From Terriglobia bacterium (GTDB lineage: Bacteria; Acidobacteriota; Terriglobia; JAJPHL01; JAPKYU01), in NCBI GenBank assembly GCA_965206645.1, contig CBDBKE010000004.1, positions 198,738 to 262,737 of the forward strand: a DNA stretch of 64,000 nucleotides. The letters are read 5' to 3'. The number at the start of each line of letters is the position of its first letter. Positions within the stretch are counted from its first letter, which is position 1. The notes below the pieces were generated by a model, which worked only from the letters and a program-made list of their open reading frames with translations, was not told where the DNA came from and ran no database searches. Below, in pieces: positions 1 through 64,000 of the stretch. A program made the position numbers and the translations under genes.

Positions 1-228
1 GTTCGTCCAACTCGCGCACCACAATCAGACCGCCGTCGGAAGTGATTCGCGATCCCTGAAATGTGACCCGCAGAAACCGGTTGAATGACAGTTGAAACGC
101 CTGTTTTTGGCTCTCACCCATTCGGTGTACACCTCCGGAAGGCAATGTTGATGCTGGAACCCGCATCAATACTGACGTTGGAGTCATTCAGAAGGTTGCC
201 GCCGATAGTTCATAAAGGAAATCCGGGG
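1..228 (-). mobile_element. IS1380-family insertion sequence, left end and transposase N-terminus (runs off the window)
   Basis: Minus-strand ATG at 121 reads MGESQKQAFQLSFNRFLRVTFQGSRITSDGGLIVVRELDE, the typical IS1380 transposase start (not in the ORF track). A candidate terminal IR CCCCGGATTTCC lies at 217-228. Confidence 0.85.
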
Positions 229-330
229 TAATAAGCCAGTAATGAGCGCTCCACTGGGACAAAGGGGTGTATATTCTCAACCGCCGGAGAGCCAGGAAGT
301 CAATTCCGGCTAAAGGAAAGGGAGCAAATC

Positions 331-1764
331 GTGCAGAGATCCATACTTACTGCCACCGTCTTATGCCTCCTATGGCTTCCTGTTGCAGCCACAGGTCAGG
401 CAACCCGCGACACCGCAGCCTACCAACGAATCAAGGCATTTCTGGATACCGTGCCGATTATCGACACCCACAATCACATCCGGCCGTTTGATCAGCTGCC
501 TCCTTACGTCGAGACGGAACATGGCCGCGGCATCAACCTCTATGGCATTTGGGCACGTTCTTACTACCAACTCTACCGGCGGCTCAGTCCGTGGAAGCCC
601 GGTGAACCTTTTAAGGAGTGGTGGTCGCGAGCCAAGGGCGACTTTGATGAGGCGCGGGCTTTGAGCCAATATCGCTACATGCTCCCCGCATTCCAGGATC
701 TCTATGGCATCGACTTCAACACCATCACGGACGAACAAGCAGCTTCGCTGGACCAGCGTATCTTTGAGAACTATCGTGACCAGAAGTGGCTGTACGAGGT
801 CATCACCGAGCGGTCCAACATTGAATTGATGCTCAACGATCGCTATTGGGCGCCGCTTGATTTCAAGCTCTACCATCCGTTTGAGGTCATCATCTTCAGA
901 GTGGGGTTTCTATTGAACGGATTCCACCCCTCTGAGTTCAAAGAACCGTCAGTTTCGTTCAGCCCGCCAACTTCTTCATCTGATCCCTACCACTTCGCCC
1001 GGGAGCAGGGACTTAAGGTGGAGTCACTGGACGACTATCTCCTGGTGGTGGATCGTGCCTTCCAAACCGCCAAGGAGCACGGAGCGGTCGGGCTGAAAGT
1101 ACACACCCAGCGCAGCCTTCGCTTTGAAAATGTCGAGAAGGAGCGGGCGGCTCGCGTTTTCGGCCGGCCTCGAAAGGAGCTGTCGGCTGAGGAGATCAAG
1201 GACTTCGAGGATTTCATGATGTGGCGGCTGGTCGAGCTGAGCGCCAAATACGACCTGCCGTTTCAAATCCACACCGGGTACCACCTGCAGCCCTCGAACC
1301 CACTCTTGTTGGTTGACCTCATAAATGCCAATCCGCGGACCAAGTTCATCCTGTTCCACGGCGGCTACCCTTGGGTGAGCGAGACAGCGGCCATTGCCTT
1401 TCGTCGGATTCTTGCCGCCGCGCCGCATCCGTCGAATGTGTGGCTCGATTCCTGCTGGCTGCCGCTCATCAGCACCACGATGGCCAAGCGAGCGTTTCAC
1501 GAGTGGCTCGATATTATTCCGTCGGATCGGATCATGTGGGGTGCTGACACCGAATACGCCGAGGGTGTCTACGCTTCGACGGAATTTAGCCTCCGCTGCT
1601 TGGCCGAGGTCCTGGCCGAAAAGGTCATTAACGGCCAGCTGCGCGAGAAGGACGCGCGCAGGATCGGCCGCAACATCCTGCGCGACAACGCCCTGAAACT
1701 GTTTCCCCAGCTCAAAGAACGACTTTGGAAGCACAAAGGCCCGCTGCTCGTGAAACACGAGTGA
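331..1764 (+). CDS. Secreted amidohydrolase family protein (Amidohydro_2-like TIM barrel)
   Basis: 477 aa with N-terminal signal peptide; metal motifs IDTHNH, QIHTG, LFHGG and MWGAD. Confidence 0.8.
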   Translation: MQRSILTATVLCLLWLPVAATGQATRDTAAYQRIKAFLDTVPIIDTHNHIRPFDQLPPYVETEHGRGINLYGIWARSYYQLYRRLSPWKPGEPFKEWWSRAKGDFDEARALSQYRYMLPAFQDLYGIDFNTITDEQAASLDQRIFENYRDQKWLYEVITERSNIELMLNDRYWAPLDFKLYHPFEVIIFRVGFLLNGFHPSEFKEPSVSFSPPTSSSDPYHFAREQGLKVESLDDYLLVVDRAFQTAKEHGAVGLKVHTQRSLRFENVEKERAARVFGRPRKELSAEEIKDFEDFMMWRLVELSAKYDLPFQIHTGYHLQPSNPLLLVDLINANPRTKFILFHGGYPWVSETAAIAFRRILAAAPHPSNVWLDSCWLPLISTTMAKRAFHEWLDIIPSDRIMWGADTEYAEGVYASTEFSLRCLAEVLAEKVINGQLREKDARRIGRNILRDNALKLFPQLKERLWKHKGPLLVKHE

Positions 1765-1942
1765 ACGGTGGCGGGTGGGGGCCAGTCAAAGACTGCTCCA
1801 CAAACACATTCAGCCTTAGTTTCTAGCGGCCAGTGATTCTTCCTGAGCCCCATGGGCGCTTCAATCCTCTTTCCACTCCCTTTGCTGGCCGGGGGAAGAG
1901 TGCCTTAGGCGTCACCCGGTGAAGGGGCACAAGTAGCAGCGC

Positions 1943-2980
1943 ATGGCGGTACATTCAGCAGCAGCGATGCGGGAAGCCGACTTATACCCGGCGCTGAAGC
2001 GGCACTTCGAGAGCCTAGGCTGTGTCGTGTATGCGGAGGTGCCAGCTCCGCACGGGGGTTATGTGGACCTGCTGGCGGTGCGTGAGCCGGTGACTGTGGC
2101 TGTGGAGTTGAAGCCCTGGTTTTCGCGCGGGGCAGTTCGCCAGGCTGGGCGCAACAAGCGCTACGTTTGGGAATCCTACGTCGCAGTGCCGGAGGGCGCA
2201 CGGATTCCGCCCCGAAGGCGGGCGGTGCTGAAGCGGCACGGGGCAGGCTTGCTGCTGGTGAAAGTGGGGCCGGCGACGGATGCGGACTCCGGAGTGCGCA
2301 TGGGGATCGACGCCCGTCACCAGGCTCCAGCCTGCACAGTGCGAGAGGCCTTCGGATCACACCTGCGGGGGCAACTTGGGTTGGCTTACAGGGCGGCGGA
2401 GGGAGGTGTACCTACAAGCAAAAGAGTTAGTGCTTTCAATCTATTAGTGGGCGAGATTAAAGCATCGCTTGAAGATCACGGCGGCTGTGCCAACACCGAC
2501 CAGGTCCTGTCCGACACGCTTCCGTGGAATTACTTTCGCAGCCAGCGGGGTGGCTTGCAGTGGGTTCTGGCGCACAAGTTCCAGCCGCTGGGGCCTGACC
2601 TGTGGGAACTGAAAACAGACGCCGGAGGCCGCGCGGCAAAGCTCAATAGGCGGCGGCCAGTGGAGTACCCGCTGCCGCTCGAATCGCTGGTGCGCACACA
2701 CTTACCGGATACCTACGTCTGCCTGCCCCCACCCAACATCCGGCCCCTGCCGGGCGATTATCTAAGTCTCCGGAAGAACGGGCGACAGCTGCGGCGGTCG
2801 CGAATCGTCTCCGCCAAGCAGCACGCCATCGTGGAGACGCCGCACAGAGAACTGCGCGCCGGGCCAGCCGTCTTCTTTCCTTGGCGTTGTCCCCGGCCCT
2901 GGCGCTGTCCCCGGGAAATGGAGCTGCCGGAGAAAACTTTGGTCCTGCGCCTGATCCCGGACAAGGATCGAGCGCGGTAG
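1943..2980 (+). CDS. Putative PD-(D/E)XK nuclease-domain protein (DUF2161/MmcB-like N-terminus) with uncharacterised C-terminal region
   Basis: EADLYPALKRHF, then EV..VDLLAV..AVELK..Q..YVAVP, matches the E-D-ExK-Q restriction-like fold pattern. Confidence 0.6.
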   Translation: MAVHSAAAMREADLYPALKRHFESLGCVVYAEVPAPHGGYVDLLAVREPVTVAVELKPWFSRGAVRQAGRNKRYVWESYVAVPEGARIPPRRRAVLKRHGAGLLLVKVGPATDADSGVRMGIDARHQAPACTVREAFGSHLRGQLGLAYRAAEGGVPTSKRVSAFNLLVGEIKASLEDHGGCANTDQVLSDTLPWNYFRSQRGGLQWVLAHKFQPLGPDLWELKTDAGGRAAKLNRRRPVEYPLPLESLVRTHLPDTYVCLPPPNIRPLPGDYLSLRKNGRQLRRSRIVSAKQHAIVETPHRELRAGPAVFFPWRCPRPWRCPREMELPEKTLVLRLIPDKDRAR

Positions 2981-3054
2981 TGCTGGCAAGACGCTAAAAT
3001 GGTCATCAGAGGGTGCTGCTCAGGTCGCTTCCACTGAAGAGCAGAGATGAAACG

Positions 3055-3495
3055 ATGAGTGTCTTCGCGGAACAGATTCGAATCAGCGTTCCCAAAGAGG
3101 CAGTTTGGGATGCTCTGGCAGATATAGGGTCCATACACGAGTGGAACCCTGGAGTTGTTTCTTCTCGAAAGACAACGACTGGAGAAACCGGAGTAGGCTC
3201 AGGGCGACATTGTGAGCTAGGCGGAAAGAATTATCTCGATGAAAAGGTGGTTGAGTGGAGGCCAGGTGAAGAGTTGACAATGCGAATTGTCGGGACAAAC
3301 CTCCCGTTCAAGACAGCGGATATAAGATTCGTGCTCGAAGCCCAAGGCGAGGAGACAGCAGTCACCGTGTCGCCGAGATACACGCTCAAATTTGGTCCAT
3401 TGGGGAAGCTGCTCGATGCAGTCTTTGTACGGGCGTATTACAGGAGGGGAATGGTGAAGCTCCTACAGGGCCTGAAGCAGCATGTTGAAAGTTAG
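3055..3495 (+). CDS. SRPBCC (polyketide cyclase/dehydrase-like) family protein
   Basis: I.VPKEAVWDALADIGSIHEWNPGV N-terminus and C-terminal helix; about 146 aa from ATG 3055. Confidence 0.8.
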   Translation: MSVFAEQIRISVPKEAVWDALADIGSIHEWNPGVVSSRKTTTGETGVGSGRHCELGGKNYLDEKVVEWRPGEELTMRIVGTNLPFKTADIRFVLEAQGEETAVTVSPRYTLKFGPLGKLLDAVFVRAYYRRGMVKLLQGLKQHVES

Positions 3496-3600
3496 ATCTC
3501 CTGCTCCTGAATCTATGGCGGCGGTGGGGCTCCGGACAGGGACAAGAACAGGCGCCTGAATCCATCGGGCCGCGCTACAATAGGCCGACGGGGGAGCGCC

Positions 3601-3912
3601 ATGATCGAGGACATTGAACGGCGAGAACGGGGAAGGCGCCGACTGCGGGAAGCCGTAGCCGCTGAGTGGGAAGGCCGGCGCATCACCGGCGAGGCCACCG
3701 AATTGAGCCAGGACAGCATCTTCGTCGAAGCGGCTTCGCCGCCTCCGGCAGAAGCTGAGGTCCAGATCACTCTGGGTTCGGGCGCCGAAGCCATTCGTCT
3801 GTCCTGCCAGGTGCGGCGAATCACCGGCACCGGGTTTGCCGGCGAGTTTGAGATGCTGTCGGGGGAGCAGCGCGGAGCGCTGGGAAAGCTGCTGGCCCGG
3901 CTGCCCTACTAG
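3601..3912 (+). CDS. Stand-alone PilZ-like domain protein
   Basis: 103 aa with an Arg-rich N-terminus, degenerate ELSQDS in place of D/NxSxxG, LSCQVRR..GFAGEF and a terminal helix. Confidence 0.6.
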   Translation: MIEDIERRERGRRRLREAVAAEWEGRRITGEATELSQDSIFVEAASPPPAEAEVQITLGSGAEAIRLSCQVRRITGTGFAGEFEMLSGEQRGALGKLLARLPY

Positions 3913-3929
3913 CTGAGGAAGGGACTGAG

Positions 3930-5645
3930 ATGAGTGTATCTGTAGCGTTTATCGCGATTGCGCTTAGTCTGCTTGTCGGAGTCCTAGCCGGCGTCCTGCT
4001 CACTTGGATGCTCACTCGCAATCGCGTTCCCCCGTCCTTCCAAGAACGTTTGCAGGAGGCGGAGCTTAGCAGGGCAACGTCGGAGGCTTTTCTTACATCG
4101 CAGCGACAAATACTGCAAGAGAAGGAAAAATTGATAGCGGAAGCCCGCACTCAGCTATCCGCGGAGTTCAGTGAACACGCGACTCAGGCATTAAGAACCA
4201 GCAACGAAGCGTTTCTTGACCTTGCGACCCAAAAGTTCAGCACGCTCCGAGGAGAAGCGGAAGGAGACCTGAAGCAGCGCAAGACGGAGGTTGAGGCGCT
4301 CGTCAAACCGCTTGCCGAGGCGCTCACGAAGTACGAAACAAATCTGCGGACGATCGAAAGCGAGCGCCAAGAAGCTTACGGAGGCCTTCGGAATCTGCTT
4401 CAGGGAGTTGGCGAAACACAAGAGCAGCTGCGACGTGAAACGGCGAACTTGGTGACTGCTCTGCGGCGGCCTCATGTCCGGGGTCGCTGGGGAGAAATCA
4501 CCTTAAGGCGGGTAGCCGAACTGGCAGGGATGGCGGAGCATTGTGACTTCCAGGAACAGCCCACGATCGTAGGCGACGATGGCCGTTATCGTCCCGACAT
4601 GGTCGTGCATATGCCCGGCAATCTTAGCGTGCCCGTCGACTCCAAAGTACCGTTGGAAGCTTACCTTGAGGCCGTTGCGGTAACAACAGAGGAGGAAAGG
4701 AGCACACACCTGGATCGCCACGCGAGGCAAGTCCGCAGTCATATGGAGCGGCTTTCTTCGAAAGCCTACTGGAACCAGCTAGACTGCACCCCGGAGTTCA
4801 CGGTTATGTTCCTTCCTGGGGAGCCATTCTTTAGTGCCGCCGTCGATCGTGATCTTTCTCTGATGGAAGACGCAATTGAAAAGCGGGTGCTCATTGCGAC
4901 CCCGGTGACCCTGATCGCTCTTCTGAAAGCAGCCGCCTACGGATGGCGACAAGAAGCCGTCGCCCAGAACGCCCGCGAGATCAGCGAGGCGGGGAAGAAG
5001 GTTTACGAACGCGTTTCGATTCTTTGGGAGCACCTGAGCGAGTTGCGCTCAGCCCTGGATGACGCCGTAGGCGCATTTAACAAGACTAGGCGTTCCCTAG
5101 AGTCTCGGCTCCTCCCGAGTGTTCGCAGGTTCAAGGAATTGGGGGCAACTACCGCCGAAGAACTTGAGGAGATTCCACCAATAGATCAGGCGCTGGATTC
5201 CGTTGAGCCTCCGGCCGGGCAACCTCCGGTCGGGCAAAGAGAAGAGCCCCGAGGACCGGAAGTGGAATTGGGGGCGACCCTGGTGGCAGAAAAAAGGGTG
5301 GCAGAGAGCGCAGCGGAACAGATTCCGGAGACGGAACTACTGAAGCAGGCGTTGAATTTCGCTGAGCCTCCAGCCGTGCAGGAAGAAGAGGCCCGAGGAC
5401 CCGAAGTGGAATTGGGGACGACCATGGTGGCAGAGAGCGCCGCGGAAGAGATTGCAGAGACGGAACCAATAGGTGAAGTGCTGGGCTCGGTTGAGCTGCC
5501 AGCCGTGCAGGGAGTACAGGAGCGAGGATCCGAAAGGGGATGGGGGGCAACTATTGCAGAAGAGATTGCGGAGACGGATCCGCTAGATCAACTGCTGCGT
5601 GCGGCCCACCAGAGAGACCAAGAGCGCAGATCCCAAGTACATTAA
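3930..5645 (+). CDS. rmuC: DNA recombination protein RmuC with repetitive acidic C-terminal extension
   Basis: N-terminal TM helix and coiled coil; RGRWGEITL, RPDMVV, VDSKVPL, MFLPGE and ATPVTLIALLK motifs. Confidence 0.92.
   Translation: MSVSVAFIAIALSLLVGVLAGVLLTWMLTRNRVPPSFQERLQEAELSRATSEAFLTSQRQILQEKEKLIAEARTQLSAEFSEHATQALRTSNEAFLDLATQKFSTLRGEAEGDLKQRKTEVEALVKPLAEALTKYETNLRTIESERQEAYGGLRNLLQGVGETQEQLRRETANLVTALRRPHVRGRWGEITLRRVAELAGMAEHCDFQEQPTIVGDDGRYRPDMVVHMPGNLSVPVDSKVPLEAYLEAVAVTTEEERSTHLDRHARQVRSHMERLSSKAYWNQLDCTPEFTVMFLPGEPFFSAAVDRDLSLMEDAIEKRVLIATPVTLIALLKAAAYGWRQEAVAQNAREISEAGKKVYERVSILWEHLSELRSALDDAVGAFNKTRRSLESRLLPSVRRFKELGATTAEELEEIPPIDQALDSVEPPAGQPPVGQREEPRGPEVELGATLVAEKRVAESAAEQIPETELLKQALNFAEPPAVQEEEARGPEVELGTTMVAESAAEEIAETEPIGEVLGSVELPAVQGVQERGSERGWGATIAEEIAETDPLDQLLRAAHQRDQERRSQVH
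5168..5597 (+). repeat. Three degenerate in-frame tandem repeats in the rmuC tail
   Basis: The E(P/L)PA..RG(P/S)E..(L/W)G.T..AE.I.ETE/D unit recurs, anchored at 5205, 5364 and 5493 (periods 159 and 129 nt). Confidence 0.85.
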
Positions 5646-5654
5646 TTACGGCGT

Positions 5655-8600
5655 CTACGCGCTTTCCGCCTCGGCCTTGCCTGGCGGTATCGGCTTCTGC
5701 TGAGCCTCGTAAAGGCGCCGCCGCAGTTCCAACTCACTCCTCGCCACCCACTGAGAGCAGAGGGTCGCCAAGGTGGCGGACGCTTCTTCACGGGCCTGCT
5801 CAAGAATTCGCTCCAGGCTCTGCCGGAAGGCCACTTCCGCCTGGGCCACCTGGGCAGGGGTTTCCCGCAGCAGCATCTCATGGGCCTCGCGCACTCGCTC
5901 GATGGCGGTGCGGCTCAGCTGCTGCGTCTGATCGCGGAGCGGGACGGCCGCATCGGCCACGGCGTCCGTGAGCATCCGCGTCTGCTTCTGGCAAGCTTCC
6001 TCGTACTGCTGCGCCAGATGCTGCAAGCGCCGCTCGTAGTCGCGGCGGAGGGTTTCGACGGAGCGCTTGAGGCCTGCCACCCGGCTGCCGCCGGCCTGCT
6101 CCAGGCGTTTCTCTGCTTGCTCGAGGGTGCGGTCCAAGGAGGCGTGGATCCGCGCCTGGAAAACCTCCTGGGCAGCCTCGCCTACCGCTCCAATCTCTTG
6201 TTGACCCGCATTCAGCAGCTCTTTTAATTTCTGGTGGAGGCGAGTGGTGAGGGCTTCAGCGCGTCTGTCCAGCACAGCCTGCATTTCCTGATGTGCCTCG
6301 TCCAAGGCCGTGCGCGCGTCTTCCACCCGCCGCTCCACGGTGGCCACCGACAGCGCCAGTTCTGCTTTGGTCTGCTCCAGAGCGGAATAGAAGGAAATCA
6401 GGCTGGTGCGTTTATCCTCCAGAGCCGAGGAAAATCCGGCAAATTGCGCCTCCAGCCGCTGGTGCCTCTGCCGGGCCTGGTTTTCCATCTCGGCTCCCTC
6501 CCGCGTCATGGAGGCGCGTGTCTGCCGGATAGCGTCCAGAATTTCTCCTCCGGCAGTCGCAGCTTTTGCCTTACTGTCGGCGACCGCGCCCACAGCGTCC
6601 TGGGCTGCTTGCTTGACCGAGTGCTCGGTGTCCGCAGCATGCTGGGCTAGGTGCTCCACGCCTGCCTGCGCGCTGGCTTCCACTTCCTGACGCACCCGGT
6701 GCAGCCGCTGCGCATGAGCGGCCGCCACCGCTCCCAGCTCCTTGCAACGCTCTTCGGTGTGGCGATCCAGGGTCGAGGCCAGTTCGGCGATGCGCGGGAC
6801 GGCTTTCCCCATTTCTGCGGCCAGCGTCTGGCTGAATCTCTGCTGCGCATGGGCGGCGGCCTGTTCCAGCCCGGCTGAAAAGGCGTTGCGGAGGGATTCG
6901 AGCGGCCTCGCGGCGCGCTCCTGCAGCTCCTTTTCCAGCGCCATGGCGCCGGCCCGCAGTTTCTGCTCCAGCTCCAGCGTCCTGGATTTCAGTGACGCTT
7001 CTTGCCCGGCGGCGAAGCGCTCGATCTGCGCTTGGTTCTCCTCCGTGCAGGTCCGCAGGGAATCCATGTTGGCGCGCAAGTCGGCGCGGCCTTTTTCCAG
7101 GATTTCCAGGAGTCGGTCCAGGGCCCCCTTCCGCTGGTCATACCTGCTCGTCAGCGAACTGAACAGGGCGTCGAGTGCTTCCCGCTTTTGCTCGGCGCTC
7201 TGGTCCAGCGTGAGACGCATCTGCTGCACGTCGCGCGCCTGCCCACCGAGCTGGCGGGTGGCTTCAGCGGCACCGGCCTTGAGCGATTCGGCCTGCTGCT
7301 CGAGACGTTCGAACGCCTTCGCCGCAGCCTCTCCCAGTTCGCGGAGGTGGCGCGTGGCGGTCTCCTGTAACTGGATTTCGGCTTGGCCTGTCGTCGCCGA
7401 CAGCTTTTCCTGGGTGCTGGAAATTGCCCGTTCCGACCACTTCGCCAATTCTCGCAGGGAGGTACGTACCCGCGGCAGGCGTGCTTCGACCGCCGCGGCC
7501 TCGGCGGAGCCGGCCTCTTTGGCCTCCCGCGAGCGCTCCTGGAGCGACGTCTTGAACTGCTCCAACCCCTGCCCCGCGTGCTCGGCCAGCGTTGCCCGCG
7601 AGGCGTTTTGCAGCTCGGTGAAATTAGCCCGGGCAGTCTCCAGCGACTGGGCAATCCAGCGGGTGGCCGCGCTTTTCTGTTCGCCCAGCACCGAGGCGAA
7701 CGAGTGGGACGTCTCCTCGACGAGTTGTGGTGTCAGTGTTCGGAATTCCTCGATGCTGGCCAGGGACGCCCCATGCATTTCGCCGCGGCTTCTGTGGGTG
7801 ATCCGCTCCCCGTCCTGCCGCAGGCTGTTCAGACTGGCTGCCATCCGCTCGCGCCAGCTGGCGGACTGCGCTTCCAGTTCGGCCACCCCCCTCTGGTGCG
7901 CTTCCAAGCTGGCGGCCGACCTCGCCACGATTTCCTGGGCCTTGCTGCCTTCCTGTGCCAGCGTCTGTTGATATTTCTCTAGGGCCGCCTGCATTGCGGC
8001 CTCGAATTGCCGGGCCAGTTTCCCAATCTTTTCCTCCGTCCCGGCCGCCTGCCGGACCAAGGAGGCGCCGGCGCGTTCCTCCTGGGCGCGGATGACTTCC
8101 GCTGCGCCCCGCGCCTGGTCAGTAAGCTCCTCTCTTGCGATGTTCTTTCGGGCAGCCAGCAAGTCCAGTTGGGGCGCCAGCGCGCTAACCCCTTGCCGCC
8201 GTGCGACTTCCATCTGTTCGGCAAACTCCCGGAGCATCGTCTCGGCCTGTGCGCGAAGCGTTTCGCCTTTGCGCAGGACTCTCTCCAGCGATTCGTCCAG
8301 CGCATGAATGCGCTGGTGCACCGCGGCAGGTTCCTCGGCTGGCTTTCCGTCTTCCCCCGCCGGACCGTCCTTGTCTTGCCAGTCGGGAGGGAATTCGTGC
8401 TCCCAGTAACTTTCCTCCTCCACGAATCCCACTCCGAGCTGCCGTAGGCCAGGTTGGGAACACGACTTCACCGAAACCACCCGGGCCAGAGCAGGCTTGC
8501 CTCCGGACCGGCGGATGGCCAGTGGCGCACTGCGAGGAAACGGAGACCGAGCCGTAAGGCTGGCGCCATGCCGGCTGATGTCGCACGTAGAGGTGGATTC

Positions 8601-8714
8601 CACCAGAACTTTGCCGTCAGCGCCCCGACCCGCAATTTCCACCTCCACTACGCGGGCCAGACGCGGGCTGCGCCGGCGGTGGCCATTGGGCTTGCGGATG
8701 TCAGTAGCTCCCAT
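5655..8714 (-). CDS. PilZ domain fused to a very long coiled-coil region
   Basis: RRRSPR and DISRHG PilZ motifs in the first about 110 aa, followed by about 870 aa of A/E/Q/L/R-rich helical sequence. Confidence 0.75.
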   Translation of the reverse strand: MGATDIRKPNGHRRRSPRLARVVEVEIAGRGADGKVLVESTSTCDISRHGASLTARSPFPRSAPLAIRRSGGKPALARVVSVKSCSQPGLRQLGVGFVEEESYWEHEFPPDWQDKDGPAGEDGKPAEEPAAVHQRIHALDESLERVLRKGETLRAQAETMLREFAEQMEVARRQGVSALAPQLDLLAARKNIAREELTDQARGAAEVIRAQEERAGASLVRQAAGTEEKIGKLARQFEAAMQAALEKYQQTLAQEGSKAQEIVARSAASLEAHQRGVAELEAQSASWRERMAASLNSLRQDGERITHRSRGEMHGASLASIEEFRTLTPQLVEETSHSFASVLGEQKSAATRWIAQSLETARANFTELQNASRATLAEHAGQGLEQFKTSLQERSREAKEAGSAEAAAVEARLPRVRTSLRELAKWSERAISSTQEKLSATTGQAEIQLQETATRHLRELGEAAAKAFERLEQQAESLKAGAAEATRQLGGQARDVQQMRLTLDQSAEQKREALDALFSSLTSRYDQRKGALDRLLEILEKGRADLRANMDSLRTCTEENQAQIERFAAGQEASLKSRTLELEQKLRAGAMALEKELQERAARPLESLRNAFSAGLEQAAAHAQQRFSQTLAAEMGKAVPRIAELASTLDRHTEERCKELGAVAAAHAQRLHRVRQEVEASAQAGVEHLAQHAADTEHSVKQAAQDAVGAVADSKAKAATAGGEILDAIRQTRASMTREGAEMENQARQRHQRLEAQFAGFSSALEDKRTSLISFYSALEQTKAELALSVATVERRVEDARTALDEAHQEMQAVLDRRAEALTTRLHQKLKELLNAGQQEIGAVGEAAQEVFQARIHASLDRTLEQAEKRLEQAGGSRVAGLKRSVETLRRDYERRLQHLAQQYEEACQKQTRMLTDAVADAAVPLRDQTQQLSRTAIERVREAHEMLLRETPAQVAQAEVAFRQSLERILEQAREEASATLATLCSQWVARSELELRRRLYEAQQKPIPPGKAEAESA

Positions 8715-8852
8715 AAGCTGACAACTCAGCGTGCCGCACCGGCTCGCCCCGCTACAGGGCCGGGCCTTCTCGCAGCGCGCAATAAAGCTGGAATCAAGGG
8801 GTCCCTAAGGTATACGCGCCAGATGGAAAGGTCCAGCCTGTTCTAGGCCTGT

Positions 8853-9647
8853 CTAGGTTTGCGCTGAGGGCGCCAGGCGCTCTTCCAGAGCCCGCACCAG
8901 GTCGATCAGGAAAGGCCGCGCATCCAGTTGAGCGCGGAAGTATTCCAGCGCCTCGGCACAGGCGGCATCCGCATCCGGACGCAGCAGGCCACGCATGCGC
9001 TGGCATTGCAGGAAAATGAGATAGGTCAGGGCCACGTCGGCCATACAGTACTCGGCAATGCCGGCCAGGTTCCCCTGTTCGTATTCCCCTTCCACTTCGG
9101 CGCCGTCCATCTCGGTCTTGCCGGGTAGCCCGACCAGCTTGGCTACCGCGTCCAGGGAGGCTTTGGGCGCGGCTCCGAAGTTGGTGAGGAACTCGACAAT
9201 GTCGAAGTGGAACTCCGGCGCGTAGCGGTAGCGGTAATTGTTGAATTTGTCCCGCGCGGTGAAGTAATCAACTGAGCCCATCCCGTACCGCAGCGAGCGG
9301 TGCTCGATCACCGGCAGATCGAAGCTGCGCCCGTTAAAAGTGACCAACGCGCATTCGGGGCCCGGCACCGGCGGCGGGTTGCGCCGGCCGCCACCGTAAC
9401 GCTCGAACGTTTCCCAGAAAAATTGCAGGGTTTCGCGCTCCTTGTCCGGATCGCCGGACATGGCACCGAAACTGCGGATGCGCAGGTTCTCGTCGCAAAC
9501 CAGCCCGCCGATCACGATGGGGATGTGGAACAATGGATGCAGCAGCCGGTTTGATTGCTCCTTCACGCTGGCGTAGCTGTGGCCGTACACGGCCTCCACC
9601 AGGGGCTTGTCGGGATACGTCTCAATGTCGAAGATCAGGTAGTTCAT
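8853..9647 (-). CDS. 3'-5' exonuclease, PolB-like (DnaQ superfamily)
   Basis: ExoI FDIET, ExoII FNGRSFDLPVI and ExoIII YCMADV; start placed at ATG 9647. Confidence 0.85.
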   Translation of the reverse strand: MNYLIFDIETYPDKPLVEAVYGHSYASVKEQSNRLLHPLFHIPIVIGGLVCDENLRIRSFGAMSGDPDKERETLQFFWETFERYGGGRRNPPPVPGPECALVTFNGRSFDLPVIEHRSLRYGMGSVDYFTARDKFNNYRYRYAPEFHFDIVEFLTNFGAAPKASLDAVAKLVGLPGKTEMDGAEVEGEYEQGNLAGIAEYCMADVALTYLIFLQCQRMRGLLRPDADAACAEALEYFRAQLDARPFLIDLVRALEERLAPSAQT

Positions 9648-9778
9648 GAACGCGGCGCTTTGCACATAAGCATACCCGGGAAAGTGGGCGAGAGCAAAGG
9701 ATCCGGAGAGGACGCACCCGCCCACGCCACCACCGGGCCACCCCATCAAATGCAGCGCGGTGGCAGGGCGATCCGAGG

Positions 9779-10243
9779 CTAGGGATCCGCTCGCGTGGGT
9801 GGCGCGGCGGAGGCGCGGGAGTGCGGAGGCAATCCGTACTGCTCCAGTTTCTTCAGCGTCAGGGCATTCAGCTTTCCGGTCCGCCGCAGGTCCTGGGCCT
9901 GCTGAAAATCCGCCAGGGCGGCCACCGTATGAGAGTCGAGTTTACCGGTCAGCTTTCCGTCGTAATGACCGCTGCGGCTCAGCGACTGCTGGATTTCGCT
10001 GATACGCTGGGCTGTCGGCACTCTCTGGCCACGGACCACCCGTCGGCGCCGTCGGCGGCCACGGCGTCTCGGGGTTTTTCGCCGGGACCGCTTGTTCTGT
10101 GCAACCGCGGTTGTCTTGCTGCTGCTAGAAACCTTCTTCGCTGTGGAGGCTTTGGCCGGTGGGGCTGGCGAGGCTGAGGCAACGGCGGCCAGCACCAAAC
10201 CGGCTAGAATTGACGCGAAGTACCGGGAAGCTTTACCGGGCAT
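9779..10243 (-). CDS. Peptidoglycan-binding domain protein
   Basis: Signal peptide, basic linker, then IQQSL..GHYDGKLTGKLDSHTVAALADFQ..L..TGKL (PG_binding_1 pattern). Confidence 0.8.
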   Translation of the reverse strand: MPGKASRYFASILAGLVLAAVASASPAPPAKASTAKKVSSSSKTTAVAQNKRSRRKTPRRRGRRRRRRVVRGQRVPTAQRISEIQQSLSRSGHYDGKLTGKLDSHTVAALADFQQAQDLRRTGKLNALTLKKLEQYGLPPHSRASAAPPTRADP

Positions 10244-10337
10244 AGCGGCCAACCGCAACCTTGCGACGGCTCCCTTGTCCTGATCCGCCACGACGGCTGG
10301 CTATTCTCCTGCCCAAGCGGGAGGGTTCGAAAACCTC

Positions 10338-11903
10338 CTAGGGCAGTGTGCCTGCCAGGAAGAGGGTCTGCATTCGTCGGCGGAGTCCGCGGCGCAGTAT
10401 CTTGAAGACGACATCGTCTCCAGAGCTCAAACCACGCTGAATTCGGCGCAAATCCTCCACCGAGCGGACGGGCTCCCGCTGCAGTTCGACGATCAGGTCA
10501 CCGCGAAGCAAGCCCACGTCTCCGGCGAAGCTGCCTGGATCCAGCTTCGTCACCAGCACGCCTTCCTCGTCGCCGAGTCCCAGGCGGCTGGCCAGCCCCC
10601 TGGTGAGATTCTGCAGGGTCAGGCCGAACTTGGCCTCAGTGGGCTCTTCGGGCTGCAGCTCCTCCTCTTGCCCGCCCAATAATTCCTTGAAGACTTCAGT
10701 ACGCTCGGCGACGGTGATACTGGTCTTCGCTTTCTTGCCATCGCGGACGTACTTGATGCGAACTTTCTCGCCGACCGGAGTTTCGGAGATCTTGGAGACC
10801 AGTTCGTCGCCGGAGAGGATGGGGGTATCGTCCACGGCGACGATCACGTCGCCGGACTTCAGCCCACCCTGGTCGGCCGGGGAGCCAGGCATCACTTGAT
10901 TAATGATCACGCCGCCCTTGACGCCGAAACTGCGCAGCAAAGCTTCGTTTTCCGAGCTTCGGCCCTGGAACTCCACGCCGATGGAACCGCGCGGCACGCG
11001 GCCGTGTTCGATGATCTGGTTGTAGACGTAGACAGCCGTGTTGGAAGGCAAGGCGAAGCCCACGCCTTCGTAGCTGCCGCGGTTGGTGGCGATGGCCGTG
11101 TTCACTCCCACGACCTCACCGACCATGTTCACCAGCGGGCCTCCGCTGTTGCCGGGGTTGATGGCCGCGTCGGTCTGCAAGAAGTGCTGAAACTGTTGGG
11201 CACCAACCAGGTCGCGGTTTTTGGCGCTGATGATACCCGCCGTCACGGTCTCCTCCAGGCCGAAGGGGCTGCCAATTGCCAGTACCCAGTCGCCGACCTG
11301 GATGCCGTCGGAGTCACCCATCTTGGCTGGCGTCAGGGAGGTCTTGGAGTCGATCTTGATGACGGCCAGATCGGTCTCCTTGTCCGAGCCGATCACCTTG
11401 GCTTTGTACTGCTTGGGATCGTTGAACAATTTCACCTGGATGCGATCCGCCCTCTCGACGACGTGCCGATTGGTCAGGATATAGCCATTTCGGTCCACCA
11501 CGATCCCGGAGCCCAGGCTGCGCTGCTGAACGCCTCCTCCGGGTGCAGACGGCCCTTCAAAGAATCGTTCGAAGAACTCTTCGAATGGGTCCTGACGCTC
11601 GCGCTCCCGGGGGCTGCGACGGCGGCGGGGCGTCGGCTGTTTTACGGTGGCAGATGTGTTGATGTTGACCACCGTGGGCCGGACTGCCTTGGAAATCTGC
11701 ACAAAGGCCGAAGAGAGCTGAGCCGGGGACTGGATGGACAGGGGACTGGCCCCTGGCGCCACCGAGCGGTCCAGGGCGCCCACCGTTCGGGTTACGACGG
11801 TCCCAATTGCAATGCCCACGATCAGCGTCAACGAAACCAGGGCCAGTGAGACCCACTTTTGCCGGCGCAGTCCGGCTACCAGTTTGTCCAACCTGGAGTT
11901 CAT
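10338..11903 (-). CDS. degP: Do/DegQ (HtrA) family serine endoprotease with two PDZ domains
   Basis: Catalytic triad motifs TNRHVV, DLAVIK and GNSGG; QTDAAINPG; two PDZ repeats. Confidence 0.93.
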   Translation of the reverse strand: MNSRLDKLVAGLRRQKWVSLALVSLTLIVGIAIGTVVTRTVGALDRSVAPGASPLSIQSPAQLSSAFVQISKAVRPTVVNINTSATVKQPTPRRRRSPRERERQDPFEEFFERFFEGPSAPGGGVQQRSLGSGIVVDRNGYILTNRHVVERADRIQVKLFNDPKQYKAKVIGSDKETDLAVIKIDSKTSLTPAKMGDSDGIQVGDWVLAIGSPFGLEETVTAGIISAKNRDLVGAQQFQHFLQTDAAINPGNSGGPLVNMVGEVVGVNTAIATNRGSYEGVGFALPSNTAVYVYNQIIEHGRVPRGSIGVEFQGRSSENEALLRSFGVKGGVIINQVMPGSPADQGGLKSGDVIVAVDDTPILSGDELVSKISETPVGEKVRIKYVRDGKKAKTSITVAERTEVFKELLGGQEEELQPEEPTEAKFGLTLQNLTRGLASRLGLGDEEGVLVTKLDPGSFAGDVGLLRGDLIVELQREPVRSVEDLRRIQRGLSSGDDVVFKILRRGLRRRMQTLFLAGTLP

Positions 11904-11965
11904 CGAGGTGTACTCCTCATCAAGAAAAACACAGGCCTTACTCCAAGTGCATTATACCACTAGTT

Positions 11966-11998
11966 TAAAGATGCTCGGCGGAAGCCAATGGTTTCGCC
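11966..11998 (-). promoter_or_regulatory. Putative ECF-sigma promoter upstream of degP (copy A)
   Basis: Minus strand GAAACC-N16-CATCT; 30/33 identical to 14808-14840. Confidence 0.5.
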
Positions 11999-12037
11999 GC
12001 CACGCAATTCCCACACATTTCCCCTGCAGGGAACAGA

Positions 12038-12097
12038 CCCCGCCAGCGCGCACAAAGCCAGCAGGATACGCTGCAGCCCGAGTTGGCGACGAGCCGG
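12038..12097 (-). repeat. Relic copy of the M20 peptidase 3' end
   Basis: 57/60 nt identical to 14956-15015, which encodes PARRQLGLERILLALCALAG. Confidence 0.95.
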
Positions 12098-12121
12098 TGG
12101 AAAAGTCGTCATTCAGGGTTT

Positions 12122-14725
12122 TCATTCTACTCTCGAGGACGGAGACAATGGGGGTTCGCGCCTTGTGGGGTGCCTCCGGCTCTCCTCTCCCAATGAGAAG
12201 GAGAGCCGCTCGACTGCCGTGAATGTTTTTTCCGACTCCTTGATTTCCAGGAACTGGTTTACCCCGACGTTGTGGAACACCTGCCGCGTGTCGCTGGTGG
12301 GCCACCAGATTTCCAGGGTTTCGATGCTGGCCGCCTTGCCCAGCCCGATGTGCTGCTCCAGCGGGGAGGCGCCAAACGATCCGCCGCTGCCGACGAGGCG
12401 GTGAATGAAGCGGCGTCCACCCTCGGGCGTCTGCACGGCAAGCTTGATGCGGGCGCCGATGGCCCCGCGGTTCGTCTTCACGCCCACCAGCCGCAGACGG
12501 ATCCAGTTGTTGCCGTGCCCGGGGTTTCTGAAGAGCAAGTTCGCGTGCCTGTCGCCCGGCACCATGCCGCCCATCTGAATAAAAATGTCTTCATCGCCGT
12601 CGTTGTCGATGTCGACGAAGGCCGCCCCGTGCCCCTTATGAAGACAGCCGGTCCCCGAGGAAGTGGTGACATCCACGAAATACTTCCCGTCGTGATTCCT
12701 AAACAACATGTTTGGAACTAGCACTGCGTAAGAAGGACTGCCGGTCCCCAGGTAGAAATCGAGAAATCCGTCATTGTCCAGGTCGCCGAAATTGACCCCC
12801 ATGGGGTTAAACACGCGGTCCAGCCGAACCTCCTTGGTCACATCCTGGAAGCCCGACCCGGTGTTCCTGTAGAGCTTGAGCGTCTCGACCTCCCCCGGCA
12901 ATTGCAAGTAACTGCGGACGATGTCCACGATTGAGCCATAGGTACTGGAAACGAACAGGTCCAGCCAGCCGTCGTTGTCATAGTCGAAGAACCAGGCCGG
13001 AAAGCTGAAAATGGGTCGTTGCACTCCCAAAGGTTTGGCCATGTCGGTAAACGTTAAATCCCGGTTGTTGTGGTAGAGGAAGTTCTCCGCAGACACGTTT
13101 GAGACGTAGAAGTCCGGGTAGCCGTCGTTGTCGTAGTCGCCCGCAACGACGGCTTTGGTGAACATGACCCGGTCCACGCCGGCGGCGGGCGCAATGTCCA
13201 CGAAGGTCCCGTCGCCCTGGTTGAGGAACAGCTGGCTGGGCGAGTGCTCGTTGCCCACGAACAGGTCCAGGTTGCCGTCCAGATCAATGTCGGCCCAGGC
13301 AGCGGTTTGCGTGGCGCTGGCGGGCACCGCCACCCCACTCGGGCGGGTCACGTCGGTGAAGGTTCCGTCGCAGTTGTTGCGCAGTAGCGAGTTGCGCATA
13401 GGGAGTTCCCATGCGCCCCGGAGCACCAGAATATCCAGGCAGCCGTCATTGTTGTAGTCAGCCGAGACCATGTTCAGCCCGCCAAGCTGATTGATCAGCC
13501 CGGCCTGCGCGGTTCGGTCGGTGAAGGTTCCGGTCCCGCTGTTGTGCAAGTAGCGCATCGGCGCGCAAGGGTCCATTGAGCTGGTCACAATGTCCAGCAG
13601 TCCGTCATTGTCCAGATCATCCACAATCGCTCCGCCGGCCGAGTTGAAGGTGTCGGCACCCACCAGAGGGGCCACGTCAACAAAGCGGCCCACGTCTTCC
13701 TTCGACTCAAAGGGGGCAAGAGGAATCCGGTATTGCCGGGGAACAGCCTCGGGGTACTTTCCCAGAGCCATGGAGGCAAGGTTCAGCAACCACCTCACCT
13801 CCAGGTCTTCCGGCTTTTGCTCCAAGAACTTGAGAAAATGCCGGATGGCGGCCTCCCAATTCGCCATCTGCTCCGGCTGCGCCCCGCCAAGCATCGGAAA
13901 CATGCAGGTCTTGGCATGTGCGCTGGGTACCAGGTTCTCAACCTCTGCCAATCGCAGGCGGGCAATCCCCAGCTTCTCCTCCAATTCCAGCAGCACCTGC
14001 TTGTCGCCGCGGGCGACAGCATGTTCGTACGCCGCTTGGAGATACTTGATCGTTTGATCTAAATCTCCACGGTGTGCCCACTGCTGAGCCAGCGTCTGAT
14101 AGACACCCAAGAGTCCAGCGTCGCCTACGTTCCTCGCGCTTCCGTTCTTGGCCTCTGCCAAATACTTTTCCAACTCTTGAAATCCGATGCGAACCGCCAT
14201 GATCTTGATCGCGCAGATGGTTTGCAAATCCTGTTCCCAGCCGACTGGCTTCTGGATGCGGTCAAACAGGTATTGAACTTCTCCAGCTCCCGAGACGTCG
14301 GTGGTCAGTCGGCGCTCCGGGGCGCGCTGCGCGCTCTCGATTTCGGGTCTCTCCGCTTCCTCTTTAAGCACCTTCAGGATCATGTAGCCGCCCGACGTTT
14401 CGACAACCCCGGACACCTGTCCTGCAGCTAGCCCCTTCAAGGCCTCCTGAATTTCGGGGCGTAAATCCGACAGCTTCACTTTGCCTAGATAGCCGCCCGC
14501 TGGCCCGGTGGAATCGATCGAGTGCTTTTTCGCCAGCTCGGCGAAGTCCTCCCCGCGCTGAAGGTTCGCCAGAACCTGCCGCGCCTCTTCGGAGGTGCGC
14601 AGCAGAATCATCCGCACAGCAACTTCCAGGGGCTGTTTCTGCTCGCTCGCCCAGAAGACGGACTCGATCAACAGGAAAGCAATGCCCAGCACGACCACGG
14701 CCGGGTACAGCTTGATTGCTTTCAT
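12122..14725 (-). CDS. PpiC rotamase + TPR-like + FG-GAP/VCBS + ASPIC/UnbV (CRTAC1 family) protein
   Basis: GEDFAELAKKHSID..GGYLG (parvulin), multiple DxDNDGxxD repeats, and NNWIRLRLVGVKTNRGAIGARI..SGGSFG..GLG (ASPIC/UnbV). Confidence 0.88.
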   Translation of the reverse strand: MKAIKLYPAVVVLGIAFLLIESVFWASEQKQPLEVAVRMILLRTSEEARQVLANLQRGEDFAELAKKHSIDSTGPAGGYLGKVKLSDLRPEIQEALKGLAAGQVSGVVETSGGYMILKVLKEEAERPEIESAQRAPERRLTTDVSGAGEVQYLFDRIQKPVGWEQDLQTICAIKIMAVRIGFQELEKYLAEAKNGSARNVGDAGLLGVYQTLAQQWAHRGDLDQTIKYLQAAYEHAVARGDKQVLLELEEKLGIARLRLAEVENLVPSAHAKTCMFPMLGGAQPEQMANWEAAIRHFLKFLEQKPEDLEVRWLLNLASMALGKYPEAVPRQYRIPLAPFESKEDVGRFVDVAPLVGADTFNSAGGAIVDDLDNDGLLDIVTSSMDPCAPMRYLHNSGTGTFTDRTAQAGLINQLGGLNMVSADYNNDGCLDILVLRGAWELPMRNSLLRNNCDGTFTDVTRPSGVAVPASATQTAAWADIDLDGNLDLFVGNEHSPSQLFLNQGDGTFVDIAPAAGVDRVMFTKAVVAGDYDNDGYPDFYVSNVSAENFLYHNNRDLTFTDMAKPLGVQRPIFSFPAWFFDYDNDGWLDLFVSSTYGSIVDIVRSYLQLPGEVETLKLYRNTGSGFQDVTKEVRLDRVFNPMGVNFGDLDNDGFLDFYLGTGSPSYAVLVPNMLFRNHDGKYFVDVTTSSGTGCLHKGHGAAFVDIDNDGDEDIFIQMGGMVPGDRHANLLFRNPGHGNNWIRLRLVGVKTNRGAIGARIKLAVQTPEGGRRFIHRLVGSGGSFGASPLEQHIGLGKAASIETLEIWWPTSDTRQVFHNVGVNQFLEIKESEKTFTAVERLSFSLGEESRRHPTRREPPLSPSSRVE

Positions 14726-14807
14726 GATATCGGTCCCACCTTTTGCTTGCGGCTGCCGGATGCCATCTCAGGCTTCCGCCCCCACAAGGCAGGGTGCGCA
14801 CGTCCCG

Positions 14808-14840
14808 TAAAGATGCTCAACGGAAACCAATGGTTTCGCC
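14808..14840 (-). promoter_or_regulatory. Putative ECF-sigma promoter upstream of the CRTAC1 gene (copy B)
   Basis: Minus strand GAAACC-N16-CATCT, about 80 nt upstream of ATG 14725. Confidence 0.5.
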
Positions 14841-14943
14841 TCCCCCGAAATCGGTGCGCATCCGCCCCCTTCCGGGACTGGACGCTGATTGGGTGCAGAG
14901 CGAGCAGGGCCAAACACAGGAGGCAGTAAGCGGAAGGCAGTGG

Positions 14944-16176
14944 CTAGCTGTCCACCCCCGCCAGCGCGCACAAAGCCAGCAGGATGCGCTCAAGCCCGAG
15001 TTGGCGACGAGCCGGGTCGTACCATTCCTGCGGAGAGTGGGTCGCGCCCCCTTGGCCGCCCCCACCCAGGGAAACTGCCTCGATGCCCAGCGCCAATGGA
15101 ATATTCGCGTCGGTAGAGGAGCGCTCGACACGCGAGGGGATCCCCAGATAGCGGTCCACTGCCCGCACCGTTTCCAGGATGCGAGCGTTCTGCGGCAGCT
15201 CGGCCGCGGGGCGTTCGCCAATATCCTGAACCTGATAGGTGAGCCTGCCACCCTGCGCGCGCTGGTTCTCCTCTTCCACCACCTCCCGGACTACGCGTTC
15301 CAAAATGGCCGCCAGCCGCCGGATCTCTTCCACCGAACCGGAACGGATGTCCACCTTGATGAAGGCGAAGGAGGGTACCGAGTTGACGCTGGTGCCCCCT
15401 TGGATTTCACCGACGTTAAAGGTAGTGCGCGGCTGCTTGGGGACGGAAATTTGGGCGAAGCGGGCCACCGCTGATCCCAGGGCGTAGATGGGGTTTGCCA
15501 GGCCGAAGTCACTCCAGCTATGCCCGCCGGGGCCCTCAACGGTGACGCGGAAGCGCTGGCTGCCCAGGCCGGAGGTGGTGATGTGATCCACGCTGGCTCC
15601 GTCCAACACCAGAACAGCACGCGCTTGCCGGCAGATCTCTTTCTGCTCAAGCAAGTGGCGCATGCCGTGCAGATTGCCTTCTCCTTCCTCGCCAACGTTG
15701 GCCACCAACAGCAAATGATCGCGCAGGCGCAGGTTTGCGCGGCGCAGGACGTGCGCCACGCCCAGCAGCGCCGCCAAGCCGGCACCGTTGTCGGTGATTC
15801 CTGGACCGTAGATGCGCCCGTTGTGGCGGTGGACCTCGATTCGATCCGATAGCCGGAAAACCGTATCCAGGTGGGCGCTCAGCACCAACAAGCGCCGTTG
15901 CCGCGCCGGCGCGGTGCCTCGCAGTTTGCCCAACACGTTGCCGGCAGCATCGCGCCGCACGCAGTCTAGTTTCAGTTTGCTGAACTGCTGGAAGAAGTAA
16001 TCGGCCCGAGCCTGTTCCGCAAAGGTGGGCGCCGGGATCGAGGTGAATTCGACATGCCGGTCAGTAATCCAGTCCGCCTCTTGCGCGATCAACTCCAGCG
16101 CCCGAGCTACCATTGCGCGGCGCGCCAGCACCTCTATCGTCTCGGTTGTCGGAGCGGCAGTGGAGCTTGCCAGCAT
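14944..16176 (-). CDS. M20/M25/M40 family metallo-hydrolase (peptidase)
   Basis: SAHLDTVF, GPGITDNGAG, GEEGEG, GPGGHSW and STDAN motifs. Confidence 0.9.
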   Translation of the reverse strand: MLASSTAAPTTETIEVLARRAMVARALELIAQEADWITDRHVEFTSIPAPTFAEQARADYFFQQFSKLKLDCVRRDAAGNVLGKLRGTAPARQRRLLVLSAHLDTVFRLSDRIEVHRHNGRIYGPGITDNGAGLAALLGVAHVLRRANLRLRDHLLLVANVGEEGEGNLHGMRHLLEQKEICRQARAVLVLDGASVDHITTSGLGSQRFRVTVEGPGGHSWSDFGLANPIYALGSAVARFAQISVPKQPRTTFNVGEIQGGTSVNSVPSFAFIKVDIRSGSVEEIRRLAAILERVVREVVEEENQRAQGGRLTYQVQDIGERPAAELPQNARILETVRAVDRYLGIPSRVERSSTDANIPLALGIEAVSLGGGGQGGATHSPQEWYDPARRQLGLERILLALCALAGVDS

Positions 16177-16290
16177 GGTCCTTCATGGTAACACAGCGAT
16201 TCGCCGGGACTTCTTCAGGAGCGTACCGAAAGAGACTTGTGACCCGCAGAGGCACAGACTTTCCAGGCTGTGCGGCGCTTCAGCAGCGTG

Positions 16291-16446
16291 CTAGTGTTGT
16301 GTCCCGGAAAAACGTTGCATATGTTTGTGTGCTTGTGGGACCGCTTGCTGACGCGCGCGGCTCTGTATCTTCAACGCGCTTCCGAGCCACGAGCGTGAGC
16401 GAGTGGTCATGAACTTTTGTAGCGAATTTCTGGGACGCGACGCTAG
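16291..16446. repeat. CTAG-bounded MITE-like element containing an inverted REP-like doublet
   Basis: Terminal IRs 16291-16310 and 16427-16446 (16/20); inner inverted pair 16341-16365 and 16382-16406. Confidence 0.7.
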
Positions 16447-16733
16447 AAGGAGAGGATGGCGGTCCGAGGTTCCTCCGACGTGTGGGGCAGGTAGAGCGTC
16501 TTGCAACGTTCACAGCGGTAGACTTCGGCATTCTCGCCAAACATTTTCTTGACCTCTTCGCCGAAGCCGCGCCAGCGTTTCAGGTGCCCGCAGCAGAGCT
16601 TGTCCTTGGCGTCCTTTTCGTTGCAGGCACGCATTCGCAGGGTGCGGCGCTTCACTTTCTGGCCGCTGGACAGGGTGGTCAGCAATTCCGAAACGGGAGG
16701 ATTCTCAACAGTCGTGCGAGGTTTGACGGCCAT
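16443..16733 (-). CDS. Small Cys-rich hypothetical protein (possible Zn-binding)
   Basis: 96 aa with C-x9-CCGH and YRCERC motifs; downstream of truA. Confidence 0.65.
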   Translation of the reverse strand: MAVKPRTTVENPPVSELLTTLSSGQKVKRRTLRMRACNEKDAKDKLCCGHLKRWRGFGEEVKKMFGENAEVYRCERCKTLYLPHTSEEPRTAILSF

Positions 16734-16950
16734 CCAGGCTCTCCTTTCGTTCCGTAACGGCAACCTTCAGGGGTGCCATGGCAGTAGAGGCAGGCCAAAG
16801 CCTGCCGCTATGGCTTCTTCAAGTCTCTCATAGTTTGCGGTGGAACAAGGCGCGGATCGCGCCCGGCCGGCCGCGCATCCGCGCCGGTCGCGGGATTGAT
16901 GGAGTTCACCATAAGACAAATTACGAATCATGAGTGAAGTGTGACGTTTC

Positions 16951-17712
16951 TTAGTATTCCACCGAAACCAGCCAGAGGCCCTTGCCGGGCAGAGTAGGTC
17001 CGGCCCCGGTGCGGTCCCGCGCAGCCAGAATCTCGGGGATCTGGTCTGCGGCCAACCGCCCCCTGCCAACCTCCAGCAGCGTGCCAACCATGTTTCGGAC
17101 CATGTGGTGAAGGAAGCCGCTGCCCCTCACCGTGTAGACCAACTCCTCCGCTTCCCGCGTGAGACTGGACTGATGGATGATCCGGATCTTGGATTCCTCA
17201 GGAACATCCTCGGGGGGCGTCCCGCCGCGGCCTTCGGAAGACGCCATTGCGGTGAAGTCGTGGGTGCCTTCAAAGAGGGGAGCAGCTGCTATCGTCGCCG
17301 CTTCATCCAGTGTGTGGGGAAAGTGGTGCACGTAGCGCCACAGGTAGGGCGGGCAAACCTCGCCGCGGTACAGGCGGAAGCGGTAAGTCTTGGAGCGCGC
17401 CTGGAAGCGGGCGTGGAAGCCGGGTGATGCTTCTTCGGCTGCCAGCACCCGGATGCTGTGGGGAAGCTTGCCGTTGAGCGCTCTGGCCAGATTGGCCACC
17501 GGGATGGTGGAATGCGTGTGGAAGCTGGCCACCTGTCCGAGCGCGTGCACACCAGCATCGGTGCGCCCGCTGGCATCGACTGGCACGCGTGTGCCAATGA
17601 CCCGTTCCACTGCTTCCATCAGCGTGGCCTGGATGGTCGGCTCGCGCGGCTGGATTTGCCAGCCGTGGAATTCGCTCCCATCGTAGGAGAGCGTCAGTTT
17701 GATCGCACGCAT
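16951..17712 (-). CDS. truA: tRNA pseudouridine(38-40) synthase
   Basis: YDGSEFHGWQ, SGRTDAGVHA, FHARF and GFLHHMVRNMVG motifs. Confidence 0.96.
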   Translation of the reverse strand: MRAIKLTLSYDGSEFHGWQIQPREPTIQATLMEAVERVIGTRVPVDASGRTDAGVHALGQVASFHTHSTIPVANLARALNGKLPHSIRVLAAEEASPGFHARFQARSKTYRFRLYRGEVCPPYLWRYVHHFPHTLDEAATIAAAPLFEGTHDFTAMASSEGRGGTPPEDVPEESKIRIIHQSSLTREAEELVYTVRGSGFLHHMVRNMVGTLLEVGRGRLAADQIPEILAARDRTGAGPTLPGKGLWLVSVEY

Positions 17713-17802
17713 GTCAAGAGTCAGTGGATAACGAAAGGTGACAAGTCAAAAGTGCGAGCGAAAAGGGAAACGGCGTTTTGCGTTACTTTAGCTCATAGCC
17801 CT

Positions 17803-17837
17803 TCACTCCTCACTCGTCACTCCGCACTCACCACTAG
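17803..17837. repeat. Five tandem heptamers (NCACTCN)
   Basis: tcactcc tcactcg tcactcc gcactca ccactag, overlapping the pyrE stop. Confidence 0.7.
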
Positions 17838-18409
17838 CGGCGTGAGCCGGGCTTTTCCAGTGGAGCTCCCTGGCGGCAAAGGTTGCACTGATCCGGGGCA
17901 CAGGTGGGGAGAGACAATTGCAGGAGGCTGACCAGAGGAACGCCGAACTCACAGTGGCCGCCGCTTCGGTCCACAATGGTTGCCACACCGCGGATTTCGG
18001 CGCCACCGGCGCGCAGCGCCGCCAGCACCTCGCGGGTGGAACCGCCGGTGGTGACCACGTCCTCGACCACCAGCGCGCGTTCGCCGGGTATTACCTGGAA
18101 GGCTCGCCGCAAGGCCGCCTGCCCGCTGGCGTCGCGCTCGGTGAAAATAAAGCGCGCCCCAGCGGCGCGGGCCAGCTCGTGCCCGATGATCAGCGCTCCC
18201 ACCGCTGGGCTGGCCACTAGATCAACCAACTGGCCGGCAAACTTCTCGGCCAGCGAACGACCCAGGTGTTCGGAGCGTTGGGGATCTTCCAAAAGGCGGG
18301 CGCATTGCAGGTAGTGCGAGCTGTGCAGCCCTGACGACAGCAGGAAGTGGCCCTCCAGCAGCGCGCCCGTTTCCTCCAACAACTTCCGCACTTGTTCGGG
18401 GTTTGACAC
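17834..18409 (-). CDS. pyrE: Orotate phosphoribosyltransferase
   Basis: GHFLLSSGLHS..YLQCA and PRPP-binding VVEDVVTTGGS; start placed at GTG 18409. Confidence 0.93.
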   Translation of the reverse strand: MSNPEQVRKLLEETGALLEGHFLLSSGLHSSHYLQCARLLEDPQRSEHLGRSLAEKFAGQLVDLVASPAVGALIIGHELARAAGARFIFTERDASGQAALRRAFQVIPGERALVVEDVVTTGGSTREVLAALRAGGAEIRGVATIVDRSGGHCEFGVPLVSLLQLSLPTCAPDQCNLCRQGAPLEKPGSRR

Positions 18410-18624
18410 GTAATTGCTTCTATTCGAGCTACTCTGCGTTGTCAAGGTGAGTGAGTGGATGCTAGCATGAAAAGGCTCGCCCTTGGTCCGCGGGAGCAAG
18501 AGCGGGTCTGCGGCCAAGTTGTTGAAATCGCGGAATGTTCGTCTGTCCCCTTTTGTATTAGGAAGACTACTGTGTCCTTTCCAAACCAGACACAAGGCCT
18601 GATAAAACACACAGGAAGAGGTTC

Positions 18625-20528
18625 ATGTCTATGATGAGAGCATGGGTCGTGTTGCTGATCGCCGGGTTGGTGCTCCAGCCGCTGCTGTTGGTGGCCCAGG
18701 AACCGGACTATACGAAGGGCTACTCCGCCTTTCCTGATTTTCTTTCGTCTTACCGGCCTATGGGGATACCCGCGCCGGTACTGGGCAACTCCGGGCGGGT
18801 CGAGGACCTGCTTCGGGAAGGCAAGCTGATTCTGTCGCTGAGCGACGCCATCTCGCTGGCGCTAGAAAATAACTTGGACGTGTCCATCCAGCGCTACAAC
18901 CCGAGGATCGCCGATCTGGATATTCTGCGCACCAAGGCCGGGGCCTCGCCGCGTGGCGTGCGCACGGCGGTGACCAGCGCCTCACAGGTCGGCGATGCCG
19001 GCGGCTTCGGCGGCGCGGGTGCCCAAGGCGGCACCGGAACCGCTGCTGGCGGTGTGGGCCAGGGAACCGGGGGATTGGTGACTTCGGCGCTGACCGCTGG
19101 GGCGCCCATCGGCAGCTTCGACCCGGTGGTCACCGCTAACCTCAACATCAACCATCGCACCACCCCCATCACAAGCTTCTTCTTCTCACAGTTCCTGGGC
19201 GTTGACCAGCTGCAAACCAACACCGGGACGGCCAATTTCACCTACCAGCAGGCCTTCCACAGCGGCACCTCACTGAGCCTGGGGTGGAACAACGGTCGTG
19301 AGACCAACCGAGTGGAGACTATCAACCCGCGGATCAATGCCAATTACCAGTTCCAGATCACGCAGCGGCTGTTGCAGGGCTTCGGCTTCGGCCCCAACAC
19401 GCGCAACATCCGGATCGCCAAGAACAACCGAGAGGTCAGCGACCTGGTGTTCAAACAGCAGGTCATTCTGACGGTGACCCAAGTCCAAAATCTCTACTGG
19501 GACCTGGTTAGCACCCTGGAGGACGTCAAAGTGCGCGAGCGGTTCGTCACGGTGGCCGAGAAACTGCACAAGGACAACCAGCGCCAGGTGGAGATTGGCA
19601 CCCTGGCCCCCATCGAGATCGTGCGGGCCGAGGCCGAGGTGGCGCGCACCCGCCAGGACCTGATCGTGGCCCAGACCACAGCCCAGCAATTGGAAACTTC
19701 GCTGAAGAACCTGGTGCTGCGCGACCTGAGCGATCCGGTGCTGGGGGGAGCTCGCGTTGTACCCACCGATCGCATCACTGTTCCGCCGGTCGAGCCGGTG
19801 GTGCCCGTTCAGGACTTGATCGGAACGGCCTTGTCAGCCCGGCCCGAGTTGTCCCAATCCCGCATTGACCTGCGCAACCGTGAAATCTCCATCCGGGCAG
19901 CGAGGAACGGCATGCTTCCTTCGCTGGATGCCTTCGCCTACTGGGGAGGCAGCGGGATCGGTGGCCAGGCCGGTACCAGTCCGATCACGGGCGAGCCGGT
20001 CGAGATTGCGGAGCAATTCAGAGGCGGCCTGGGCACGTCGCTGAACCAGATGTTCGGCGGTGATTTCCCCGATTACGCATTTGGGCTGCAGATCAGCATT
20101 CCCATCAGGAATCGGGCTGCGCAGGCCGACGCCGCTCAGGCCCAGATTGAGGAGCGACAAGCGCAAATGCGACTGCGCCAACTGGAGAACACGGTGCGCG
20201 CCGAGGTGCGCAATGCGGTGATTGGCTTGCAGCAGAATCGCGCCCGCCTGGACGCCGCCGGAAGGCGCGGGAGCTGCAGCAGCGCACCCTGGACGCCGAG
20301 CAGAAGAAGTTCCAGTTCGGCGCCTCCACTATCTTCCTGGTCATCCAGGCGCAACGCGATCTGGCCGAGGCGGAGGGCGCCGTCGTACGGGCACTGGGCG
20401 ATTACATGAAGGCGCGGGTCGAGCTGGAGCGCTCCACCGGCGAAACCATTGTCAAGAACAGGATCATCCTGGACGAAGCCTCCCAGGGCCAGATCTCCCG
20501 GCCCCCGCAGGCGCTGCCCAATTCCTAG
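18625..20528 (+). pseudogene. tolC: TolC-family outer membrane efflux protein with a -1 frameshift near 20259
   Basis: Signal peptide, LSLSDAISLALENNLD and OEP repeats. The C-terminus (RKARELQQRTLDAEQKKFQFGAST...PNS, stop 20526-20528) continues in another frame; adding one C after 20259 gives 635 codons. Confidence 0.85.
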
Positions 20529-20549
20529 TAGGGTCGAAGACGCGAAGTC

Positions 20550-21683
20550 TCACTGCCGAGGAACGTTCACACTGAGAGGCATGCGCACCACCAGATTGCG
20601 TCCCGGACCGGGGTGCAGGTTGGTGAGTTCCAACTCCAATTCGAAGTGATGGGTGCCTTCGGGCGCGTCGCGCAAAATGCCCGGGAACATCACCGAAGTG
20701 CCGGCGGGAATCAGCTTGGTGTCGAGGTAGAACCAAGCAGGCGCCTGCCGGATGCGGAGACGGAAGCCGATGGCGGAGTCGTTGCGGATGCGGAGGGCCA
20801 GGTAAGTGCCGCGACCGCGATAGCTCAGCTCAGGGTTCTCCACCTTCACCGCGGCTTGCCAGAGCCCTCGCAGGAACGGCTCCGCGCCCCAGAGCTGGCC
20901 ACCCATCCAGGCCACCGTGCGGCGGGCCACCAGCGCCTCGCGCACGCCAGCAGCATCGGCCGTGCGCACAAACAGCAGCGTGATGGGTCGGATCCCATGC
21001 ACGATGCGGGGCGGCATTGGATCGTGGATGTCACTGGTGCTAATAATCGTTAATTTCTTCTCTTCAATCCACGGATAGGCCCCAGCATAGAAATTCGTCC
21101 CATTAACCAGTTCCATGCCCTGAAACAGCTTTTCCTGGTGGGCGGCCGCGATAGGTGGGAACCACTCCGGCTTTTGGACGCCATGCTCGGGGTGGTTCCA
21201 GAAAACGAAGGCGTCCTGGGCGCGCGCCCGTCGCAGCGCCTCGAACAGGTCGGGTACATTCAGGGCATTGGGGTCGGTGACGAACAGGGCGTTGAAGTGC
21301 GTCGGCCCGTGCGCCAGCGTCTTGGTGATTTCTAGGCCCTGGATCAGGATCAGGCCCAATTGTTCGGCCAGGGGACGGGCCAGAGCATCGGAACGAGTGC
21401 CGTCCACCTTTACGTCCCCGGCGTGGATATGGGAGTCGACGTGGTCAGTCAGCCCGATCACATCCAGACCGTCGCGCCAGGCCTCGATGACCCGCACGGT
21501 CGGCCACACCTGGCCATCGGAGAAAACGGTGTGGATGTGGAAGTCGCCCTTCAGTGTTTTGTAGCCGGGAAGGTCGGGGACCGGAAGCGGGTCACGCACC
21601 TCGGCCGCGTGCATGGCTCCCAGCAGCAGAAGTGCCAACAGCGGGTGGAAGAAGGCCGTCTTTGTCACGACAGAACGTTGCAT
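20550..21683 (-). CDS. Secreted PHP-domain metallo-phosphoesterase
   Basis: GDFHIHTVFSDG, TDH, HFNALF, NHP and SDIH motifs; signal peptide. Confidence 0.85.
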   Translation of the reverse strand: MQRSVVTKTAFFHPLLALLLLGAMHAAEVRDPLPVPDLPGYKTLKGDFHIHTVFSDGQVWPTVRVIEAWRDGLDVIGLTDHVDSHIHAGDVKVDGTRSDALARPLAEQLGLILIQGLEITKTLAHGPTHFNALFVTDPNALNVPDLFEALRRARAQDAFVFWNHPEHGVQKPEWFPPIAAAHQEKLFQGMELVNGTNFYAGAYPWIEEKKLTIISTSDIHDPMPPRIVHGIRPITLLFVRTADAAGVREALVARRTVAWMGGQLWGAEPFLRGLWQAAVKVENPELSYRGRGTYLALRIRNDSAIGFRLRIRQAPAWFYLDTKLIPAGTSVMFPGILRDAPEGTHHFELELELTNLHPGPGRNLVVRMPLSVNVPRQ

Positions 21684-21735
21684 TTCGCACCTCGTGGCCG
21701 GCGCGCTTACTTATCGCGCCCAAGTCGCCGTCATT

Positions 21736-22093
21736 CTACCACCTGCCCGCCCGGGTTTACAGGGAGGCTGATGAGGCAGGTGCCGGCTGGAGAGTGGGCG
21801 CAGCGGGCTATGGTGCGCTCGGAGCGCGGCCGGTCGGCGGACGGCCCGCGAGGCGAATCAAAAACCTTGCCTAAACCGCTGATACTCGCCGATGATAGGA
21901 GGCGCAGGTTCGGACTACCACCTGCCCGCCCGGGTTTACAGGGAGGCTGGTGAGGCAGGTGCCGGCTGGAGAGTGGGCGCAGCGGGCTATGGTGCGCTCG
22001 GAGCGCGGCCGGTCGGCGGACGGCCCGCGAGGCGAATCAAAAACCTTGCCTAAACCGCTGATACTCGCCGATGATAGGAGGCGCAGGTTCGGA
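21736..22093. repeat. 179-bp tandem duplication in the divergent intergenic region
   Basis: 21736-21914 and 21915-22093 differ at one position (21771 a vs 21950 g). Confidence 0.97.
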
Positions 22094-22106
22094 TTTGGAG
22101 TCTGTC

Positions 22107-23434
<1,328 letters not shown>

Positions 23435-23438
<4 letters not shown>

Positions 23439-23544
23439 TGCTGTGCCCGGCTGCTGTGACCGGCTGAGGATGTATTCCGCACCTGGCCGCCGGGACGGCG
23501 GTGCTACAAGCCAGTAGCAAGAGACATGCCGGACACGTTACTAG
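23435..23544. repeat. CTAG-bounded MITE-like element containing a GTAG-type REP
   Basis: Terminal IRs 23435-23451 and 23528-23544 (13/17); inner minus-strand GTAGCACCGCCGTCCCGGCGG. Confidence 0.65.
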
Positions 23545-24005
23545 CGAGTGGGCTGTGCCCGGAGGCGCGCGAGCGGGAAGTTATCTCTGGACACCGTGCG
23601 CAGAAAGCGGGGCGGGTGAAACACCAGCCAAAGCCCGAGCAGCGCGGCGGCCAGATTCATCGCCACGTCGTACACCGCCGGATGGCGAAACACAGAAAAT
23701 AACTGGATCGTCTCGGAGGCCAGCGCGACACTGGCGCAACAGAAAACAGCGAGGCGGCGAGCGTCTCGGGCCACTTTTCTGAATGGAATCGTACTCAGCC
23801 CCAGCAAGAAAAAGGCCACGACATGATTGCTCTTGCGAAAAACGGTGTGCCCGAAGAGGGTGAGGTCGTCCTCGACGTCGACCGGCTTCCCCAAAAGTGA
23901 TTCCACCATGGCCACATAAGCGCTGTCTCCAGTGACGAAGTCGGTCGAGTACACCAGGATGACGACGCTCAGCACTGCAAAAGCGGCCCAGCTTCCCGCG
24001 TGCAT
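23541..24005 (-). CDS. VanZ family membrane protein
   Basis: RKSNHVVAFFLLG and SETIQLF..RHPAVYDVAMN motifs; hydrophobic helices. Confidence 0.8.
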   Translation of the reverse strand: MHAGSWAAFAVLSVVILVYSTDFVTGDSAYVAMVESLLGKPVDVEDDLTLFGHTVFRKSNHVVAFFLLGLSTIPFRKVARDARRLAVFCCASVALASETIQLFSVFRHPAVYDVAMNLAAALLGLWLVFHPPRFLRTVSRDNFPLARLRAQPTR

Positions 24006-24198
24006 AACAGCCTTGAGTTAGGCACTTCGCTAGCCAATTGCCGCCGCCGTGACATGCTTGCAACTCTTTGAAAATTCGTGCAAGACCAGGGCGTTGTTAG
24101 ACAGGATCATTCCTAAATGGGAAATTAGTTGTATTTTGGAACGCTACGCCCCCGCGCTGGCTACAAATGGGGGGTGCGAATAGGGCCTGTTGGGCGGG
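23970..24198. repeat. Direct repeat R1 (decayed DUF72 3' end + intergenic + intact vanZ 5' end)
   Basis: Aligns with 25087-25315; identical blocks of 35 nt (24007-24041) and 30 nt (24107-24136). Confidence 0.95.
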
Positions 24199-24201
24199 AA
24201 G

Positions 24202-24236
24202 CTCGGAGGCCAGCGCGACACTGGCGCAGCAGAAAA
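24202..24236. repeat. 35-nt copy of an internal vanZ segment
   Basis: 34/35 identical to 23712-23746. Confidence 0.93.
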
Positions 24237-24488
24237 AAGGAGAGTCTTCCAACAAAATTGAAACGAGGCTTGAACCTCAATGAGGCACTATCGCCATCAA
24301 GTGGAACGGCTGGAGGAGGAGGATGGCAGCGTACTACGAGACAGCTAGGTATTTAGCTCGCAGCAGCAAACCGAGCGCAGGGCTCGGCAGTTGATGGAGG
24401 AGGGCAGCTAGGCATGGGTCATCGCCCTGCCCGCCAATGGTTGCGATGGGCGGTAACTCTATCTATCGTGGCACATGGCAACGCCTTT

Positions 24489-25070
24489 TTAGGGGTCAAG
24501 CTTAATGCCGGTGCTAGGGACGGTGCCGTACAGCCAGCGTTTCATATGTTGGAGGTAGCGCCAGTGTGGGTCCAGTTTGCCGCCATGACCGACAAACTTC
24601 GGGTCCAACGCGAAGCGACTGGGCGCGATGAGCCACCACAGCAGATGGTCAGTCTCGTGCTCCCACAGTTGCCATTCGTCGGCGTGCTCGGCCGCAATCG
24701 AGATCTCCGGCATGTCTCCGGTGGGATCAAACACCGCGTATTCTTTCTTGCCGTTAGGGAGGAGCCTCGGGTACTCGCCGGGTACAAGCCGAAGTCGCAG
24801 CCGCTCGGGGGGCTCGATGTGCGTGTAGGTGTACTTTGGCCCGAGCGACTGAAACGCACTGGAGTAAACGAAGCGCCGCGCCCGCGACTGGTCATACGCC
24901 TTCCAGAAACGCTGGTAGGTGGCGCAGCGGTCGGCGGCGAAGATTTGCCAGCCTGTGGGTATCGAGTCGCACGCGGGCACCGCTGCGCTGGCCCTCACAA
25001 CCCACAACAGCACCAGCAAGAAGAGTGCAAGGCGGCTAATCAATGAGGGTCTTTTGGTCCACGCGCCCAT
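24489..25070 (-). CDS. Hypothetical secreted protein with HExxH motif (possible zincin)
   Basis: 193 aa from ATG 25070; signal peptide ending VRASA; WEHETDHLL followed by FVGHG. Confidence 0.6.
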   Translation of the reverse strand: MGAWTKRPSLISRLALFLLVLLWVVRASAAVPACDSIPTGWQIFAADRCATYQRFWKAYDQSRARRFVYSSAFQSLGPKYTYTHIEPPERLRLRLVPGEYPRLLPNGKKEYAVFDPTGDMPEISIAAEHADEWQLWEHETDHLLWWLIAPSRFALDPKFVGHGGKLDPHWRYLQHMKRWLYGTVPSTGIKLDP

Positions 25071-25086
25071 TGATGATACCCGGCAG

Positions 25087-25315
25087 CAGCACCGCAAAGG
25101 CAGCCCAGCTTCCCCGCGCAAGACAGCCTTGAGTTAGGCACTTCGCTAGCCAATTGCTCTCGCTCTGGCGCGCTTGCAACTCTTTGAAAACTGGTTCGAG
25201 ACCAAGCCGTGGTCAGACAGAGTCATTCCTAAATGGGAAATTAGTTGTATTTCGGAACGCTACGGCCCCGCGACGGCTACAAAGGGGGGGCTGCGAATAG
25301 GGCCTGTTGAGCGGG
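25087..25315. repeat. Direct repeat R2 (intact DUF72 3' end + intergenic + decayed vanZ 5' end)
   Basis: Aligns with 23970-24198. Confidence 0.95.
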
Positions 25316-26188
25316 CCTCTCCGTCTCGGAAAACGACTCCAGTTCCGGGTAGACTTCAACCAAAGTCGCTGGTGCCTCGACCGGTTTGCCTAGCAGGATG
25401 CTGATCAGTTGCAGGGCGTTGGCGGCCGCCTTTCCCTGGTAGTGGTTGTTGGTAATGACGTAAGTGGTCTGCGCGCTGGCGGCCACCTGCTGGATCCGCT
25501 TTCGCCACGGCTCCAGTTCCCCCGGTGAGTAGAGGTAATTGTAGCGCTCATGCCGCGACTCGGTTTCGCCGTTGGCGAACCAGGACTGGTAATTGCGCCC
25601 GTGAAAGCGGATGTAGCCAATTCGGCCCGCGAGCACGGCGCTGGGGCCCATGCCGTGGGACAGCGTGGGTTGGTCAATATTGCAGAAGCCGGCGCCGTGT
25701 TCGTTCAAGAGTTCCAGGAAGGGTCGGGAGAGCCAGTCGCCGTGCCGCATCTCCACCACCATCGGGTAGTCGCGGAGGCGTTCCAGCAGCGCGCCCACAT
25801 AGGCCCGGTTTTCCGGCGTGTGCTTGAAGGACCAGGGGAATTGAGCCAGCACCGCTCCTAATCGCCCCGACTCCATCAGCACGTCGGCCATGGCCCGGAA
25901 GGCTCGCTCCTCTTCGGGGCCGGCATTGCCGTCGTGGGTGAAGGAGCGGTGCAGTTTGGCAGTGAACAGGAACCGCTGGTTGTAAGCCACGCGCAGGGCC
26001 CACAGCCGGGCGTGCTCAGGGCGGACGGGCCGATAGAAGGAAGTGTTGATTTCCAGAGTGTCGAAGTACTGGGCCAGGTAGGCCGCCTGGTGGAAGCCGG
26101 GATGGCGGAGGCGCGGATAAACAGGGCCCACCCAGTCGGCGTAGGACCAGCCGGCGGTCCCAACCTTGATCGTGGCCGGCAGCGGCAT
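25277..26188 (-). CDS. DUF72 domain protein
   Basis: VGTAGWSYADW, EINTSFY, YIRFHGRN, RYNYLYS and TNNHYQG motifs. Confidence 0.92.
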   Translation of the reverse strand: MPLPATIKVGTAGWSYADWVGPVYPRLRHPGFHQAAYLAQYFDTLEINTSFYRPVRPEHARLWALRVAYNQRFLFTAKLHRSFTHDGNAGPEEERAFRAMADVLMESGRLGAVLAQFPWSFKHTPENRAYVGALLERLRDYPMVVEMRHGDWLSRPFLELLNEHGAGFCNIDQPTLSHGMGPSAVLAGRIGYIRFHGRNYQSWFANGETESRHERYNYLYSPGELEPWRKRIQQVAASAQTTYVITNNHYQGKAAANALQLISILLGKPVEAPATLVEVYPELESFSETERPAQQALFAAPPL

Positions 26189-26227
26189 CGCACCCCAAGC
26201 CTACCACAAGCCACAAGCTGCCAGCCC

Positions 26228-27133
26228 TTAAGCCTCAAACTTCATTTGCTTCAAGCCTTCCTCCAGCGTCCAGTGCTTCATACGGAAGGTCGTGAGCATC
26301 GGGGCGGTATCGCAAGTGGAGCCCTCTCGCATCATCGTCAACTGGTTGCGGGTCACCGGCGGGAAGGGAAGGAAACTTTCCAGAAACGCCGCGTTGATGT
26401 ACATCAACCAAAAGGGTAAGTGAATTTTCCTCTTGCGAATGCTGGCTGCGTCGGCCAGTGCGTCCAGCATCTCCTCAATCGGCATGGCCCGTGGCCCCGC
26501 CAGGGCCACTTCGCGTCCTAGCGCCAAGTCGTTGGTGAGCGATTGGACGAAGCAATCCACCACGTCCTCGATGTATATGGGCTGAACCGGGTACTGCCCG
26601 CTGCCAACAATAGGCCGCAGCGGCGCCTTGCGCATCAGTTCGAGCATGTGGGTGGTGAAGCCGTCGCCTGGGCCGTAAATCCCTGGCCCGTAAATTATGG
26701 AAGGGCGCAGAATGACCCAAGGGATGCCGCACGCCCGGACCGCCTCTTCCCCTTTCCACTTGGTCTTGTGGTAGGCGGCGACCGCGTTGGGGCGCGTGCC
26801 CAGCGCGCTCATGTGAACGAAGCGACGGATGCGGCTGGCTTTCGCCACAGCCACCACCTTGCGGGTGCCCTCGTGGTGGACGCGCTCGAACGTGGCTCCC
26901 TTCGCCTCGGCGATAGTCCCTACGAGGTGGATGACGGCGTCGCAACCTGGCATCACGTCCCGCAGGGAGGCTGCCTGCAGAATGTCGCCGGGGACATATT
27001 CGATGCCGGGCGCACTGGTCCTGGCCTTGCCCATCGAGCGCTCCAGTGCTCGCACTCTGTGGCCGGCGGCCAGTAGCCCTTTCACCAGGTGGCTCCCGAC
27101 GAAGCCGGTGGCGCCAGTCAGGAACACGTTCAT
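26228..27133 (-). CDS. NAD-dependent epimerase / complex I NDUFA9-like atypical SDR
   Basis: TGATGFVG, YHKTKWKGE and LRPSIIYG motifs. Confidence 0.88.
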   Translation of the reverse strand: MNVFLTGATGFVGSHLVKGLLAAGHRVRALERSMGKARTSAPGIEYVPGDILQAASLRDVMPGCDAVIHLVGTIAEAKGATFERVHHEGTRKVVAVAKASRIRRFVHMSALGTRPNAVAAYHKTKWKGEEAVRACGIPWVILRPSIIYGPGIYGPGDGFTTHMLELMRKAPLRPIVGSGQYPVQPIYIEDVVDCFVQSLTNDLALGREVALAGPRAMPIEEMLDALADAASIRKRKIHLPFWLMYINAAFLESFLPFPPVTRNQLTMMREGSTCDTAPMLTTFRMKHWTLEEGLKQMKFEA

Positions 27134-27292
27134 CGAGCACCTCGGTTCCGCAACGTGCTACATTGACACAGGTGCCGATTATGCCACGATTCGAGCGGGT
27201 GATCCTGATCGCGCTCAACATCTGCGGGATCGCGGAGAATCCGGGTGCAACTGGACTGCGGGACCAGTTTTCTTGAGGAGGTGACCCGACTG

Positions 27293-28042
27293 ATGCGCGT
27301 TCCCCTGATCGCCGGCAATTGGAAAATGTACAAGACGCTCGCTGAGACCAAGCAGTTTTTCCTCGAGTTTCTGCCCCTGGTGGCCAATTCCACACATTCC
27401 GAGATTGCCATCGCCCCGCCGTTTACCGCTATCGGCACAGCGGTGGAGCTGGCCCGCGGCTCCCGCGTGGGCATCTCGGGGCAGGACATTTACTGGGAAA
27501 AGCAGGGCGCCTTTACTGGGCAGGTCTCCGCACCGATGCTGGCCGAAGCTGGCTGCCGCTTCGCCATTATTGGGCACTCAGAACGGCGCCAATACTTCGG
27601 GGAGACGGATCAGACAGTGAACAAGAAAATTCGTACCGCATTGGAGGCGGAGCTGGAAGCCATCCTCTGCATCGGTGAGCTACTGAAGGAACGCGAGGCG
27701 GGCCGGACCGAAGCAGTGCTCAAGCAGCAGGGTGAAAAGGGCCTGGATGGTTTGACCGTTGCCGAACTTGCCCGTATAATTATCGCGTACGAGCCGGTGT
27801 GGGCCATCGGCACCGGACGGACGGCAACGCCGGAAATCGCTCAGAAGGCGCACGGGTTCATTCGTTCCGTCGTAGCAGCCGGTTTTGGCCGGGAGGCGGC
27901 AGACCGCCAGCGCATCCTCTACGGCGGCAGCGTCAAGCCGGACAACATCAAGGGCTTGATGGCCCAGGCCGACATTGATGGGGCGCTGGTAGGAGGTGCG
28001 AGTCTGGAGGCAAAGTCGTTTGCGGCAATTGTGAATTTCTAA
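27293..28042 (+). CDS. tpiA: Triosephosphate isomerase
   Basis: AGNWKM, IIGHSERR, AYEPVWAIGTG, LYGGSV and LVGGASL motifs. Confidence 0.98.
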   Translation: MRVPLIAGNWKMYKTLAETKQFFLEFLPLVANSTHSEIAIAPPFTAIGTAVELARGSRVGISGQDIYWEKQGAFTGQVSAPMLAEAGCRFAIIGHSERRQYFGETDQTVNKKIRTALEAELEAILCIGELLKEREAGRTEAVLKQQGEKGLDGLTVAELARIIIAYEPVWAIGTGRTATPEIAQKAHGFIRSVVAAGFGREAADRQRILYGGSVKPDNIKGLMAQADIDGALVGGASLEAKSFAAIVNF

Positions 28043-28066
28043 AGCGCAGGCCTGGACCGGAACACG

Positions 28067-28420
28067 ATGTATACGTTTCTGATCATCCTTCACGTGCTGG
28101 TTTGCCTGGTGCTGATCCTGGCGGTGCTGCTACAAAGCGGGAAGGCGGCCGACTTGGCCGGCGCCTTCGGCGGCATGGGCAGCCAGACGGCCTTTGGGCC
28201 ACGCGGCGCTGCCACTCTGCTTTCCAAGGCAACCACCGCCTGTGCCGTCCTCTTCATGCTGACTTCCCTGACGCTGACTATCATAGCCACGCAACGGGCC
28301 GGCCCAGGCTCAGTGCTGGAAGAGAGCGCGCTGGAAGAAACGACCGAACCGGCCGGCTCGGAACAAGCGCCCCAGCTCGCGGCGCCGGTTCAGCCGCAAC
28401 CGCAACCCCAGCCGCAGTAG
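28067..28420 (+). CDS. secG: Preprotein translocase subunit SecG
   Basis: VLLQSGK..LAGAFGG..GPRGA..LSKAT with two TM helices; follows tpiA. Confidence 0.95.
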   Translation: MYTFLIILHVLVCLVLILAVLLQSGKAADLAGAFGGMGSQTAFGPRGAATLLSKATTACAVLFMLTSLTLTIIATQRAGPGSVLEESALEETTEPAGSEQAPQLAAPVQPQPQPQPQ

Positions 28421-28505
28421 TCCGGCAACGCCTGCGCCGTTAGAGTAACGCCAGAGTCCTCTCCCAACCGTGCAAGGAGGGTTTTCGCTGCTCGACTGAG
28501 GTTTC

Positions 28506-28514
28506 TGGTATAAT
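28506..28514 (+). promoter_or_regulatory. Extended -10 promoter of tRNA-Leu
   Basis: TGgTATAAT about 20 nt upstream of the tRNA. Confidence 0.65.
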
Positions 28515-28533
28515 CGGGCCAAGTCCTTCAAGT

Positions 28534-28620
28534 GCGGAGGTGGCGGAACTGGCAGACGCACCAGCTTGAGGGGCTGGCGAGGGCAACCTCGTGGGGGTTC
28601 AAATCCCCCTCTCCGCACCA
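28534..28620 (+). tRNA. tRNA-Leu(GAG)
   Basis: Acceptor GCGGAGG/ctccgc, anticodon arm CCAGC-TTGAGGG-GCTGG, long variable arm, GGGGG-TTCAAAT-CCCCC T-arm, encoded CCA. Confidence 0.97.
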
Positions 28621-28731
28621 GCTTTCCCCTTTTGGGCCCAATTGGTCTGCTAGCACTCCAGCTCGTAACTCGAATAGGAACAGCACTCAAACAAAGGAGG
28701 AGCCCGCGGCAGAATCTACACAACGCGAATG

Positions 28732-28996
28732 GGTGAACGTAGGTGGCCATGTCAAGCAGCTTGATGCAGAGTCTTGGGAGACCTACTGGAAGGAAATGCG
28801 TTCTAGTGAAGCGCTGGAGTTCATCAGAGATGCGAAGAGTGTCCTGTACAAGGCGAATCTCATCGGCAAAGATTTTCGAATCGAGACCAAAATCGTTAAT
28901 GCAGATGTTGTTGCTGGACCCATTGCATGCTGGACGCCCTTGGTGTTTCCCGAAGAGAAGTTGGCTCTGGCTACGATCTATCGACACCACCACTGA
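28732..28996 (+). other. Possible short ORF or gene fragment of unknown function
   Basis: Open frame NVGGHVKQLDAESWETYWKEMR...; no convincing start context. Confidence 0.3.
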
Positions 28997-29093
28997 CGGT
29001 GGCGACGCCACGCGGCTGACGTTCCCCTCGCGCTCTCGCATGCCGAGGGCGCGCCAGTGGCCGGCGGCGCTGACTATGATGGAGTACGTCTGA

Positions 29094-30002
29094 ATGAGGG
29101 AGTGTGTCTCTGTCGCTCTGGATGTTGGAGCCAAGCTAATACTGTCCAGAGACACCCGTTGTAGGCGAAATGACGGCAACTGGGTTGTTCACTTCCGCGC
29201 CAACGCGCCGGCGAACATCGGCCTTGAGTTAAGCGACCAAGCCTTTCTGGCGCTTGTTTCGTTCGCCTCCGGTGCTGAACCTGCCGAGTACGACGACGAG
29301 GGGGACAGCCAGGTCTATCGAGAAGTTCTGAAACGGTTTGTCGACGCAGGCATTCTCCTCCCAACAAGCTACAAGCTCGACGGCGAACGGGTCTCGCTGC
29401 CAATCTCTGAGATTCTGAGAGCTCGCGCCGCCATCGAGGTGGACCGTCTCTGGCTCCTTGAGCTCGAAGCGCTCCTGCTCTACCTGATGGCGCGTGAGAA
29501 TCCGTTCACCGAGCCAGTATGCGAGCTAGGCAGTATGTTTGGGGGCTCGACCGTGATGCTGGCCTTGGGATGCCAGGCGAGTCGTCACGACAATCTCGTA
29601 CTCGCAGTCGACGATCATGAGTGGCATCGGCACAGGGCGGGGGAAAACCTACCGGAATCAGTTGTCAGCGCTCTCCCCACAACGCTGCCCGACTTCGAGC
29701 GGACCATCCGAAAAGCGGGCGTCGCTGACAGCATCAAAGCGATCGTAGAGGATACCGTCACGGCGGCACGTGCGTATGATGGCAGGCTAAGTCTATTGTT
29801 CGTGGATTCGACGCATTCTTTGGAAGGGATCACACAAGATTTTGATGCTTGGTTCCCCAAGCTTGTCCCGGGCGGCATTGTGGCCTTTCACGACTATGGC
29901 AACAGCCGATGGCCAGACATAAAGGCAGCAGTCGATCAATTCCGGCCGAAGTTCTCAGAGTTCACGTGCTACCAGACCTTGGCCATAGCCCGGAAGGGCT
30001 AG
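29094..30002 (+). CDS. Class I SAM-dependent methyltransferase (Methyltransf_24-like)
   Basis: VCELGSMFGGST, LAVDD, LLFVDSTH and PGGIVAFHDY motifs. Confidence 0.8.
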   Translation: MRECVSVALDVGAKLILSRDTRCRRNDGNWVVHFRANAPANIGLELSDQAFLALVSFASGAEPAEYDDEGDSQVYREVLKRFVDAGILLPTSYKLDGERVSLPISEILRARAAIEVDRLWLLELEALLLYLMARENPFTEPVCELGSMFGGSTVMLALGCQASRHDNLVLAVDDHEWHRHRAGENLPESVVSALPTTLPDFERTIRKAGVADSIKAIVEDTVTAARAYDGRLSLLFVDSTHSLEGITQDFDAWFPKLVPGGIVAFHDYGNSRWPDIKAAVDQFRPKFSEFTCYQTLAIARKG

Positions 30003-30450
30003 CCTGCCTGACCCTGGGCCGGTAGGATTGCGCTGAGAATGGGCTCTTAAAGGTGTTTTTCGCTGCGGGTAGCGTTATAGCTGCACCAGTTTAGCACCTG
30101 CATTTCCAATGGATTACAGCCTCTTTTTCTGGCTGTAGCAAAATATAGCAGTTTTGTGGACTGACCGCATGAGGCTCAGAATCCGTTCCTGCCGATGTAC
30201 AATCCACTTGACGTGAATGTTGTCTGGCCACCCGCGCATTGATTCCCAAGGTGTCGGCTACATCGGCAAACGTGCCGCCCGTGTTCAAATCATCGCAGGC
30301 GAGGGTTGTCGGCAGCGATGTACAAGGCTGGGCAGAGGGAGCGAACGCAGAATAGTTAGGCTGCCCTAAGAAGATCTGGAAAAGGCGTTCCAGGCCGCAG
30401 GCTGGACTGAAGCGGCCGCACTAGGAGTCCGAACCGGCCTCAAGACTTTC

Positions 30451-30858
30451 GTGGCGACCATGCGGAACAGTGGCTACCACAAGGCCCCCTTTTCTCTCCT
30501 GTTTCTGGATGGGGATAAGCCCGTCTATGAATACCAGAAGGGCCTCAACACATTCGCCAAACGGCATCACCTTCGGGCATTCAAGCGACACCGAAAATAC
30601 AAGGGGCAGCAAGTCTGGGTCGCCTCTGCCACTCACGACACCGGGATTAGGGTTCGACGGAAAGGGACGGATTGGTATCACATCATCGACCCCCGAATCG
30701 ACCGCGAGCGAACCAAGATTGCCAACGACCTTCTATTTACGCGAATTGCCACCGCTCATGCGCTGGTGGACCGACCGCAGGCGCCGCGGGAAACCACAAA
30801 CGGCACCGGGGATAAAATCCTCACCGACGGCAAGATGCAGGTTTTGTTCTTCGACTGA
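30451..30858 (+). pseudogene. LssY C-terminal domain fragment
   Basis: APFSLLFL..YQK..KRHHLR..WVASATHDTGI..HIIDPRIDRER..ANDL; N-terminal part absent. Confidence 0.7.
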
Positions 30859-31160
30859 CTCCTACAGGCCCAGAATTCCCTGTTGTCCATGGTAGAAGAG
30901 CCCGGCCAGCGCGCCCGTCATGAGTGTGGCCAGAGTAGAACCCGCCAGCGCCCGAAACGCCAGAGCAGCGAGATCGTTCCTGCGAGAAGGAACCAGAGCG
31001 GCAATGCCTCCGACAAAGATCCCCATGGAAGCGACGTGGGCAAAACCGCACAGCGCGTACGAGAGGACTAGCAGCGCTCTGGGAGAGAGGGCCTTTGCGG
31101 CGCCCATTTCTCCCAACTGCTGGTAGGCTACTGACCTGCCGGCTTTCTTCGGACCACCGA

Positions 31161-32084
31161 TTACTGGAGAACAGCGCCAGTCGGCATGGTTAAGTCGCTC
31201 TCGTGTTCTTCTTGGTCAGCGTGAGCCGGCATCGCCGGCGAGCGCCCACCGTCATCCGAGCCAGCACGGAGCTGCGCTTTGAACTCGGCTGGCGTCAGAT
31301 AGCCAAGGCTCGAGTGCGGTCGCACGTCGTTGTAGTGCCGTCGCCATTGCTCGATCCCCACCTTCGCGTCCACGCGGTTCCGAAACCACTGCAGGCTCAG
31401 ATACTCGTCGCGGAACTTCCCGTTGAACGATTCGTCGGTCGCATTCTGCCACGGCTTGCCCGGCTCGATGAGCGCGGTTTCGATCTGCGCCTGGAGCAGC
31501 CACCGGAAAATCGCACCCGCGACAAACTCGGGGCCGTTGTCGGACCGGAGGTAACGTGGGGCTCCGTGGACGCTCACGAGCTGCGTGAGCACCTCGATAA
31601 CGCGCCCGGACCGAATGCCGCCGGCCACGTCGATCGCGAGTGACTCGCGGGTCCATTCGTCGACGACGGTGAGGCACTTGAGCGTCTGCCCATTCGCGCA
31701 GGTGTCGAACACGAAGTCGTACGCCCAGACGTGATTGACCGCAGTGGCGGGCACCGGGCGGGGCCGGCTCAGGGCGACCCGGCGCCGCGGCCGCCGCCGA
31801 GGCACCTGCAACCCCGCCTGGCGCCAGAGGCGATGGGTCCGGTCCGTGCTCATCGTGTGCCCTTCGCGTTTTAGGAAAATCCGAATCCGGCGATAGCCGT
31901 ACCGCGGATACTGCGCCGCCAGACGACGCATCGCGGCCAGCGCCGGGGCATCCCGGTCGACCAGCCGCGACTGGTAGCCCAGCGTGGACCGTGCGACGGA
32001 GAGCAAGGCGCACGCGCGGCGACCCGACAGACCGCGTGCACGTGCATACGCGACCTGCGGCCGGCGCACGCGTGCGCCTACCAT
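31161..32084 (-). CDS. IS3 transposase OrfB (DDE integrase core)
   Basis: YGYRRI, WAYDF, SDNGPEF and [10 protein letters not shown] motifs. Confidence 0.93.
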
Positions 32085-32090
32085 TTTTTT
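32063..32090 (-). promoter_or_regulatory. -1 programmed frameshift signal of the IS3 element
   Basis: A-AAA-AAA slippery heptamer (32084-32090) followed by the palindrome GGCGCACGCGTGCGCC (32063-32078). Confidence 0.8.
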
Positions 32091-32341
32091 CGGGTGATCT
32101 CCTTGAGCACGTCGATCTCCAGATCTCGATCGGCCACCATCTTTTTCAGCCGGCCGTTCTCCTGCTCGAGCTGCCGCAGCCGCTTCACATCGGCGGGCTC
32201 CAACGTGCCGAAGTGTTTCCGCCAGGCGTAGAGCGTCTGGGCGCTGACGCCGTTCTTTTTGGCCACCTCCGGAACGGGCCGCTGATCGGCCTCGCGGAGG
32301 ATCGTCACCATCTGCTCTTCGGTAAACCGGGTCTTCTTCAT
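32078..32341 (-). CDS. IS3 transposase OrfA (HTH)
   Basis: MKKTRFTEEQMVTILREAD..VSAQTLYAWRK..LEQENGRLKK. Confidence 0.93.
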   Translation of the reverse strand: MKKTRFTEEQMVTILREADQRPVPEVAKKNGVSAQTLYAWRKHFGTLEPADVKRLRQLEQENGRLKKMVADRDLEIDVLKEITRKKW

Positions 32342-33474
32342 GGCTCCCTCGTTTCTCCGAGGGCGCCATTCTCTCAGGCTTCAGCTGGTCCGGAAATCGC
32401 CAGGCAGGTCACTACCACCTCGGTGAGGACGATGCGCTTGCCGAGAAGCTGGGCTGCCCCAGGGAGGTCGCTGCTTTCCAAACCCAGCAGCCAGGCGAGT
32501 GGGGTGAACAGCCAGCCAAGGATTCGCTCGAGATTCAGCGGCTCGCCAAACCAAACGCTCAAAGGTGCTGTTGCATTTTCCAACGCCAGGTCTACGATCC
32601 CGACCATGCCCAAGACGGCAATGAGCAGGGTGGAGATGCCTGCCGCCAGCTTTAGACCGTCCCAGGAACCGGCGCTCAGCGCGGCCATGGTGTTGCCGTG
32701 GAGCTGGGACTCTGCGATTGGGGGCAGAGCGCTTGAGGTCTCCGGTTTGCCGGTCTCGGGAAGGATCAGTTTAGAGACCAGCGCTGCTGCTGGTATGGAG
32801 AGAAACGAGGCTGAGATGAGATGCCCGGCGATCTGAGGAAACGTGTCCTTGAGGAAGAAGACGTAAAGAGCTAGCGTCGTGGAGGCAACCGTAGACATGG
32901 CGCAGGTCAGCAGCGTTAGCAGTTCTGAGCGGGTCATCCCTTCCAGATAGGGCCGGACCGTAGTGGCTGATTCGACCCCCACGAAGATATTCGAAGCCCC
33001 GGCCACTGCCTCGGCCCCCGACAGCTGCAGTGTCTTCTTGAACAATCGCGCGGATAGGCGGATCAGCGGCTGAATCAGTCCGAGGTGGTAGCAGGCGGCC
33101 ATCAGAGCGGCGAAGAAAATCACGGCTGGCAACACCTGCGCCGCCAGGACAAACCCCACGGAAGGCTCTCCGGCCGAGGTGGTCTCACCCGGATTGAGCA
33201 CCAGCGGTCCGAAAAGAAACTCAGCTCCTACACGACTCGCTCCCAATAAGGCGACCACCAGGTCATTTACCCCGAGTAGGAGATGACGGGTCTGCGGTAC
33301 CAGGAAGACCACTGCCCCCAAAGCCAGCATCAACAGACCTGAGCCGAAAATCGTCCGCCAAGGCACAGGTCTCCGGAAGCCCCCCACTGCCCAACCCAGA
33401 CTGCCAAACCCAAGCAGTCCCAAGAAAGAGATCAAGTTCAGCACACTCATGACCCTATTAACGCATACTGTCTC

Positions 33475-33582
33475 CGTCGGCGTTAGTGTGGGCTGGATGG
33501 GACTGGCCGTGGGGAAGTCGGTTGACCTCGTTTGGCCCGTCACGTAGGCATTGCCGGAGGCATCTACAGAGATGGAGAAACC
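33475..33582 (-). pseudogene. SBBP beta-propeller repeat fragment
   Basis: GFSISVDASGNAYVTGQTRSTDFPTASPIQP, a single orphan blade. Confidence 0.75.
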
Positions 33583-34031
33583 AAAGGTCAAGGCGGACTA
33601 TTCGAAGTGACAAAATCCACATTGGGAGCAACTTGGGAGCAAAACCAGCTGTTCTTCTCTCAAACACGCCCCGCCACTGCCGCTCCGGCTCTTCGGTCCG
33701 CGACCGACCGCGCTGGCGTTCGCCGTCCTCTCGCTCATAGTTTTGCCGCCGCCGCTGCTTCTGGGAATCTTCATTCTCATCATCTGGCACTACCACAAGA
33801 AAACCCTATCCACGCCTGCATGAACTTCCGGAGTAACCGAGGCCACAGCACCTCGCGGCGCTCTTCGCGCCTTGGGTGCTACCGCGATACCGCCTTGTCA
33901 CCAGGAATGCCAGATAGATTGCTCCTAACCCCCCCTGCGGGCGGGGCGTAGCATGAACCCCAAGGACCTGTCCGAACCGCATCTTCTTGGGGGTTGCAAC
34001 AGTCCCACATGCCGCTCAATATGGAAATTTT

Positions 34032-34552
34032 TCAACCGGCAGGCACACACATAAATAAATCCCTACGAGGGCCATCCCGCCACGGGCCTGTCTGTCGGAG
34101 CTCGGCGGCAATTTGCTCAGCTCTCTGAGCAAGCTGCTCCTTTGTCCACCCCGAGAAGTCGTACCTAGGATCCGCCGCATTCACGTTGATTCCCACGGGA
34201 ACCCGAGTCGCATCGTTCAACTCACCCAAGAGCCGGGCCTCTAGTTCAAGGAGCTTTTCCGCCCGCCCGATGGCCTGTAGAGCTACCGAGTGATTACCTG
34301 AAGCACGCGCTTCTTCCAGGATCGCCTTAGCTTCAACTGCACGGCCCTTCAGCCGGTCGAACAGCGAATGTCATCGGCGGCCTGCTTCGCCTTCGCCAGG
34401 GTCGCCGGGATGTCGGTCTGCTTGTGCCGAAAGAGCGTCGTGGACGATGTTGCGTACCGTTTCGCTATGCTCCGCAACGGCTCACCGGCCACGACCGCCT
34501 GGTCAATTTCGGCCCTCTGAGAGTGCGTGCAAACGGTACAGGTTCGAGGCAT
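34032..34552 (-). pseudogene. Phage-like HTH protein (small-terminase-like), frameshifted near 34370
   Basis: MPRTCTVCTHSQRAEIDQAVVAGEPLRSIAKRY in one frame, then LFDRLK..ILEEARASG..ALQAIGRAEKLLELEARLLGEL in another. Confidence 0.6.
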
Positions 34553-34749
34553 ATTACTTATTCTAACATCTGCCGGGTATAGTCCTGGACTCCCCTGGGG
34601 AATGAGGGGAATGCATCGGTGTGTACAGGAGCCGATTTCAGCGCGGCGATTGTGGCGGCAAGGACCCGTGTACCCTGGATACCGCTCTTGGCTCTTTTCT
34701 CTCCGTGTGCTCCAATGTATAAACAATAACTTGAGTATTTTGCGGGAGG

Positions 34750-34776
34750 CGTGGGGGTTCAAATCCCCCTCTCCGC
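34750..34776 (+). repeat. attR-like copy of the tRNA-Leu 3' part
   Basis: cgtgggggttcaaatccccctctccgc, identical to 28590-28616. Confidence 0.93.
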
Positions 34777-34804
34777 CCCCCTTTTCTGCTCAATTGATTA
34801 CGGC

Positions 34805-34982
34805 TCGGTCCGCCGTTGATGATGATTTCAACCTCCTGCGTACCCGATGGCACACCCACTGGCACCTGTACGTTCACCTGGTAGAACCCCACGAATGCTG
34901 GGACCGGGCCGGAAAAGGCCACCTGGGCAGGTATACTGGCATTGTTCACCAACGGTGTGCTGATCGTCTCTGCCAGTGGTGG
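34805..34982 (-). pseudogene. TIGR03437-like C-terminal domain fragment
   Basis: PPLAETISTP..PAQVAFSGPVPAFVGFYQVNVQVPVGVPSG. Confidence 0.7.
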
Positions 34983-35005
34983 AGTGCTGGAGGAATCAAG
35001 AGATT

Positions 35006-36376
35006 ATGAAGGGCATCCGGATTGGGGCCGGGGCCGGCTTTAACGGCGACCGGATTGAGCCAGCGGTCGAGTTGGTCAACTCGGGAGCGTTGGACTATCT
35101 GGTTTTCGAATCCCTATCGGAACGGACCTTGCCGCTGGCCCAGCAGCGCAAGCGTGCGGATCCTTCAAAAGGCTACGACCCGTTTCTCGAGGCTCGGATG
35201 CGGGCAGTGCTGGGGGGATGTGCGCGCCGGGAGATAAAGATCGTCACAAACATGGGGGCGGCGAACCCTCAGGCGGCGGGCGACGTGGTGACCCGCATTT
35301 GCCGTGAGCTGAACCTACCTGGCGTGTCGGTCGCCATCATCACTGGCGATGACATCCTGGAGCAGGTGAAGCAAGGCGAGGTGCAATTAGAGGATTCCGA
35401 GCTGTGCCTGGACGAGGTGAAAGGCAGGCTGATCTCGGCCAATGTCTATTTGGGAGCGGATCCAATCGTGGACGCCTTGAAAGCAGGTGCCGACGTCGTG
35501 ATCACCGGGAGGGTCACCGATCCGTCGCTGTTTGTCGGTCCCATCCGCTACGAGTTGGGCTGGCCGGCCGATCACCCCGACCGGATGGGGCTGGCGGTGA
35601 TCCTCGGCCATCTGCTGGAATGCGGCGCGCAGATCACTGGCGGATATTTTGCCGATCCCGGCTACAAGGACGTGGAGGGTCTGGAGCGGCTCGGCTATCC
35701 CATCCTGGAGGTTTACGAGGACGGGCGCAGCTACGTCACCAAGGTTCCCGGGACGGGTGGGATAGTCAACGTCGCTACCTGCAAGGAGCAATTGTTGTAC
35801 GAGATCGGCGATCCGGCGAACTACATCTCCGCCGACGGGGTGGCAAGCATCCTCGAGGTGACCCTCAAGCAGGTCGGCCCGGATCGCGTCCAGGTGCTTG
35901 GTGCTCACGGGAAACCGAGACCCCCGCGATTGCGAGTGATTGTGGGCACGCTGGATGGATACCTCGGTGAGGGTGAAATTTCCTACGGAGGTCTGGGAGC
36001 ATACGATCGGGCTCGCCTTGCCGCGGAAGCTGTGAAAAAACGCCTGGAGTTGGTTAGGGCCGACCTCCGCGAGCTGCGAGTAGACTTTATCGGCGCCAAC
36101 TCCCTGTACGGAAAAGCCTCTCCGCAGTTAGAGCACGATCTTCCCGAGGTACGACTTCGTGTCTGCGGCCTAGCCTCCGATCCCCGTTCGGCGGAGATGG
36201 TAGGGAATGAGGTGGAGAACCTTCTGGTGAACGGACCGGCTGCAGGCGGTGGAGTCAGGGAACGAGTCCGGGAGGTCATCGGCTTGCATTCGGCTTTTAT
36301 CAGGCGTGAGGCGGTTCAACCGCGCATGGAGATTCGGCAGTGGGAACGATCCTATGAGACGAGTACGGTTACGTGA
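35006..36376 (+). CDS. Acyclic terpene utilization AtuA family (DUF1446) protein
   Basis: IRIGAGAGFNGDR, FESLSERT, NVYLGA, ITGRVTD, GHLLECG and EQLLYEIGDP motifs. Confidence 0.9.
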   Translation: MKGIRIGAGAGFNGDRIEPAVELVNSGALDYLVFESLSERTLPLAQQRKRADPSKGYDPFLEARMRAVLGGCARREIKIVTNMGAANPQAAGDVVTRICRELNLPGVSVAIITGDDILEQVKQGEVQLEDSELCLDEVKGRLISANVYLGADPIVDALKAGADVVITGRVTDPSLFVGPIRYELGWPADHPDRMGLAVILGHLLECGAQITGGYFADPGYKDVEGLERLGYPILEVYEDGRSYVTKVPGTGGIVNVATCKEQLLYEIGDPANYISADGVASILEVTLKQVGPDRVQVLGAHGKPRPPRLRVIVGTLDGYLGEGEISYGGLGAYDRARLAAEAVKKRLELVRADLRELRVDFIGANSLYGKASPQLEHDLPEVRLRVCGLASDPRSAEMVGNEVENLLVNGPAAGGGVRERVREVIGLHSAFIRREAVQPRMEIRQWERSYETSTVT

Positions 36377-36674
36377 GATTGCCCATAGCCGCGCGGGTGA
36401 TAAGGGGAACACGTTGATTCTTTCTCTTATCCCCTACCGGGAAGCTGACTACGAACACTTGCGGCGGGAAGTTACCGTGGAGCGTGTTCGCGAATTGTTC
36501 GGGGATATCTGCCGCGGGGAAATCATCAGATACGAGATCCCAACAATTGCCGCACTGAACTTTGTGCTGCACAATTCCTTGGCGGGAGGCGTCACCGCCT
36601 CACTGGCCCTGGATTCCCATGGGAAATGCTACTCCTCTCTGCTGCTGGAGCTGGAGATCGGTATCCCCGATTGA
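36354..36674 (+). CDS. AtuA-associated small ferredoxin-fold protein
   Basis: LREIAHSRAGDKGN..ALNFVLHNSLAGG..LDSHGK. Confidence 0.85.
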   Translation: MRRVRLREIAHSRAGDKGNTLILSLIPYREADYEHLRREVTVERVRELFGDICRGEIIRYEIPTIAALNFVLHNSLAGGVTASLALDSHGKCYSSLLLELEIGIPD

Positions 36675-36727
36675 TCGAGTCTGGCAAAGCACCTTTCTTT
36701 CCGACGACAACGCGTGGGAAGCCGAAA

Positions 36728-36880
36728 ATGAAAGAAATCTTGATGCCGAAGATAAGCAAAGCTACGGAGGCAGGGGCTGTTGTTCGCTGGTTGAGGAAGG
36801 AAGGTGAGCACGTCAAGAAAGGGGAAGTACTCCTCGATGTCGACACAGACAAGGTGACCATGGAAACAATGTCAGGCTAA
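36728..36880 (+). pseudogene. Truncated lipoyl/biotinyl attachment domain
   Basis: MKEILMPK..GAVVRWLRKEGEHVKKGEVLLDVDTDKVTME stops 8 aa after the lipoyl Lys. Confidence 0.7.
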
Positions 36881-36911
36881 TTAAAGCCGAGAACCATAGG
36901 AGATCAGGGAG

Positions 36912-37526
36912 ATGAGCAATAAGGACAAGCAGACGCGATACCAGCCGTACTCAGAATTAACACTGTATCCAGGTATGCAACTGAGTGCCGAGCGGCGCCG
37001 GCAGGTTGATGAGAACTTGATCGAGCCGGATGAGGTATCCGCGGACGATATCATTTACAAGCTGTCACGAATGGTTACCGGCACCTTGTATAGTCTGATC
37101 GCGTTGATGGAAGAACGATGGGGTAAAGAGGCTGCACGCGAGTTGGTCTTCCAGTGGGGGCGCCGGTGGGCCCGTGAAACTCTCGAACGGTGGATGCATG
37201 CCCGAGGTGCGAAACGGTTGACACCGGAGCTCTGGGCGCGCTTTCAGGACTACCATCACCTCATCTCCGGACCTATTGGCGCGCCGTCGTTCGTCAGGTA
37301 TGAGGGTGACTCCCAACTGGTTCTAAACCGCACCGGCCAAAACTGCATGCTCCACACCGGCCGTCCAGAGGGAATGGACAGTTATTGCGGGATAGCTGCC
37401 GACGGTATCTTCGTCGGCTACGGTGAGGTCTGCCCGGAATTATCCTGTGAACACCATCCTTGCGTATCGCGAGGCACGTCAGAATCCGACTGCGTGGTTC
37501 GCTTCACGATCAAGCCCGCAGAATAA
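36912..37526 (+). CDS. Hypothetical protein, ATC-hydrolase/V4R-like with Cys motifs
   Basis: EERWGKEAARE..WGRRWA, then C..H..YC and C.S.G.S.C..RF pattern; AGGGAG RBS. Confidence 0.55.
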   Translation: MSNKDKQTRYQPYSELTLYPGMQLSAERRRQVDENLIEPDEVSADDIIYKLSRMVTGTLYSLIALMEERWGKEAARELVFQWGRRWARETLERWMHARGAKRLTPELWARFQDYHHLISGPIGAPSFVRYEGDSQLVLNRTGQNCMLHTGRPEGMDSYCGIAADGIFVGYGEVCPELSCEHHPCVSRGTSESDCVVRFTIKPAE

Positions 37527-37691
37527 AACCGCACCCTCGGTTCACAGTCGTTCCAGGCATTGTCAAACGGTTGACGCGACTAAGAGGAGCGGACGAAGGA
37601 AGAGGGACGTGGAACTTTCCACCACCGTGCCACCTGAAGGGCAAGTTTGGCCGGTCCGCTTAGTCCGAAAGGTTCAAGCGGCACAGCAGAT

Positions 37692-38037
37692 TCAGCTTAC
37701 GACCTCGTTTACTTGTCTCTCTGGCTTGATGTCGGTGAAGTTAGCTATGTCGGCTCTCAGCTCCTCGCCGTCCCAGCCCCTTTTTCAGGTGTGTCTCGGT
37801 GTGTGCTCCCAGCCCCTTTTTCAAATCGTCAATGGAATTGAATAAAAGCATCGCCATGACCACGAAGGGCGCGGGTGCGTCAGGAGTCGATCCAGAAACG
37901 CCTTTGTCAGCGTCGATCCGGACTAATCCAAATGGCTTGAGTTTCTCTCTGACCAGCTTGAGGTGTGTCTCGGTGTAGTACTTGAGGTCGAATTTCGCAC
38001 CGGGCTTGTTAGGGTAAAGGACAACCAACCTAACCAT
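37692..38037 (-). pseudogene. EthD family reductase frameshifted by a 31-nt insertion (37771-37801)
   Basis: VLYP..FDLKYYTETHL. Removing the insert restores GAHGEELRADIANFTDIKPERQVNEVVS* (104 aa). Confidence 0.85.
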
Positions 38038-38391
38038 TTCTCTACCTCCATACCTACTTGGATTCGGGCGCATTACGCTGCGGAAGCCATTCTCGCTCCG
38101 AAATCTTAGGCTGCCCCTGCGGGCAGGTCAACGTGAACGGCCTACTCCGGACAGTTTATGCGGCGCGGCGGATCCTTGAAGAATTCTTGGCCTCGACCAG
38201 CAGGGTGTCCTCTCCGTACTTTCCCAGGCCAGTGTGGACTGGCGGAGTCCAAGCGGCACGAGATACATCCCCTTTTGTCCAGCGATGCCGGATAGACCCC
38301 CGCTAACGGGCTTGTGTCTACCTATCTTCTGCCCGGATGGTGGCGTTCCTTCCTGATAAGGGAAAGTAAACGCTAACCGACTAGTGGAGAC

Positions 38392-38460
38392 GCCGGAGCG
38401 CACCGGGTTCTGCGCCGTCACCAGTTGGAACGAGGCATCCAGAATAGCTGCGTCAGAGGC
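38392..38460 (-). pseudogene. Possible TIGR03437-like fragment
   Basis: ASDAAILDASFQLVTAQNPVRSG. Confidence 0.45.
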
Positions 38461-38471
38461 CAGTGAATTCA

Positions 38472-39133
38472 TCAACCACCTTGCTCATCGGGGAGTTTGA
38501 CTGCGGTCAGGGATTTGGTGAGCCCCAAGAATCGCTCCCTGTAAATCTGCGCTCCCGGAAACATACAAGCCATCTGGGTGTAGTCCAAAAGCCGAATCTC
38601 CTTGATGAACTCTCGGCAATATTCTGGCGTAGGTCTGGTGACCCATCCCAGGACAGTGAAATTGCGCAGAAGACGCAGCTGCCACTTCTTGGGCAAATAA
38701 TGAATGAAAGGCTAAGGAGATGGGGTTCAAACGGGAACAAGCGATTCGGCGTCTGGACATGGTAGCCAAGGCTAACGCGTGCAATCTCTCGGGCAAACGC
38801 CTCCTGACTGGCTGAGTCTCCAAGATGCTCGATCACCGAGTTGCTGAACACGATGTCAAAAGCCCTGTCTTTAAAAGGCAAACATCTGAGTCTCCAAGAT
38901 GCTCGATCACCGAGGCCATCTGCGATCACACTCGCATCCGCCTCCTCAATCTGCCCTGGAAGGTTCAAGATTGTGAGTCGCGGAGAGATTGGAAGAAGGG
39001 ACCAATTGAAGTCTGTTCCGCCCACATCGAGAATGGTCGTATTTATATTTGCAGAAAACAGTTCTTGAAAATGTCGCATCCTTCTGCTGCGAAAATAACG
39101 AAGAAACGGTTGGTAAAGGTCATGAATATCCAT
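38472..39133 (-). pseudogene. Class I SAM methyltransferase with a 27-nt insertion (38888-38914) and a -1 frameshift near 38712
   Basis: ILDVGG, FDIVFSNSVIEH and QTPNRLFPFEPH; the C-terminus PFIHYLPKKWQ..ERFLGLTKSL is in another frame. Confidence 0.85.
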
Positions 39134-39745
39134 CAGTGCTTTCCTGACCTAGACGCGGCCTCTCCTATGGCCTCGTTGCAGGGCAGACCCTTAGGCTGTT
39201 TGCCTGCATATGAGAGAACAGGGCGCAATGCATCTTCGCTCAGCGACTCATCTCCGGCCTCTCCGTAGACGGCGGGTCCACTGCATAATCTTCACTTCCT
39301 CGGATGCGCTATTCAAGTCTCTTTAAACCGAAAGGCTCCAGGCAGACGTTCCAAGGGAACCTCGTTGATTATAAGCTCAGCGCCTAACAGCGCGCCGGGG
39401 GGTGAGCCTAGGGTGCCGGACTCTTGGACTACCGCTTTCTCTCTAAGCGCGCCTACAATGCCGATTGTCAGTCCAGGAAGGTCCGTCGACGCAGGCCAGT
39501 CATCTTAAGTGCGATTCGCGACACGCAGGAGCTCTGCAAGAAAGACAGCGCGTTCGCTATATTCTCTTTCTTTAATCTTTAGCCTTAGGCCTGGGCAGGG
39601 GGAGCTTTTCGTGCAGCCGCAAGGCTGGGAGATGTAGCGAGCGCACGATAGTTAGGCCGCTGCTCGAAGCCTGAGACTCGTATTGCCTTTGGCGGAAAGT
39701 GCCCGCGGAAGAATCTTCTGCGAGAAAGACAGGGAAGCCAGGAGT

Positions 39746-41107
39746 ATGGCAACACCGTGTCCGCAGCAGTTCGTCAAGTCCCCACCCACCGGATGGGTGG
39801 ATTCCTTGCGCTCAATCGGGCCTGGGCGTGATTATCGTCGCAACAATCGTCGGCAGCGGCGAACTCGTAACGGATCAACCAAAGGACGACAAATCCTACC
39901 TTGGCGCCGAGCAGGGTGGTTCGTTGTTTCGTGCCTGGTCAAGGTGATCATTCAAGAACAGTGGGCCTACTACGTGATCACCTCAGGAGGCACCCTGCTA
40001 GACGCCACTTCCTTTCTTCTCGGCCCACGCGTGCGAGGACTCTCGTTGTGGACCTGGCTACTGTTCCTTTATTTCATCCTCAACATTTTGCCAGCAGCCG
40101 GTGTGGTTGGGATGACGGCGACCACGGCGGCACTGGCGACCGGCGTGGGAAGTGTCTCCTTTTGGGCCCTGGCGCTTACCGCTCTCACCATCGTGTTCCT
40201 GTGGTTCGGCACCTACGCCCGGATCGAAAAACTGTTTATTTTGATGGTCGCGCTGTTTTCGTTTTCCATGTGCATCGCTCTCGCGTTGACGCAGAGCACG
40301 CAGCTAGCCATTCGTTGGTCGGAACTGATTTCCGGGCTACGGTTTGAACTGCCGCCAGCAGGCATGTACATCGCGCTCTCCGCATTCGGCATTACCGGCA
40401 TCGCCACGCCGGAAATTATTTTTTACACCTATTGGTGTCTGGAAAAAGGCTACGGCCGTTACATCGGGCCGCACGAGGAAACTCCGGAGTGGCGGGAGCG
40501 CGCGCGGGGCTGGATTGCCGTCATGCGGAGAGACATCATGCTCTCTGCGGCCATTTACACTCTGATCACGATTGTGTTTTATCTACTGGGGGCGGCCATT
40601 TTGCACCGCACCCGACCCGATGCAGCGAACCTGGAAGGCCTGGACGTTGCCTTGGCGCTCTCGAAGAGTTTCACGGACTCCTTTGGGCAGTGGAGCTTCG
40701 TGATCTTCATGACTGGCGCTTTTTTGGTCCTGTACTCCACCTTTGTCGGCGCCTGCGCGTCCTGGGCGCGCTTCAGTGCCGACTTCTCCAAGAAGCTCGG
40801 CCTGATCTCGGCGACTGATCCTGCTCAGTGGGACCGATGGTGCAAGTGGCTCTCAATCTCCCTGGCCGCAGTTTTCCTGCTGGCATTCTTGCTCATCAGG
40901 ACGCCGGTGGCTCTGATCCTGTTTGGCGGAGTCATGCACGCTGTGTTTCTTCCACTGCTGGGACTTTCAGTGATCTATCTGTTCCACCATCGCGGCCGGC
41001 AAGGTCTGACTCCCGGGTCTCACGTGCGAGTCATCTCGTGGGTCTGCAGCGTCATCATACTCGCGGTTGTGATTTGCACTCTGTATCTGCAGACGGGTGG
41101 CGCCTGA
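39746..41107 (+). pseudogene. Nramp/MntH-like divalent metal transporter with a damaged 5' region
   Basis: SIGPG, then VIIVATIVGSGELV in a shifted frame, TTLLGAKVGFVVLWLI on the reverse strand (39873-39920), then VVSCLVKV and 9-10 further TM helices. The main frame stays open. Confidence 0.75.
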
Positions 41108-41367
41108 CTTGCGTGTGGCAGAAATGTAGCACCGGGGTGCCTTTCCTGGCTCGTCTGGTTCTTTTGGCCTGATGTAGAGAGCTTAACTTACACTTCTTGC
41201 CCAAGTAGTGGAAAAACAAAACTCCCTCTCCGAACCAGTAGTTCGGCGATGTTTCGTTCGCGGACGGGACCAAGGGCCTACGAGAGGCCGGAAACCAACC
41301 GTGTTATAATTGCGTGTGGCCCCAAGGAAAGCGGCCAAGGAAAGCTTGGTTCCCTCCCTCAAACAGA

Positions 41368-42894
41368 ATGGCAATGCTTCCGCAGCTGTCCCTCCGCACG
41401 ATTAGGCTCGCGGTTTCTGCGGCGGGGATTGTTCTTTTCTGCACGCACGCGTTCTGCACGCGCGCGTCCGCCCGCCCGCCGGACCTGCGGACGCTTTACC
41501 AGGAGGCGCGCCAAGCGCAGGTAGCCGGCGACGCCAAGACAGCCATCGAGAAATACGTGCAGATCCTACGCTTGCGTCCCGATTTGGCCGAAATGCATTC
41601 GAATCTCGGGACCCTTTACTACCAGCAGCGTCAAGTGGATGATGCGGTCAAGTCGTTCCAAACGGCCCTCAAGCTGAAGGCCGACTTGGGTGCCCCTAAC
41701 TTTTTCCTGGGTCTAATCGCCTTCAATGCCCGGAAGCACGAAGTCGCGCTGCGGCACTTGAAAAAGTCGGAGGCGCTCGATCCTTCCAATGTCGCCATAC
41801 AGCTATACCTCGGTTACACCTATTATGCGCAGTTCGATTTCCGCAATGCGGCTCTCCATTTGGAGACAGTCGCGAAGCTTGAGCCAGTCAACCAGGACGT
41901 GTTTTACCATTTGAGCAAAGCCTACGGACAACTTGCGAAACAGTTTTTTGGGACCCTGCAGAAGGAGTTTGCGGATTGCTACCACATTCACCTGGCGCGG
42001 GCGCACCTCTACGAAGCGGAAGGCAATTGGGAGAAGGCGGAACTCGCCTACGGGCGGGCTCTTCAGGTGCAGCCAGCGAACGAGCGCCTGAACCAGAAAC
42101 TGCACGCCGTAGCCCAGAAGAAATCCGACCCGTCGGTGGTGAGCACTGTGGGCGCGGTCCCGGACGATTTGGTCGACGGCTCTACCAACTTTCTCTATAA
42201 CCCCCCGCCTGGCGAGAAGATTCAGGAGCTATTGGAACTTTATCGGAATCGCGTGCGCAAGCTCGAAAAAGAGTCGACCAAGTCCAGCGAAACACTCTTC
42301 TTCCTTGCCGAATACCACCAGGCGCTCTCCTATCTCGCTTCGCTTTGGGTTGCCGCGGCCAATCCTGATTCCTACCGTGCGCATCTGCTTCGGGGCCAAT
42401 ATTATGAAGATGCAGGCAAGGATGAAGAGGCGATCCGGGAGTATCAAAGGGCGCTTGAGCTGAAGCCTGACCTGCGGAACGTGCACTTTGCGATCGGAAA
42501 TCTGTACTGGAAAAAAGACCAGGACGACGAGGCTCTTCCTGAGCTGGAAAAGGAGCTGCAGCTCGACCCGAATCACCCGAGCGCTTTGTACGAAATCGCC
42601 GAGATTTTCTATACTCGGGGGCGCCTCGACGAGGCTGAAAAGTACTATCTGCGGAGCCTAGAATACGATCCAAGGATGGTGGAGGCTTATCTAGGTGTAG
42701 AGCGGATTTTCACTTCCAGAGACGAATACCAGAAAGCGCTGCAGTACCTGCACAAAGTAGTTGAGCTAGACGCCGAGAATGCCACTCCGCATTATCGGAT
42801 GGCCACCATCTATCGAAAGATGGGCGACAGCGCAAAAGCGCGAGCGGCATTGAGCCTTTTTCAGAAACTGAAGAAGGGGGACAAGCAACAGTGA
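41368..42894 (+). CDS. Tetratricopeptide repeat protein (secreted)
   Basis: Signal-like N-terminus and many TPRs (AEMHSNLGTLYY, VHFAIGNLYW); extended -10 TGtTATAAT at 41302-41310. Confidence 0.88.
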   Translation: MAMLPQLSLRTIRLAVSAAGIVLFCTHAFCTRASARPPDLRTLYQEARQAQVAGDAKTAIEKYVQILRLRPDLAEMHSNLGTLYYQQRQVDDAVKSFQTALKLKADLGAPNFFLGLIAFNARKHEVALRHLKKSEALDPSNVAIQLYLGYTYYAQFDFRNAALHLETVAKLEPVNQDVFYHLSKAYGQLAKQFFGTLQKEFADCYHIHLARAHLYEAEGNWEKAELAYGRALQVQPANERLNQKLHAVAQKKSDPSVVSTVGAVPDDLVDGSTNFLYNPPPGEKIQELLELYRNRVRKLEKESTKSSETLFFLAEYHQALSYLASLWVAAANPDSYRAHLLRGQYYEDAGKDEEAIREYQRALELKPDLRNVHFAIGNLYWKKDQDDEALPELEKELQLDPNHPSALYEIAEIFYTRGRLDEAEKYYLRSLEYDPRMVEAYLGVERIFTSRDEYQKALQYLHKVVELDAENATPHYRMATIYRKMGDSAKARAALSLFQKLKKGDKQQ

Positions 42895-42991
42895 GTTCCT
42901 GCAAGAGCGAATCGTTCTAGCAAGAGTGAACCGTTCAGGCACGATCTGCCCGACGGCAATCTCGCCCGCCTGCCAGTTGCGTTTTACCGAT

Positions 42992-44056
42992 TCATGTGCC
43001 GACTCCCTTTCCCGCCTGTCGATAACGCTCCAATTTGCGCCGAAACCCAGGGCGCTCGAGCACTCCCGGGTTAACGACGTTGAGCGGCGGTTCCCCCCGG
43101 CTGACCGCCAGCGCTCCCTCGCAGTCGATTCGGCCCATATCGCGAAAACCCTCTTCGGTCCAGCAAACCGAGTGCGAAGTGAGAATCACATTGTCAAGGT
43201 GGAAGAGTGGCGAATCTGGATCGAGTGGCTCTTTCTCGAAAACATCCAGCGCGGCGGCACGCAGCCTCCCGCTCTGCAGGGCGCTAATCAGGGCAGGCTC
43301 ATCCACAATCGGGCCACGAGCTGTGTTGATCAGCACGGCCTCGGGCTTCATCAGGCGCAGTTCACGTTCGCCGATGAGGCGGCGCGTCTCCGGTGTCAAC
43401 GGGCAGTTGACTAGCACGTAGTCGGAAAGCCCGAGCAGCGTGTCCAGCGGAACAAGCTCAACACCAGCAGCAGCCGCATGTTCGGCGGACGCGTAGGGAT
43501 CAAACGCCAGGAACCGGGCGACATCGAAGTTGCGAAGGAGGCGGACCGCTTCCGAAGCGATATTTCCAATCCCGATCGTGCCCACCGTGCGGCCACGAGG
43601 CTCTCGTCCAAGTCGCCGGGTGCTTTCGGTCCAGCGTCTCTGACGAACCAGGTGGTCCTTCCAAACCAGGTTATGGGACAGAGCCAGAACGAATAGAACA
43701 ATGGACTCGGCCACCGGGCGTCGGACACCGGCCGGCGTGATGTACACGGCTACGTCCTGCGCCGTGCAGGCCTCCAGGTCCACGTTGTCGTAGCCGACGC
43801 CGCACCGCCCGACGGCGCACAGCCGCTCCACACCGCGCAGGGAAGCCGCTGTGACGCGAGGCTTACCCGTGATCAGAACGTCGTACCCGGCCAGCTGCTC
43901 GGGAACGTGCTCCGGCCCGTACGGGCTGAGGAATTCGTAGGACACGCTCGGCTCGGCGTCCAGCAGTGACAACCCAATGTCCGGGAAAATGAGCTGTTGC
44001 TTCTCATCCCGAAAGTCGGCGGAAAATGCGATTCGAAATTTGCTTGTATCGCCCAT
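42992..44056 (-). CDS. D-isomer-specific 2-hydroxyacid dehydrogenase (SerA-like)
   Basis: GRCGVGYDNVD, GTIGIGNIA, INTARGPIVDE, ALDVFEKEP and LTSHS motifs. Confidence 0.9.
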   Translation of the reverse strand: MGDTSKFRIAFSADFRDEKQQLIFPDIGLSLLDAEPSVSYEFLSPYGPEHVPEQLAGYDVLITGKPRVTAASLRGVERLCAVGRCGVGYDNVDLEACTAQDVAVYITPAGVRRPVAESIVLFVLALSHNLVWKDHLVRQRRWTESTRRLGREPRGRTVGTIGIGNIASEAVRLLRNFDVARFLAFDPYASAEHAAAAGVELVPLDTLLGLSDYVLVNCPLTPETRRLIGERELRLMKPEAVLINTARGPIVDEPALISALQSGRLRAAALDVFEKEPLDPDSPLFHLDNVILTSHSVCWTEEGFRDMGRIDCEGALAVSRGEPPLNVVNPGVLERPGFRRKLERYRQAGKGVGT

Positions 44057-44169
44057 ACCATCCTCCCGTGAAATCATAGCTCGGATACCGGCTCGTCAAG
44101 AGGTCTATTGGAAACGCCAGCCTCTGCAAGACCTTGACGCCGTGAGGAGTATAATCAGAGGAGACGAGG

Positions 44170-45195
44170 ATGAAAAGCCCTGGGCCATGGAAACAGGCGG
44201 TCTGCTGCGCACTGGTCTCGCTCTGCCTCGGGACAGCAGCGCTGTGGGCACAAACTCCATCTCGGCAGGATTCGCTCGCCCGAGTATCGCAAATGATGGC
44301 CGCGCAACAATGCCGCGAATCCGAGGAACTACTGAACGGGATTCCGGGAAGTTCGTTGGAGACGCGTTTTCGCCTTGCCCGATGCTACGGTAAACGGAAA
44401 GATCTGAAAAAGGCCATGGAGATTCTCGACTCCATCTTGCGCCGGTCCGACTCCTACACTCCGGCAGTCCTGCTTAGAGCCCGAATCCTGTATAACACGG
44501 GAAAATATTATCAATCATTCTTGTCCATGCAGGACTACACGACTCGTGATCCTGAGAACGGGGATGCATGGTTGATTCTCGGATTGAGTCAGTTCATGCT
44601 AAAAAAGAACCAGGACGCCGAAGTCTCACTGCGTCGTGCGACAGAGCTCAGCCCCGGAAGCGGCGAAGCTTTCTACTATATGGGAAGGCTCGCTTATACG
44701 GAGAATGATATGCCTTCGGCATTGCGCGCCTTCCAAAGGGCAGTGGAAATCGAGCCGACCAGCATGAGGGCCCATAACAATCTTGCATTGACGCACGAGG
44801 CATTAGCGCAGTTTGACCTTGCGCGAGCGGCTTATCTGAAGGCCATTGAGCTGGAGCAGAAGCAGGCGGTCAAATCCGAATGGCCTTATTTTAACCTCGG
44901 TGCACTGCGCTTCAAAGAGGGTCACCCCCAGGAAGCCATCGATTACGTCAAGGAAGCCCTCTTGCGAAAACCGGGGTGGGCCAAAGCGAAGGTGAAACTG
45001 GCCATTGCATTGGCCGCAGTGGGAAATCTGGCCGGCGCTCGTGCTCAGCTGGAAGCGGTCCTCCGCTCAGACGCTCGGAACGCTGACGCCCATTATCAGC
45101 TCGCTCTGGTCTTGGTCCGCGTGGGTGAAAAGGAGCTGGCGGATCAACATTTCACTCGGTTCAACAAATTCCGACAATCAAGTAGCCGGCGTTAG
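44170..45195 (+). CDS. Tetratricopeptide repeat protein (secreted)
   Basis: Signal peptide and TPR motifs (AWLILGLSQF, AFYYMGRL, AHYQLALVL). Confidence 0.85.
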   Translation: MKSPGPWKQAVCCALVSLCLGTAALWAQTPSRQDSLARVSQMMAAQQCRESEELLNGIPGSSLETRFRLARCYGKRKDLKKAMEILDSILRRSDSYTPAVLLRARILYNTGKYYQSFLSMQDYTTRDPENGDAWLILGLSQFMLKKNQDAEVSLRRATELSPGSGEAFYYMGRLAYTENDMPSALRAFQRAVEIEPTSMRAHNNLALTHEALAQFDLARAAYLKAIELEQKQAVKSEWPYFNLGALRFKEGHPQEAIDYVKEALLRKPGWAKAKVKLAIALAAVGNLAGARAQLEAVLRSDARNADAHYQLALVLVRVGEKELADQHFTRFNKFRQSSSRR

Positions 45196-45366
45196 CAGCG
45201 GACCATTCTTCCAGTCGCGAATGTGCCTGCCCGTGACCGTCCGTAGGTAGGTCTGTGGCTTCCGACCTGATTCTTGCTTTATTTATATCCCCTGTGCTTT
45301 GGTGAGTTACCTAACGGACGGGGCGATTCGTCTATCGACTTCTGTCCTGGGATATTCGTCGCCGGA

Positions 45367-46728
45367 CTAAATCAGCCCTTTTATAGGCTGAGCAGTTGTA
45401 TCATCAATCGAGTTGGCGATCTTGATCGGTCGACCGATGGAGGTCATATACTCTTTGTGCCAGTCAATGCCGAGTGCCTTGTACACGGTCGCAAAGACGT
45501 CTCCGATCGTCACCATCCGGTCTTCGACGTAGGCGCCCTTCGAATCGCTGGCGCCGATAACCTGGCCGCCCTGGAGGCCACCGCCTCCTAACACCATGGA
45601 CCAGCAGTGAGGCCAGTGGTCGCGCCCATTGTTGGGATTGATATGGGGAGTCCGGCCGAATTCCCCCATCGCAACGACGAGGGTAGATTCCAACAGTCCC
45701 CTCTGCTCGAGGTCTTCCAGGAGGGTGGACAGGGCCTGATCCAAATGAGGAACCAGTTTCCGATGTCCTTCCTGGTTGGCTGAATGGAAGTCCCAGGAGT
45801 TGAACGTGTATCCTGCCGCCGTTACAAAACGGCTGCCTGCCTCCACAAGCCTCCGGGCCAGCAACACACTTTGGCCAAAACCGTTGCGGCCGTATGCATC
45901 TTTTACCTTTTCCGGTTCGTTCGAGAGATCGAAAGCTTCCTTCACGGACTGGGACAAGATCATTCTGAGGGCCTGTTCCGTAAAGTTGTCCATGGCGGCA
46001 TGCTCGGCACGGCTAACTTTTTCCCGGTAGATCTCATCGACAATGTTGAGAAGCGAACGTCGGTGCCCTAAGCGTTCAACGGAGATTCCCTTTGGCAGTT
46101 TCAGGTCAGGAACCTCAAAGTCTCTTTGTGTCGGACAGACGCCACTTTTCGGCTTCACGCATACGTTCGGGTCGGACAGCATCAAAGGGTCGTACTCGGG
46201 ACCAAGGAAAGCGGCCTTAAAAGGCCTCTCGTACGTCGCTATATCCCGCTCCCATTTGGGAGCTAGGACGTAGGAAGGAACATTGTTGCGTCCGCCCAAT
46301 TCCTTGCCAACGATTGAGCCCAGGCTGGGAAACTCCATCGCTGGGTTCGGTCGATGGCCTGTCACCGCGTAGTAGGTGGCTTCTGTGTGGTTCAGTTCCA
46401 AGGTGTGAAGGGAGCGAATAATGGACAACTTGTCCATGTGCCGGGCCACTCGCGGGAGCAGTTCGGAAATCTGGATTCCCGCTACATTCGTGGAGATCGG
46501 CCGAAACGCGCTGTTGGACTTTGGATCCCACATATCGATCTGACTCGGTCCGCCCTCCAGCCAGAGCATGATGCAGGCCTGAGCCTTCCCCTTGGAAGTT
46601 GGCAGCAAGCTCCTGGCTTCCAGATACTGCTGCAGCCCGATGCCTAAGAAAGTCAAGCTACCCACCCGCAGAAATGCTCGGCGGCTCAGATTTTCTTCGG
46701 TGCGGTGCAAACAACCTACTTTTTCCAT
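45367..46728 (-). CDS. DUF1501 domain protein (Tat-exported)
   Basis: SRRAFL, LWLEGGPSQIDMWDPK and GEFGRTP..GRDHWP motifs. Confidence 0.92.
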   Translation of the reverse strand: MEKVGCLHRTEENLSRRAFLRVGSLTFLGIGLQQYLEARSLLPTSKGKAQACIMLWLEGGPSQIDMWDPKSNSAFRPISTNVAGIQISELLPRVARHMDKLSIIRSLHTLELNHTEATYYAVTGHRPNPAMEFPSLGSIVGKELGGRNNVPSYVLAPKWERDIATYERPFKAAFLGPEYDPLMLSDPNVCVKPKSGVCPTQRDFEVPDLKLPKGISVERLGHRRSLLNIVDEIYREKVSRAEHAAMDNFTEQALRMILSQSVKEAFDLSNEPEKVKDAYGRNGFGQSVLLARRLVEAGSRFVTAAGYTFNSWDFHSANQEGHRKLVPHLDQALSTLLEDLEQRGLLESTLVVAMGEFGRTPHINPNNGRDHWPHCWSMVLGGGGLQGGQVIGASDSKGAYVEDRMVTIGDVFATVYKALGIDWHKEYMTSIGRPIKIANSIDDTTAQPIKGLI

Positions 46729-46756
46729 TGGTATCTCCTTTGCTGCCAGCTGCCCA

Positions 46757-49342
46757 TCAGTGGTTCTCGGCGAATTCTCGAGAACTGACCAGCGCCCAAG
46801 TCAAGTCCTGGATGGTTTCTTTGCGCGAGGATCCCTGAGATATGACCCTCAGTAGCTTCGCTTTTTCCTTCTCCGCCGGGAACCGGGAGAGGGCGAGCAA
46901 GTAGAGCTCTTCGATCATCTCGGCGTCCGAACGACCGGTTTTCAGTAGCTGATCAACCCGCCCACCTGGCCTGGAGATCTTATCCGTGTAGGTTGAGCCT
47001 ACCAGGAGGTGTAACGCCTGCACCAGATTGGGCGCGACCTTTCGCTCCGGCACCGAGTAACGGAGTGAACGTCCGTACATGTCGGAAAACCGGTGGGGGT
47101 AGATGTCGGACTCCCTCAGGTTAATTGCTCTGGTGCCCGGCGGTGCTGTTCCCGGGTAGTCATTATCCGTGCGGTGCTCGAAAATCTCGGGCGCTCCCGT
47201 AACGTGGGAAATCGCATCCAACAGAACTTCGGCGTCCAGAGCCCGGGGAATGCTATGGGAATAGTTTATATGGTCGTCCCGATTCGTTTCATTGGGCTGG
47301 CTGCTGAGCTGATACGTTCTGGAACTCACAATCTTACGCATGAGATCCTTCAAATCGTATCCATGTTCACGAAAGTCCTCGGCCAGTGCTCTCAGAAGGT
47401 CGGGGTGTGTTGGGGGATTGGTAGACAAAAAATCGTCTACCGGCTCGACAATTCCTCGCGAGAAGAAATGACCCCACATCCGGTTGACCGTTGCTTCGGC
47501 AAAGTAGGGATGAGAAGTCATCCATTTCGCCAGTTCCAACCGCAAGTCTTCCCGCTTCGTTGCCGGCAGAACTTCCCGGTCAAAAAATGTCGGCTGAACT
47601 TCCATCTTCGTGCGAGGATGTAGGGTTTTTCGGCTCTTCCCCTTTTCCCCATAAGCAACTTCTACCCCCTTAGTGTCGTCATACAGCACCGAACCGTACG
47701 CATCATCCTGAGGACCAAACTTGACGATGTTCATCCGGCCGAAGAAAGCAGCCAGGCCCCAAAACTGATTCTGGCTCCAGGCCTCAAATGGGTGGTTGTG
47801 GCACTGAGCGCAGTCCAGCCGGCGGCCCATGAAAACCCGAACCTCCTCGGCCATCCGGGTTTCGGGATCCTTAGCGGTAAACCCAAAGTAGTGCCGCGAC
47901 GGACCATTGTAGCCTTGTGCCGCAAGGCGTTCGCGGGCCATCTGATCGTAGGGCTTGTTCTCTGTGATGCTGTCTCGGATCCATTCCCAATAGGTCTCAG
48001 CAAATCTTCCATTCACCCCTTGCGCATAGCGCGCCACTCTGAAGAGGTCCGCGAACCGAAACGTCCAGTAGTCGACGTACTCGGGAGTGTTCAGCAGCGC
48101 TTCAATCAGTTTGTCTCGCTTTCCAGGATCCTTACCGGTGAGGAATTCCCGGACCCGCGCGGGAGGAGGCAGTGTCCCGGTCAGGTCAAGACACACCCGC
48201 CGGATAAACTCCTCGTCGCTGGAGAGCTCGGAGGGGACGATACTGAACTTCTGCAGCTTCGCGAAAACGTACTTGTCAACGAAGTTGTTGCGCGGTACCT
48301 CCGGATAGTTCGATAAGAGCTTTGAAATGACTCCGACCCTGACGCTTACCGTCCGTCCTGCCGCCCGGATCAGCACCGGTGTCTCGCCGGTCCTTGCGGC
48401 TTCGACCAAACCACGAGATGTGACTTTCACCACCTCCGGGTTGCTAGAAGTGTACCGGACTTGATCCGTAAGATCTTCCCGCTGACCGTTGGAAAGCCGG
48501 GCGCTGACCAGGAGTTGGTGCTTACCGTTCGGGTCGAGGACAACCTCTTTGGGAAATGCCTCCAATCTTTCAATGCTGACCGTTTTGGAATCTTCCGCGC
48601 CATAAGGGGCGCCATTGCGAATCCAGGTGAGAATTACTTCATAATCGCGGGAGCCAACCTTGAATCGCTCGCCCCCGCCATGCGGCACAGTGAAAGTGGG
48701 CTTCTGCAGCAACAAACTCTTTTCGGGTTCCTTCGAATCGACCCGCGGAACCCTGGTCCCCGGATCCGGGCTCAACACCTGATACGTGCCCCCCTCCACA
48801 ATCCATTCGTAATCCTCTCGAGGGTCCAGACCGCCTAAGGAAAGTTTGAATCCTCCCCTACCCTTGACTCCGCCGTGGCAACCACTGTCGTTGCATCCCT
48901 TCCTGGTAAAGATCCCGACGATCGCCCGTGGGAAACTAAATGGCCACTCTTCCTGCGAACTCTCCACGCGGATGCCAGTGCTTGCAGAGCGTCCGCCGAC
49001 GGAAGCAGTTAATACAGCCTTCCCGTCAGCCACCCCGATCACCCGTCCTATGGACTCAACCTTAGCTATCCGTGGTTTTGAGATCGAAAATCGGCTTGTG
49101 CTCGTGAGATCGCGCTCGAGGCCGTCGGCGTATTTCCCCAGCACGAGAAATCGCTGCGATGCCTTAGCTCTCCACAGTGTTGGATTCTCCGGCACCAGAC
49201 GTAGCGACAGCAGCTTGGCTGTCCCGGCAGAGCCGGACTGAGGCTTTTTTGTCCCAGCACTGACTGCAGGGACGCCCCAGGAATTCAGAACTAGCGTCCC
49301 AGCCAGAGCCAACCAGCCAAACCTACCGTTCCGTCTTTCCAT
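46757..49342 (-). CDS. DUF1549/DUF1553 domain protein with Ig-like domains
   Basis: GCNDSGCHGG..GGFKLSL, FIRRVCLDLTG.LP, CAQCHNHP and VNRMWGHFFSRGIVEPVDDF motifs. Confidence 0.9.
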   Translation of the reverse strand: MERRNGRFGWLALAGTLVLNSWGVPAVSAGTKKPQSGSAGTAKLLSLRLVPENPTLWRAKASQRFLVLGKYADGLERDLTSTSRFSISKPRIAKVESIGRVIGVADGKAVLTASVGGRSASTGIRVESSQEEWPFSFPRAIVGIFTRKGCNDSGCHGGVKGRGGFKLSLGGLDPREDYEWIVEGGTYQVLSPDPGTRVPRVDSKEPEKSLLLQKPTFTVPHGGGERFKVGSRDYEVILTWIRNGAPYGAEDSKTVSIERLEAFPKEVVLDPNGKHQLLVSARLSNGQREDLTDQVRYTSSNPEVVKVTSRGLVEAARTGETPVLIRAAGRTVSVRVGVISKLLSNYPEVPRNNFVDKYVFAKLQKFSIVPSELSSDEEFIRRVCLDLTGTLPPPARVREFLTGKDPGKRDKLIEALLNTPEYVDYWTFRFADLFRVARYAQGVNGRFAETYWEWIRDSITENKPYDQMARERLAAQGYNGPSRHYFGFTAKDPETRMAEEVRVFMGRRLDCAQCHNHPFEAWSQNQFWGLAAFFGRMNIVKFGPQDDAYGSVLYDDTKGVEVAYGEKGKSRKTLHPRTKMEVQPTFFDREVLPATKREDLRLELAKWMTSHPYFAEATVNRMWGHFFSRGIVEPVDDFLSTNPPTHPDLLRALAEDFREHGYDLKDLMRKIVSSRTYQLSSQPNETNRDDHINYSHSIPRALDAEVLLDAISHVTGAPEIFEHRTDNDYPGTAPPGTRAINLRESDIYPHRFSDMYGRSLRYSVPERKVAPNLVQALHLLVGSTYTDKISRPGGRVDQLLKTGRSDAEMIEELYLLALSRFPAEKEKAKLLRVISQGSSRKETIQDLTWALVSSREFAENH

Positions 49343-49362
49343 TACAAGTTCCTCTAAACTTT

Positions 49363-51324
49363 TTAATTGTTTTCTTCTCGCAACCGAGCAGATGTCTTTG
49401 TGTCTTCGCTCGGCCGGATGACCATAAGGGGAAATTCCCGCACTATGACGGGCGCGCCCAGTTTGCCCTGAACCACCGGTCTTGCGCTGACGCGAACCAT
49501 CTGGGGCATCCTCGTAGCCGGAGCGTTCTCGCTGCCCAAGAGCATAATGACTATTTTTTCCGTTTTCGGAAGATAAAGCTCTCTTCTGCCTGCATCCGCC
49601 GACGGTAACTTGTCTGGTTCAACCGTGGCGCTGGGGAGGGCCTGTACCCCTGCGGGGAGATTCTCAACGGCGAAAGCGATACCACCGGACAATCCCTCTT
49701 CCAGATCGCTGATGAGAGTCAACTTGCTTGCCTGTCCAGCCACGAGGTTGATGTGATCTTCGCTCAACTCGACTTTACCAACATGCGGAATTTGTGGCCG
49801 GATCAGGAGCCGATAGGTGAAGTGCGGGTTACCGTGTCGAGACGTAATATCACCTATCTTCAAGGTGTAGGCGCCTTGCCGTGGGAAAGCGTGAATCGTC
49901 TTGGGCTGAATCTCTTTAGCGTACTCGTTGCCAGCCCCCGATACCCATCGGTGAATATTCGCGAACAACTCTTTGCCATGACTGTCAAGAATTACGAAAT
50001 GAGGATTAAAGTCGGGTGGCACAAGGTCGGGAGTCTCCAACTCAAAAGCCAGCTGCTCCCCCGCCTTCACATGAAACTTGAAGGTATGCACATCGCCCGG
50101 CTTTTCAATGGTTCCCTCCACTAGAGCTGGGAGTTTCAGTTCCACGGCCTGACCGACCATTCCATTTGGCCGTGTTTTCTTAGTGTTGACCGTAGCGGCG
50201 CCCGACTGGGTGAGATCAACGCCCTGTAGGCTTCCCATCGCGCTTTCCTTCACCAAAAGTACGGAAGAGAGACCTTGGTTGACAACTTCCCGCAATTCGT
50301 CAGTAACCACCGTTCTGGATACAAGTGCCGAGAGCCGGGTCCCCTCCAGCCGTCTGTCCCAGGCGCGTTCTTCCCACTTGGAGGGGTCCCACGGGGTCGC
50401 GTAGCGGAATTGTTTCAGCCGGGCCGTGCGAATCTCTTTTTTCGGAAGAACCTCAATCGGAACGATTCGCAGTTGATAGGTGAAATCCGGTCCGCCCGTC
50501 CCCAGGAACGAGCTGACCTTCACTACGTAACGGCCTTCTTGGCCGAACTTGTGGATGAATCGTCCCCTGCTGCTGCTGGATGCGAGGCGTGTTGCGCGAT
50601 TCGGGTCAAACCAGCTGCCAGTCACTTTGTAGAGGGCTAGTTGAGCAGCCACACGCGCGTTCTGTCGGGTCAGTCTGCTGGAGATAACCCGAAACGCGAT
50701 CTCTTGCCCCCTGGAGACTTCAAAGGCGTAATAATCCAAATCCCCCCTGTTGCTAATCTTGCCTGCCACCACACAGGGAATGTTGACCACCTGCGCCTCG
50801 TGAGCTTTATTATGAGGATCTTTGCTTTCGGTGATTAGGGATTCAGAGTTGACGAAGAACTTCAGCGCATTGGAAACTCCGGCGGACGAAACGAGCCTCA
50901 AGGAGTAAGCGCCGATCTTCGCGCTGGAGTCGATTTCCACCTGCAACCGAGCGCGGTGGCTTGCTGCCGGGTGCGGTCCGGGCAAGCTACCCGTTGCTGG
51001 CGTTTTTTCTCCCTTTGGGGCTGCAATCTCTTCGACCTTGCGCAGGCTGGCTTTCAGGCCCGGGGTGCCAGACCAGACAGCGTAGGCTTCGCCCAGATTC
51101 TTCCCCCGGACCTCGGCCTGCAAACTCGTGCCTTTCTGTCCGCCCGAAGGAAAAATGGAAAAGACCTGGGGAGTCGTTGGAGATCCGGTCTTCTCATCTT
51201 GGGCGCGGAGAAGGCCCCCGAAGCCGCTGACAAGAAAGACAAGCAGAAACCAAGTCTTCAAATGAGGTTTACTCGACACGAACGCGACTCGCCTCATCCT
51301 ACTGTTGTGTGACTGCCGTGTCAA
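49363..51324 (-). CDS. Pre-peptidase C-terminal (PPC) domain protein
   Basis: IFPSGGQKGT, GDLDYYAF and GDVHTFKF repeats; typical partner of DUF1549/DUF1501. Confidence 0.8.
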   Translation of the reverse strand: MTRQSHNSRMRRVAFVSSKPHLKTWFLLVFLVSGFGGLLRAQDEKTGSPTTPQVFSIFPSGGQKGTSLQAEVRGKNLGEAYAVWSGTPGLKASLRKVEEIAAPKGEKTPATGSLPGPHPAASHRARLQVEIDSSAKIGAYSLRLVSSAGVSNALKFFVNSESLITESKDPHNKAHEAQVVNIPCVVAGKISNRGDLDYYAFEVSRGQEIAFRVISSRLTRQNARVAAQLALYKVTGSWFDPNRATRLASSSSRGRFIHKFGQEGRYVVKVSSFLGTGGPDFTYQLRIVPIEVLPKKEIRTARLKQFRYATPWDPSKWEERAWDRRLEGTRLSALVSRTVVTDELREVVNQGLSSVLLVKESAMGSLQGVDLTQSGAATVNTKKTRPNGMVGQAVELKLPALVEGTIEKPGDVHTFKFHVKAGEQLAFELETPDLVPPDFNPHFVILDSHGKELFANIHRWVSGAGNEYAKEIQPKTIHAFPRQGAYTLKIGDITSRHGNPHFTYRLLIRPQIPHVGKVELSEDHINLVAGQASKLTLISDLEEGLSGGIAFAVENLPAGVQALPSATVEPDKLPSADAGRRELYLPKTEKIVIMLLGSENAPATRMPQMVRVSARPVVQGKLGAPVIVREFPLMVIRPSEDTKTSARLREENN

Positions 51325-51460
51325 GAAGTATACAGATCTGTCCTCTGGTACGCCACCCCCGAAGATGGCAGAAGGCCGCCCAGCGAACTAACTTAGCGGG
51401 AAACACGGGGTGGAGCTCCGTCTGAATTGAAGCGCGCCAAACTGCCTGGACGAGTCGTTG

Positions 51461-51835
51461 CTACAGAGTTTTCAGGTAGGCCAGCACGTTGGCCAGCTCT
51501 TTCTTGCTCAGCTTCTTCTCGAACGGGGGCATCTTGTCGCTGCCCTTCACGATGCGCTCGGTCACGTTCTCATCGTTGACCGGCTTGCCGGAGTGGGGCA
51601 GCTTCTTGGCTTTGTAAAGGCCTTTTAGCCCTGGGGAGCCAAACTTCTCCGCGGTGCTGTCGGTGTTGTGACACACGGCACAGTTCTTGGAGAAGATCGC
51701 GTCGCCGACTTTGGCAGCTTTGGCATCATCAGCCTTGGCGCTTTTTTCCTTCTCGGCGGGTTTCTTGTCGGCAGCAACCAGGGTCAGAGCCGCCGCTAGG
51801 ATCAGCACCAGGAACTTGAGGAATTTTGGCTGCAT
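51461..51835 (-). CDS. Monoheme cytochrome c
   Basis: Signal peptide, CAVCH heme motif and distal MPPF. Confidence 0.9.
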   Translation of the reverse strand: MQPKFLKFLVLILAAALTLVAADKKPAEKEKSAKADDAKAAKVGDAIFSKNCAVCHNTDSTAEKFGSPGLKGLYKAKKLPHSGKPVNDENVTERIVKGSDKMPPFEKKLSKKELANVLAYLKTL

Positions 51836-51881
51836 CGTGTTTGATCCTCCAACCACAGTAAGCCCGCCTCGGGCACAGGGC

Positions 51882-51910
51882 AAACTAAGGTCTTTTCGTG
51901 AGATTGTCAA
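51882..51910 (-). promoter_or_regulatory. Sigma70-like promoter of the cytochrome c gene
   Basis: TTGACA-N17-TAGTTT on the minus strand. Confidence 0.55.
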
Positions 51911-51995
51911 ATGTGAAGACGGCCAGGAGCCGGGTGCGGTTCCCACGATTCGGTCATACTGCCGTCTCCCCTCCTTTTATATCACAAGAGCAGTC

Positions 51996-52949
51996 TCAGT
52001 TCCCGCCGCCCGAGTTTTCCTGTGATACAAAACAGGATTCTTCCGCAGGGCAGTTCAAGCGGCCCGATTCGATCTGGATGGCCGAGTGGGCGATGGCAAA
52101 CCGCTCCCGCAACACCTGCTGCGCGCTCGCCAGCAGGTCGGAGCGGCTGGCGGCATCGTCGGCCACTAGGTGGCAGCTCAGCGCCACCGCGCCTTCGCCG
52201 ACTGACCAGACGTGCAGATCGTGAATTCGGTTCACGCGTGGAATTCGCCGCAGCGCCGTTTCCACCTGGTCAAAGGCGATGTGCGGCGGCACCGACAGCA
52301 TCAGCAGCGAGCCGCTGCGGCGCAACAGGGTCCAGGAACTGGTAAGGATCAAGGCGGCGACCACCATACCGGCCAGCGGGTCCAGGATCATGGTGCCAAA
52401 TAGGAAGATACCAGCGGCGGCCACCAGTGCGGCCACCGACCCCAGCAGATCCCCGATGACGTGCAGGAAAGCGCCGCGCAGATTGATGCTGGTCTTCTGG
52501 CCTCGGAACAGCAGCATGGCGGCCACCACGTTGCCGACCATGCCGACCAGCGTCACTGCCAGCATCAGCCCGCCGTGGACTTGCTCGGGCGCGTTGAGGC
52601 GGCCGAACGCCTTCCACACGATCACCACTGCCAGCAGCATCACCAACAGCGCGTTGACGAAGGCGGCTAGGGTTTCCGTGTGGCGATAGCCGTATGTTTT
52701 TTGAGGCGTGGGCGGACGCTCGGCCAGCCGCATGGCGATCAGGCTCAACCCCATAGCGGCCAGGTCCGTCAGCACGTGGCCGGAGTCGGCCAGCAGAGCC
52801 AGGCTGTTCGAGAGTAATCCGCCGGTGACTTCGGCGACAAAGACAACAAAGGTAATGAGTAAAGCGGCGCGCAGGCGTCGCCGGTTCTGAGATCGCCAGT
52901 CGGGGTGTGGGTGTTCGTGCACCTGCCCCCTAGCCCGCGTCTCCCCCAT
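51996..52949 (-). CDS. Cation diffusion facilitator (CzcD/ZitB-like)
   Basis: SLALLADSGHVLTD and GAFLHVIGD (HD-HD site); LHVWS in the C-terminal domain. Confidence 0.92.
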   Translation of the reverse strand: MGETRARGQVHEHPHPDWRSQNRRRLRAALLITFVVFVAEVTGGLLSNSLALLADSGHVLTDLAAMGLSLIAMRLAERPPTPQKTYGYRHTETLAAFVNALLVMLLAVVIVWKAFGRLNAPEQVHGGLMLAVTLVGMVGNVVAAMLLFRGQKTSINLRGAFLHVIGDLLGSVAALVAAAGIFLFGTMILDPLAGMVVAALILTSSWTLLRRSGSLLMLSVPPHIAFDQVETALRRIPRVNRIHDLHVWSVGEGAVALSCHLVADDAASRSDLLASAQQVLRERFAIAHSAIQIESGRLNCPAEESCFVSQENSGGGN

Positions 52950-52956
52950 GCTGCCC

Positions 52957-53460
52957 TTATTCTCCTTCGACCACCTGCACTTCCGCACCGGCTGCCGCCA
53001 GTTCCCGGAGGATGGCCGCCCGCTCCTCCGACCGCGCTCGCAGCATCACCACGGTGGCGCCGTCCGCCACCTGGCGTCGTGCAGGCTCCGGCACCTCCAG
53101 CTTCAGGCTAAGGATGCGCCCGCGGACCAGCAGCACGATTAGCGCGGCCCCGATGGCTCCCAGGGCAGCACCGGCGAAAGTGACAATACCGATCGGGGGC
53201 GCAGGAATCCGGGGTAGGCCACCGACGTCCAGGCCCATCCAGATGCCGGTGGCTGCGGCCAGCAAGCCTCCCAAGAGACCGCCCAAGACGCCGCCCGCCA
53301 CTGGGGCAAATCCTAAGCGTGCTGTCACCTTGGCCGAAGTCCCGTGGGGAGTTTCGAGCGGGGCGGCGGAGAACAGTTCCGCATCGGGCCAGCGCTCCGC
53401 CACAGACAGCGCCGCGCGCTCGTCACGGAACACTGCCCACACCTGCGCCTCGTCGCTCAT
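52957..53460 (-). CDS. DUF3341 / ActD-like membrane subunit
   Basis: Two TM helices (GGVLGGLLG; VTFAGAALG), VGGLP; directly follows the NrfD gene. Confidence 0.7.
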   Translation of the reverse strand: MSDEAQVWAVFRDERAALSVAERWPDAELFSAAPLETPHGTSAKVTARLGFAPVAGGVLGGLLGGLLAAATGIWMGLDVGGLPRIPAPPIGIVTFAGAALGAIGAALIVLLVRGRILSLKLEVPEPARRQVADGATVVMLRARSEERAAILRELAAAGAEVQVVEGE

Positions 53461-54905
53461 GCTCCTGTCTCCGAGCCAGCGGGCGAGGCGGTCACTGCTG
53501 AGGGGGCAGGCGCTAGCTCTCTCAAGGGCGCAGGCTCCGACCTCTGCCCCAGCAGTCGCCGGCCTTCCTTGTACTCCCAGATAGCGACAATGGGAAACAG
53601 CTTGGAGAACACCACGTAAAGGAGAATGAAGTAGGCGAAGGAGCCGGCCATGATGGACAGCTCAACCCAGCTTGGCCGGTATTCGTGCCACATGAAGCTG
53701 AGGCGCGGGTGGGACAGCGTGCCGGCCACGATGGTGAAGCGCTCCAACCACATCCCCACCACCACGAACAGAGAAGCCACCGTGGTCCCCAGCGGCGTGC
53801 GCGTTCGCCGGAAGGCCAGAATGGGCAGAGGTATAAGCAGGCAGCAGGCCACCATGGTCCAGAAGTAGGGAGCCATCCCGCCGGAAATCTTGTACAAGAA
53901 CACCGGCATCTCGTGCTCGCCGTGACCGTAGTAGACGGTCAGGTACTCGGCAAAAGTGAAATAACTCCACAGAAGGCAGAAGGTCAGCAGCAGCAGCCCC
54001 AGGTTGTTGAAATGCACGTCTTCCAGGTACCTCTCCAGCTTCAGGGAGCGCCGAATGACGTAAAGCGCGACGATCACGGCGGCGATGCCCGAGAAGATGG
54101 CGCCCACCACGAAGTAGGGCCCGAAGATGGTGCTGTGCCACATCGGGTTCACCGTCATGCCGAAGACCCACGACACCACTGTGTGCACCGAAATCGCCAG
54201 GGGCATGATGATGATGGCCATCACCGCGATGGTCTTCTCCAGCAGCGCCCACTGGCGGCTGCTGCCCACCCAGCCCATTGCCAGCAGCCGGTAAAGCCGC
54301 TGGCGCCAGCCGCCGCTGGGCAGTGAATCGCGCGCCAGCGCCAGGTCCGGGATCATCGGGAGGTAGAGGTAAGTCAGGCTGCCCAGCAGGTACGCGTTGA
54401 TGCAGGAGAAATCCCACAGCAGCGGCGAGCGGAAGTTCGGCCACAGGTCGCGCAGGCTGGGGTAGGGAATCACCCAGTAGAACAACCAGACGCGGCCCAG
54501 GTGGATCAGGATGAACATGGGCCCGATCATCAACGCGAATACGGTGATCGCTTCGGCAGCACGGGTAATGGGGTGGCGCCAACCTGCGTTGGTCACCCGA
54601 AGGATGGCGGAGATCAACGTGCCGGCGTGGCTGATGCCGATCCAGAAGACAAAGTTGACGATGTAGACGCCCCACATCACCCGCTGGTTGATGCCCGCCA
54701 CCCCCATGCCGGTCGTCACTTGGTAGGAGAAAGCCACCAGAGCCCAGGCCATCACCAGGCTCAGCAGACCGACGGTGATCCAGAAGCGGGGCGTGGTGTC
54801 GAGAAGAGGGCGCAGCAGATCGGAGTTGATCTGTTGCACATCGAGCGTTTCTGCGCCGGGACTGGAGTTACTCTGCTGCACCAGGCGTGCCTCTCCAGTC
54901 GTCAC
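53457..54905 (-). CDS. NrfD/PsrC family quinol-binding subunit (ActC-like)
   Basis: WGVYIVNFVFWIGISHAGTLISA, HLGR, NFRSPLLWD and WHSTIFGPYFVVGAIFSG motifs. Confidence 0.92.
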   Translation of the reverse strand: MTTGEARLVQQSNSSPGAETLDVQQINSDLLRPLLDTTPRFWITVGLLSLVMAWALVAFSYQVTTGMGVAGINQRVMWGVYIVNFVFWIGISHAGTLISAILRVTNAGWRHPITRAAEAITVFALMIGPMFILIHLGRVWLFYWVIPYPSLRDLWPNFRSPLLWDFSCINAYLLGSLTYLYLPMIPDLALARDSLPSGGWRQRLYRLLAMGWVGSSRQWALLEKTIAVMAIIIMPLAISVHTVVSWVFGMTVNPMWHSTIFGPYFVVGAIFSGIAAVIVALYVIRRSLKLERYLEDVHFNNLGLLLLTFCLLWSYFTFAEYLTVYYGHGEHEMPVFLYKISGGMAPYFWTMVACCLLIPLPILAFRRTRTPLGTTVASLFVVVGMWLERFTIVAGTLSHPRLSFMWHEYRPSWVELSIMAGSFAYFILLYVVFSKLFPIVAIWEYKEGRRLLGQRSEPAPLRELAPAPSAVTASPAGSETGA

Positions 54906-55575
54906 GTTTCAGGTAAATGACCGCCGGCTCGGTTCCCAAATCCTCCAGCAGCTTGAAGCTGCGGCCGGAGCGGGCTGTCTGCGAGACACGGCTGTCGGGA
55001 TCCTCGAGGTCGCCGAAGTACATCGCTTCGGCCGGACAGGCCTGCACGCATGCCGGCGTCACCTCGCCGTCGCGCAACGGCCGTTCCTCGTTCTTGGCGT
55101 TCATTTGGGCGCGCTGGATGCGGTGGGAGCAAAAGGTGCACTTCTCCATCATGCCGCGGCTCCGCCGGGAGACGTCCGGGTTGTGCTGCAGGTCGAGCGG
55201 CGGGTCAGTCGAATAGTCAAACCAGTTGAAGTAACGCACCGTATAGGGGCAGGCGTTGGCGCAGAAGCGCGTCCCGATGCAACGGTTGTACACCTGCACG
55301 TTCAGGCCCTGCTCGTTGTGATAGGTGGCGTAGACCGGGCAAACCGGCTCGCAGGGCGCTTGGCCGCAGTGCTGGCACATCACCGGCATGAAGCGGGCCC
55401 GGACGTCAGGAAACTCTCCCTCGTAGTAGCGCTCGATGCGAATCCAAGACAGCATCCGCCCTTTTTCACATTCTTGCTCGCCCACGACCGGCACGTTGTT
55501 TTCGGCGCGGCAGGCCACCACGCATGCTTCGCAACCGGTGCAGCGATCCAGATCAATGACCATTCCCCAGCGCAT
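54868..55575 (-). CDS. 4Fe-4S dicluster protein (ActB2/NrfC-like)
   Basis: CTGCEACVVAC, CQHCGQAPCEPVCP, CIGTRFCANACP and CTFC..ACVQACP motifs. Confidence 0.93.
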   Translation of the reverse strand: MRWGMVIDLDRCTGCEACVVACRAENNVPVVGEQECEKGRMLSWIRIERYYEGEFPDVRARFMPVMCQHCGQAPCEPVCPVYATYHNEQGLNVQVYNRCIGTRFCANACPYTVRYFNWFDYSTDPPLDLQHNPDVSRRSRGMMEKCTFCSHRIQRAQMNAKNEERPLRDGEVTPACVQACPAEAMYFGDLEDPDSRVSQTARSGRSFKLLEDLGTEPAVIYLKRDDWRGTPGAAE

Positions 55576-55584
55576 TCATACCCC

Positions 55585-57621
55585 CTAAACTTTGATGACT
55601 TTCACACGAGTTGCCGCCCACGCCGCCGGATCCAGCAACGCGCACACGTTGGCACCGCGGTGGCGCGCATAACGTCCATAGGCAGTGTGCCCCTGGCCGG
55701 TGGCGACGACTACCGAATCGGGTGGAATGGCAGGCGAGAGCGCCGCTTGCGCCTTGATTTTCCCATGCGGCGACTCCAGCCAGATCCGCTCGCCATGGGC
55801 TACGCCAAGTTGTGCAGCCGTGTTGGGATTCAGTTCTGCGGCCGTGGTCCACACTGCTTGCGTTAAAGGGTCGGGTAATTCCTGGAGCCATGGCAGGTTG
55901 GCCCCTTCGCCCGTTCCCAGATTCACTCCGGCGTAGACCAGCAACGCCAGACCGCTGGCTTCGCCCGTCCAGTGCGGCGGCTCAAAGGCGGGGCTCAACT
56001 CGCGTGATTCCAGGCTGGGTACAAACTGGTACTTTTTCGACGGAGTGGCAAAGGCGAGAGGCTCCGGCTCCTCGGCCCATGCGCCGCCACGCTCCAGAGC
56101 GTCCGAGAGTTCTTCCTCGGAGGTGAACGAGGCGCCGATGGCGTTTTCCCAGTTCTCGTAAGGAAGCGGTTTATCCACCCGCGCCGCCAGGGCCAGCAGA
56201 GAGTCGGCGGCGTCTTGTGTCTGGTAGAGCGGCGCCAACGCTGGCTTTGCTACCGAGCGGACCGCACCGATCTCCCCGCCGGCCGCCGAGCGCGACTCCC
56301 AGCGTTCCAGAGCGCTGTGATCAGGCAAAACCACGTGTGCCCGCTCGGCAGTTTCGTCGGGGAATGTGGACAGGCTGATGAGGAAGGGAACCTTGTCCCA
56401 GGGAAGAGCGGGGAATTCGTAGACCGGATTGGCGCCGTAGACCAGGACCACGCGCGCCGAGCTGAGCAGCGCCTGCCCGTCTCGGCTGGCGAGACTCGCC
56501 GCTGGCCGTACTTCCTCCCCTGGAGCGAACCAGAGCCCGCCAGGCACTCCGTAGCTGCCTACCAGCGCGTTGAGGGCATTGATAGCCACCAGTGCGGGCA
56601 GGGAATTGGAGTGGCCCGCGGCACTGCCGCCGGCGACCGCCACCGCCGGCCGGTGCGCGGCGAATTCGCGCGCCACGCGCTCAATGCGTTTGGCGTCCAG
56701 GCCAGTAGTAGCCGCCACTGCCTCCGGCGGGTAGGCCGCCACGATCTGCCGGAAACGGTCCAGGCCCTGCGCGTTGCGGGACAGAAACTGCTGGTCCAGC
56801 AGCGAGTCGCGCAGCAGCACGTGGGCGATGGCCAGCGCCAGCGCTCCTTCGGTTCCCGGCTTCAAGGGCAACCATTCGTCAGCGTAGGCGGCTGTCAGCG
56901 AAAAACGTGCATCCGCCTGAACCAACTTGCCGCGACGGCCGGGGCGTCCCTGCCGCATGTGAGCCAGCAGGCGCTGCGTGCGAACCGGCGAAGGTCCGGC
57001 CTCGACCAACTGGGCGCCGAATGACAGCACATAGTTGGCGTTGCCGAAATCCGGGGCGGCGTGTGACGGGTAGCCGCACGTGAGTCGATTTGCCTCCAAG
57101 ACCGCGCCTTCATCCAGAGGTTCGGCGATCAGGTGGCAGGCCCCGCCCAGCGCCCGGAGAAATTCTCCTATCAATCGGCCGCGCAGCCCGTTCAGCCGGC
57201 GCGTCACCAGCACAATGCGCTGGGGTTCGGCGAGGGCCTCCCGCAACGTTCCGGCGGCGGCCCCGAGCGCCTCTTCCCAATCCACATCCTGCTTGCCACG
57301 CCGGGGAGCTTGGATGCGGTCGGGGTTATACAGCGCTTGAAGTTCAGCCTGGCCGCGCGCGCACAAACGGCCGGCGTTGATGGGGTGGGTGGCCAATCCT
57401 TCCAGCTTCACGGCGCGCCCGTCTACCAGGCGGACTTCCAGCCCGCAGGCGGCGCCGCAGCCGCCGCATACGCTTTTCACCCACTTCTCTTCACCCAAAA
57501 CCAGTTGGTCTTCTGGGACCAGCACGGGCATGGTCTCGCGCATGCCCTTGCCACAACTGGTCAGCATCGTGCTGCCGGCGGTCAGCACGCTCGAAATCTT
57601 AATGAAGTTGCGTCTATCCAT
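55585..57621 (-). CDS. Molybdopterin-oxidoreductase-like subunit (ActB1/QrcB-like), Tat-exported
   Basis: MDRRNFIK, then CGGCGAACG..LCARG Fe-S motif, LYNPDRI, and a C-terminal molybdopterin-dinucleotide-binding-like domain. Confidence 0.85.
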   Translation of the reverse strand: MDRRNFIKISSVLTAGSTMLTSCGKGMRETMPVLVPEDQLVLGEEKWVKSVCGGCGAACGLEVRLVDGRAVKLEGLATHPINAGRLCARGQAELQALYNPDRIQAPRRGKQDVDWEEALGAAAGTLREALAEPQRIVLVTRRLNGLRGRLIGEFLRALGGACHLIAEPLDEGAVLEANRLTCGYPSHAAPDFGNANYVLSFGAQLVEAGPSPVRTQRLLAHMRQGRPGRRGKLVQADARFSLTAAYADEWLPLKPGTEGALALAIAHVLLRDSLLDQQFLSRNAQGLDRFRQIVAAYPPEAVAATTGLDAKRIERVAREFAAHRPAVAVAGGSAAGHSNSLPALVAINALNALVGSYGVPGGLWFAPGEEVRPAASLASRDGQALLSSARVVLVYGANPVYEFPALPWDKVPFLISLSTFPDETAERAHVVLPDHSALERWESRSAAGGEIGAVRSVAKPALAPLYQTQDAADSLLALAARVDKPLPYENWENAIGASFTSEEELSDALERGGAWAEEPEPLAFATPSKKYQFVPSLESRELSPAFEPPHWTGEASGLALLVYAGVNLGTGEGANLPWLQELPDPLTQAVWTTAAELNPNTAAQLGVAHGERIWLESPHGKIKAQAALSPAIPPDSVVVATGQGHTAYGRYARHRGANVCALLDPAAWAATRVKVIKV

Positions 57622-57660
57622 GACTTGAAGTGACTCGAAGTCTTAAAATCCAAGGTCTAA

Positions 57661-57687
57661 GGTCCGGAGCCATCATGACTCCGGACC
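57661..57687. other. Intergenic stem-loop between the actA-like and actB1-like genes
   Basis: Perfect 9-bp stem ggtccggag/ctccggacc with a 9-nt loop and no U-tract. Confidence 0.6.
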
Positions 57688-57693
57688 GTGGAC

Positions 57694-58194
57694 CTATTTG
57701 TGGCACGTTAGGCAGTCATTGGACGCCCCTCGATCCCGGTGGCAATCCATGCAGGTGGCCATAGTGAATTCCTTTTCGGTGGCTGAGATCACTGTCGTGC
57801 CGGTGTCGCCGTGGCACTCAGCGCATTCGATCTCTGCCTTCACATGACGCGAGTGGTTGAAATAAACGAACTCAGGCACCTCGTAGAGGCGCACCCAGGG
57901 AATAAACTGCCGCGCTTTCTGGAATTGCGCGATCTTCTGCACTTCCGGGCTGTCGCTCTTGATTACCTGGTGACAACTCATGCACAGGTTGGCCGTGGGC
58001 AAGCCTGCCTTCTCAGACTGGCTGACCAGCCGGTGGCAGTCCGCGCATTTAATTTTCTGCTCCAGGTGCAGGCTGTGGTCAAAGGTGACCGGCTGCTCGG
58101 GCGGGGCTGCGCGACGGCCCCACAAAAAAGCGGCCACCACGCATGCCAACATGACCAAGATGAGGGCCAGCCAACCGGTACGCACGAGCTTCAT
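57694..58194 (-). CDS. Pentaheme cytochrome c3-family protein (ActA-like)
   Basis: N-terminal TM helix; CADCH, CMSCH, CAECH, CMDCH and CLTCH. Confidence 0.92.
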   Translation of the reverse strand: MKLVRTGWLALILVMLACVVAAFLWGRRAAPPEQPVTFDHSLHLEQKIKCADCHRLVSQSEKAGLPTANLCMSCHQVIKSDSPEVQKIAQFQKARQFIPWVRLYEVPEFVYFNHSRHVKAEIECAECHGDTGTTVISATEKEFTMATCMDCHRDRGASNDCLTCHK

Positions 58195-59324
58195 CAATTG
58201 CTTTGGAACTGGCGCAACAAGACCCGGATGGCCGGGTCTTCCTGCCCCAAACGCCAGCCGGCCACGCCGGCCAGTTGATTGCGCCAGGCCAGAGCTAACT
58301 TTTCCGCGATGCTCCAACCGTCTTCTAGCCAGACCGTGTGCGGCCGGCCTTGGTTTAGGAAGCCGAACCAGTGCGCCCGGTGTGTCGGGTCCCAGCGCCA
58401 GTCCGCTTGGTGCTCCCGCTGCAGGGCCTGCGCCTTCTGATAGCTTCCGGAGGTGGCCCCGGCTGCGCTCCAGTTGCGATGATAAAAGGCGAGTCCCAAG
58501 AGTAACTTGCGCTGCGGAACCAGAGCCACGGTTTCACGTAGCACCGCCTCCACCCAGTGGTAACTGGCGATCGGTCCCGGGCCACCAAGGCGGCTATGCT
58601 GGTCGTAAGCCATCAGCACGACGCGATCAGCCAGGCGTCCGGCCGCGCGGTAGTCAAAGGTCTTCCGGTGACGCGGCGAAGGAACTGGCAACGCTACTCC
58701 CAGGGATAGCCCAGCTCGGGAATGAGCTGCGCGCAGCTCGGCAAGGAACTCGGAAAACTGCTGTCGCTGAGCTGCGTTGGCCCACAGACTCTCGAAGTCT
58801 ATCACGTATCCTCGGAAGTGATAGCGGCGCGCCCGCTCCAACAGTTCGCGGACCAGCCGCGCTCGCGCCTGGCGTGAGCGCAGCAGCTCGGCCGCCACTT
58901 CCGGCGAGAAGTCGCGGTTGATGACCAGAGGCGTCAGAGGAATCCGCGACTGACGGCAATGGTCCAGCAGCGGCGTCCAGGGTTCGCCGGAAAGGCTGCC
59001 GTCGGCATGAGCTGCGAACCACTGCGGGGAAACCGAGGTCGCACGGTCGCCGTACAGCCGAAGCGATGCCAGCCCGACTTCCTCGTTCAGCGCGAACAAG
59101 ACAACTTCCTTGCCGGCGCTTGGGTTGGGGAGCGCCTTCCTCCCGTCCACTGCCGCTCCGCGCACGGCACTTCGGGACAGCACAGCAGCCCTGTCCTCAC
59201 ATTGCCCGGTGGCCGGGTTGAGCGCCAGCCAGGCCGCCACGGCCACCAGCACTGCTCGGCCGGCCAGGCGGGCAACGCCGATAGCTTCACTGAGCTTCAT
59301 ATTCATCTTCAATCGCTGTTTCAT
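58194..59324 (-). CDS. Glycoside hydrolase family 18 (YaaH/SleL-like), secreted
   Basis: GYVIDFE, LMAYDQH, LLLGLAFY and GVAGWRLGQED motifs; GGAGGA RBS before ATG 59324. Confidence 0.88.
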   Translation of the reverse strand: MKQRLKMNMKLSEAIGVARLAGRAVLVAVAAWLALNPATGQCEDRAAVLSRSAVRGAAVDGRKALPNPSAGKEVVLFALNEEVGLASLRLYGDRATSVSPQWFAAHADGSLSGEPWTPLLDHCRQSRIPLTPLVINRDFSPEVAAELLRSRQARARLVRELLERARRYHFRGYVIDFESLWANAAQRQQFSEFLAELRAAHSRAGLSLGVALPVPSPRHRKTFDYRAAGRLADRVVLMAYDQHSRLGGPGPIASYHWVEAVLRETVALVPQRKLLLGLAFYHRNWSAAGATSGSYQKAQALQREHQADWRWDPTHRAHWFGFLNQGRPHTVWLEDGWSIAEKLALAWRNQLAGVAGWRLGQEDPAIRVLLRQFQSN

Positions 59325-60670
59325 TCCTCCCCAAGGCCCGGCCTCCTCAAGGACCGGCTGCGGAAGAAGAAGTAAGCGGGGACGCCCAGGCCTATCATCC
59401 CTAGGCCCACCAGTGAGCGCCACCACTCCTGCTGGCGCAGGATCATCACCACCAGGGCTGCGCTGACAACCACAAACAGCGCCGGGATCACCGGGTAACC
59501 CCAAGCGCGGTAGGGCCGCGGCCACTCCGGATGCTTGCGCCGCAATACGAAGAGTGAGCCGACGCCCAGTCCGTAGAAGCACCAATTGGCAAAAATCGCG
59601 TAGGTGAACAACTGTTGGAAGGTTCCAGTCAAGCTGATCAGGGCTCCTATAATGGTTTGGACGACCACGGCGACGTGAGGACTGTAGAAGCGCGGGTGCA
59701 CGGCTGCCAACTGGCCGAACATCAACCCATCGCGCGCCATAGCGTAAGGCACGCGCGCGCCCGAGAGGATCGAGCCGTTGAGGGCGCCAAAGATGGAAAT
59801 CAAGGCCGCCAGGGCAACGGCGTCGCCACCCCACCCGCCGAACAAGCGCCGCGCCACATCGCCGGCCACCCGATCCGAGGCGGCCACCTCGGCCGCGGGT
59901 AGGACATAGAAGTAGGCCAGGTTGGTCAGAAGATAGAGCAGTCCTACGGCCACGGTTCCCAGCAGCAGCGAGCGGGGAATGTTCTTTTGTGGGTCGGCCA
60001 CTTCGCCCCCGGCCAGGTTCAGGTCATTCCACCCCTGGTAGGCCCACAGCGCGGCCACCAGAGCCAACACGAAACCGCTGACGGGCGCCTGAACGGGTAT
60101 CGAGGTGCGTAGGTGACTCCATTGGGCGTCTCCCCACTCGGCTCCGAAGACCAATGCGGCCAGCACCAGGGCCAGCAGCAAGGCTACCTTCAGGACGGTA
60201 AAGAAGGTTTGTACAGCGCCACCGGCGCGGACGCCGAAGTAGTTTACGGCCCCGAGCACGGCAAGTACTACAACTGCAACTACTTTTAAATGAAGGGAAG
60301 GGAAGAGAATTGTCAAGTACAAGGCGAATGCTGTCGCCAGCGTCGCCATCGCCGCCGTTGTCATCACCAGAAACTTCGTCCAGCCGTAGAGGAAGCCCCA
60401 CATCCGGCCGTAGGCCTCCCGCAGATAGACGTAGTCGCCGCCCGAGTGCGGCAGCATCGCCCCCAGCTCGGCGTAGGCCAGCGCCCCGCTGAGCGAGAGC
60501 AGGCCGACAAAGATCCACACCAGGAAGACCGCTTCCGGCGTTCCCACGCCGCGCATCATCGAGCTGGAAACCAGGAAGATACCGCTGCCAACGATGTTGC
60601 CTACGACCAACGAAGCGGCACCCCAAACACCCAGGCCGCGTACCAGCTCGCTATTGGACTTAGGCAGCAT
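59321..60670 (-). CDS. APC family amino acid permease
   Basis: VVGNIVGSGIF, YAELGAM..SGGDYVYL and ALWAYQGW motifs. Confidence 0.92.
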   Translation of the reverse strand: MLPKSNSELVRGLGVWGAASLVVGNIVGSGIFLVSSSMMRGVGTPEAVFLVWIFVGLLSLSGALAYAELGAMLPHSGGDYVYLREAYGRMWGFLYGWTKFLVMTTAAMATLATAFALYLTILFPSLHLKVVAVVVLAVLGAVNYFGVRAGGAVQTFFTVLKVALLLALVLAALVFGAEWGDAQWSHLRTSIPVQAPVSGFVLALVAALWAYQGWNDLNLAGGEVADPQKNIPRSLLLGTVAVGLLYLLTNLAYFYVLPAAEVAASDRVAGDVARRLFGGWGGDAVALAALISIFGALNGSILSGARVPYAMARDGLMFGQLAAVHPRFYSPHVAVVVQTIIGALISLTGTFQQLFTYAIFANWCFYGLGVGSLFVLRRKHPEWPRPYRAWGYPVIPALFVVVSAALVVMILRQQEWWRSLVGLGMIGLGVPAYFFFRSRSLRRPGLGEE

Positions 60671-62132
60671 CGGTGCCTGTTGAAGGGCTTGCCAGGGCAG
60701 GAGTCCAAGGCAAGCTGGCCAGGTAGCCCACGGAAAAGGTGACGGTGGTTCCGATCAGCACGTACCAAGTCCAGGCGATTGGGGTCCACTGCCACACGTA
60801 GATCATCACCGCCAGCCCGGCGACCATGCCTATGATGGAGCCGTTCTCGTTCGCGCGCCGCGTCAGCACGCCTAGCATGAAAGTGCCCAGCAGAGAGCCG
60901 AAGGCGACCGACGCAATGCTCAGTCCCATTTCGAATACCGAGGTGCGCCACTGGGCGGCGGCCATGGCAATCCCAATCAGGATGACGCCCCACAGCAGCG
61001 TGGCCGCCCGCGAGGCTCTCAGGTAGTGCGCCTCGCTGCGGCCGGGCGCCAGGTGCGCCCGGTAGAAGTCCACCACCGAGGTAGAGGCCAGCGCGTTCAG
61101 CGCGGCGCTCAGGTTGGCCATGGCGGCCGCCAGAATGGCGGCCACCACCAGGCCGGCTAGCACCGGCGGGAAATGTTCGGCGATGAAGATGGGGAAGATG
61201 GCGTCGGGGCGCGGGAAGGGCTGCGCCGGCGGAAAATGCTGGTAGTAGGCGAACAGCATGACCCCGATCACCAGGAACAGGGCGAACTGGAAGAAGATGA
61301 CCACCCAGCTTGCGAACAAGGCCCGGCGGCTCTCCCGCTCGTCGCGAGCGGCCAGCAACCGCTGCACCATTAACTGATCGGTACCGTGGCTGGCCGTGGT
61401 CAGAAACATTCCGCCCAGGATGCCTGCCCAGAAGGTGTAGGTCTTGGTAACGGAGAAGGTGAAATCAAAGACCCCCAACTTGTTGCCGTGCTCGCTGGCC
61501 AGCGCCACGACCTCGCTCCAGCCGCCGGGCACCAATTGGAGCAGCATCCAAAAGCTGAGCAGTGCGCCGGCAATGTAGATGCACATCTGGATGACTTCGG
61601 TCCAGATGACAGCGGTCAGGCCGCCTTCGAAGGTGTAGAACAGCGTCAGCGCCGTGATGAGTAACACCGAGGCCAGCTCCCCTGTGCCGAGAACCACGCC
61701 CACCAGGATGGCGATAGCAAACACGCGCACTCCTTCGGCCACGCTCCGGATCACCAGGAAGGCGGCGGCGGTGACGAGCTTCAGCCGCGGGCCAAAGCGC
61801 CGCTCGATCAGCTGGTAAGCGGTGAACAGCTCCCCCTTAAAGTAGTGCGGCAACAGCAACGTGCTGATGACCACCCTCGCCAGCAGGTAGCCGAACACCA
61901 CCTGGAGGAAGCCCAGGTTGCCGTAGTAGGCAATGCCCGGCGTGCCGATGATGGTCAGGATACTGGTTTCGGCCGAAACGATGGAGAGCGCGATCGCCCA
62001 CCAGGGGACAGTGCGGCCACCCAGGAAGTAGTCTTTCAGCGAATGCTGGGACTTGCGGAAGTGAGCGCCAAAGGCGGTGATGCCAAGCAGATAGACAACG
62101 ATCACCGCCAAATCCACATAGCCCAGCCTCAC
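60660..62132 (-). CDS. Sodium:solute symporter (SSS) family transporter
   Basis: DYFLGGR, SIVSAETS, YTFEGGLTAVIWT, DQLMVQRLL and AAMANLSAALNALA motifs. Confidence 0.92.
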   Translation of the reverse strand: MRLGYVDLAVIVVYLLGITAFGAHFRKSQHSLKDYFLGGRTVPWWAIALSIVSAETSILTIIGTPGIAYYGNLGFLQVVFGYLLARVVISTLLLPHYFKGELFTAYQLIERRFGPRLKLVTAAAFLVIRSVAEGVRVFAIAILVGVVLGTGELASVLLITALTLFYTFEGGLTAVIWTEVIQMCIYIAGALLSFWMLLQLVPGGWSEVVALASEHGNKLGVFDFTFSVTKTYTFWAGILGGMFLTTASHGTDQLMVQRLLAARDERESRRALFASWVVIFFQFALFLVIGVMLFAYYQHFPPAQPFPRPDAIFPIFIAEHFPPVLAGLVVAAILAAAMANLSAALNALASTSVVDFYRAHLAPGRSEAHYLRASRAATLLWGVILIGIAMAAAQWRTSVFEMGLSIASVAFGSLLGTFMLGVLTRRANENGSIIGMVAGLAVMIYVWQWTPIAWTWYVLIGTTVTFSVGYLASLPWTPALASPSTGTDAA

Positions 62133-62220
62133 GTACGCTCCTCACATGCAGAATCGGCCAAAGCAGAATCGACTACAAGCAAGATCGATGAGTGATGCTA
62201 CCACGCTGCGTCGTAACAGC

Positions 62221-62236
62221 AGCAGGCGGCGTGCCA
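62221..62236 (-). promoter_or_regulatory. Putative sigma54 (-24/-12) promoter upstream of the SSS gene
   Basis: TGGCAC-GCCGC-CTGCT, one mismatch to TGGCAC-N5-TTGCW. Confidence 0.5.
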
Positions 62237-62240
62237 CCTC

Positions 62241-62290
62241 GATTAACGTGGATTCACCTGGGATTAACGTGGATCAACCTGTGAATCAAC
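62241..62290. repeat. 21-bp tandem repeat built from 10-11 bp phased sub-units
   Basis: gattaacgtggattcacctgg / gattaacgtggatcaacctgt / gaatcaac. Confidence 0.8.
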
Positions 62291-62442
62291 CGGGCCGGCG
62301 AGCGGGGCTGGCGAACCGGCATTAGGTGTTCCGGAACTGCTCGCCTCAGTTCGCGGTTGGCAGGCCATGCATTGTGGGCGTGCAGAAAACACGGCTTCCT
62401 CAGCCGAGCTGCAAGCGAGCCGAAAAGGCCTTCCTTCGAAGT

Positions 62443-63393
62443 TCACCGGGGGGCGGTTTGGGGTTTGCGTAGCCGGCGGAAAAAGGCGCGGGCGGCTTCG
62501 ATGTCCCGGGCGATCTGAGCCTTGAGCTCTTCGGCGGAGGAGAACTTCAGCTCGTCGCGGAGCCGGTGCCAGAACACCACTTCCATCTGGCTGGCGCCGG
62601 GCGGCGGTGGCGCTTCCAGAAGAAAGCATTCTACGCGCAGTTGGTTGACGTCGAAGGTGGGGCTGTAGCCGACGTTGGTCACCGAGGTGGCGCGCTGTCC
62701 GGCGCAGATGCTTTCGGTGACGTAGATGCCGCATGCCGGTAGCAGATCGGAATAGGGCTCCAGGTTCAGCGTGGGGACGGCCTCCGTGCGACCGATGCCG
62801 CGCCCGGGCACGATCCGGCCCTGAACCGAGAAGCAGCGCCCCAGCAGGCGGTTGGCCAAACCCAGTTGCCCTTCCACAATGAGCTGGCGGAGGCGCGTAC
62901 TGCTGACCGCCTGGCCCCGTAGGCGCACCGCCGGTACCATCTTCACCGCAAATCCCGACCGCCGCCCCAGGTCCATCAACGCGTGCACGTCACCGGCCTG
63001 CCGGTGCCCAAAGCGGAAATTTCCGCCGACAATGATTTCCCTCGCGGCCAGACGCTCCGTCAGAATCTGGCGCGCAAACTGTTCCGGGGTCAGTTGCGAC
63101 AGTTCCCGGGTGAAGGGCAGTACCAGCACGCCGGCCAGGCCCGCTTGCTCCAGCAGGGCGAGTTTCATGGGCAGCGGAGTGACCAGGTGGGGCACGCGCT
63201 CGGGAGCCACAATATGGGTCGGGTGCGGATCGAAGGTGAGCAGCAACGGTGTGCCGCCAGCTTCAGTCGCCCGGCGGCAGACGATTTCCAGGATGCGCCG
63301 GTGCCCTAGATGGACCCCGTCGAAGTTGCCGATGGTGAAGACGGGATAGGACAGTCCCCCGGGAAACTCCGACAGGCTGCGCCACACCCTCAC
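62443..63393 (-). CDS. ribF: Bifunctional riboflavin kinase/FAD synthetase
   Basis: IGNFDGVHLGH, TFDPHP, GGNFRFG, SSTRLR, PTLNL, NVGYSPT and LRDELKF motifs. Confidence 0.96.
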   Translation of the reverse strand: MRVWRSLSEFPGGLSYPVFTIGNFDGVHLGHRRILEIVCRRATEAGGTPLLLTFDPHPTHIVAPERVPHLVTPLPMKLALLEQAGLAGVLVLPFTRELSQLTPEQFARQILTERLAAREIIVGGNFRFGHRQAGDVHALMDLGRRSGFAVKMVPAVRLRGQAVSSTRLRQLIVEGQLGLANRLLGRCFSVQGRIVPGRGIGRTEAVPTLNLEPYSDLLPACGIYVTESICAGQRATSVTNVGYSPTFDVNQLRVECFLLEAPPPPGASQMEVVFWHRLRDELKFSSAEELKAQIARDIEAARAFFRRLRKPQTAPR

Positions 63394-64000
63394 AGCTCGA
63401 CCTCTACCTGCAGGCCGTCGTAGCAGAGCTGGACGTGCTCCGGCAGGCTGGCGTTGGTCTCCTCATGGGCCAGGTCGTGGGCGATGTGGGTGAGGAAAGC
63501 GCGGCGCGGCGCGAGGCGAGCGACGTGCTCCAGCGCTTGCTCGACGGTGCAGTGCGTGGGGTGCGGAGCGTGGCGCAGCGCGTCCAGAAAAACCACGTCC
63601 AGGTTTTCCAGCAGCGCGTAGGAGCCCTCCGGGATCTGACCGTAGTCGGTCAGATAGGCGGCGCTGCCAAAGCGAAAGCCCAGAACCTCCATGAACCCGT
63701 GCAGCAGCGGCACCGGAATGAAGCTGGCGCCGAACAGCTCCAGCGGTCCGTCCAGCACGTGGGCCGCTACGTCCGGCACTCCCCCAAAGGGCGCGTTGCC
63801 GCTAAAGATGTAGTGGAAGGTCCGGCGGATGGACTCAATCGTCTTACGGCTGCCGTAAATGGGGACGGCACTCTTCTGGTGGAAATTGAAGGGGCGTACG
63901 TCGTCCAGCCCCAAGATGTGGTCCGCGTGGGGATGCGTGAACAGCACGGCATCAAGCCGCGAGAGGCCGGCGCGCAGGGCCTGGAAGCGGAAGTCGGGTG
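63390..64000 (-). CDS. MBL-fold metallo-hydrolase (PhnP-like), 5' end outside the window
   Basis: PDFRFQAL..LFTHPHADHILGLDD, AYLTD, LDALR..HPTH and LTHIAH motifs. Confidence 0.9.
   Translation of the reverse strand, partial: PDFRFQALRAGLSRLDAVLFTHPHADHILGLDDVRPFNFHQKSAVPIYGSRKTIESIRRTFHYIFSGNAPFGGVPDVAAHVLDGPLELFGASFIPVPLLHGFMEVLGFRFGSAAYLTDYGQIPEGSYALLENLDVVFLDALRHAPHPTHCTVEQALEHVARLAPRRAFLTHIAHDLAHEETNASLPEHVQLCYDGLQVEVEL

Follow-up and report, generated by a model that had tools for sequence, protein, structure and literature searches.

FoSTeS/MMBIR denotes complex rearrangements generated by serial replicative template switching. [quoted passage not shown] The mutation classes seen at the locus analyzed here are already known from this literature.

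The window (the whole 64,000-nt stretch of DNA that was analyzed; all coordinates below are window positions) belongs to the Terriglobia bacterium assembly GCA_965206645.1 (G000) and was compared with three congeners (G001, G002, and G003, the last being the most distant). The initial annotation had reported seven events of local sequence reuse lacking transposase, integrase, or IS-type ends, with both gene insertions bracketed by a duplicated target region and new genes arriving with a copy of the resident upstream region. All seven were located at their positions in the G000 assembly, with E-values for the repeats within the window ranging from 3e-5 to 6e-93 (BLAST), every repeat being far above chance expectation. 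Self-comparison and congener alleles indicate that they represent real local or intragenomic reuse; the empty-site alleles that had been predicted in relatives were found in the congeners. A Pfam domain scan identified no transposase or integrase domains in the seven inserts, and inverted terminal repeats, short fixed-length target duplications, and recombinase genes are lacking from all seven. Five of the seven events are not in G001, a sister species whose MIPS gene is ~98% identical to that of G000: the 179-bp duplication, both short insertions (27 and 31 nt), the 48-nt inversion, and the 1.1-kb insertion with the orphan gene. The FG-GAP insertion is common to three of the four congeneric genomes. 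Event ages differ, reaching from before the G000/G001 split (copy B of the orphan-gene junction, below) to essentially new, with 99–100% identity for the young events and 93% for the FG-GAP copies. On balance, and with moderate confidence, we regard the seven events as independent, ordinary structural mutations of different ages, rather than as the footprint of one special process.

The event most similar to a described short-range template-switch mutation lies in an Nramp-family transporter gene (Pfam Nramp), where a 48-nt segment (39873–39920, plus strand) is the reverse complement of the G001 sequence at 47 of 48 positions. As in such mutations, the segment is inverted in place and is accompanied by clustered small changes, and the alignment with G001 shows mutations densely clustered there. 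AACG/CGTT flank the segment, but unlike the described type this inverted repeat is only 4 nt long (with a 1-nt offset), and additional +1 and +2 indels on either side blur the ends; together, the inversion and indels garble about 36 Nramp codons. Inverted-repeat searches within the sequence itself did not reveal this inversion, which is detectable only against G001.

Two short templated insertions occur nearby. A SAM-methyltransferase gene (Pfam Methyltransf_11) carries a 27-nt in-frame insertion (38887–38913, plus strand) that is an exact copy of 38813–38839, 74 nt away; it is not in the G001 allele, and has 1 nt of identity at each junction. A 31-nt insertion (37770–37800, plus strand) has two templates, being a copy of 37807–37823 followed by a copy of 37962–37976; it frameshifts an island open reading frame, is missing from the 91%-identical G001 homolog (on contig C2), and shows 2–5 nt of microhomology at its junctions. 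Like SPDIR products, these two insertions, and the 35-nt filler of the orphan-gene insertion described below, are identical or near-identical to ectopic sequence of the same genome and have minimal microhomology, and one is a two-donor mosaic. They differ from SPDIR in that the donors are 13–490 nt away on the same strand, and in that the events are pure insertions and not patch substitutions; junction identity here is 1–3 nt, and the comparison is made from sequence rather than from recA, recJ, exoX, and dprA genetics. The microhomology at the two insertions and at the one side of the filler where it occurs (3 nt) is close to chance values. For the inversion and both insertions, we infer that a polymerase engaged in replication or gap repair switched templates over a short range: the nascent strand would have jumped to a template 13–174 nt away, or onto the opposite strand where short inverted repeats allowed it, before returning.

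The leader/promoter region of the gene for myo-inositol-1-phosphate synthase (MIPS) contains a 179-bp tandem duplication (21736–22093, plus strand; copies at 21736–21914 and 21915–22093). The copies are 178/179 identical, number exactly 2.0, and have no flanking microhomology; the duplication ends 13 nt before the likely MIPS start codon at 22107, and the unit is single copy in both G001 and G002. A homology-free illegitimate join of sister strands would account for this structure.

The larger events involve the gain of a gene. Between an M20 peptidase gene and degP, a 2.7-kb segment (12098–14772; minus strand, as for the other parts of this site given below) carries one gene (CDS 12122–14725) for an 867-aa protein with FG-GAP_3, UnbV_ASPIC, and Rotamase (PPIase) domains (Pfam). 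The segment is 93.3% identical at the nucleotide level to G000:C4:1468773-1471381, 1.26 Mb away, and its ends are sharp, with 0 nt of microhomology at both. On the degP side are a terminator-like hairpin motif (copy A, 11966–12010) just upstream of the degP promoter, 82% identical to 14808–14852 and orthologous to the single copy at the G003 empty site, and a dead duplicate of the terminal ~20 codons of the M20 gene (12038–12097; 57/60 identical to 14956–15015), which is without the final 12 nt and stop codon and meets the paralogous segment at 12097/12098 with 0 nt of microhomology; this dead fragment is not in copy A of G001. On the M20 side, a 35-nt filler (14773–14807) that matches neither the paralog locus nor copy A, and is also found in G001 and G002, separates the FG-GAP segment from target copy B (14808–15015), which comprises the hairpin motif, a ~105-nt block, and the functional M20 3′ end. 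The insertion is present in G001 and G002 and absent from G003, where M20 adjoins degP; G001 additionally has its own tandem FG-GAP duplication. A T2SS-adjacent locus is a candidate for the ancestral home of the FG-GAP gene; G002 reads M20–FG-GAP–T2SSF, and G003 has a single copy in a third context.

The second gene insertion lies between the DUF72 and vanZ genes, where 23970–24198 and 25087–25315 are 86% identical over 230 nt and bracket 888 nt of unique DNA. Junction copy A (23970–24204, minus strand) contains the functional vanZ start and upstream region together with a decayed DUF72 3′ end that has a 1-nt deletion, and is ~95% identical to the single copy of G001. At its inner edge is a templated 35-nt filler (24202–24236, plus strand), 34/35 identical to its source inside the vanZ coding region (23712–23746, plus strand) and joined via the 3-nt microhomology CTC. 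The unique inserted DNA (24237–25086, minus strand) carries one orphan gene for a secreted protein (CDS about 24489–25070, 193 aa), with a GC3 of 0.76 on the minus strand. The protein has no Pfam match; a word-indexed protein search retrieved its own cluster only, and a full HMMER scan of 1.8 billion representatives yielded only four weak remote homologs (E 6e-6 to 9e-5). The insert has no second copy in the G000 genome and no match anywhere in G001. Junction copy B (25087–25315, minus strand) consists of the decayed first ~12 vanZ codons, the upstream region, and the functional DUF72 3′ end; its upstream region now lies in front of the orphan gene, as the initial annotation had proposed for installed genes. 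Copy B retains ancestral states in common with G003, and copy A and G001 share derived states; as read from these states, copy B either predates the G000/G001 lineage or came from outside it, the alternatives being an old duplication since lost from G001 and import of copy B from a divergent donor. A recent orphan-gene insertion in G000 is ruled out by these G003-like states, which have been lost from copy A and from G001.

As in FoSTeS/MMBIR, each of the gene insertions is laid out as A-B-C / X / B-C-D. At the orphan site, the target is duplicated over 230 nt and the insert consists of the 35-nt vanZ snippet and a further 850 nt; at the FG-GAP site, the duplicated target is accompanied by the 35-nt filler and by the 2.7-kb segment copied from within the genome. 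A replicating or broken end would have exited the chromosome, copied or captured other DNA (the FG-GAP gene from 1.26 Mb away in the first case, the orphan gene preceded by the vanZ snippet in the second), and rejoined 130–240 bp upstream of its departure point, with duplication of the target. The extra templated segment at the orphan junction is as expected of a nascent end that departed, used a template elsewhere, and re-entered upstream of its exit. The breakpoints nevertheless mostly lack the microhomology of approximately 2–5 nt or more expected for FoSTeS/MMBIR (0 nt at the FG-GAP ends and also at the 179-bp duplication; a single orphan junction has 3 nt), and the scale is 1–3 kb, in a bacterium. 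Across events, most junctions have 0–1 nt of microhomology, so that positive evidence for any model driven by microhomology is weak. The FoSTeS/MMBIR-like or alternative end-joining mechanism initially proposed is supported insofar as the junctions resemble template switching or illegitimate joining, with 0–3 nt of microhomology, fillers drawn from several templates, and short inverted sequences at the flanks.

Foreign DNA bracketed by a directly repeated gene 3′ end is also the classical attL/attR picture, and the two gene insertions could in principle be decayed site-specific integrative elements that carried a copy of the target 3′ end and later lost their integrase. Elements of this appearance do occur in this genome: within the window, the 3′ end of tRNA-Leu (28534–28620) has a 27-nt perfect, att-like copy at 34750–34776 and is followed by a 9.8-kb island (28621–38398) that is absent in G001, and elsewhere a young 100-nt perfect duplication of the ETF-QO 3′ end flanks a foreign low-GC SIR2-like gene. 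However, domain scans detected no integrase or remnant in either insert; the FG-GAP insert is not foreign but a sharp-ended, gene-sized paralog from the same genome; and the orphan insert starts with the vanZ snippet, which would not be a product of att recombination. The repeats, moreover, are 130–240 bp long, take in non-coding sequence as well as the beginning of the adjacent gene, and are 82–95% (FG-GAP) and 86% (orphan) identical, unlike identical att cores. We therefore consider an integrative origin highly improbable. In contrast to integrase-mediated islands, neither gene insertion has a recombinase gene; and in contrast to IS elements and transposons, their target duplications measure 130–240 bp, the ends are sharp without inverted repeats, and no transposase domain is encoded. 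It is conceivable, although quite unlikely, that gene insertions with 60–240-bp target duplications mark a separate route by which these Acidobacteria gain genes without a recombinase, and in which a replicating or broken end would copy or capture a single gene and re-enter upstream of its exit. Three such cases are present in G000 (FG-GAP between M20 and degP, the orphan gene between DUF72 and vanZ, and the SIR2-like gene at the ETF-QO 3′ end); the other long-spaced repeat pairs genome-wide mostly bracket ordinary genes, paralogs, or IS copies, and ETF-QO alone resembles the two gene insertions of the window. Such a route, if real, would place the newcomer gene automatically behind a duplicate resident promoter or terminator, and leave both neighbors intact.

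[quoted passage not shown] The genome was searched for Ku, LigD, and retroelement reverse transcriptases, as suggested in the initial annotation. Ku is encoded in all four congeners and is intact in G000. The LigD of G000, which is not beside Ku (based on inspection of the Ku neighborhood), has its polymerase domain, but the ligase domain is reduced to positions 215–296 of 302 (the last 82), directly adjoining an IS21-like block, and no further ligase-domain match was found anywhere in the G000 assembly; LigD is intact in G002 and G003 and was not detected in G001. Because of this truncation in G000 and the lack of a detectable LigD in G001, the canonical Ku/LigD pathway is probably not working now in either genome. 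Unlike the expectation for NHEJ, event density does not follow LigD status. The single reverse transcriptase in the G000 genome is of the group-II-intron type; no poly-A-like or intron features are present in the inserts, and nothing ties this enzyme to the events.

These observations allow a further explanation, namely that error-prone break repair is elevated specifically in the G000 lineage, with breaks arising from an IS bloom (the genome has >100 IS copies) and being repaired, for want of a working Ku/LigD ligase, by alternative polymerase-driven end joining; templated insertions, homology-free duplications, and captured fragments would then accumulate in G000 unusually often. The truncated LigD ligase domain, intact in G002 and G003, fits this scenario, as do the five derived events within about 29 kb of alignment with a sister whose MIPS gene is ~98% identical, and the additional young ETF-QO duplication elsewhere in the genome. 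The window has 4 repeat clusters versus 0.9 expected (Poisson P = 0.013) at a genome-wide total of 61 clusters (13.8 per Mb); 2.7% of G000 sliding windows reach 4 clusters, placing the window in the top ~3% of its own genome. The initial annotation had set local-duplication density in excess of that of related genomes as the check on its claim of a single window-wide signature of elevated remodeling. In 20 loci of 20 kb (400 kb) per genome, examined with identical local-repeat search settings and counted by eye, local repeats occur at 12/20 loci in G000, 12/20 in G003, and 9/20 in G001, and pairs of at least 93% identity at about 7–8, 7, and 5 loci, respectively; G000 is no higher than its two congeners at this sample size, which would miss a less than two-fold difference in density. 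Density in G000 hence equals that of G003, which has an intact LigD, and of G001, which has no detected LigD and none of the window IS. Furthermore, the IS bloom, with copies at least 99.5% identical, is more recent than both gene insertions, and G001 has its own perfect local duplications (L064 and L079) besides its tandem FG-GAP duplication. Lineage-specific elevated repair therefore appears unlikely; some local or lineage enrichment may still exist, given the 4 clusters against 0.9 expected. As density is equal to that of the sisters and the ages are widely different, a window-wide elevated process is not supported, and the events are better read in line with the accompanying caveat of the initial annotation, namely that they could have unrelated mechanisms. 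The young, perfect or near-perfect events, namely the 179-bp duplication, both short insertions (27 and 31 nt), and the 48-nt inversion together with the 1–2-nt indels beside it, might also be artefacts of assembly or amplification. They are known from the assembly alone (4 contigs, 98% completeness): exact-protein look-ups with the orphan protein and the methyltransferase found no independent assembly carrying the sites, two metagenome pattern scans for both alleles of the 27-nt and inversion sites gave zero matches, and one inversion-flanking indel lies in a G run, a frequent type of long-read error. Yet there is a one-base difference between the 179-bp copies and another between the inversion and G001, which is what real DNA would show as it diverges; the 27-nt insertion preserves the reading frame; older events of these kinds have many substitutions and are common to independently assembled species; and similar perfect local duplications are present in all three assemblies compared. 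We accordingly give the artefact explanation little credence.

The reading of the seven events as independent mutations of different ages guards against over-reading, in that a striking cluster of scars would represent background structural mutation comparable to that in two sister species. The window also provides a natural set, of modest value, of polarised bacterial examples (an in-place inversion, one- and two-donor insertions, a homology-free tandem duplication, and two gene insertions whose target duplications are long); comparable events have been documented mostly in eukaryotes or in laboratory selections. The scars probably persist because the lineage tolerates mildly harmful changes. 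This is suggested by the IS load, with dispersed repeats of three or more copies (IS-like) occupying 662 kb, ~15% of the G000 genome, and by the location of three young events in genes that already look damaged (the garbled Nramp gene, a frameshifted methyltransferase gene, and the frameshifted island open reading frame).

The same 28-kb span has been remodeled by classical mobile elements, which are absent from the initial annotation. An IS3-family insertion sequence (31132–32419, minus strand) interrupts a nupC-like gene and has all the hallmarks of an IS: a transposase (Pfam HTH_21/rve/rve_3), terminal inverted repeats with TG...CA ends, and a short target duplication (CTAC). The tRNA-Leu island, in which no recombinase domain was identified among the open reading frames scanned, and a MITE-like 161-nt dispersed repeat lie in this span as well. 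The G000 genome is in an insertion-sequence bloom, with 34 other copies of the window IS3 at 99.5% identity or above (35 in total). The IS of the window is shared with a distant congener at 99–100% protein identity; G001 is without it, and G003 is itself IS-rich.

The window lies at C4:198738-262737 of the genome under study (G000; 4.41 Mb, 4 contigs, 61% G+C), and was compared with three congeners, G001, G002 and G003, which share 99, 95 and 92% protein identity, respectively, with the window in myo-inositol-1-phosphate synthase (MIPS; about 98% at the DNA level for G001). Self-comparison of the window recovered all of the repeats described in the initial annotation, which had read seven local events as a signature of window-wide template-switch remodelling. 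The empty-site or ancestral alleles it predicted were also seen in the congeners: in G003 for the insertion of an FG-GAP gene, and in G001 for the insertion of an orphan gene and for the young events.

Four events appear young in the assembled sequence. The 179-bp tandem duplication (21736-22093; 178/179 identical positions) comprises exactly two units, lacks flanking identity and ends 13 nt upstream of the likely MIPS start; the unit is single-copy in G001 and G002. A 27-nt insertion (38887-38913) duplicates 38813-38839 with one matching base per side (a perfect 29-nt repeat pair at 38812 and 38886), and adds nine residues, missing from G001, within a SAM-methyltransferase fold. A 31-nt insertion (37770-37800), missing from the G001 homolog, is a mosaic of sequences 13 nt and 174 nt downstream; a lower-threshold scan recovered its parts as a perfect 17-nt pair (37771 and 37807) and a 19-nt pair (37784 and 37958). 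The 48-nt inversion (39873-39920) was not picked up by inverted-repeat searches of the window, is not a repeat, and is visible solely in alignment with G001, from the reverse complement of which it differs by one base. It is flanked by AACG and CGTT, and together with +1 and +2 indels on either side it scrambles some 36 codons of a gene for an Nramp-type transporter while leaving the overall frame intact.

The two gene insertions are older. At the orphan-gene locus, G001 has DUF72, a single upstream region and vanZ, whereas in G000 copies B and A, separated by 888 nt, lie between DUF72 and vanZ and form a 230-nt repeat pair (23970-24198 and 25087-25315; 86% identity). Copy A terminates within a DUF72 3' remnant at ...GGGAAGCTC, and a shared CTC joins it to 35 nt copied from within vanZ (23712-23746 and 24202-24236; 97% identity), followed by approximately 850 nt of unique DNA with the minus strand as coding strand (GC3 0.76). 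The encoded protein (193 aa, with a signal-peptide-like N-terminus) starts 16 nt past copy B, so that the gene stands behind a second vanZ upstream region; searches assigned it to no Pfam family and gave no paralog in G000 and only remote, weak homologs. Within this upstream region (24025-24050 and 25141-25166, minus strand), the block GCAATTGGCTAGCGAAGTGCC (gene strand) is the same in both copies and in G001 and G003, and its GG-N10-GC spacing, approximately 22 nt ahead of the vanZ start, is that of sigma-54 promoters. Copy A shares 95% identity with G001 but only 86% with copy B; with G003 as outgroup, several sites are derived in both copy A and G001 and ancestral in copy B. Two histories fit these data: a duplication that predates the divergence of G000 from G001, followed by loss in G001, or the import of copy B, together with the insert, from a diverged donor; under both, the insertion is not recent.

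At the FG-GAP locus, the minus strand encodes, in this order, M20 peptidase, an FG-GAP/ASPIC/PPIase protein of 867 aa, and DegP. The inserted segment (12098-14772) is 93.3% identical to a paralog 1.26 Mb distant (C4:1468773-1471381, beside type II/IV secretion genes), and has sharp ends 47 nt upstream of the start codon and 24 nt past the stop. Its left end meets, without microhomology, a dead 60-nt duplicate of the M20 3' end, and its right end is followed by a 35-nt filler that matches neither the paralog locus nor the other target copy, and then by a second hairpin copy; the flanking repeats are a 60-nt pair (12038-12097 and 14956-15015; 95%) and a 45-nt companion pair (11966-12010 and 14808-14852; 82%). 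G003 has M20 directly beside degP, with one hairpin and without the insert, and a single FG-GAP ortholog at another place; G001 has the insert, two hairpin copies, and three FG-GAP copies; in G002 the order is M20, FG-GAP, secretion genes. In the degP-side target copy, G000 retains the dead M20 3' end and G001 the downstream block, such that the duplicated target decayed differently in each species. The FG-GAP insertion, common to three species, is an old insertional duplication that also doubled at least 130 bp of its target. At C10:1439898-1445073 of G001 the FG-GAP paralog is tandemly duplicated, both copies being approximately 92% identical to the window gene; gene-scale duplication of this family is thus not confined to G000.

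Short local copies (25-300 nt, at least 93% identical, at most 5 kb apart and not part of IS copies) identified by genome-wide self-BLAST form 61 clusters in G000 (13.8 per Mb); among them are some dozen perfect tandem duplications, 37-225 nt in length, whose junction identity is 0-4 nt with one exception. The window holds four clusters against 0.89 expected (P = 0.013), a count reached by 2.7% of sliding windows and by 3 of 67 non-overlapping windows. Across twenty 20-kb loci (400 kb) per genome, searched by find_repeats with identical settings, local repeats occurred at 12 loci in G000, 12 in G003 and 9 in G001, and pairs of at least 93% identity at about 7-8, 7 and 5 loci, respectively; G001 has perfect local duplications of its own (loci L064 and L079). 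These comparable counts argue against an elevated local-duplication density relative to these two congeners, and hence against the remodelling claim.

Of the repair genes named in the initial annotation, the search covered Ku, LigD and reverse transcriptases. Ku is encoded in all four congeneric genomes (intact in G000, C2:196472-197380), and one reverse transcriptase of the group-II-intron type was found. LigD of G000 has the polymerase domain, but its ligase domain is cut to the last 82 of 302 positions; the remnant (region C2:447013-450799) begins 2 nt after an IS21-like block (C2:447013-449493; up to 81 copies), and the missing part was found nowhere else in the assembly. G002 and G003 each encode an intact LigD; in G001 no LigD domain was detected.

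Each event fits an already described mutation class. The in-place inversion may have arisen by template switching between short inverted repeats (PMC8604942, PMC5453318, PMC7202029), and the short templated insertions by SPDIR-type microindels (10.1101/2023.11.22.568220) or serial slippage. The gene insertions match the leave-copy-return architecture of FoSTeS/MMBIR, or that of end joining with fragment capture; junction microhomology is mostly 0-1 nt, which does not discriminate replicative switching from end joining. Background structural mutation, conspicuous in a lineage that presumably tolerates insertions under relaxed selection, best accounts for events that differ so widely in age and are about as dense as in sister genomes. 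A much less likely reading is that gene insertions with long target duplications constitute a distinct, recombinase-free route of gene gain.

Other remodelling is also evident in the span. An IS3-family element (31132-32419; TG...CA ends, CTAC target duplication) interrupts a nupC-like transporter gene; it has 35 copies in G000 and 17 in the distant G003 (99-100% protein identity), with none found in the closer G001 and G002, a distribution that suggests recent horizontal spread between species. A second IS3-type family contributes dozens of further copies, and dispersed repeats with at least three copies total 662 kb (15% of G000). A 9.8-kb block (28621-38398) following tRNA-Leu (28534-28620) is absent from G001 and is divided in two by a perfect 27-nt copy of the tRNA-Leu 3' end (34750-34776); it contains genes for a methyltransferase, an LssY_C protein and AtuA, the IS3 copy and broken nupC, among others, with no integrase domain among the scanned ORFs. 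Two stretches of this island (33490-33574 and 34803-34993) have short matches to many G001 places: in one, a fragment of an SBBP beta-propeller repeat gene is fused to the frame of the broken nupC, and the other is an approximately 190-nt element directly after the tRNA 3' copy. The M20-truA spacer, which differs in G001 (666 nt vs 248 nt), carries a MITE-like 161-nt dispersed repeat (16289-16449) with eight other copies (93-99% identity) and a match on another G001 contig. Further DNA additional to G001 occurs at 17714-17825 (112 nt) and 41143-41275 (133 nt), each without a second genome copy. At the 3' end of the ETF-ubiquinone oxidoreductase gene (C4:907915-910000), a 100-nt perfect direct repeat brackets a 1.9-kb low-GC stretch that holds a gene with a broken frame, SIR2-like by eye; this is a third, perfect example of the architecture of the two gene insertions in the window.

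Follow-up and report, generated by a model that had tools for sequence, protein, structure and literature searches.

Very probable recombinase-independent, duplicative insertion of a chromosomal gene copy at a peptidase-degP junction in a soil acidobacterium

The window, a 64,000-nt stretch of a Terriglobia genome (a soil acidobacterium), carries on its minus strand an M20 peptidase gene, a gene for a PPIase/FG-GAP/ASPIC protein and degP, transcribed in that order; all features described below lie on this strand. The peptidase gene (14944-16176) belongs to the M20/M28 family (Pfam Peptidase_M20, M28 and M20_dimer), and its synteny with truA is kept in orthologs. The degP/htrA-type serine protease gene (10338-11903) encodes a Trypsin_2 domain and two PDZ domains. 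Between them, a gene annotated as 'CRTAC1/ASPIC' (12122-14725) encodes an 867-aa protein with an N-terminal membrane anchor, a PpiC-type PPIase domain, FG-GAP/VCBS repeats and a C-terminal UnbV/ASPIC domain (Pfam), an architecture that is common across the Acidobacteriota.

The first-pass annotation had proposed that this middle gene sits between duplicated copies of the peptidase 3’ end and of a promoter motif. Both repeats were recovered: a 60-nt repeat at 12038-12097 and 14956-15015 (57/60 identical), and a 33-nt motif at 11966-11998 and 14808-14840 (30/33), which extends to 45 nt at 82% identity. Their order and their spacers of 39 and 115 nt agree with what had been described. The 60-nt repeat had been read as the last 20 codons of the peptidase gene; it does originate there, but it corresponds to codons -23 to -4. 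The final three codons and the stop codon (14944-14955) are missing from the window’s second copy and are present in the second copy of two related contigs, L045 and L046. A genome search found both motifs at this locus alone in the 4.4-Mb genome, and we rejected a dispersed repeat family, which the first-pass annotation had named as a finding that would count against its reading.

Comparison with relatives showed that the two motifs are the leftovers, after later deletion, of what was originally one continuous 240-nt stretch. In L045 (9038-9277) and L046 (9041-9280), two independent long-read contigs, the second copy is undeleted over its full 240 nt. The window’s copy A (14808-15015) is 208 nt long (241 nt in the related genome G001) and comprises the peptidase 3’ end (R1a, 14956-15015), the stop codon, a spacer and the motif R2a (14808-14840); the 3’-terminal 72 nt of the peptidase gene form part of the duplicated target. 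Copy B is a 132-nt remnant (11966-12097) in which R1b (12038-12097), which repeats the peptidase 3’ end as non-coding sequence, is followed by an internal deletion of ~100 nt, the distal spacer and R2b (11966-12010). The target site is a junction of two protein genes, and no tRNA is involved.

Between the two copies lie a 35-nt filler and a block copied from elsewhere on the chromosome. The filler (14773-14807) forms the boundary between copy A and the block; it is kept in G001, G002, L045 and L046, and a genome search found no second copy of it. The block spans 2,675 nt (12098-14772) and matches, with sharp ends and at 93% identity (blastn), a paralogous locus (C4:1468773-1471381) that lies 1.26 Mb away on the same chromosome. 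It is composed of seven nucleotides, CCTGAGA (14766-14772), a 40-nt leader with a ribosome binding site, the coding sequence and a 24-nt tail. The encoded protein is 90% identical in amino acids to its paralog in the same genome. At the paralogous locus the gene order is a 149-aa ORF, the PPIase-FG-GAP-ASPIC gene and gspF, and CCTGAGA is the stop-codon context of the upstream ORF, as seen in the empty donor site of the related genome G003. Because the block carries 7 nt of that locus’s native flank, the paralogous locus is the donor. A target duplication was sought at the donor locus and none was found; the recipient site alone has one, and the donor was retained alongside the new copy. The first-pass annotation was thus right that a gene of ~2.6 kb had been added by duplication of the junction, and we can now specify that the gene is a copy of a same-chromosome paralog. 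A transcript-derived retro-copy, suggested by a single gene with a short leader and tail, found no support: the hairpin in the donor-side tail is weak by eye. We noted in the same connection that the block starts inside the stop codon of the upstream ORF.

The ancestral order had been predicted to be peptidase-degP, and the genomes of relatives bear this out. We found both genes adjacent, with a single copy of each motif, in G003, L037, L038-L040, L041, L042 and L048, and every genome with the three-gene order carries the duplicates, variably eroded. The filled loci form one clade (support 97/99) with L048 as its sister, which indicates a single gain. A reverse history, with an ancestral three-gene order and loss of the gene from the ‘empty’ relatives by homologous recombination between the direct repeats, is highly improbable. 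Recombination between 240-nt repeats would recreate the empty site exactly, and a single empty genome (for example L048) could be such a revertant, but the site is empty in at least five successive outgroup lineages, against one clade of filled loci, and nucleotides from the flank of another locus are part of the block. Farther relatives have an EamA transporter gene, rather than the cargo gene, between peptidase and degP. The 6-8% divergence of the repeats, moreover, fits the age of the paralog and not an older state: in L045 and L046 copies A and B are 93% identical and the paralog block 92-93%, and the paralog dS of 0.13 compares with ortholog dS values of 0.09-0.13. Omega for the cargo gene is 0.26-0.40, and on this measure both gene copies are evidently under purifying selection.

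The structure recurs in independent assemblies: L049 and L050 (99.7% identity), G001, and L045 and L046. The deletions in the second copy differ between lineages, the window and L049 sharing one state and G001 having another. The distal spacer of copy A contains a cluster of derived changes (‘A-type’) that is common to the window and G001 and is not seen in L045 or L046; no other copy of this patch exists in the genome. An exact-pattern scan for the 33-nt motif gave no matches in metagenome contigs, and in genome contigs it matched G001 and G002 only. In G002, a short-read MAG (JAKZXP010000044), the gene is joined to the peptidase side at one end and to the downstream side of the donor locus at the other, probably through a chimera or an inversion; on looking for the reciprocal junction we found degP to be absent from this 62%-complete MAG. 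This join speaks for a reading in which a metagenome assembly joined or collapsed two paralogs. Applied to the locus as a whole, however, such an artefact has a negligible chance of being the explanation, given that the structure is seen in five or more independent assemblies, made from different samples, that the copies differ by 5-18%, and that each lineage has its own deletions, in keeping with the phylogeny.

The region has a mosaic ancestry: truA-M20 is nearer to L048, the junction and degP are slightly nearer to L037, and the ancestry switches ~150-300 nt upstream of the duplication. R1b reads CTGCAG, as in L037, and R1a reads CTCGAG or CTTGAG, as in L048. These observations favor a model in which two lineages supplied the junction copies, joined either through homology-facilitated illegitimate recombination (HFIR), where one flank is a foreign allele that serves as the homologous anchor and the other joint is illegitimate, or through Campbell-type integration of an imported circle; with the help of host RecA, a circle excised by recombination between the repeats could also bring the insert to empty sites. 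We nevertheless consider this origin improbable. The two copies share their nearest allele, an L037-like one (for L045, identity to L037 is 97% for copy A and 93% for copy B; identity to L048 is 93% and 88%), and this is not the pattern that defines HFIR, and the cargo was copied, flank included, from the genome’s own paralog. The two-lineage model accounts for spread and not for origin, because two illegitimate joints would still be required.

Two observations speak for a decayed mobile element, be it a transposon, an integrative islet or a cassette, that lost its recombinase or is served by one in trans: the genome is rich in insertion sequences, one IS30-family element having at least 19 copies, and the cargo gene occurs in three different contexts within the genus. 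Yet the three copy events use three different boundary pairs, and thus there is no element with fixed ends. By ORF listing and Pfam, the cargo gene is the sole ORF of the inserted block, which holds no transposase, integrase or recombinase, in agreement with what had been noted at the outset for the insert. The block ends lack terminal inverted repeats and an att-like core. The 240-nt duplication is far above the transposase range, in which known target duplications are shorter than ~30 bp (PMC2853133). The locus therefore resembles neither a DNA transposon or insertion sequence nor a site-specific integrative element, and we regard a mobile-element origin as extremely improbable.

These results support the first-pass annotation as a real observation whose interpretation was largely right, and they lead us to a specific model: very probably, a chromosomal gene copy was inserted duplicatively, and independently of a recombinase, at the peptidase-degP junction. 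In the ancestor of the species group, peptidase and degP would have lain ~225 nt apart. One event would then have introduced 2.67 kb copied from the paralog, the 35-nt filler and a 240-nt direct target duplication extending from peptidase codon -23 to the end of the 33-nt motif, the copy landing 6 nt upstream of the degP -10 element. Afterwards, the redundant copies would have been eroded in each lineage by different deletions. Within this model the donor, the direction of copying, the empty site, the complete duplication, a single origin and purifying selection on the two gene copies are shown by the data; the mechanism is inferred.

The same genome contains events of similar dimensions. From the 4.4-Mb genome we collected local direct repeats that are unique, exceed 100 nt and have copies with an identity of 85% or more; 4/5 repeats in this set are 229-241 nt long. 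Besides the present locus (240 nt), they comprise a DUF72-vanZ insertion in the same window (229-230 nt; filler copied from a site 490 nt distant), an insertion that hit the promoter and 5’ end of queE (236 nt; ~80-nt dispersed repeat at the filler position) and a near-tandem duplication (237 nt; filler equal to the final 53 nt of an IS30-family element). Fillers of 35-53 nt adjoin one copy in three of the four events, which differ in age (copies 86% to ~99% identical).

The insertion is best attributed to replication or break repair. The most likely route would be serial template switching during replication or break-induced repair, in which the nascent strand quits the junction, copies the short filler and then the donor, and re-enters 240 nt behind its departure point. 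The short fillers of the sister events have nearby sequence or an IS end as their template, as expected under template switching. As the main alternative, a double-strand break with a 240-nt stagger would have had its overhangs filled in, and Ku-dependent end joining would then have captured a free donor fragment; the genome does encode Ku. The 0-1 nt of microhomology visible at the block ends is low for microhomology-mediated template switching, though 6-8% divergence since the event blurs this signal. Neither template switching nor a staggered break accounts for the common length of 229-241 nt in four events. It is conceivable, although we think it rather unlikely, that insertions recur in this lineage by a pathway that needs no recombinase and measures out ~235 nt with a built-in ruler. 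If so, a stagger of constant length would suggest a defined molecular cause, for instance a stalled or reversed fork of fixed geometry or a novel nicking complex, and would differ from the ‘long and variable’ duplications published so far. Recurrence of the ~235-nt length in more genomes would provide a handle on the mechanism.

The 33-nt repeat had been called a promoter motif. It does belong to the region upstream of the degP promoter, but it is not the whole promoter: the conserved extended -10 element of degP, TGGTATAAT (11951-11959, as read from the sequence), lies 6 nt outside the duplication and is present in a single copy. TATAAT upstream of degP is kept across the order. A sigma-70 scan found no full -35/-10 pair, and Rfam, terminator and sigma-70 scans of 11700-15200 returned nothing on the gene strand. 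Judged by its motifs, the 33-nt region may hold a candidate ECF-sigma-type promoter, GAAAC-N17-CATC, and GAAAC-N17-C(A/G)TC is kept across the genus with a variable spacer. An ECF promoter is characterized by a GAAC/AAC-type -35 and a CGT/C-type -10 element spaced by 16-17 nt, together with further regulon members or an autoregulated sigma gene; our test for a regulon found no convincing second site in the genome, and the one look-alike (C3:716435) is intragenic. A likely consequence of the insertion is that the new gene copy was placed behind a duplicate of the region upstream of the degP promoter. By supplying this sequence, the duplication would offer a simple way of regulating the new copy together with an envelope-stress protease.

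The placement of new gene copies at unlinked sites by bacteria, without a mobile element, is rare and poorly understood. The event described here fits the class in which an insertion is accompanied by a long target duplication (Nobusato et al. 2000, Gene 259:99; Furuta, Abe & Kobayashi 2010, PMC2853133; Lim et al. 2012, PMC3457768), which has been known since 2000 from end products only, mostly with restriction-modification cargo. At the present locus every stage is seen in wild genomes: the donor, with an empty donor site in a relative; the empty recipient site; a pristine product with its 240-nt duplication intact; and two independently eroded products.

As in that class, a gene-sized insert lacking transposase and integrase is flanked by unique direct repeats longer than 30 bp that occur once in empty-site relatives, with no mobility gene or tRNA target. 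Published duplications of 46-423 bp cover a similar size range, and in one published case 270-nt duplicates surround a 21-nt filler of unknown origin (PMC2853133, PMC3457768). Lengths in the class are described as ‘long and variable’, in contrast to the 229-241 nt of the four events in this genome. Published cargo consists mostly of foreign restriction-modification systems, a usual though not strictly defining feature, and a nuclease role has been proposed for it. Here an envelope-protein gene from the same chromosome was copied as cargo, with an identified donor, a filler and no nuclease. Since this is an ordinary, housekeeping-type gene, a cargo-encoded nuclease is not required.

Template switching of the FoSTeS/MMBIR type (Gu et al. 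2016, PMC5120786; stress-induced amplification in E. coli, PMC3161906) shares with this locus a donor that is copied rather than moved and retained, short fillers at the joints (templated, in our genome, at the sister events), a duplication at the return point and independence of any element-encoded enzyme. It differs in having been described mainly from human and yeast genomes and E. coli amplifications (PMC5120786, PMC3161906), and its junction microhomology is usually 2-5 nt, compared with the 0-1 nt now visible in this ancient, fixed event. Ku/LigD capture at double-strand breaks (Dupuy et al. 2019, PMC6379672) likewise yields homology-free insertions, sometimes of tandem fragments; those captures involved clean I-SceI breaks and small deletions, whereas the 240-nt duplication requires that a staggered break be assumed. 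In the non-transposon gene transposition of Arabidopsis (Woodhouse et al. 2010, PMC2869330), ordinary genes are moved or copied to unlinked sites and are flanked by direct repeats that are single in the orthologous target site, as here. That system is eukaryotic, its proposed route is through circles from tandem arrays followed by homologous insertion, and its repeats are often chimeras of donor and target, unlike the target-derived duplication at the peptidase-degP junction.

The window, which is C4:198738-262737 in a genome of four contigs, carries three consecutive genes on its minus strand. They encode an M20/M28 peptidase (16176..14944); a protein of 867 aa that combines a PpiC-type PPIase domain and FG-GAP/VCBS repeats with a UnbV/ASPIC domain at its C-terminus (14725..12122); and a DegP/HtrA protease (11903..10338). 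The first-pass annotation had described a 60-nt repeat and a 33-nt motif as duplicated on either side of the middle gene, and a repeat finder recovered both, the former at 12038-12097 and 14956-15015 (95% identity) and the latter at 11966-12010 and 14808-14852 (82% identity across 45 nt, 30/33 in the first 33 nt). A gapped alignment bore out the claimed order, shared by both sides, and the spacer lengths of 39 and 115 nt, and a search of the whole 4.4-Mb assembly restricted both repeats to this locus, so that they are no dispersed family. In the direction of the genes, the peptidase end leads into junction copy A (15015-14808). A 35-nt filler (14773-14807), with no other match anywhere in the genome, separates this first copy of the motif from the 5’ end of a 2,675-nt copied block (14772..12098), which begins 47 nt ahead of the ATG and extends 24 nt beyond the stop. 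Junction copy B (12097-11966) follows, then AACTAG and TGGTATAAT, then degP. The 3’ end of the block joins the repeated peptidase 3’ end without a gap, at 12098/12097, and TGGTATAAT, which is conserved upstream of degP, lies outside the duplicated stretch.

A 25-nt distant match in the whole-assembly repeat search pointed us to another copy of the gene at C4:1468820-1471354, at a distance of 1.26 Mb and on the other strand, whose protein is 90% identical. DNA homology is a single block with sharp ends (window 14772..12098 against C4:1468773..1471381; 93% identity). In G003, a genome of the same genus, this donor site is empty: a 149-aa ORF is followed 106 nt on by gspF, and the sequence reads ...CCGTCCTGAGA|CACC.... 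The donor locus of the window genome reads ...GCGTCCTGAGA|TGGCATCC..., and the block at the peptidase-degP site starts CCTGAGATGGCATCC. Set against the empty donor site, this start places 7 nt of the donor’s native flank, the stop codon of the upstream ORF, within the block. A target duplication was sought at the donor locus and none was found. Donor flank inside the block and a donor without target duplication together indicate that the donor-locus copy is the earlier one and served as template. The one gene copy of G003 sits in a third context, with homology confined to the coding region. At the donor locus, 42 nt separate the upstream ORF from the start of the gene, which explains why the block has no obvious promoter; terminator prediction in the peptidase-gene and gene-degP gaps returned none.

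Ancestral adjacency of peptidase and degP, also proposed in the first-pass annotation, is borne out by empty sites. The G003 peptidase-degP gap is 140 nt and holds a single peptidase 3’ end and a single motif, then directly TCTAGTGGTATAAT. Homolog look-ups in long metagenome contigs yielded further empty sites, in L038-L040 (G003-like), L041 and L042, and in two close relatives, L037 and L048, whose gaps measure 223 and 231 nt; the L048 contig is circular, at 4.93 Mb. From CCGGCTCG (peptidase codon -23) to GAGCATCTTTA (motif end), L037 has 233 nt and L048 has 241 nt. Were the three-gene order ancestral instead, and the gene lost from the empty genomes, at least five independent exact deletions would be required, and the donor flank within the block would be left unexplained. 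Among more distant relatives, the same gap contains an EamA-family transporter gene (L020/G004 2142-3359; L023/G009 4550-6805; L024/G007 6478-10192), together with a 381-aa FG-GAP-like protein in G009 and a lysyl-tRNA-synthetase-like gene in G007; these differing contents indicate that the junction is variable across the order.

Copy B is shortened both in the window and in the same-genus genome G001, by different deletions: the window retains the peptidase end but not the stop codon or proximal spacer, whereas G001 retains the proximal spacer but not the peptidase end. These differences predict that the second copy was once complete in an ancestor. The long-read contigs L045 (ERZ21829562) and L046 (ERZ25074053), which are independent of each other, do carry an uninterrupted 240-nt second copy, in the order gene stop, 15-nt tail (ATAACAACTTTCCCA), peptidase end, GTGGACAGCTAG, whole spacer, motif, AACTAGTGGTATAAT, degP. 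Their copies A and B are 93% identical over the shared length, and the block is 92-93% identical to the donor; this matching divergence implies that the duplication and the gene copy are of the same age, and that the copies in the window became unevenly similar only later. In the distal spacer of the window’s copy A (14841-14900), ~50 nt differ by ~40% from the ancestral spacer, while the flanks differ by only 5-9%. The derived patch is common to the window, metagenome contig L049 and G001, and absent from L045/L046 and every empty site, which carry the spacer type of copy B. The rest of the genome yielded no template for it, and either small-scale templated patching or rapid regulatory change may have produced it. 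The 33-nt motif itself has the form GAAAC-N17-C(A/G)TC and is conserved through the genus, with a variable spacer. It resembles an ECF-sigma promoter and is hypothetically a candidate for one; in E. coli, degP counts among the classic ECF targets. A search of the genome for a second GAAAC-N17-C(A/G)TC site found no convincing one, as the single look-alike (C3:716435) is intragenic.

An assembly artefact is ruled out by at least five independent assemblies. In G002, a short-read MAG of the same genus (L044, JAKZXP010000044.1), the peptidase and gene are joined to gspF of the donor locus, whereas the long-read L045/L046, with an identical peptidase, run on into degP. Up to a point about 500 nt (alignment columns) short of the gene end, the G002 contig matches L045 at 100%; small differences follow over the last ~500 columns, and just past the gene stop it departs to the donor’s downstream side. 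This join probably reflects either a contig that is chimeric between paralogs or a genuine inversion of 1.26 Mb between the inverted copies.

In a maximum-likelihood tree of truA, peptidase and degP, the filled loci (window, L049, L050, G001 and G002/L045/L046) formed one clade with 97/99 support, with L048, L037, the G003 group, L041 and L042 as successive outgroups; this indicates that the gene was gained once. Ancestry around the insertion site is mosaic, but both local topologies keep the filled loci monophyletic. The switch falls within the peptidase gene (window about 15150-15300): upstream, in truA and most of the peptidase, the window genome is nearest L048, and downstream, at the junction and degP, L048 and L037 are nearer each other than the window genome. 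The pattern points to a putative recombination breakpoint 150-300 nt from the insertion. An origin from two lineages by homology-facilitated illegitimate recombination is unsupported, as both junction copies are nearest the same L037-like allele. The dS is 0.13 between the two paralogs, 0.126 between window and G001 orthologs and 0.09 between window and G002 orthologs; omega of 0.26-0.40 in all comparisons indicates purifying selection on both gene copies. In L045 (6286-9022) and L046 (6286-9025), independent assemblies with the same break, the inserted copy was called as two pieces, of 774 and 123 aa, a split suggestive of a frameshift and of the beginnings of pseudogenisation in that lineage.

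A genome-wide self-comparison returned only 16 unique two-copy local direct repeats. Five were >100 nt and at least 85% identical; four of these five, the 240-nt ancestral duplication at the peptidase-degP locus among them, measure 229-241 nt and differ in age, and the fifth (488 nt; C4:446604 and 465478) has a length unrelated to the others. One pair (229-230 nt, ~86% identical) lies in the window at 23970-24198 and 25087-25315 and encloses ~0.9 kb with one small ORF lacking a Pfam match. Beside its first repeat, a 38-nt filler (24202-24239) is a copy of 23712-23749, 490 nt away; we read this as a second insertion, its architecture being that of the peptidase-degP locus. Another pair (236 nt, 90% identical; C1:53994 and 57066) duplicates the queE promoter with the first ~45 codons on either side of 2.84 kb of ordinary genes (region L051, C1:52500-58500: copy 1 1495-1730, cargo 1731-4566, copy 2 4567-4801). 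Read from sequence, this cargo comprises OMP-like, small HMA-like and TlpA-like thioredoxin genes with no recombinase, and opens with an ~80-nt dispersed repeat; the site is empty in G003 and has one repeat copy in G001 and G002. The left edge of the queE duplication (L051 4567-4606) is a ~40-nt sequence with many ~90% identical copies in all four genus genomes, possibly a REP-like element. The 237-nt pair (C4:703274 and 703564) is near-tandem, its copies nearly identical save for a 13-nt indel (region L052, C4:702800-704300: copies 475-711 and 765-988, separator 712-764) and parted by nothing more than the final 53 nt of an IS30-family element, of which the genome has at least 19 full copies.

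A decayed mobile element is an unlikely source of the insertion: inverted repeats, att core and recombinase are all absent, and a 240-nt duplication is far above known transposase output (PMC2853133). In G001 the gene is duplicated in tandem at the donor locus (L031, C10:1433000-1452000, about 6800-12063), which gives that genome three copies, and the tandem boundaries are unlike those of the dispersed copy. With the third context in G003, the copy events number three, each with its own boundary pair, which argues against an element with defined ends. The product instead requires two illegitimate joints and a 240-nt overlap. We tentatively favor serial template switching, in which the nascent strand would depart after ...CATCTTTA, copy 35 nt from some site and then 2.67 kb from the donor, and come back 240 nt behind its departure point. 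Such switching would give exactly the observed structure and leave the donor intact, and the short fillers at the sister events (from 490 nt away; an IS end) are as it predicts. Possible, and rated behind it, is a staggered break whose overhangs were filled in, with a free donor fragment captured via Ku. Ku is encoded in the genome, and work in Sinorhizobium has demonstrated that breaks can capture fragments (PMC6379672). The block joints have almost no microhomology, which leans to end joining, a reading weakened by divergence. Some other mechanism would be less probable than either.

The event fits the class termed insertion with long target duplication, defined, as cited in PMC2853133, by Helicobacter genome comparisons (Nobusato et al. 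2000). Members have since been recognised across several phyla; their duplications span 46-423 bp and mostly surround restriction-modification genes, and the mechanism is unknown (PMC2853133); one published case has a 21-nt filler between 270-nt duplicates (PMC3457768). The peptidase-degP locus differs from this class in that its cargo is an ordinary gene, its donor is identified in the same genome, and the full series of stages is preserved.

Follow-up and report, generated by a model that had tools for sequence, protein, structure and literature searches.

This locus raises the question of how a gene can keep an uninterrupted reading frame of 453 codons although the first transmembrane segment (TM1) of the transporter that it should encode has been lost. 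The gene lies in a 64,000-nucleotide stretch (hereafter the window) of contig 4 of a 4.4-Mb, four-contig genome (G000) from an uncultured soil acidobacterium (Terriglobia), and its product would belong to the Nramp-like transporters. We have considerable confidence in an explanation in which a 48-nt inversion within the gene is a real, one-off mutation, of short-range templated or rejoined origin, which has been inherited in a sub-lineage and has left an open-frame pseudogene.

The transporter gene and its rearranged allele

The exact 453-aa product of the window is present in the protein collection (P0121). In a profile search it matched PF01566 with 38.1 bits, starting at residue 60 and profile position 20, whereas the intact conspecific protein P0138 matched with 54.8 bits from residue 42 and profile position 3. 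Both scores are above the gathering cut-off of 29.8 bits, the match of the window allele being 17 bits lower and short of profile positions 3-19. The intact orthologue shares with the Nramp family both this above-threshold match and the TM1-TM2 signature GPG...G.G....T....GAK.GF..LW, and differs from it in having GSGE for DPGN. When it was aligned across TM1-TM2 to 7QIA, the Nramp-related Mg transporter EleNRMT, and to 10ky, a structure of another divalent-metal transporter, GSGE fell opposite DAGG and DPGN, respectively, and on the EleNRMT alignment the segment missing from the window allele covers TM1 and the start of TM2. The DPGN motif is absent from TM1 of the intact relatives, which have GSGE at the aligned position, and in the window TM1 is not in frame.

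The GSGE motif, residues 36-39 of P0138, occurs clade-wide in place of the canonical DPGN of Nramp or DAGG of NRMT proteins, and as far as sequence can tell the substrate of the intact GSGE protein is probably not the usual Mn/Fe. Two paralogues of the Nramp-like gene in the same genome, 33-36% identical to it, have open frames without stops. A search around the gene for riboswitch, promoter and terminator features gave nothing significant, and a terminator-like hairpin at 39896-39919 was no better than expected by chance.

The features of the allele, in window coordinates, are as follows.

39746-41107, plus strand: Nramp-like transporter ORF (P0121), 453 aa, frame open, putative pseudogene
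39824-39826, plus strand: GGG where every un-inverted relative has GG, the additional G shifting the frame by +1 and being common to L015 and L016
39827-39872, plus strand: 46 nt that ancestrally encode VIIV(G>A)TIVGSGELVT of TM1, in forward orientation but in the wrong frame
39841, plus strand: window-private G->C, changing an ancestral GGA Gly codon to GCA (site pattern CGGGGGG)
39869-39872, plus strand: AACG, left arm of the sole flanking inverted repeat, with the right arm, CGTT, at 39922-39925
39873-39920, minus strand: inverted 48-nt segment, the reverse complement of which (ACCACC...TTGATC) encodes TTLLGAKVGFVVLWLI and matches L017-L020 at 48/48 and G001 and G003 at 47/48 positions
39921-39922, plus strand: TC, a second copy of the final two bases of the ancestral 48-nt segment, adding +2 to the frame

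For the allele model L017 was taken as the ancestral state. In a linear alignment the 48-nt segment resembles about 30 clustered substitutions. Its reverse complement matches at 48/48 positions, which rules out chance. The string composed of left flank, reverse complement of the 48 nt, its last 2 nt, and right flank is found verbatim in both the window and L015, so that the inversion is bracketed by a 2-nt inverted duplication, with GA opening the inverted block and TC directly after it. The extra G lengthens a GG run that lies 47 nt upstream of the inversion, where the window reads GGGCCTGGGCGTG and all six un-inverted sequences have GGGCCTGGCGTG, and the stretch from 39827 to 39872 is that of L017 apart from the private change at 39841. 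The +1 of the G and the +2 of the TC sum to +3 nt, and the reading frame therefore stays open, with 453 codons in place of the 452 of the relatives. Read over 39740-39990, the ORF frame gives MATP...WVDSLRSIGPG, the next frame gives VIIVATIVGSGELVT, and the ORF frame again gives VVSCLVKVIIQEQW. Inverted repeats of at least 6 nt were found at the junctions of neither allele, and the ancestral sequence (L017) has no significant fold (z = 0.57).

These results bear out most of an earlier, sequence-only reading of the window, which had proposed the 48-nt micro-inversion, the extra G and the restoration of the frame at the inversion junction. Its reconstructed protein, when aligned to homologues, is identical to the intact conspecific proteins but for the private G->C change. 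Its description of the junctions needs amending in part: recombinase sites are indeed lacking, but the microhomology that it gave as AAC/GTT only is actually the 4-nt pair AACG/CGTT.

The un-inverted relatives come from within and from outside the species. G001 and G003, both deposited as "MAG: Terriglobia bacterium", carry same-genus orthologues with 90-92% amino-acid identity and represent sister species; in both (L002 and L003, respectively) the 48 nt are in forward orientation and the GG allele is present, as is the case in the four conspecific contigs L017, L018, L019 and L020. The 452-aa proteins P0138, P0142 and P0124 have a normal TM1-TM2 and are near-identical to the window product outside the garbled region. 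The window allele itself occurs twice more. L015 (ERZ25068966, a 536-kb contig at 15x) and L016 (ERZ25071132, 37 kb at 3x), which come from separate ENA analyses, both have the GGG run, the inverted 48 nt and all junctions as in the window, and a second 453-aa protein with the garbled peptide, P0122, differs from that of the window at 8 other residues. An intermediate allele, with the inversion alone or the extra G alone, was found in none of the 27 cluster members. A pattern neutral to the orientation of the segment had 0 matches in JGI metagenome contigs, and in species-representative genomes it matched only the two sister MAGs, both un-inverted.

Seven conspecific sequences were aligned over 6.9 kb for SNP grouping. 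Between the window and L015/L016 this alignment contains 32-33 substitutions and not a single indel, and the inverted clade (window, L015 and L016) is backed by the rearrangement and 2 SNPs, with zero conflicting site patterns; private SNPs number 14 in the window and 18 in L015/L016. Longer comparisons gave 30 mismatches and 0 gaps over 17.8 kb downstream in L027, on the contig of L015; in L028, on the contig of L018, the sole gaps over 20.5 kb are one of 1 nt and an 18-nt indel bounded by repeats. Given that these long alignments are nearly free of gaps, differences of 1-2 nt cannot be put down to assembly noise, and given that the allele was found three times on two strain backgrounds, we conclude that the mutation is genuine, arose once and has been inherited.

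The protein product and the open frame

The 31 ancestral codons affected (VIIVGTIVGSGELVTTTLLGAKVGFVVLWLI) have a mean hydropathy of +1.84 and a net charge of 0, and the 32 codons that replace them (RDYRRNNRRQRRTRNGSTKGRQILPWRRAGWF) have a mean hydropathy of -2.17 and a charge of +11, in agreement with the earlier proposal that about 31 transmembrane codons had given way to a basic, hydrophilic peptide. The codons exchanged comprise TM1, including the GSGE motif, and the start of TM2. It is established for Nramp that a LeuT-fold transporter without TM1 is unable to build its substrate site. Since TM1 and its substrate-site motif are gone, we read the gene as a pseudogene despite its open frame; the 453-aa product, to judge from its residues, should be unable to work as a LeuT-fold transporter, and the gene would be an open-frame pseudogene.

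A dN/dS of 0.94 was obtained between the two inverted strains, on the small counts of 8 non-synonymous and 3 synonymous changes, and between species the value for the Nramp-like gene is 0.22-0.27. The intact conspecific alleles also have elevated values, with many non-synonymous changes. We considered dN/dS as proof of pseudogene status and rejected it, because the counts are too small and because the intact alleles are elevated too.

While the mutation would be just as real, it might be that the open frame was selected, with either the +1 G or the +2 TC being compensatory because translation through the gene mattered. The reason could be the avoidance of Rho-dependent polarity on the downstream TPR gene, or activity left in the remaining 10 TM helices. 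Consistent with such a proposal, the two changes total exactly +3, the 32 out-of-frame or inverted codons include no stop codon, the ORF is uninterrupted in both diverged inverted strains, and no terminator-like site was found between the Nramp-like gene and the TPR gene 267 nt downstream. On the other hand, chance would restore the frame about one time in three, and the event has been followed by about 11 substitutions, too few for even one new stop codon to be expected in any case. The ratio in the inverted clade, small as its counts are, speaks against a constrained product, the gene has been destroyed outright in related lineages, and an allele representing the step before compensation is missing from the cluster. 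Selection for the open frame thus appears improbable to us, and the frame is most likely a by-product, whether of chance or of the same patch of error-prone synthesis.

Origin of the inversion and decay of the neighbouring genes

In the ancestor of the sub-lineage to which the window genome and the L015/L016 strain belong, 48 nt were exchanged for their own reverse complement, and the last 2 nt (TC) were copied again at the right junction; a +1 G was gained in the GG run, perhaps together with the inversion and perhaps on its own. Such a product could come from a switch of template between strands, over a short range and in the course of replication or repair, in which the switch back falls 2 nt before the point of exit. 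[quoted passage not shown] In the present allele the inserted bases reproduce the adjacent template in exact reverse complement, and four switch points suffice to generate it: if S is the 48-nt segment, point 1 is 39872, point 2 the last base of S, point 3 its first base, and point 4 lies 2 nt before its end.

The locus resembles documented template-switch mutations (PMC5453318) in that a local, exact reverse complement arose in one event and in that neighbouring genes contain templated insertions. It differs from them in the 0-1 nt of microhomology at the switch points and in the additional +1 G 47 nt away. It departs also from the quasi-palindrome model of Ripley, given that no pre-existing quasi-palindrome or inverted repeat primes the switch at this locus, and clean microhomology for either switch was not seen at the junctions.

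It is also conceivable that two breaks released a 48-bp fragment, which Ku and LigD rejoined in reverse while a 2-nt overhang was filled in. The genome encodes both Ku (PF02735, 158.9 bits) and a LigD polymerase domain (TIGR02778, 244.8 bits; cut-off 214.7), and the GA...TC duplication is what would be expected from fill-in of a 2-nt 5' overhang at a GATC end followed by re-ligation in reverse. LigD is an error-prone repair polymerase, and nearby single-base additions would fit its action. End joining would, however, need two breaks 48 bp apart and the recapture of a very short fragment. We regard this origin as possible but rather unlikely, and favour short-range template switching by the four-point model, which on balance probably produced the inversion, because the neighbouring events in the window lineage are templated copies.

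Three further candidates were tried and rejected. Recombination between AACG and CGTT predicts a product 2 nt shorter than that observed. Models with 1+1-nt staggered cuts do not reproduce the junctions, and only duplication of TC at the right break does so. Gene conversion from a paralogue is not a credible source of the segment, which matches the gene's own ancestral sequence at 48/48 positions while the paralogues are 33-36% identical.

The Nramp-like gene is the last of a block of three genes, the others being ethD and a methyltransferase gene, and two further rearrangements of the window lineage lie in these, within 2.2 kb.

37771-37801, no strand assigned: two-part templated insertion of 31 nt in ethD, window-private, absent from L015-L019
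38888-38914, no strand assigned: templated insertion of 27 nt in the methyltransferase gene (Methyltransf_11), window-private, absent from L015 and L017-L019

The sources of the two pieces of the ethD insertion lie 36 nt and about 190 nt downstream. That in the methyltransferase gene is in frame and has its source 74 nt away, so that the protein has 208 aa in the window vs 199 aa in L017-L019. Window-private 1-nt deletions are present at about 37525 and 38468. A 1-nt deletion is also found in the methyltransferase gene of L015, at about 3868 (window 38585). Altogether, three templated micro-rearrangements and four 1-2-nt indels of the window lineage fall within 37.5-39.9 kb, and the following 17.8 kb are without any.

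Other lineages have damaged the block in other ways. Independently of the window lineage, the Nramp-like gene has been cut by a 5' deletion in L023, where residues 186-452 are left; it carries a +2 (TG) frameshift near codon 189 in L024, the resulting two-ORF split recurring on three contigs; and in L025 it is disrupted by two IS elements. In L019 (2963-4372) and L020 (42-1451) an IS5-like transposase gene (DUF772/DDE_Tnp_1) is inserted upstream of the intact Nramp-like gene, about 630 bp from its start, and the allele of this IS5-bearing strain has 5 private non-synonymous changes. An IS3-type element (HTH_Tnp_1 + rve) is found in or next to the methyltransferase gene in L015 (2258-3538) and also in L016. 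A 99.8% identical copy of the latter is located at 31131-32411 on the minus strand of the window, and the presence of such similar copies at different places indicates that the element is active within the species.

The simplest reading of this pattern is that relaxed selection on the three-gene block exposes a spontaneous indel spectrum that is rich in short-range templated events. From the alleles compared, the Nramp-like gene appears to be dispensable and to be decaying in several lineages. We also considered that the inversion is no isolated accident and that a local, recurrent template-switching repair, MMBIR-like or LigD-dependent, acts on this 2.4-kb stretch, which we think doubtful. 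If it were so, a single tract of error-prone synthesis could have given rise to both the inversion and the frame-restoring +1 G, and if mutation and not only relaxed selection were at work, long-read MAGs of Terriglobia, being clean of indels, would offer a natural read-out of bacterial template-switch mutagenesis.

Reversibility and authenticity of the inversion

Intragenic invertons, which depend on inverted repeats of the recombinase type (11 nt in the thiC example), are documented to recode or truncate genes (10.1101/2023.03.11.532203), and the segment described here might be one of them, a programmed, reversible element through which the transporter would alternate between off and on, or be recoded, by phase variation. 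Both orientations occur within what appears to be one species, and the inverted state keeps the ORF open. Like the invertons of Chanin et al. (10.1101/2023.03.11.532203), this is a short inversion, wholly intragenic, that recodes the protein in an open frame; unlike them, it is inexact, could not revert to wild type, and is fixed and diverging in one lineage.

Several observations argue against such a switch. The flanking inverted repeat is 4 nt here vs the 11 nt of thiC, and no recombinase-type pair is present. The inversion is not conservative, and re-inversion of the segment would fail to give the ancestral protein, since the 2-nt duplication and the linked +1 G would remain. Orientation follows the SNP phylogeny, with 14-18 private SNPs gained since the event, and among the assemblies and samples compared none contained both forms, each having one orientation. 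Given the want of usable inverted repeats and the inexactness of the inversion, programmed phase variation is unlikely, and as an account of the whole locus we find an inverton very improbable. The sequence-only reading had tentatively raised phase variation, and this suggestion finds no support here: the inversion is inexact, its repeat is 4 nt long, and the sub-lineage in which it is fixed has diverged since the event.

An artefact of assembly or consensus calling in long-read metagenomes, to which one might attribute the three extra bases, all extending existing runs as long-read errors typically do (GG to GGG, G to GG, T to TT), and the two private insertions nearby in the window lineage that relatives do not support, is scarcely credible when three assemblies, drawn from different samples, have the identical allele and do so on two SNP backgrounds, un-inverted strains assembled under the same naming scheme have the normal sequence, and independent assemblies agree over 17.8 kb with zero indels.

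A genuine mutation, inherited in one sub-lineage, offers a clean and independently replicated example of a natural, in-place micro-inversion in a bacterial gene, with the ancestral and derived alleles in one species. It is a mutation of a known kind, and represents no new mechanism, regulatory switch or system. For annotation it is a caution, in that the gene passes as intact, with its open ORF, deposited protein and Pfam score above threshold, though TM1 is lost, and the detection of pseudogenes by stops or frameshifts alone misses such cases. The allele adds weight to the view that this Nramp-related paralogue can be dispensed with and is undergoing repeated loss in this Terriglobia genus, and it is a data point on mutational spectra in Acidobacteriota.

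Two minor observations concern the strain comparisons. Many of the private non-synonymous differences among strains, in the gene at 39746-41107 and the conspecific loci, are T->G changes in different lineages, with ATT->AGT, ATC->AGC, GTG->GGG and TTT->TTG among the examples in the Nramp-like loci; this could be a mutational bias or a systematic bias in base calling. The 18-nt indel of the longer alignments, at 59863-59880, is in frame within an amino-acid permease gene and is bounded by CGGCCACC repeats; the window and L027 have the 18 nt, and L028 lacks them (449 vs 443 aa).
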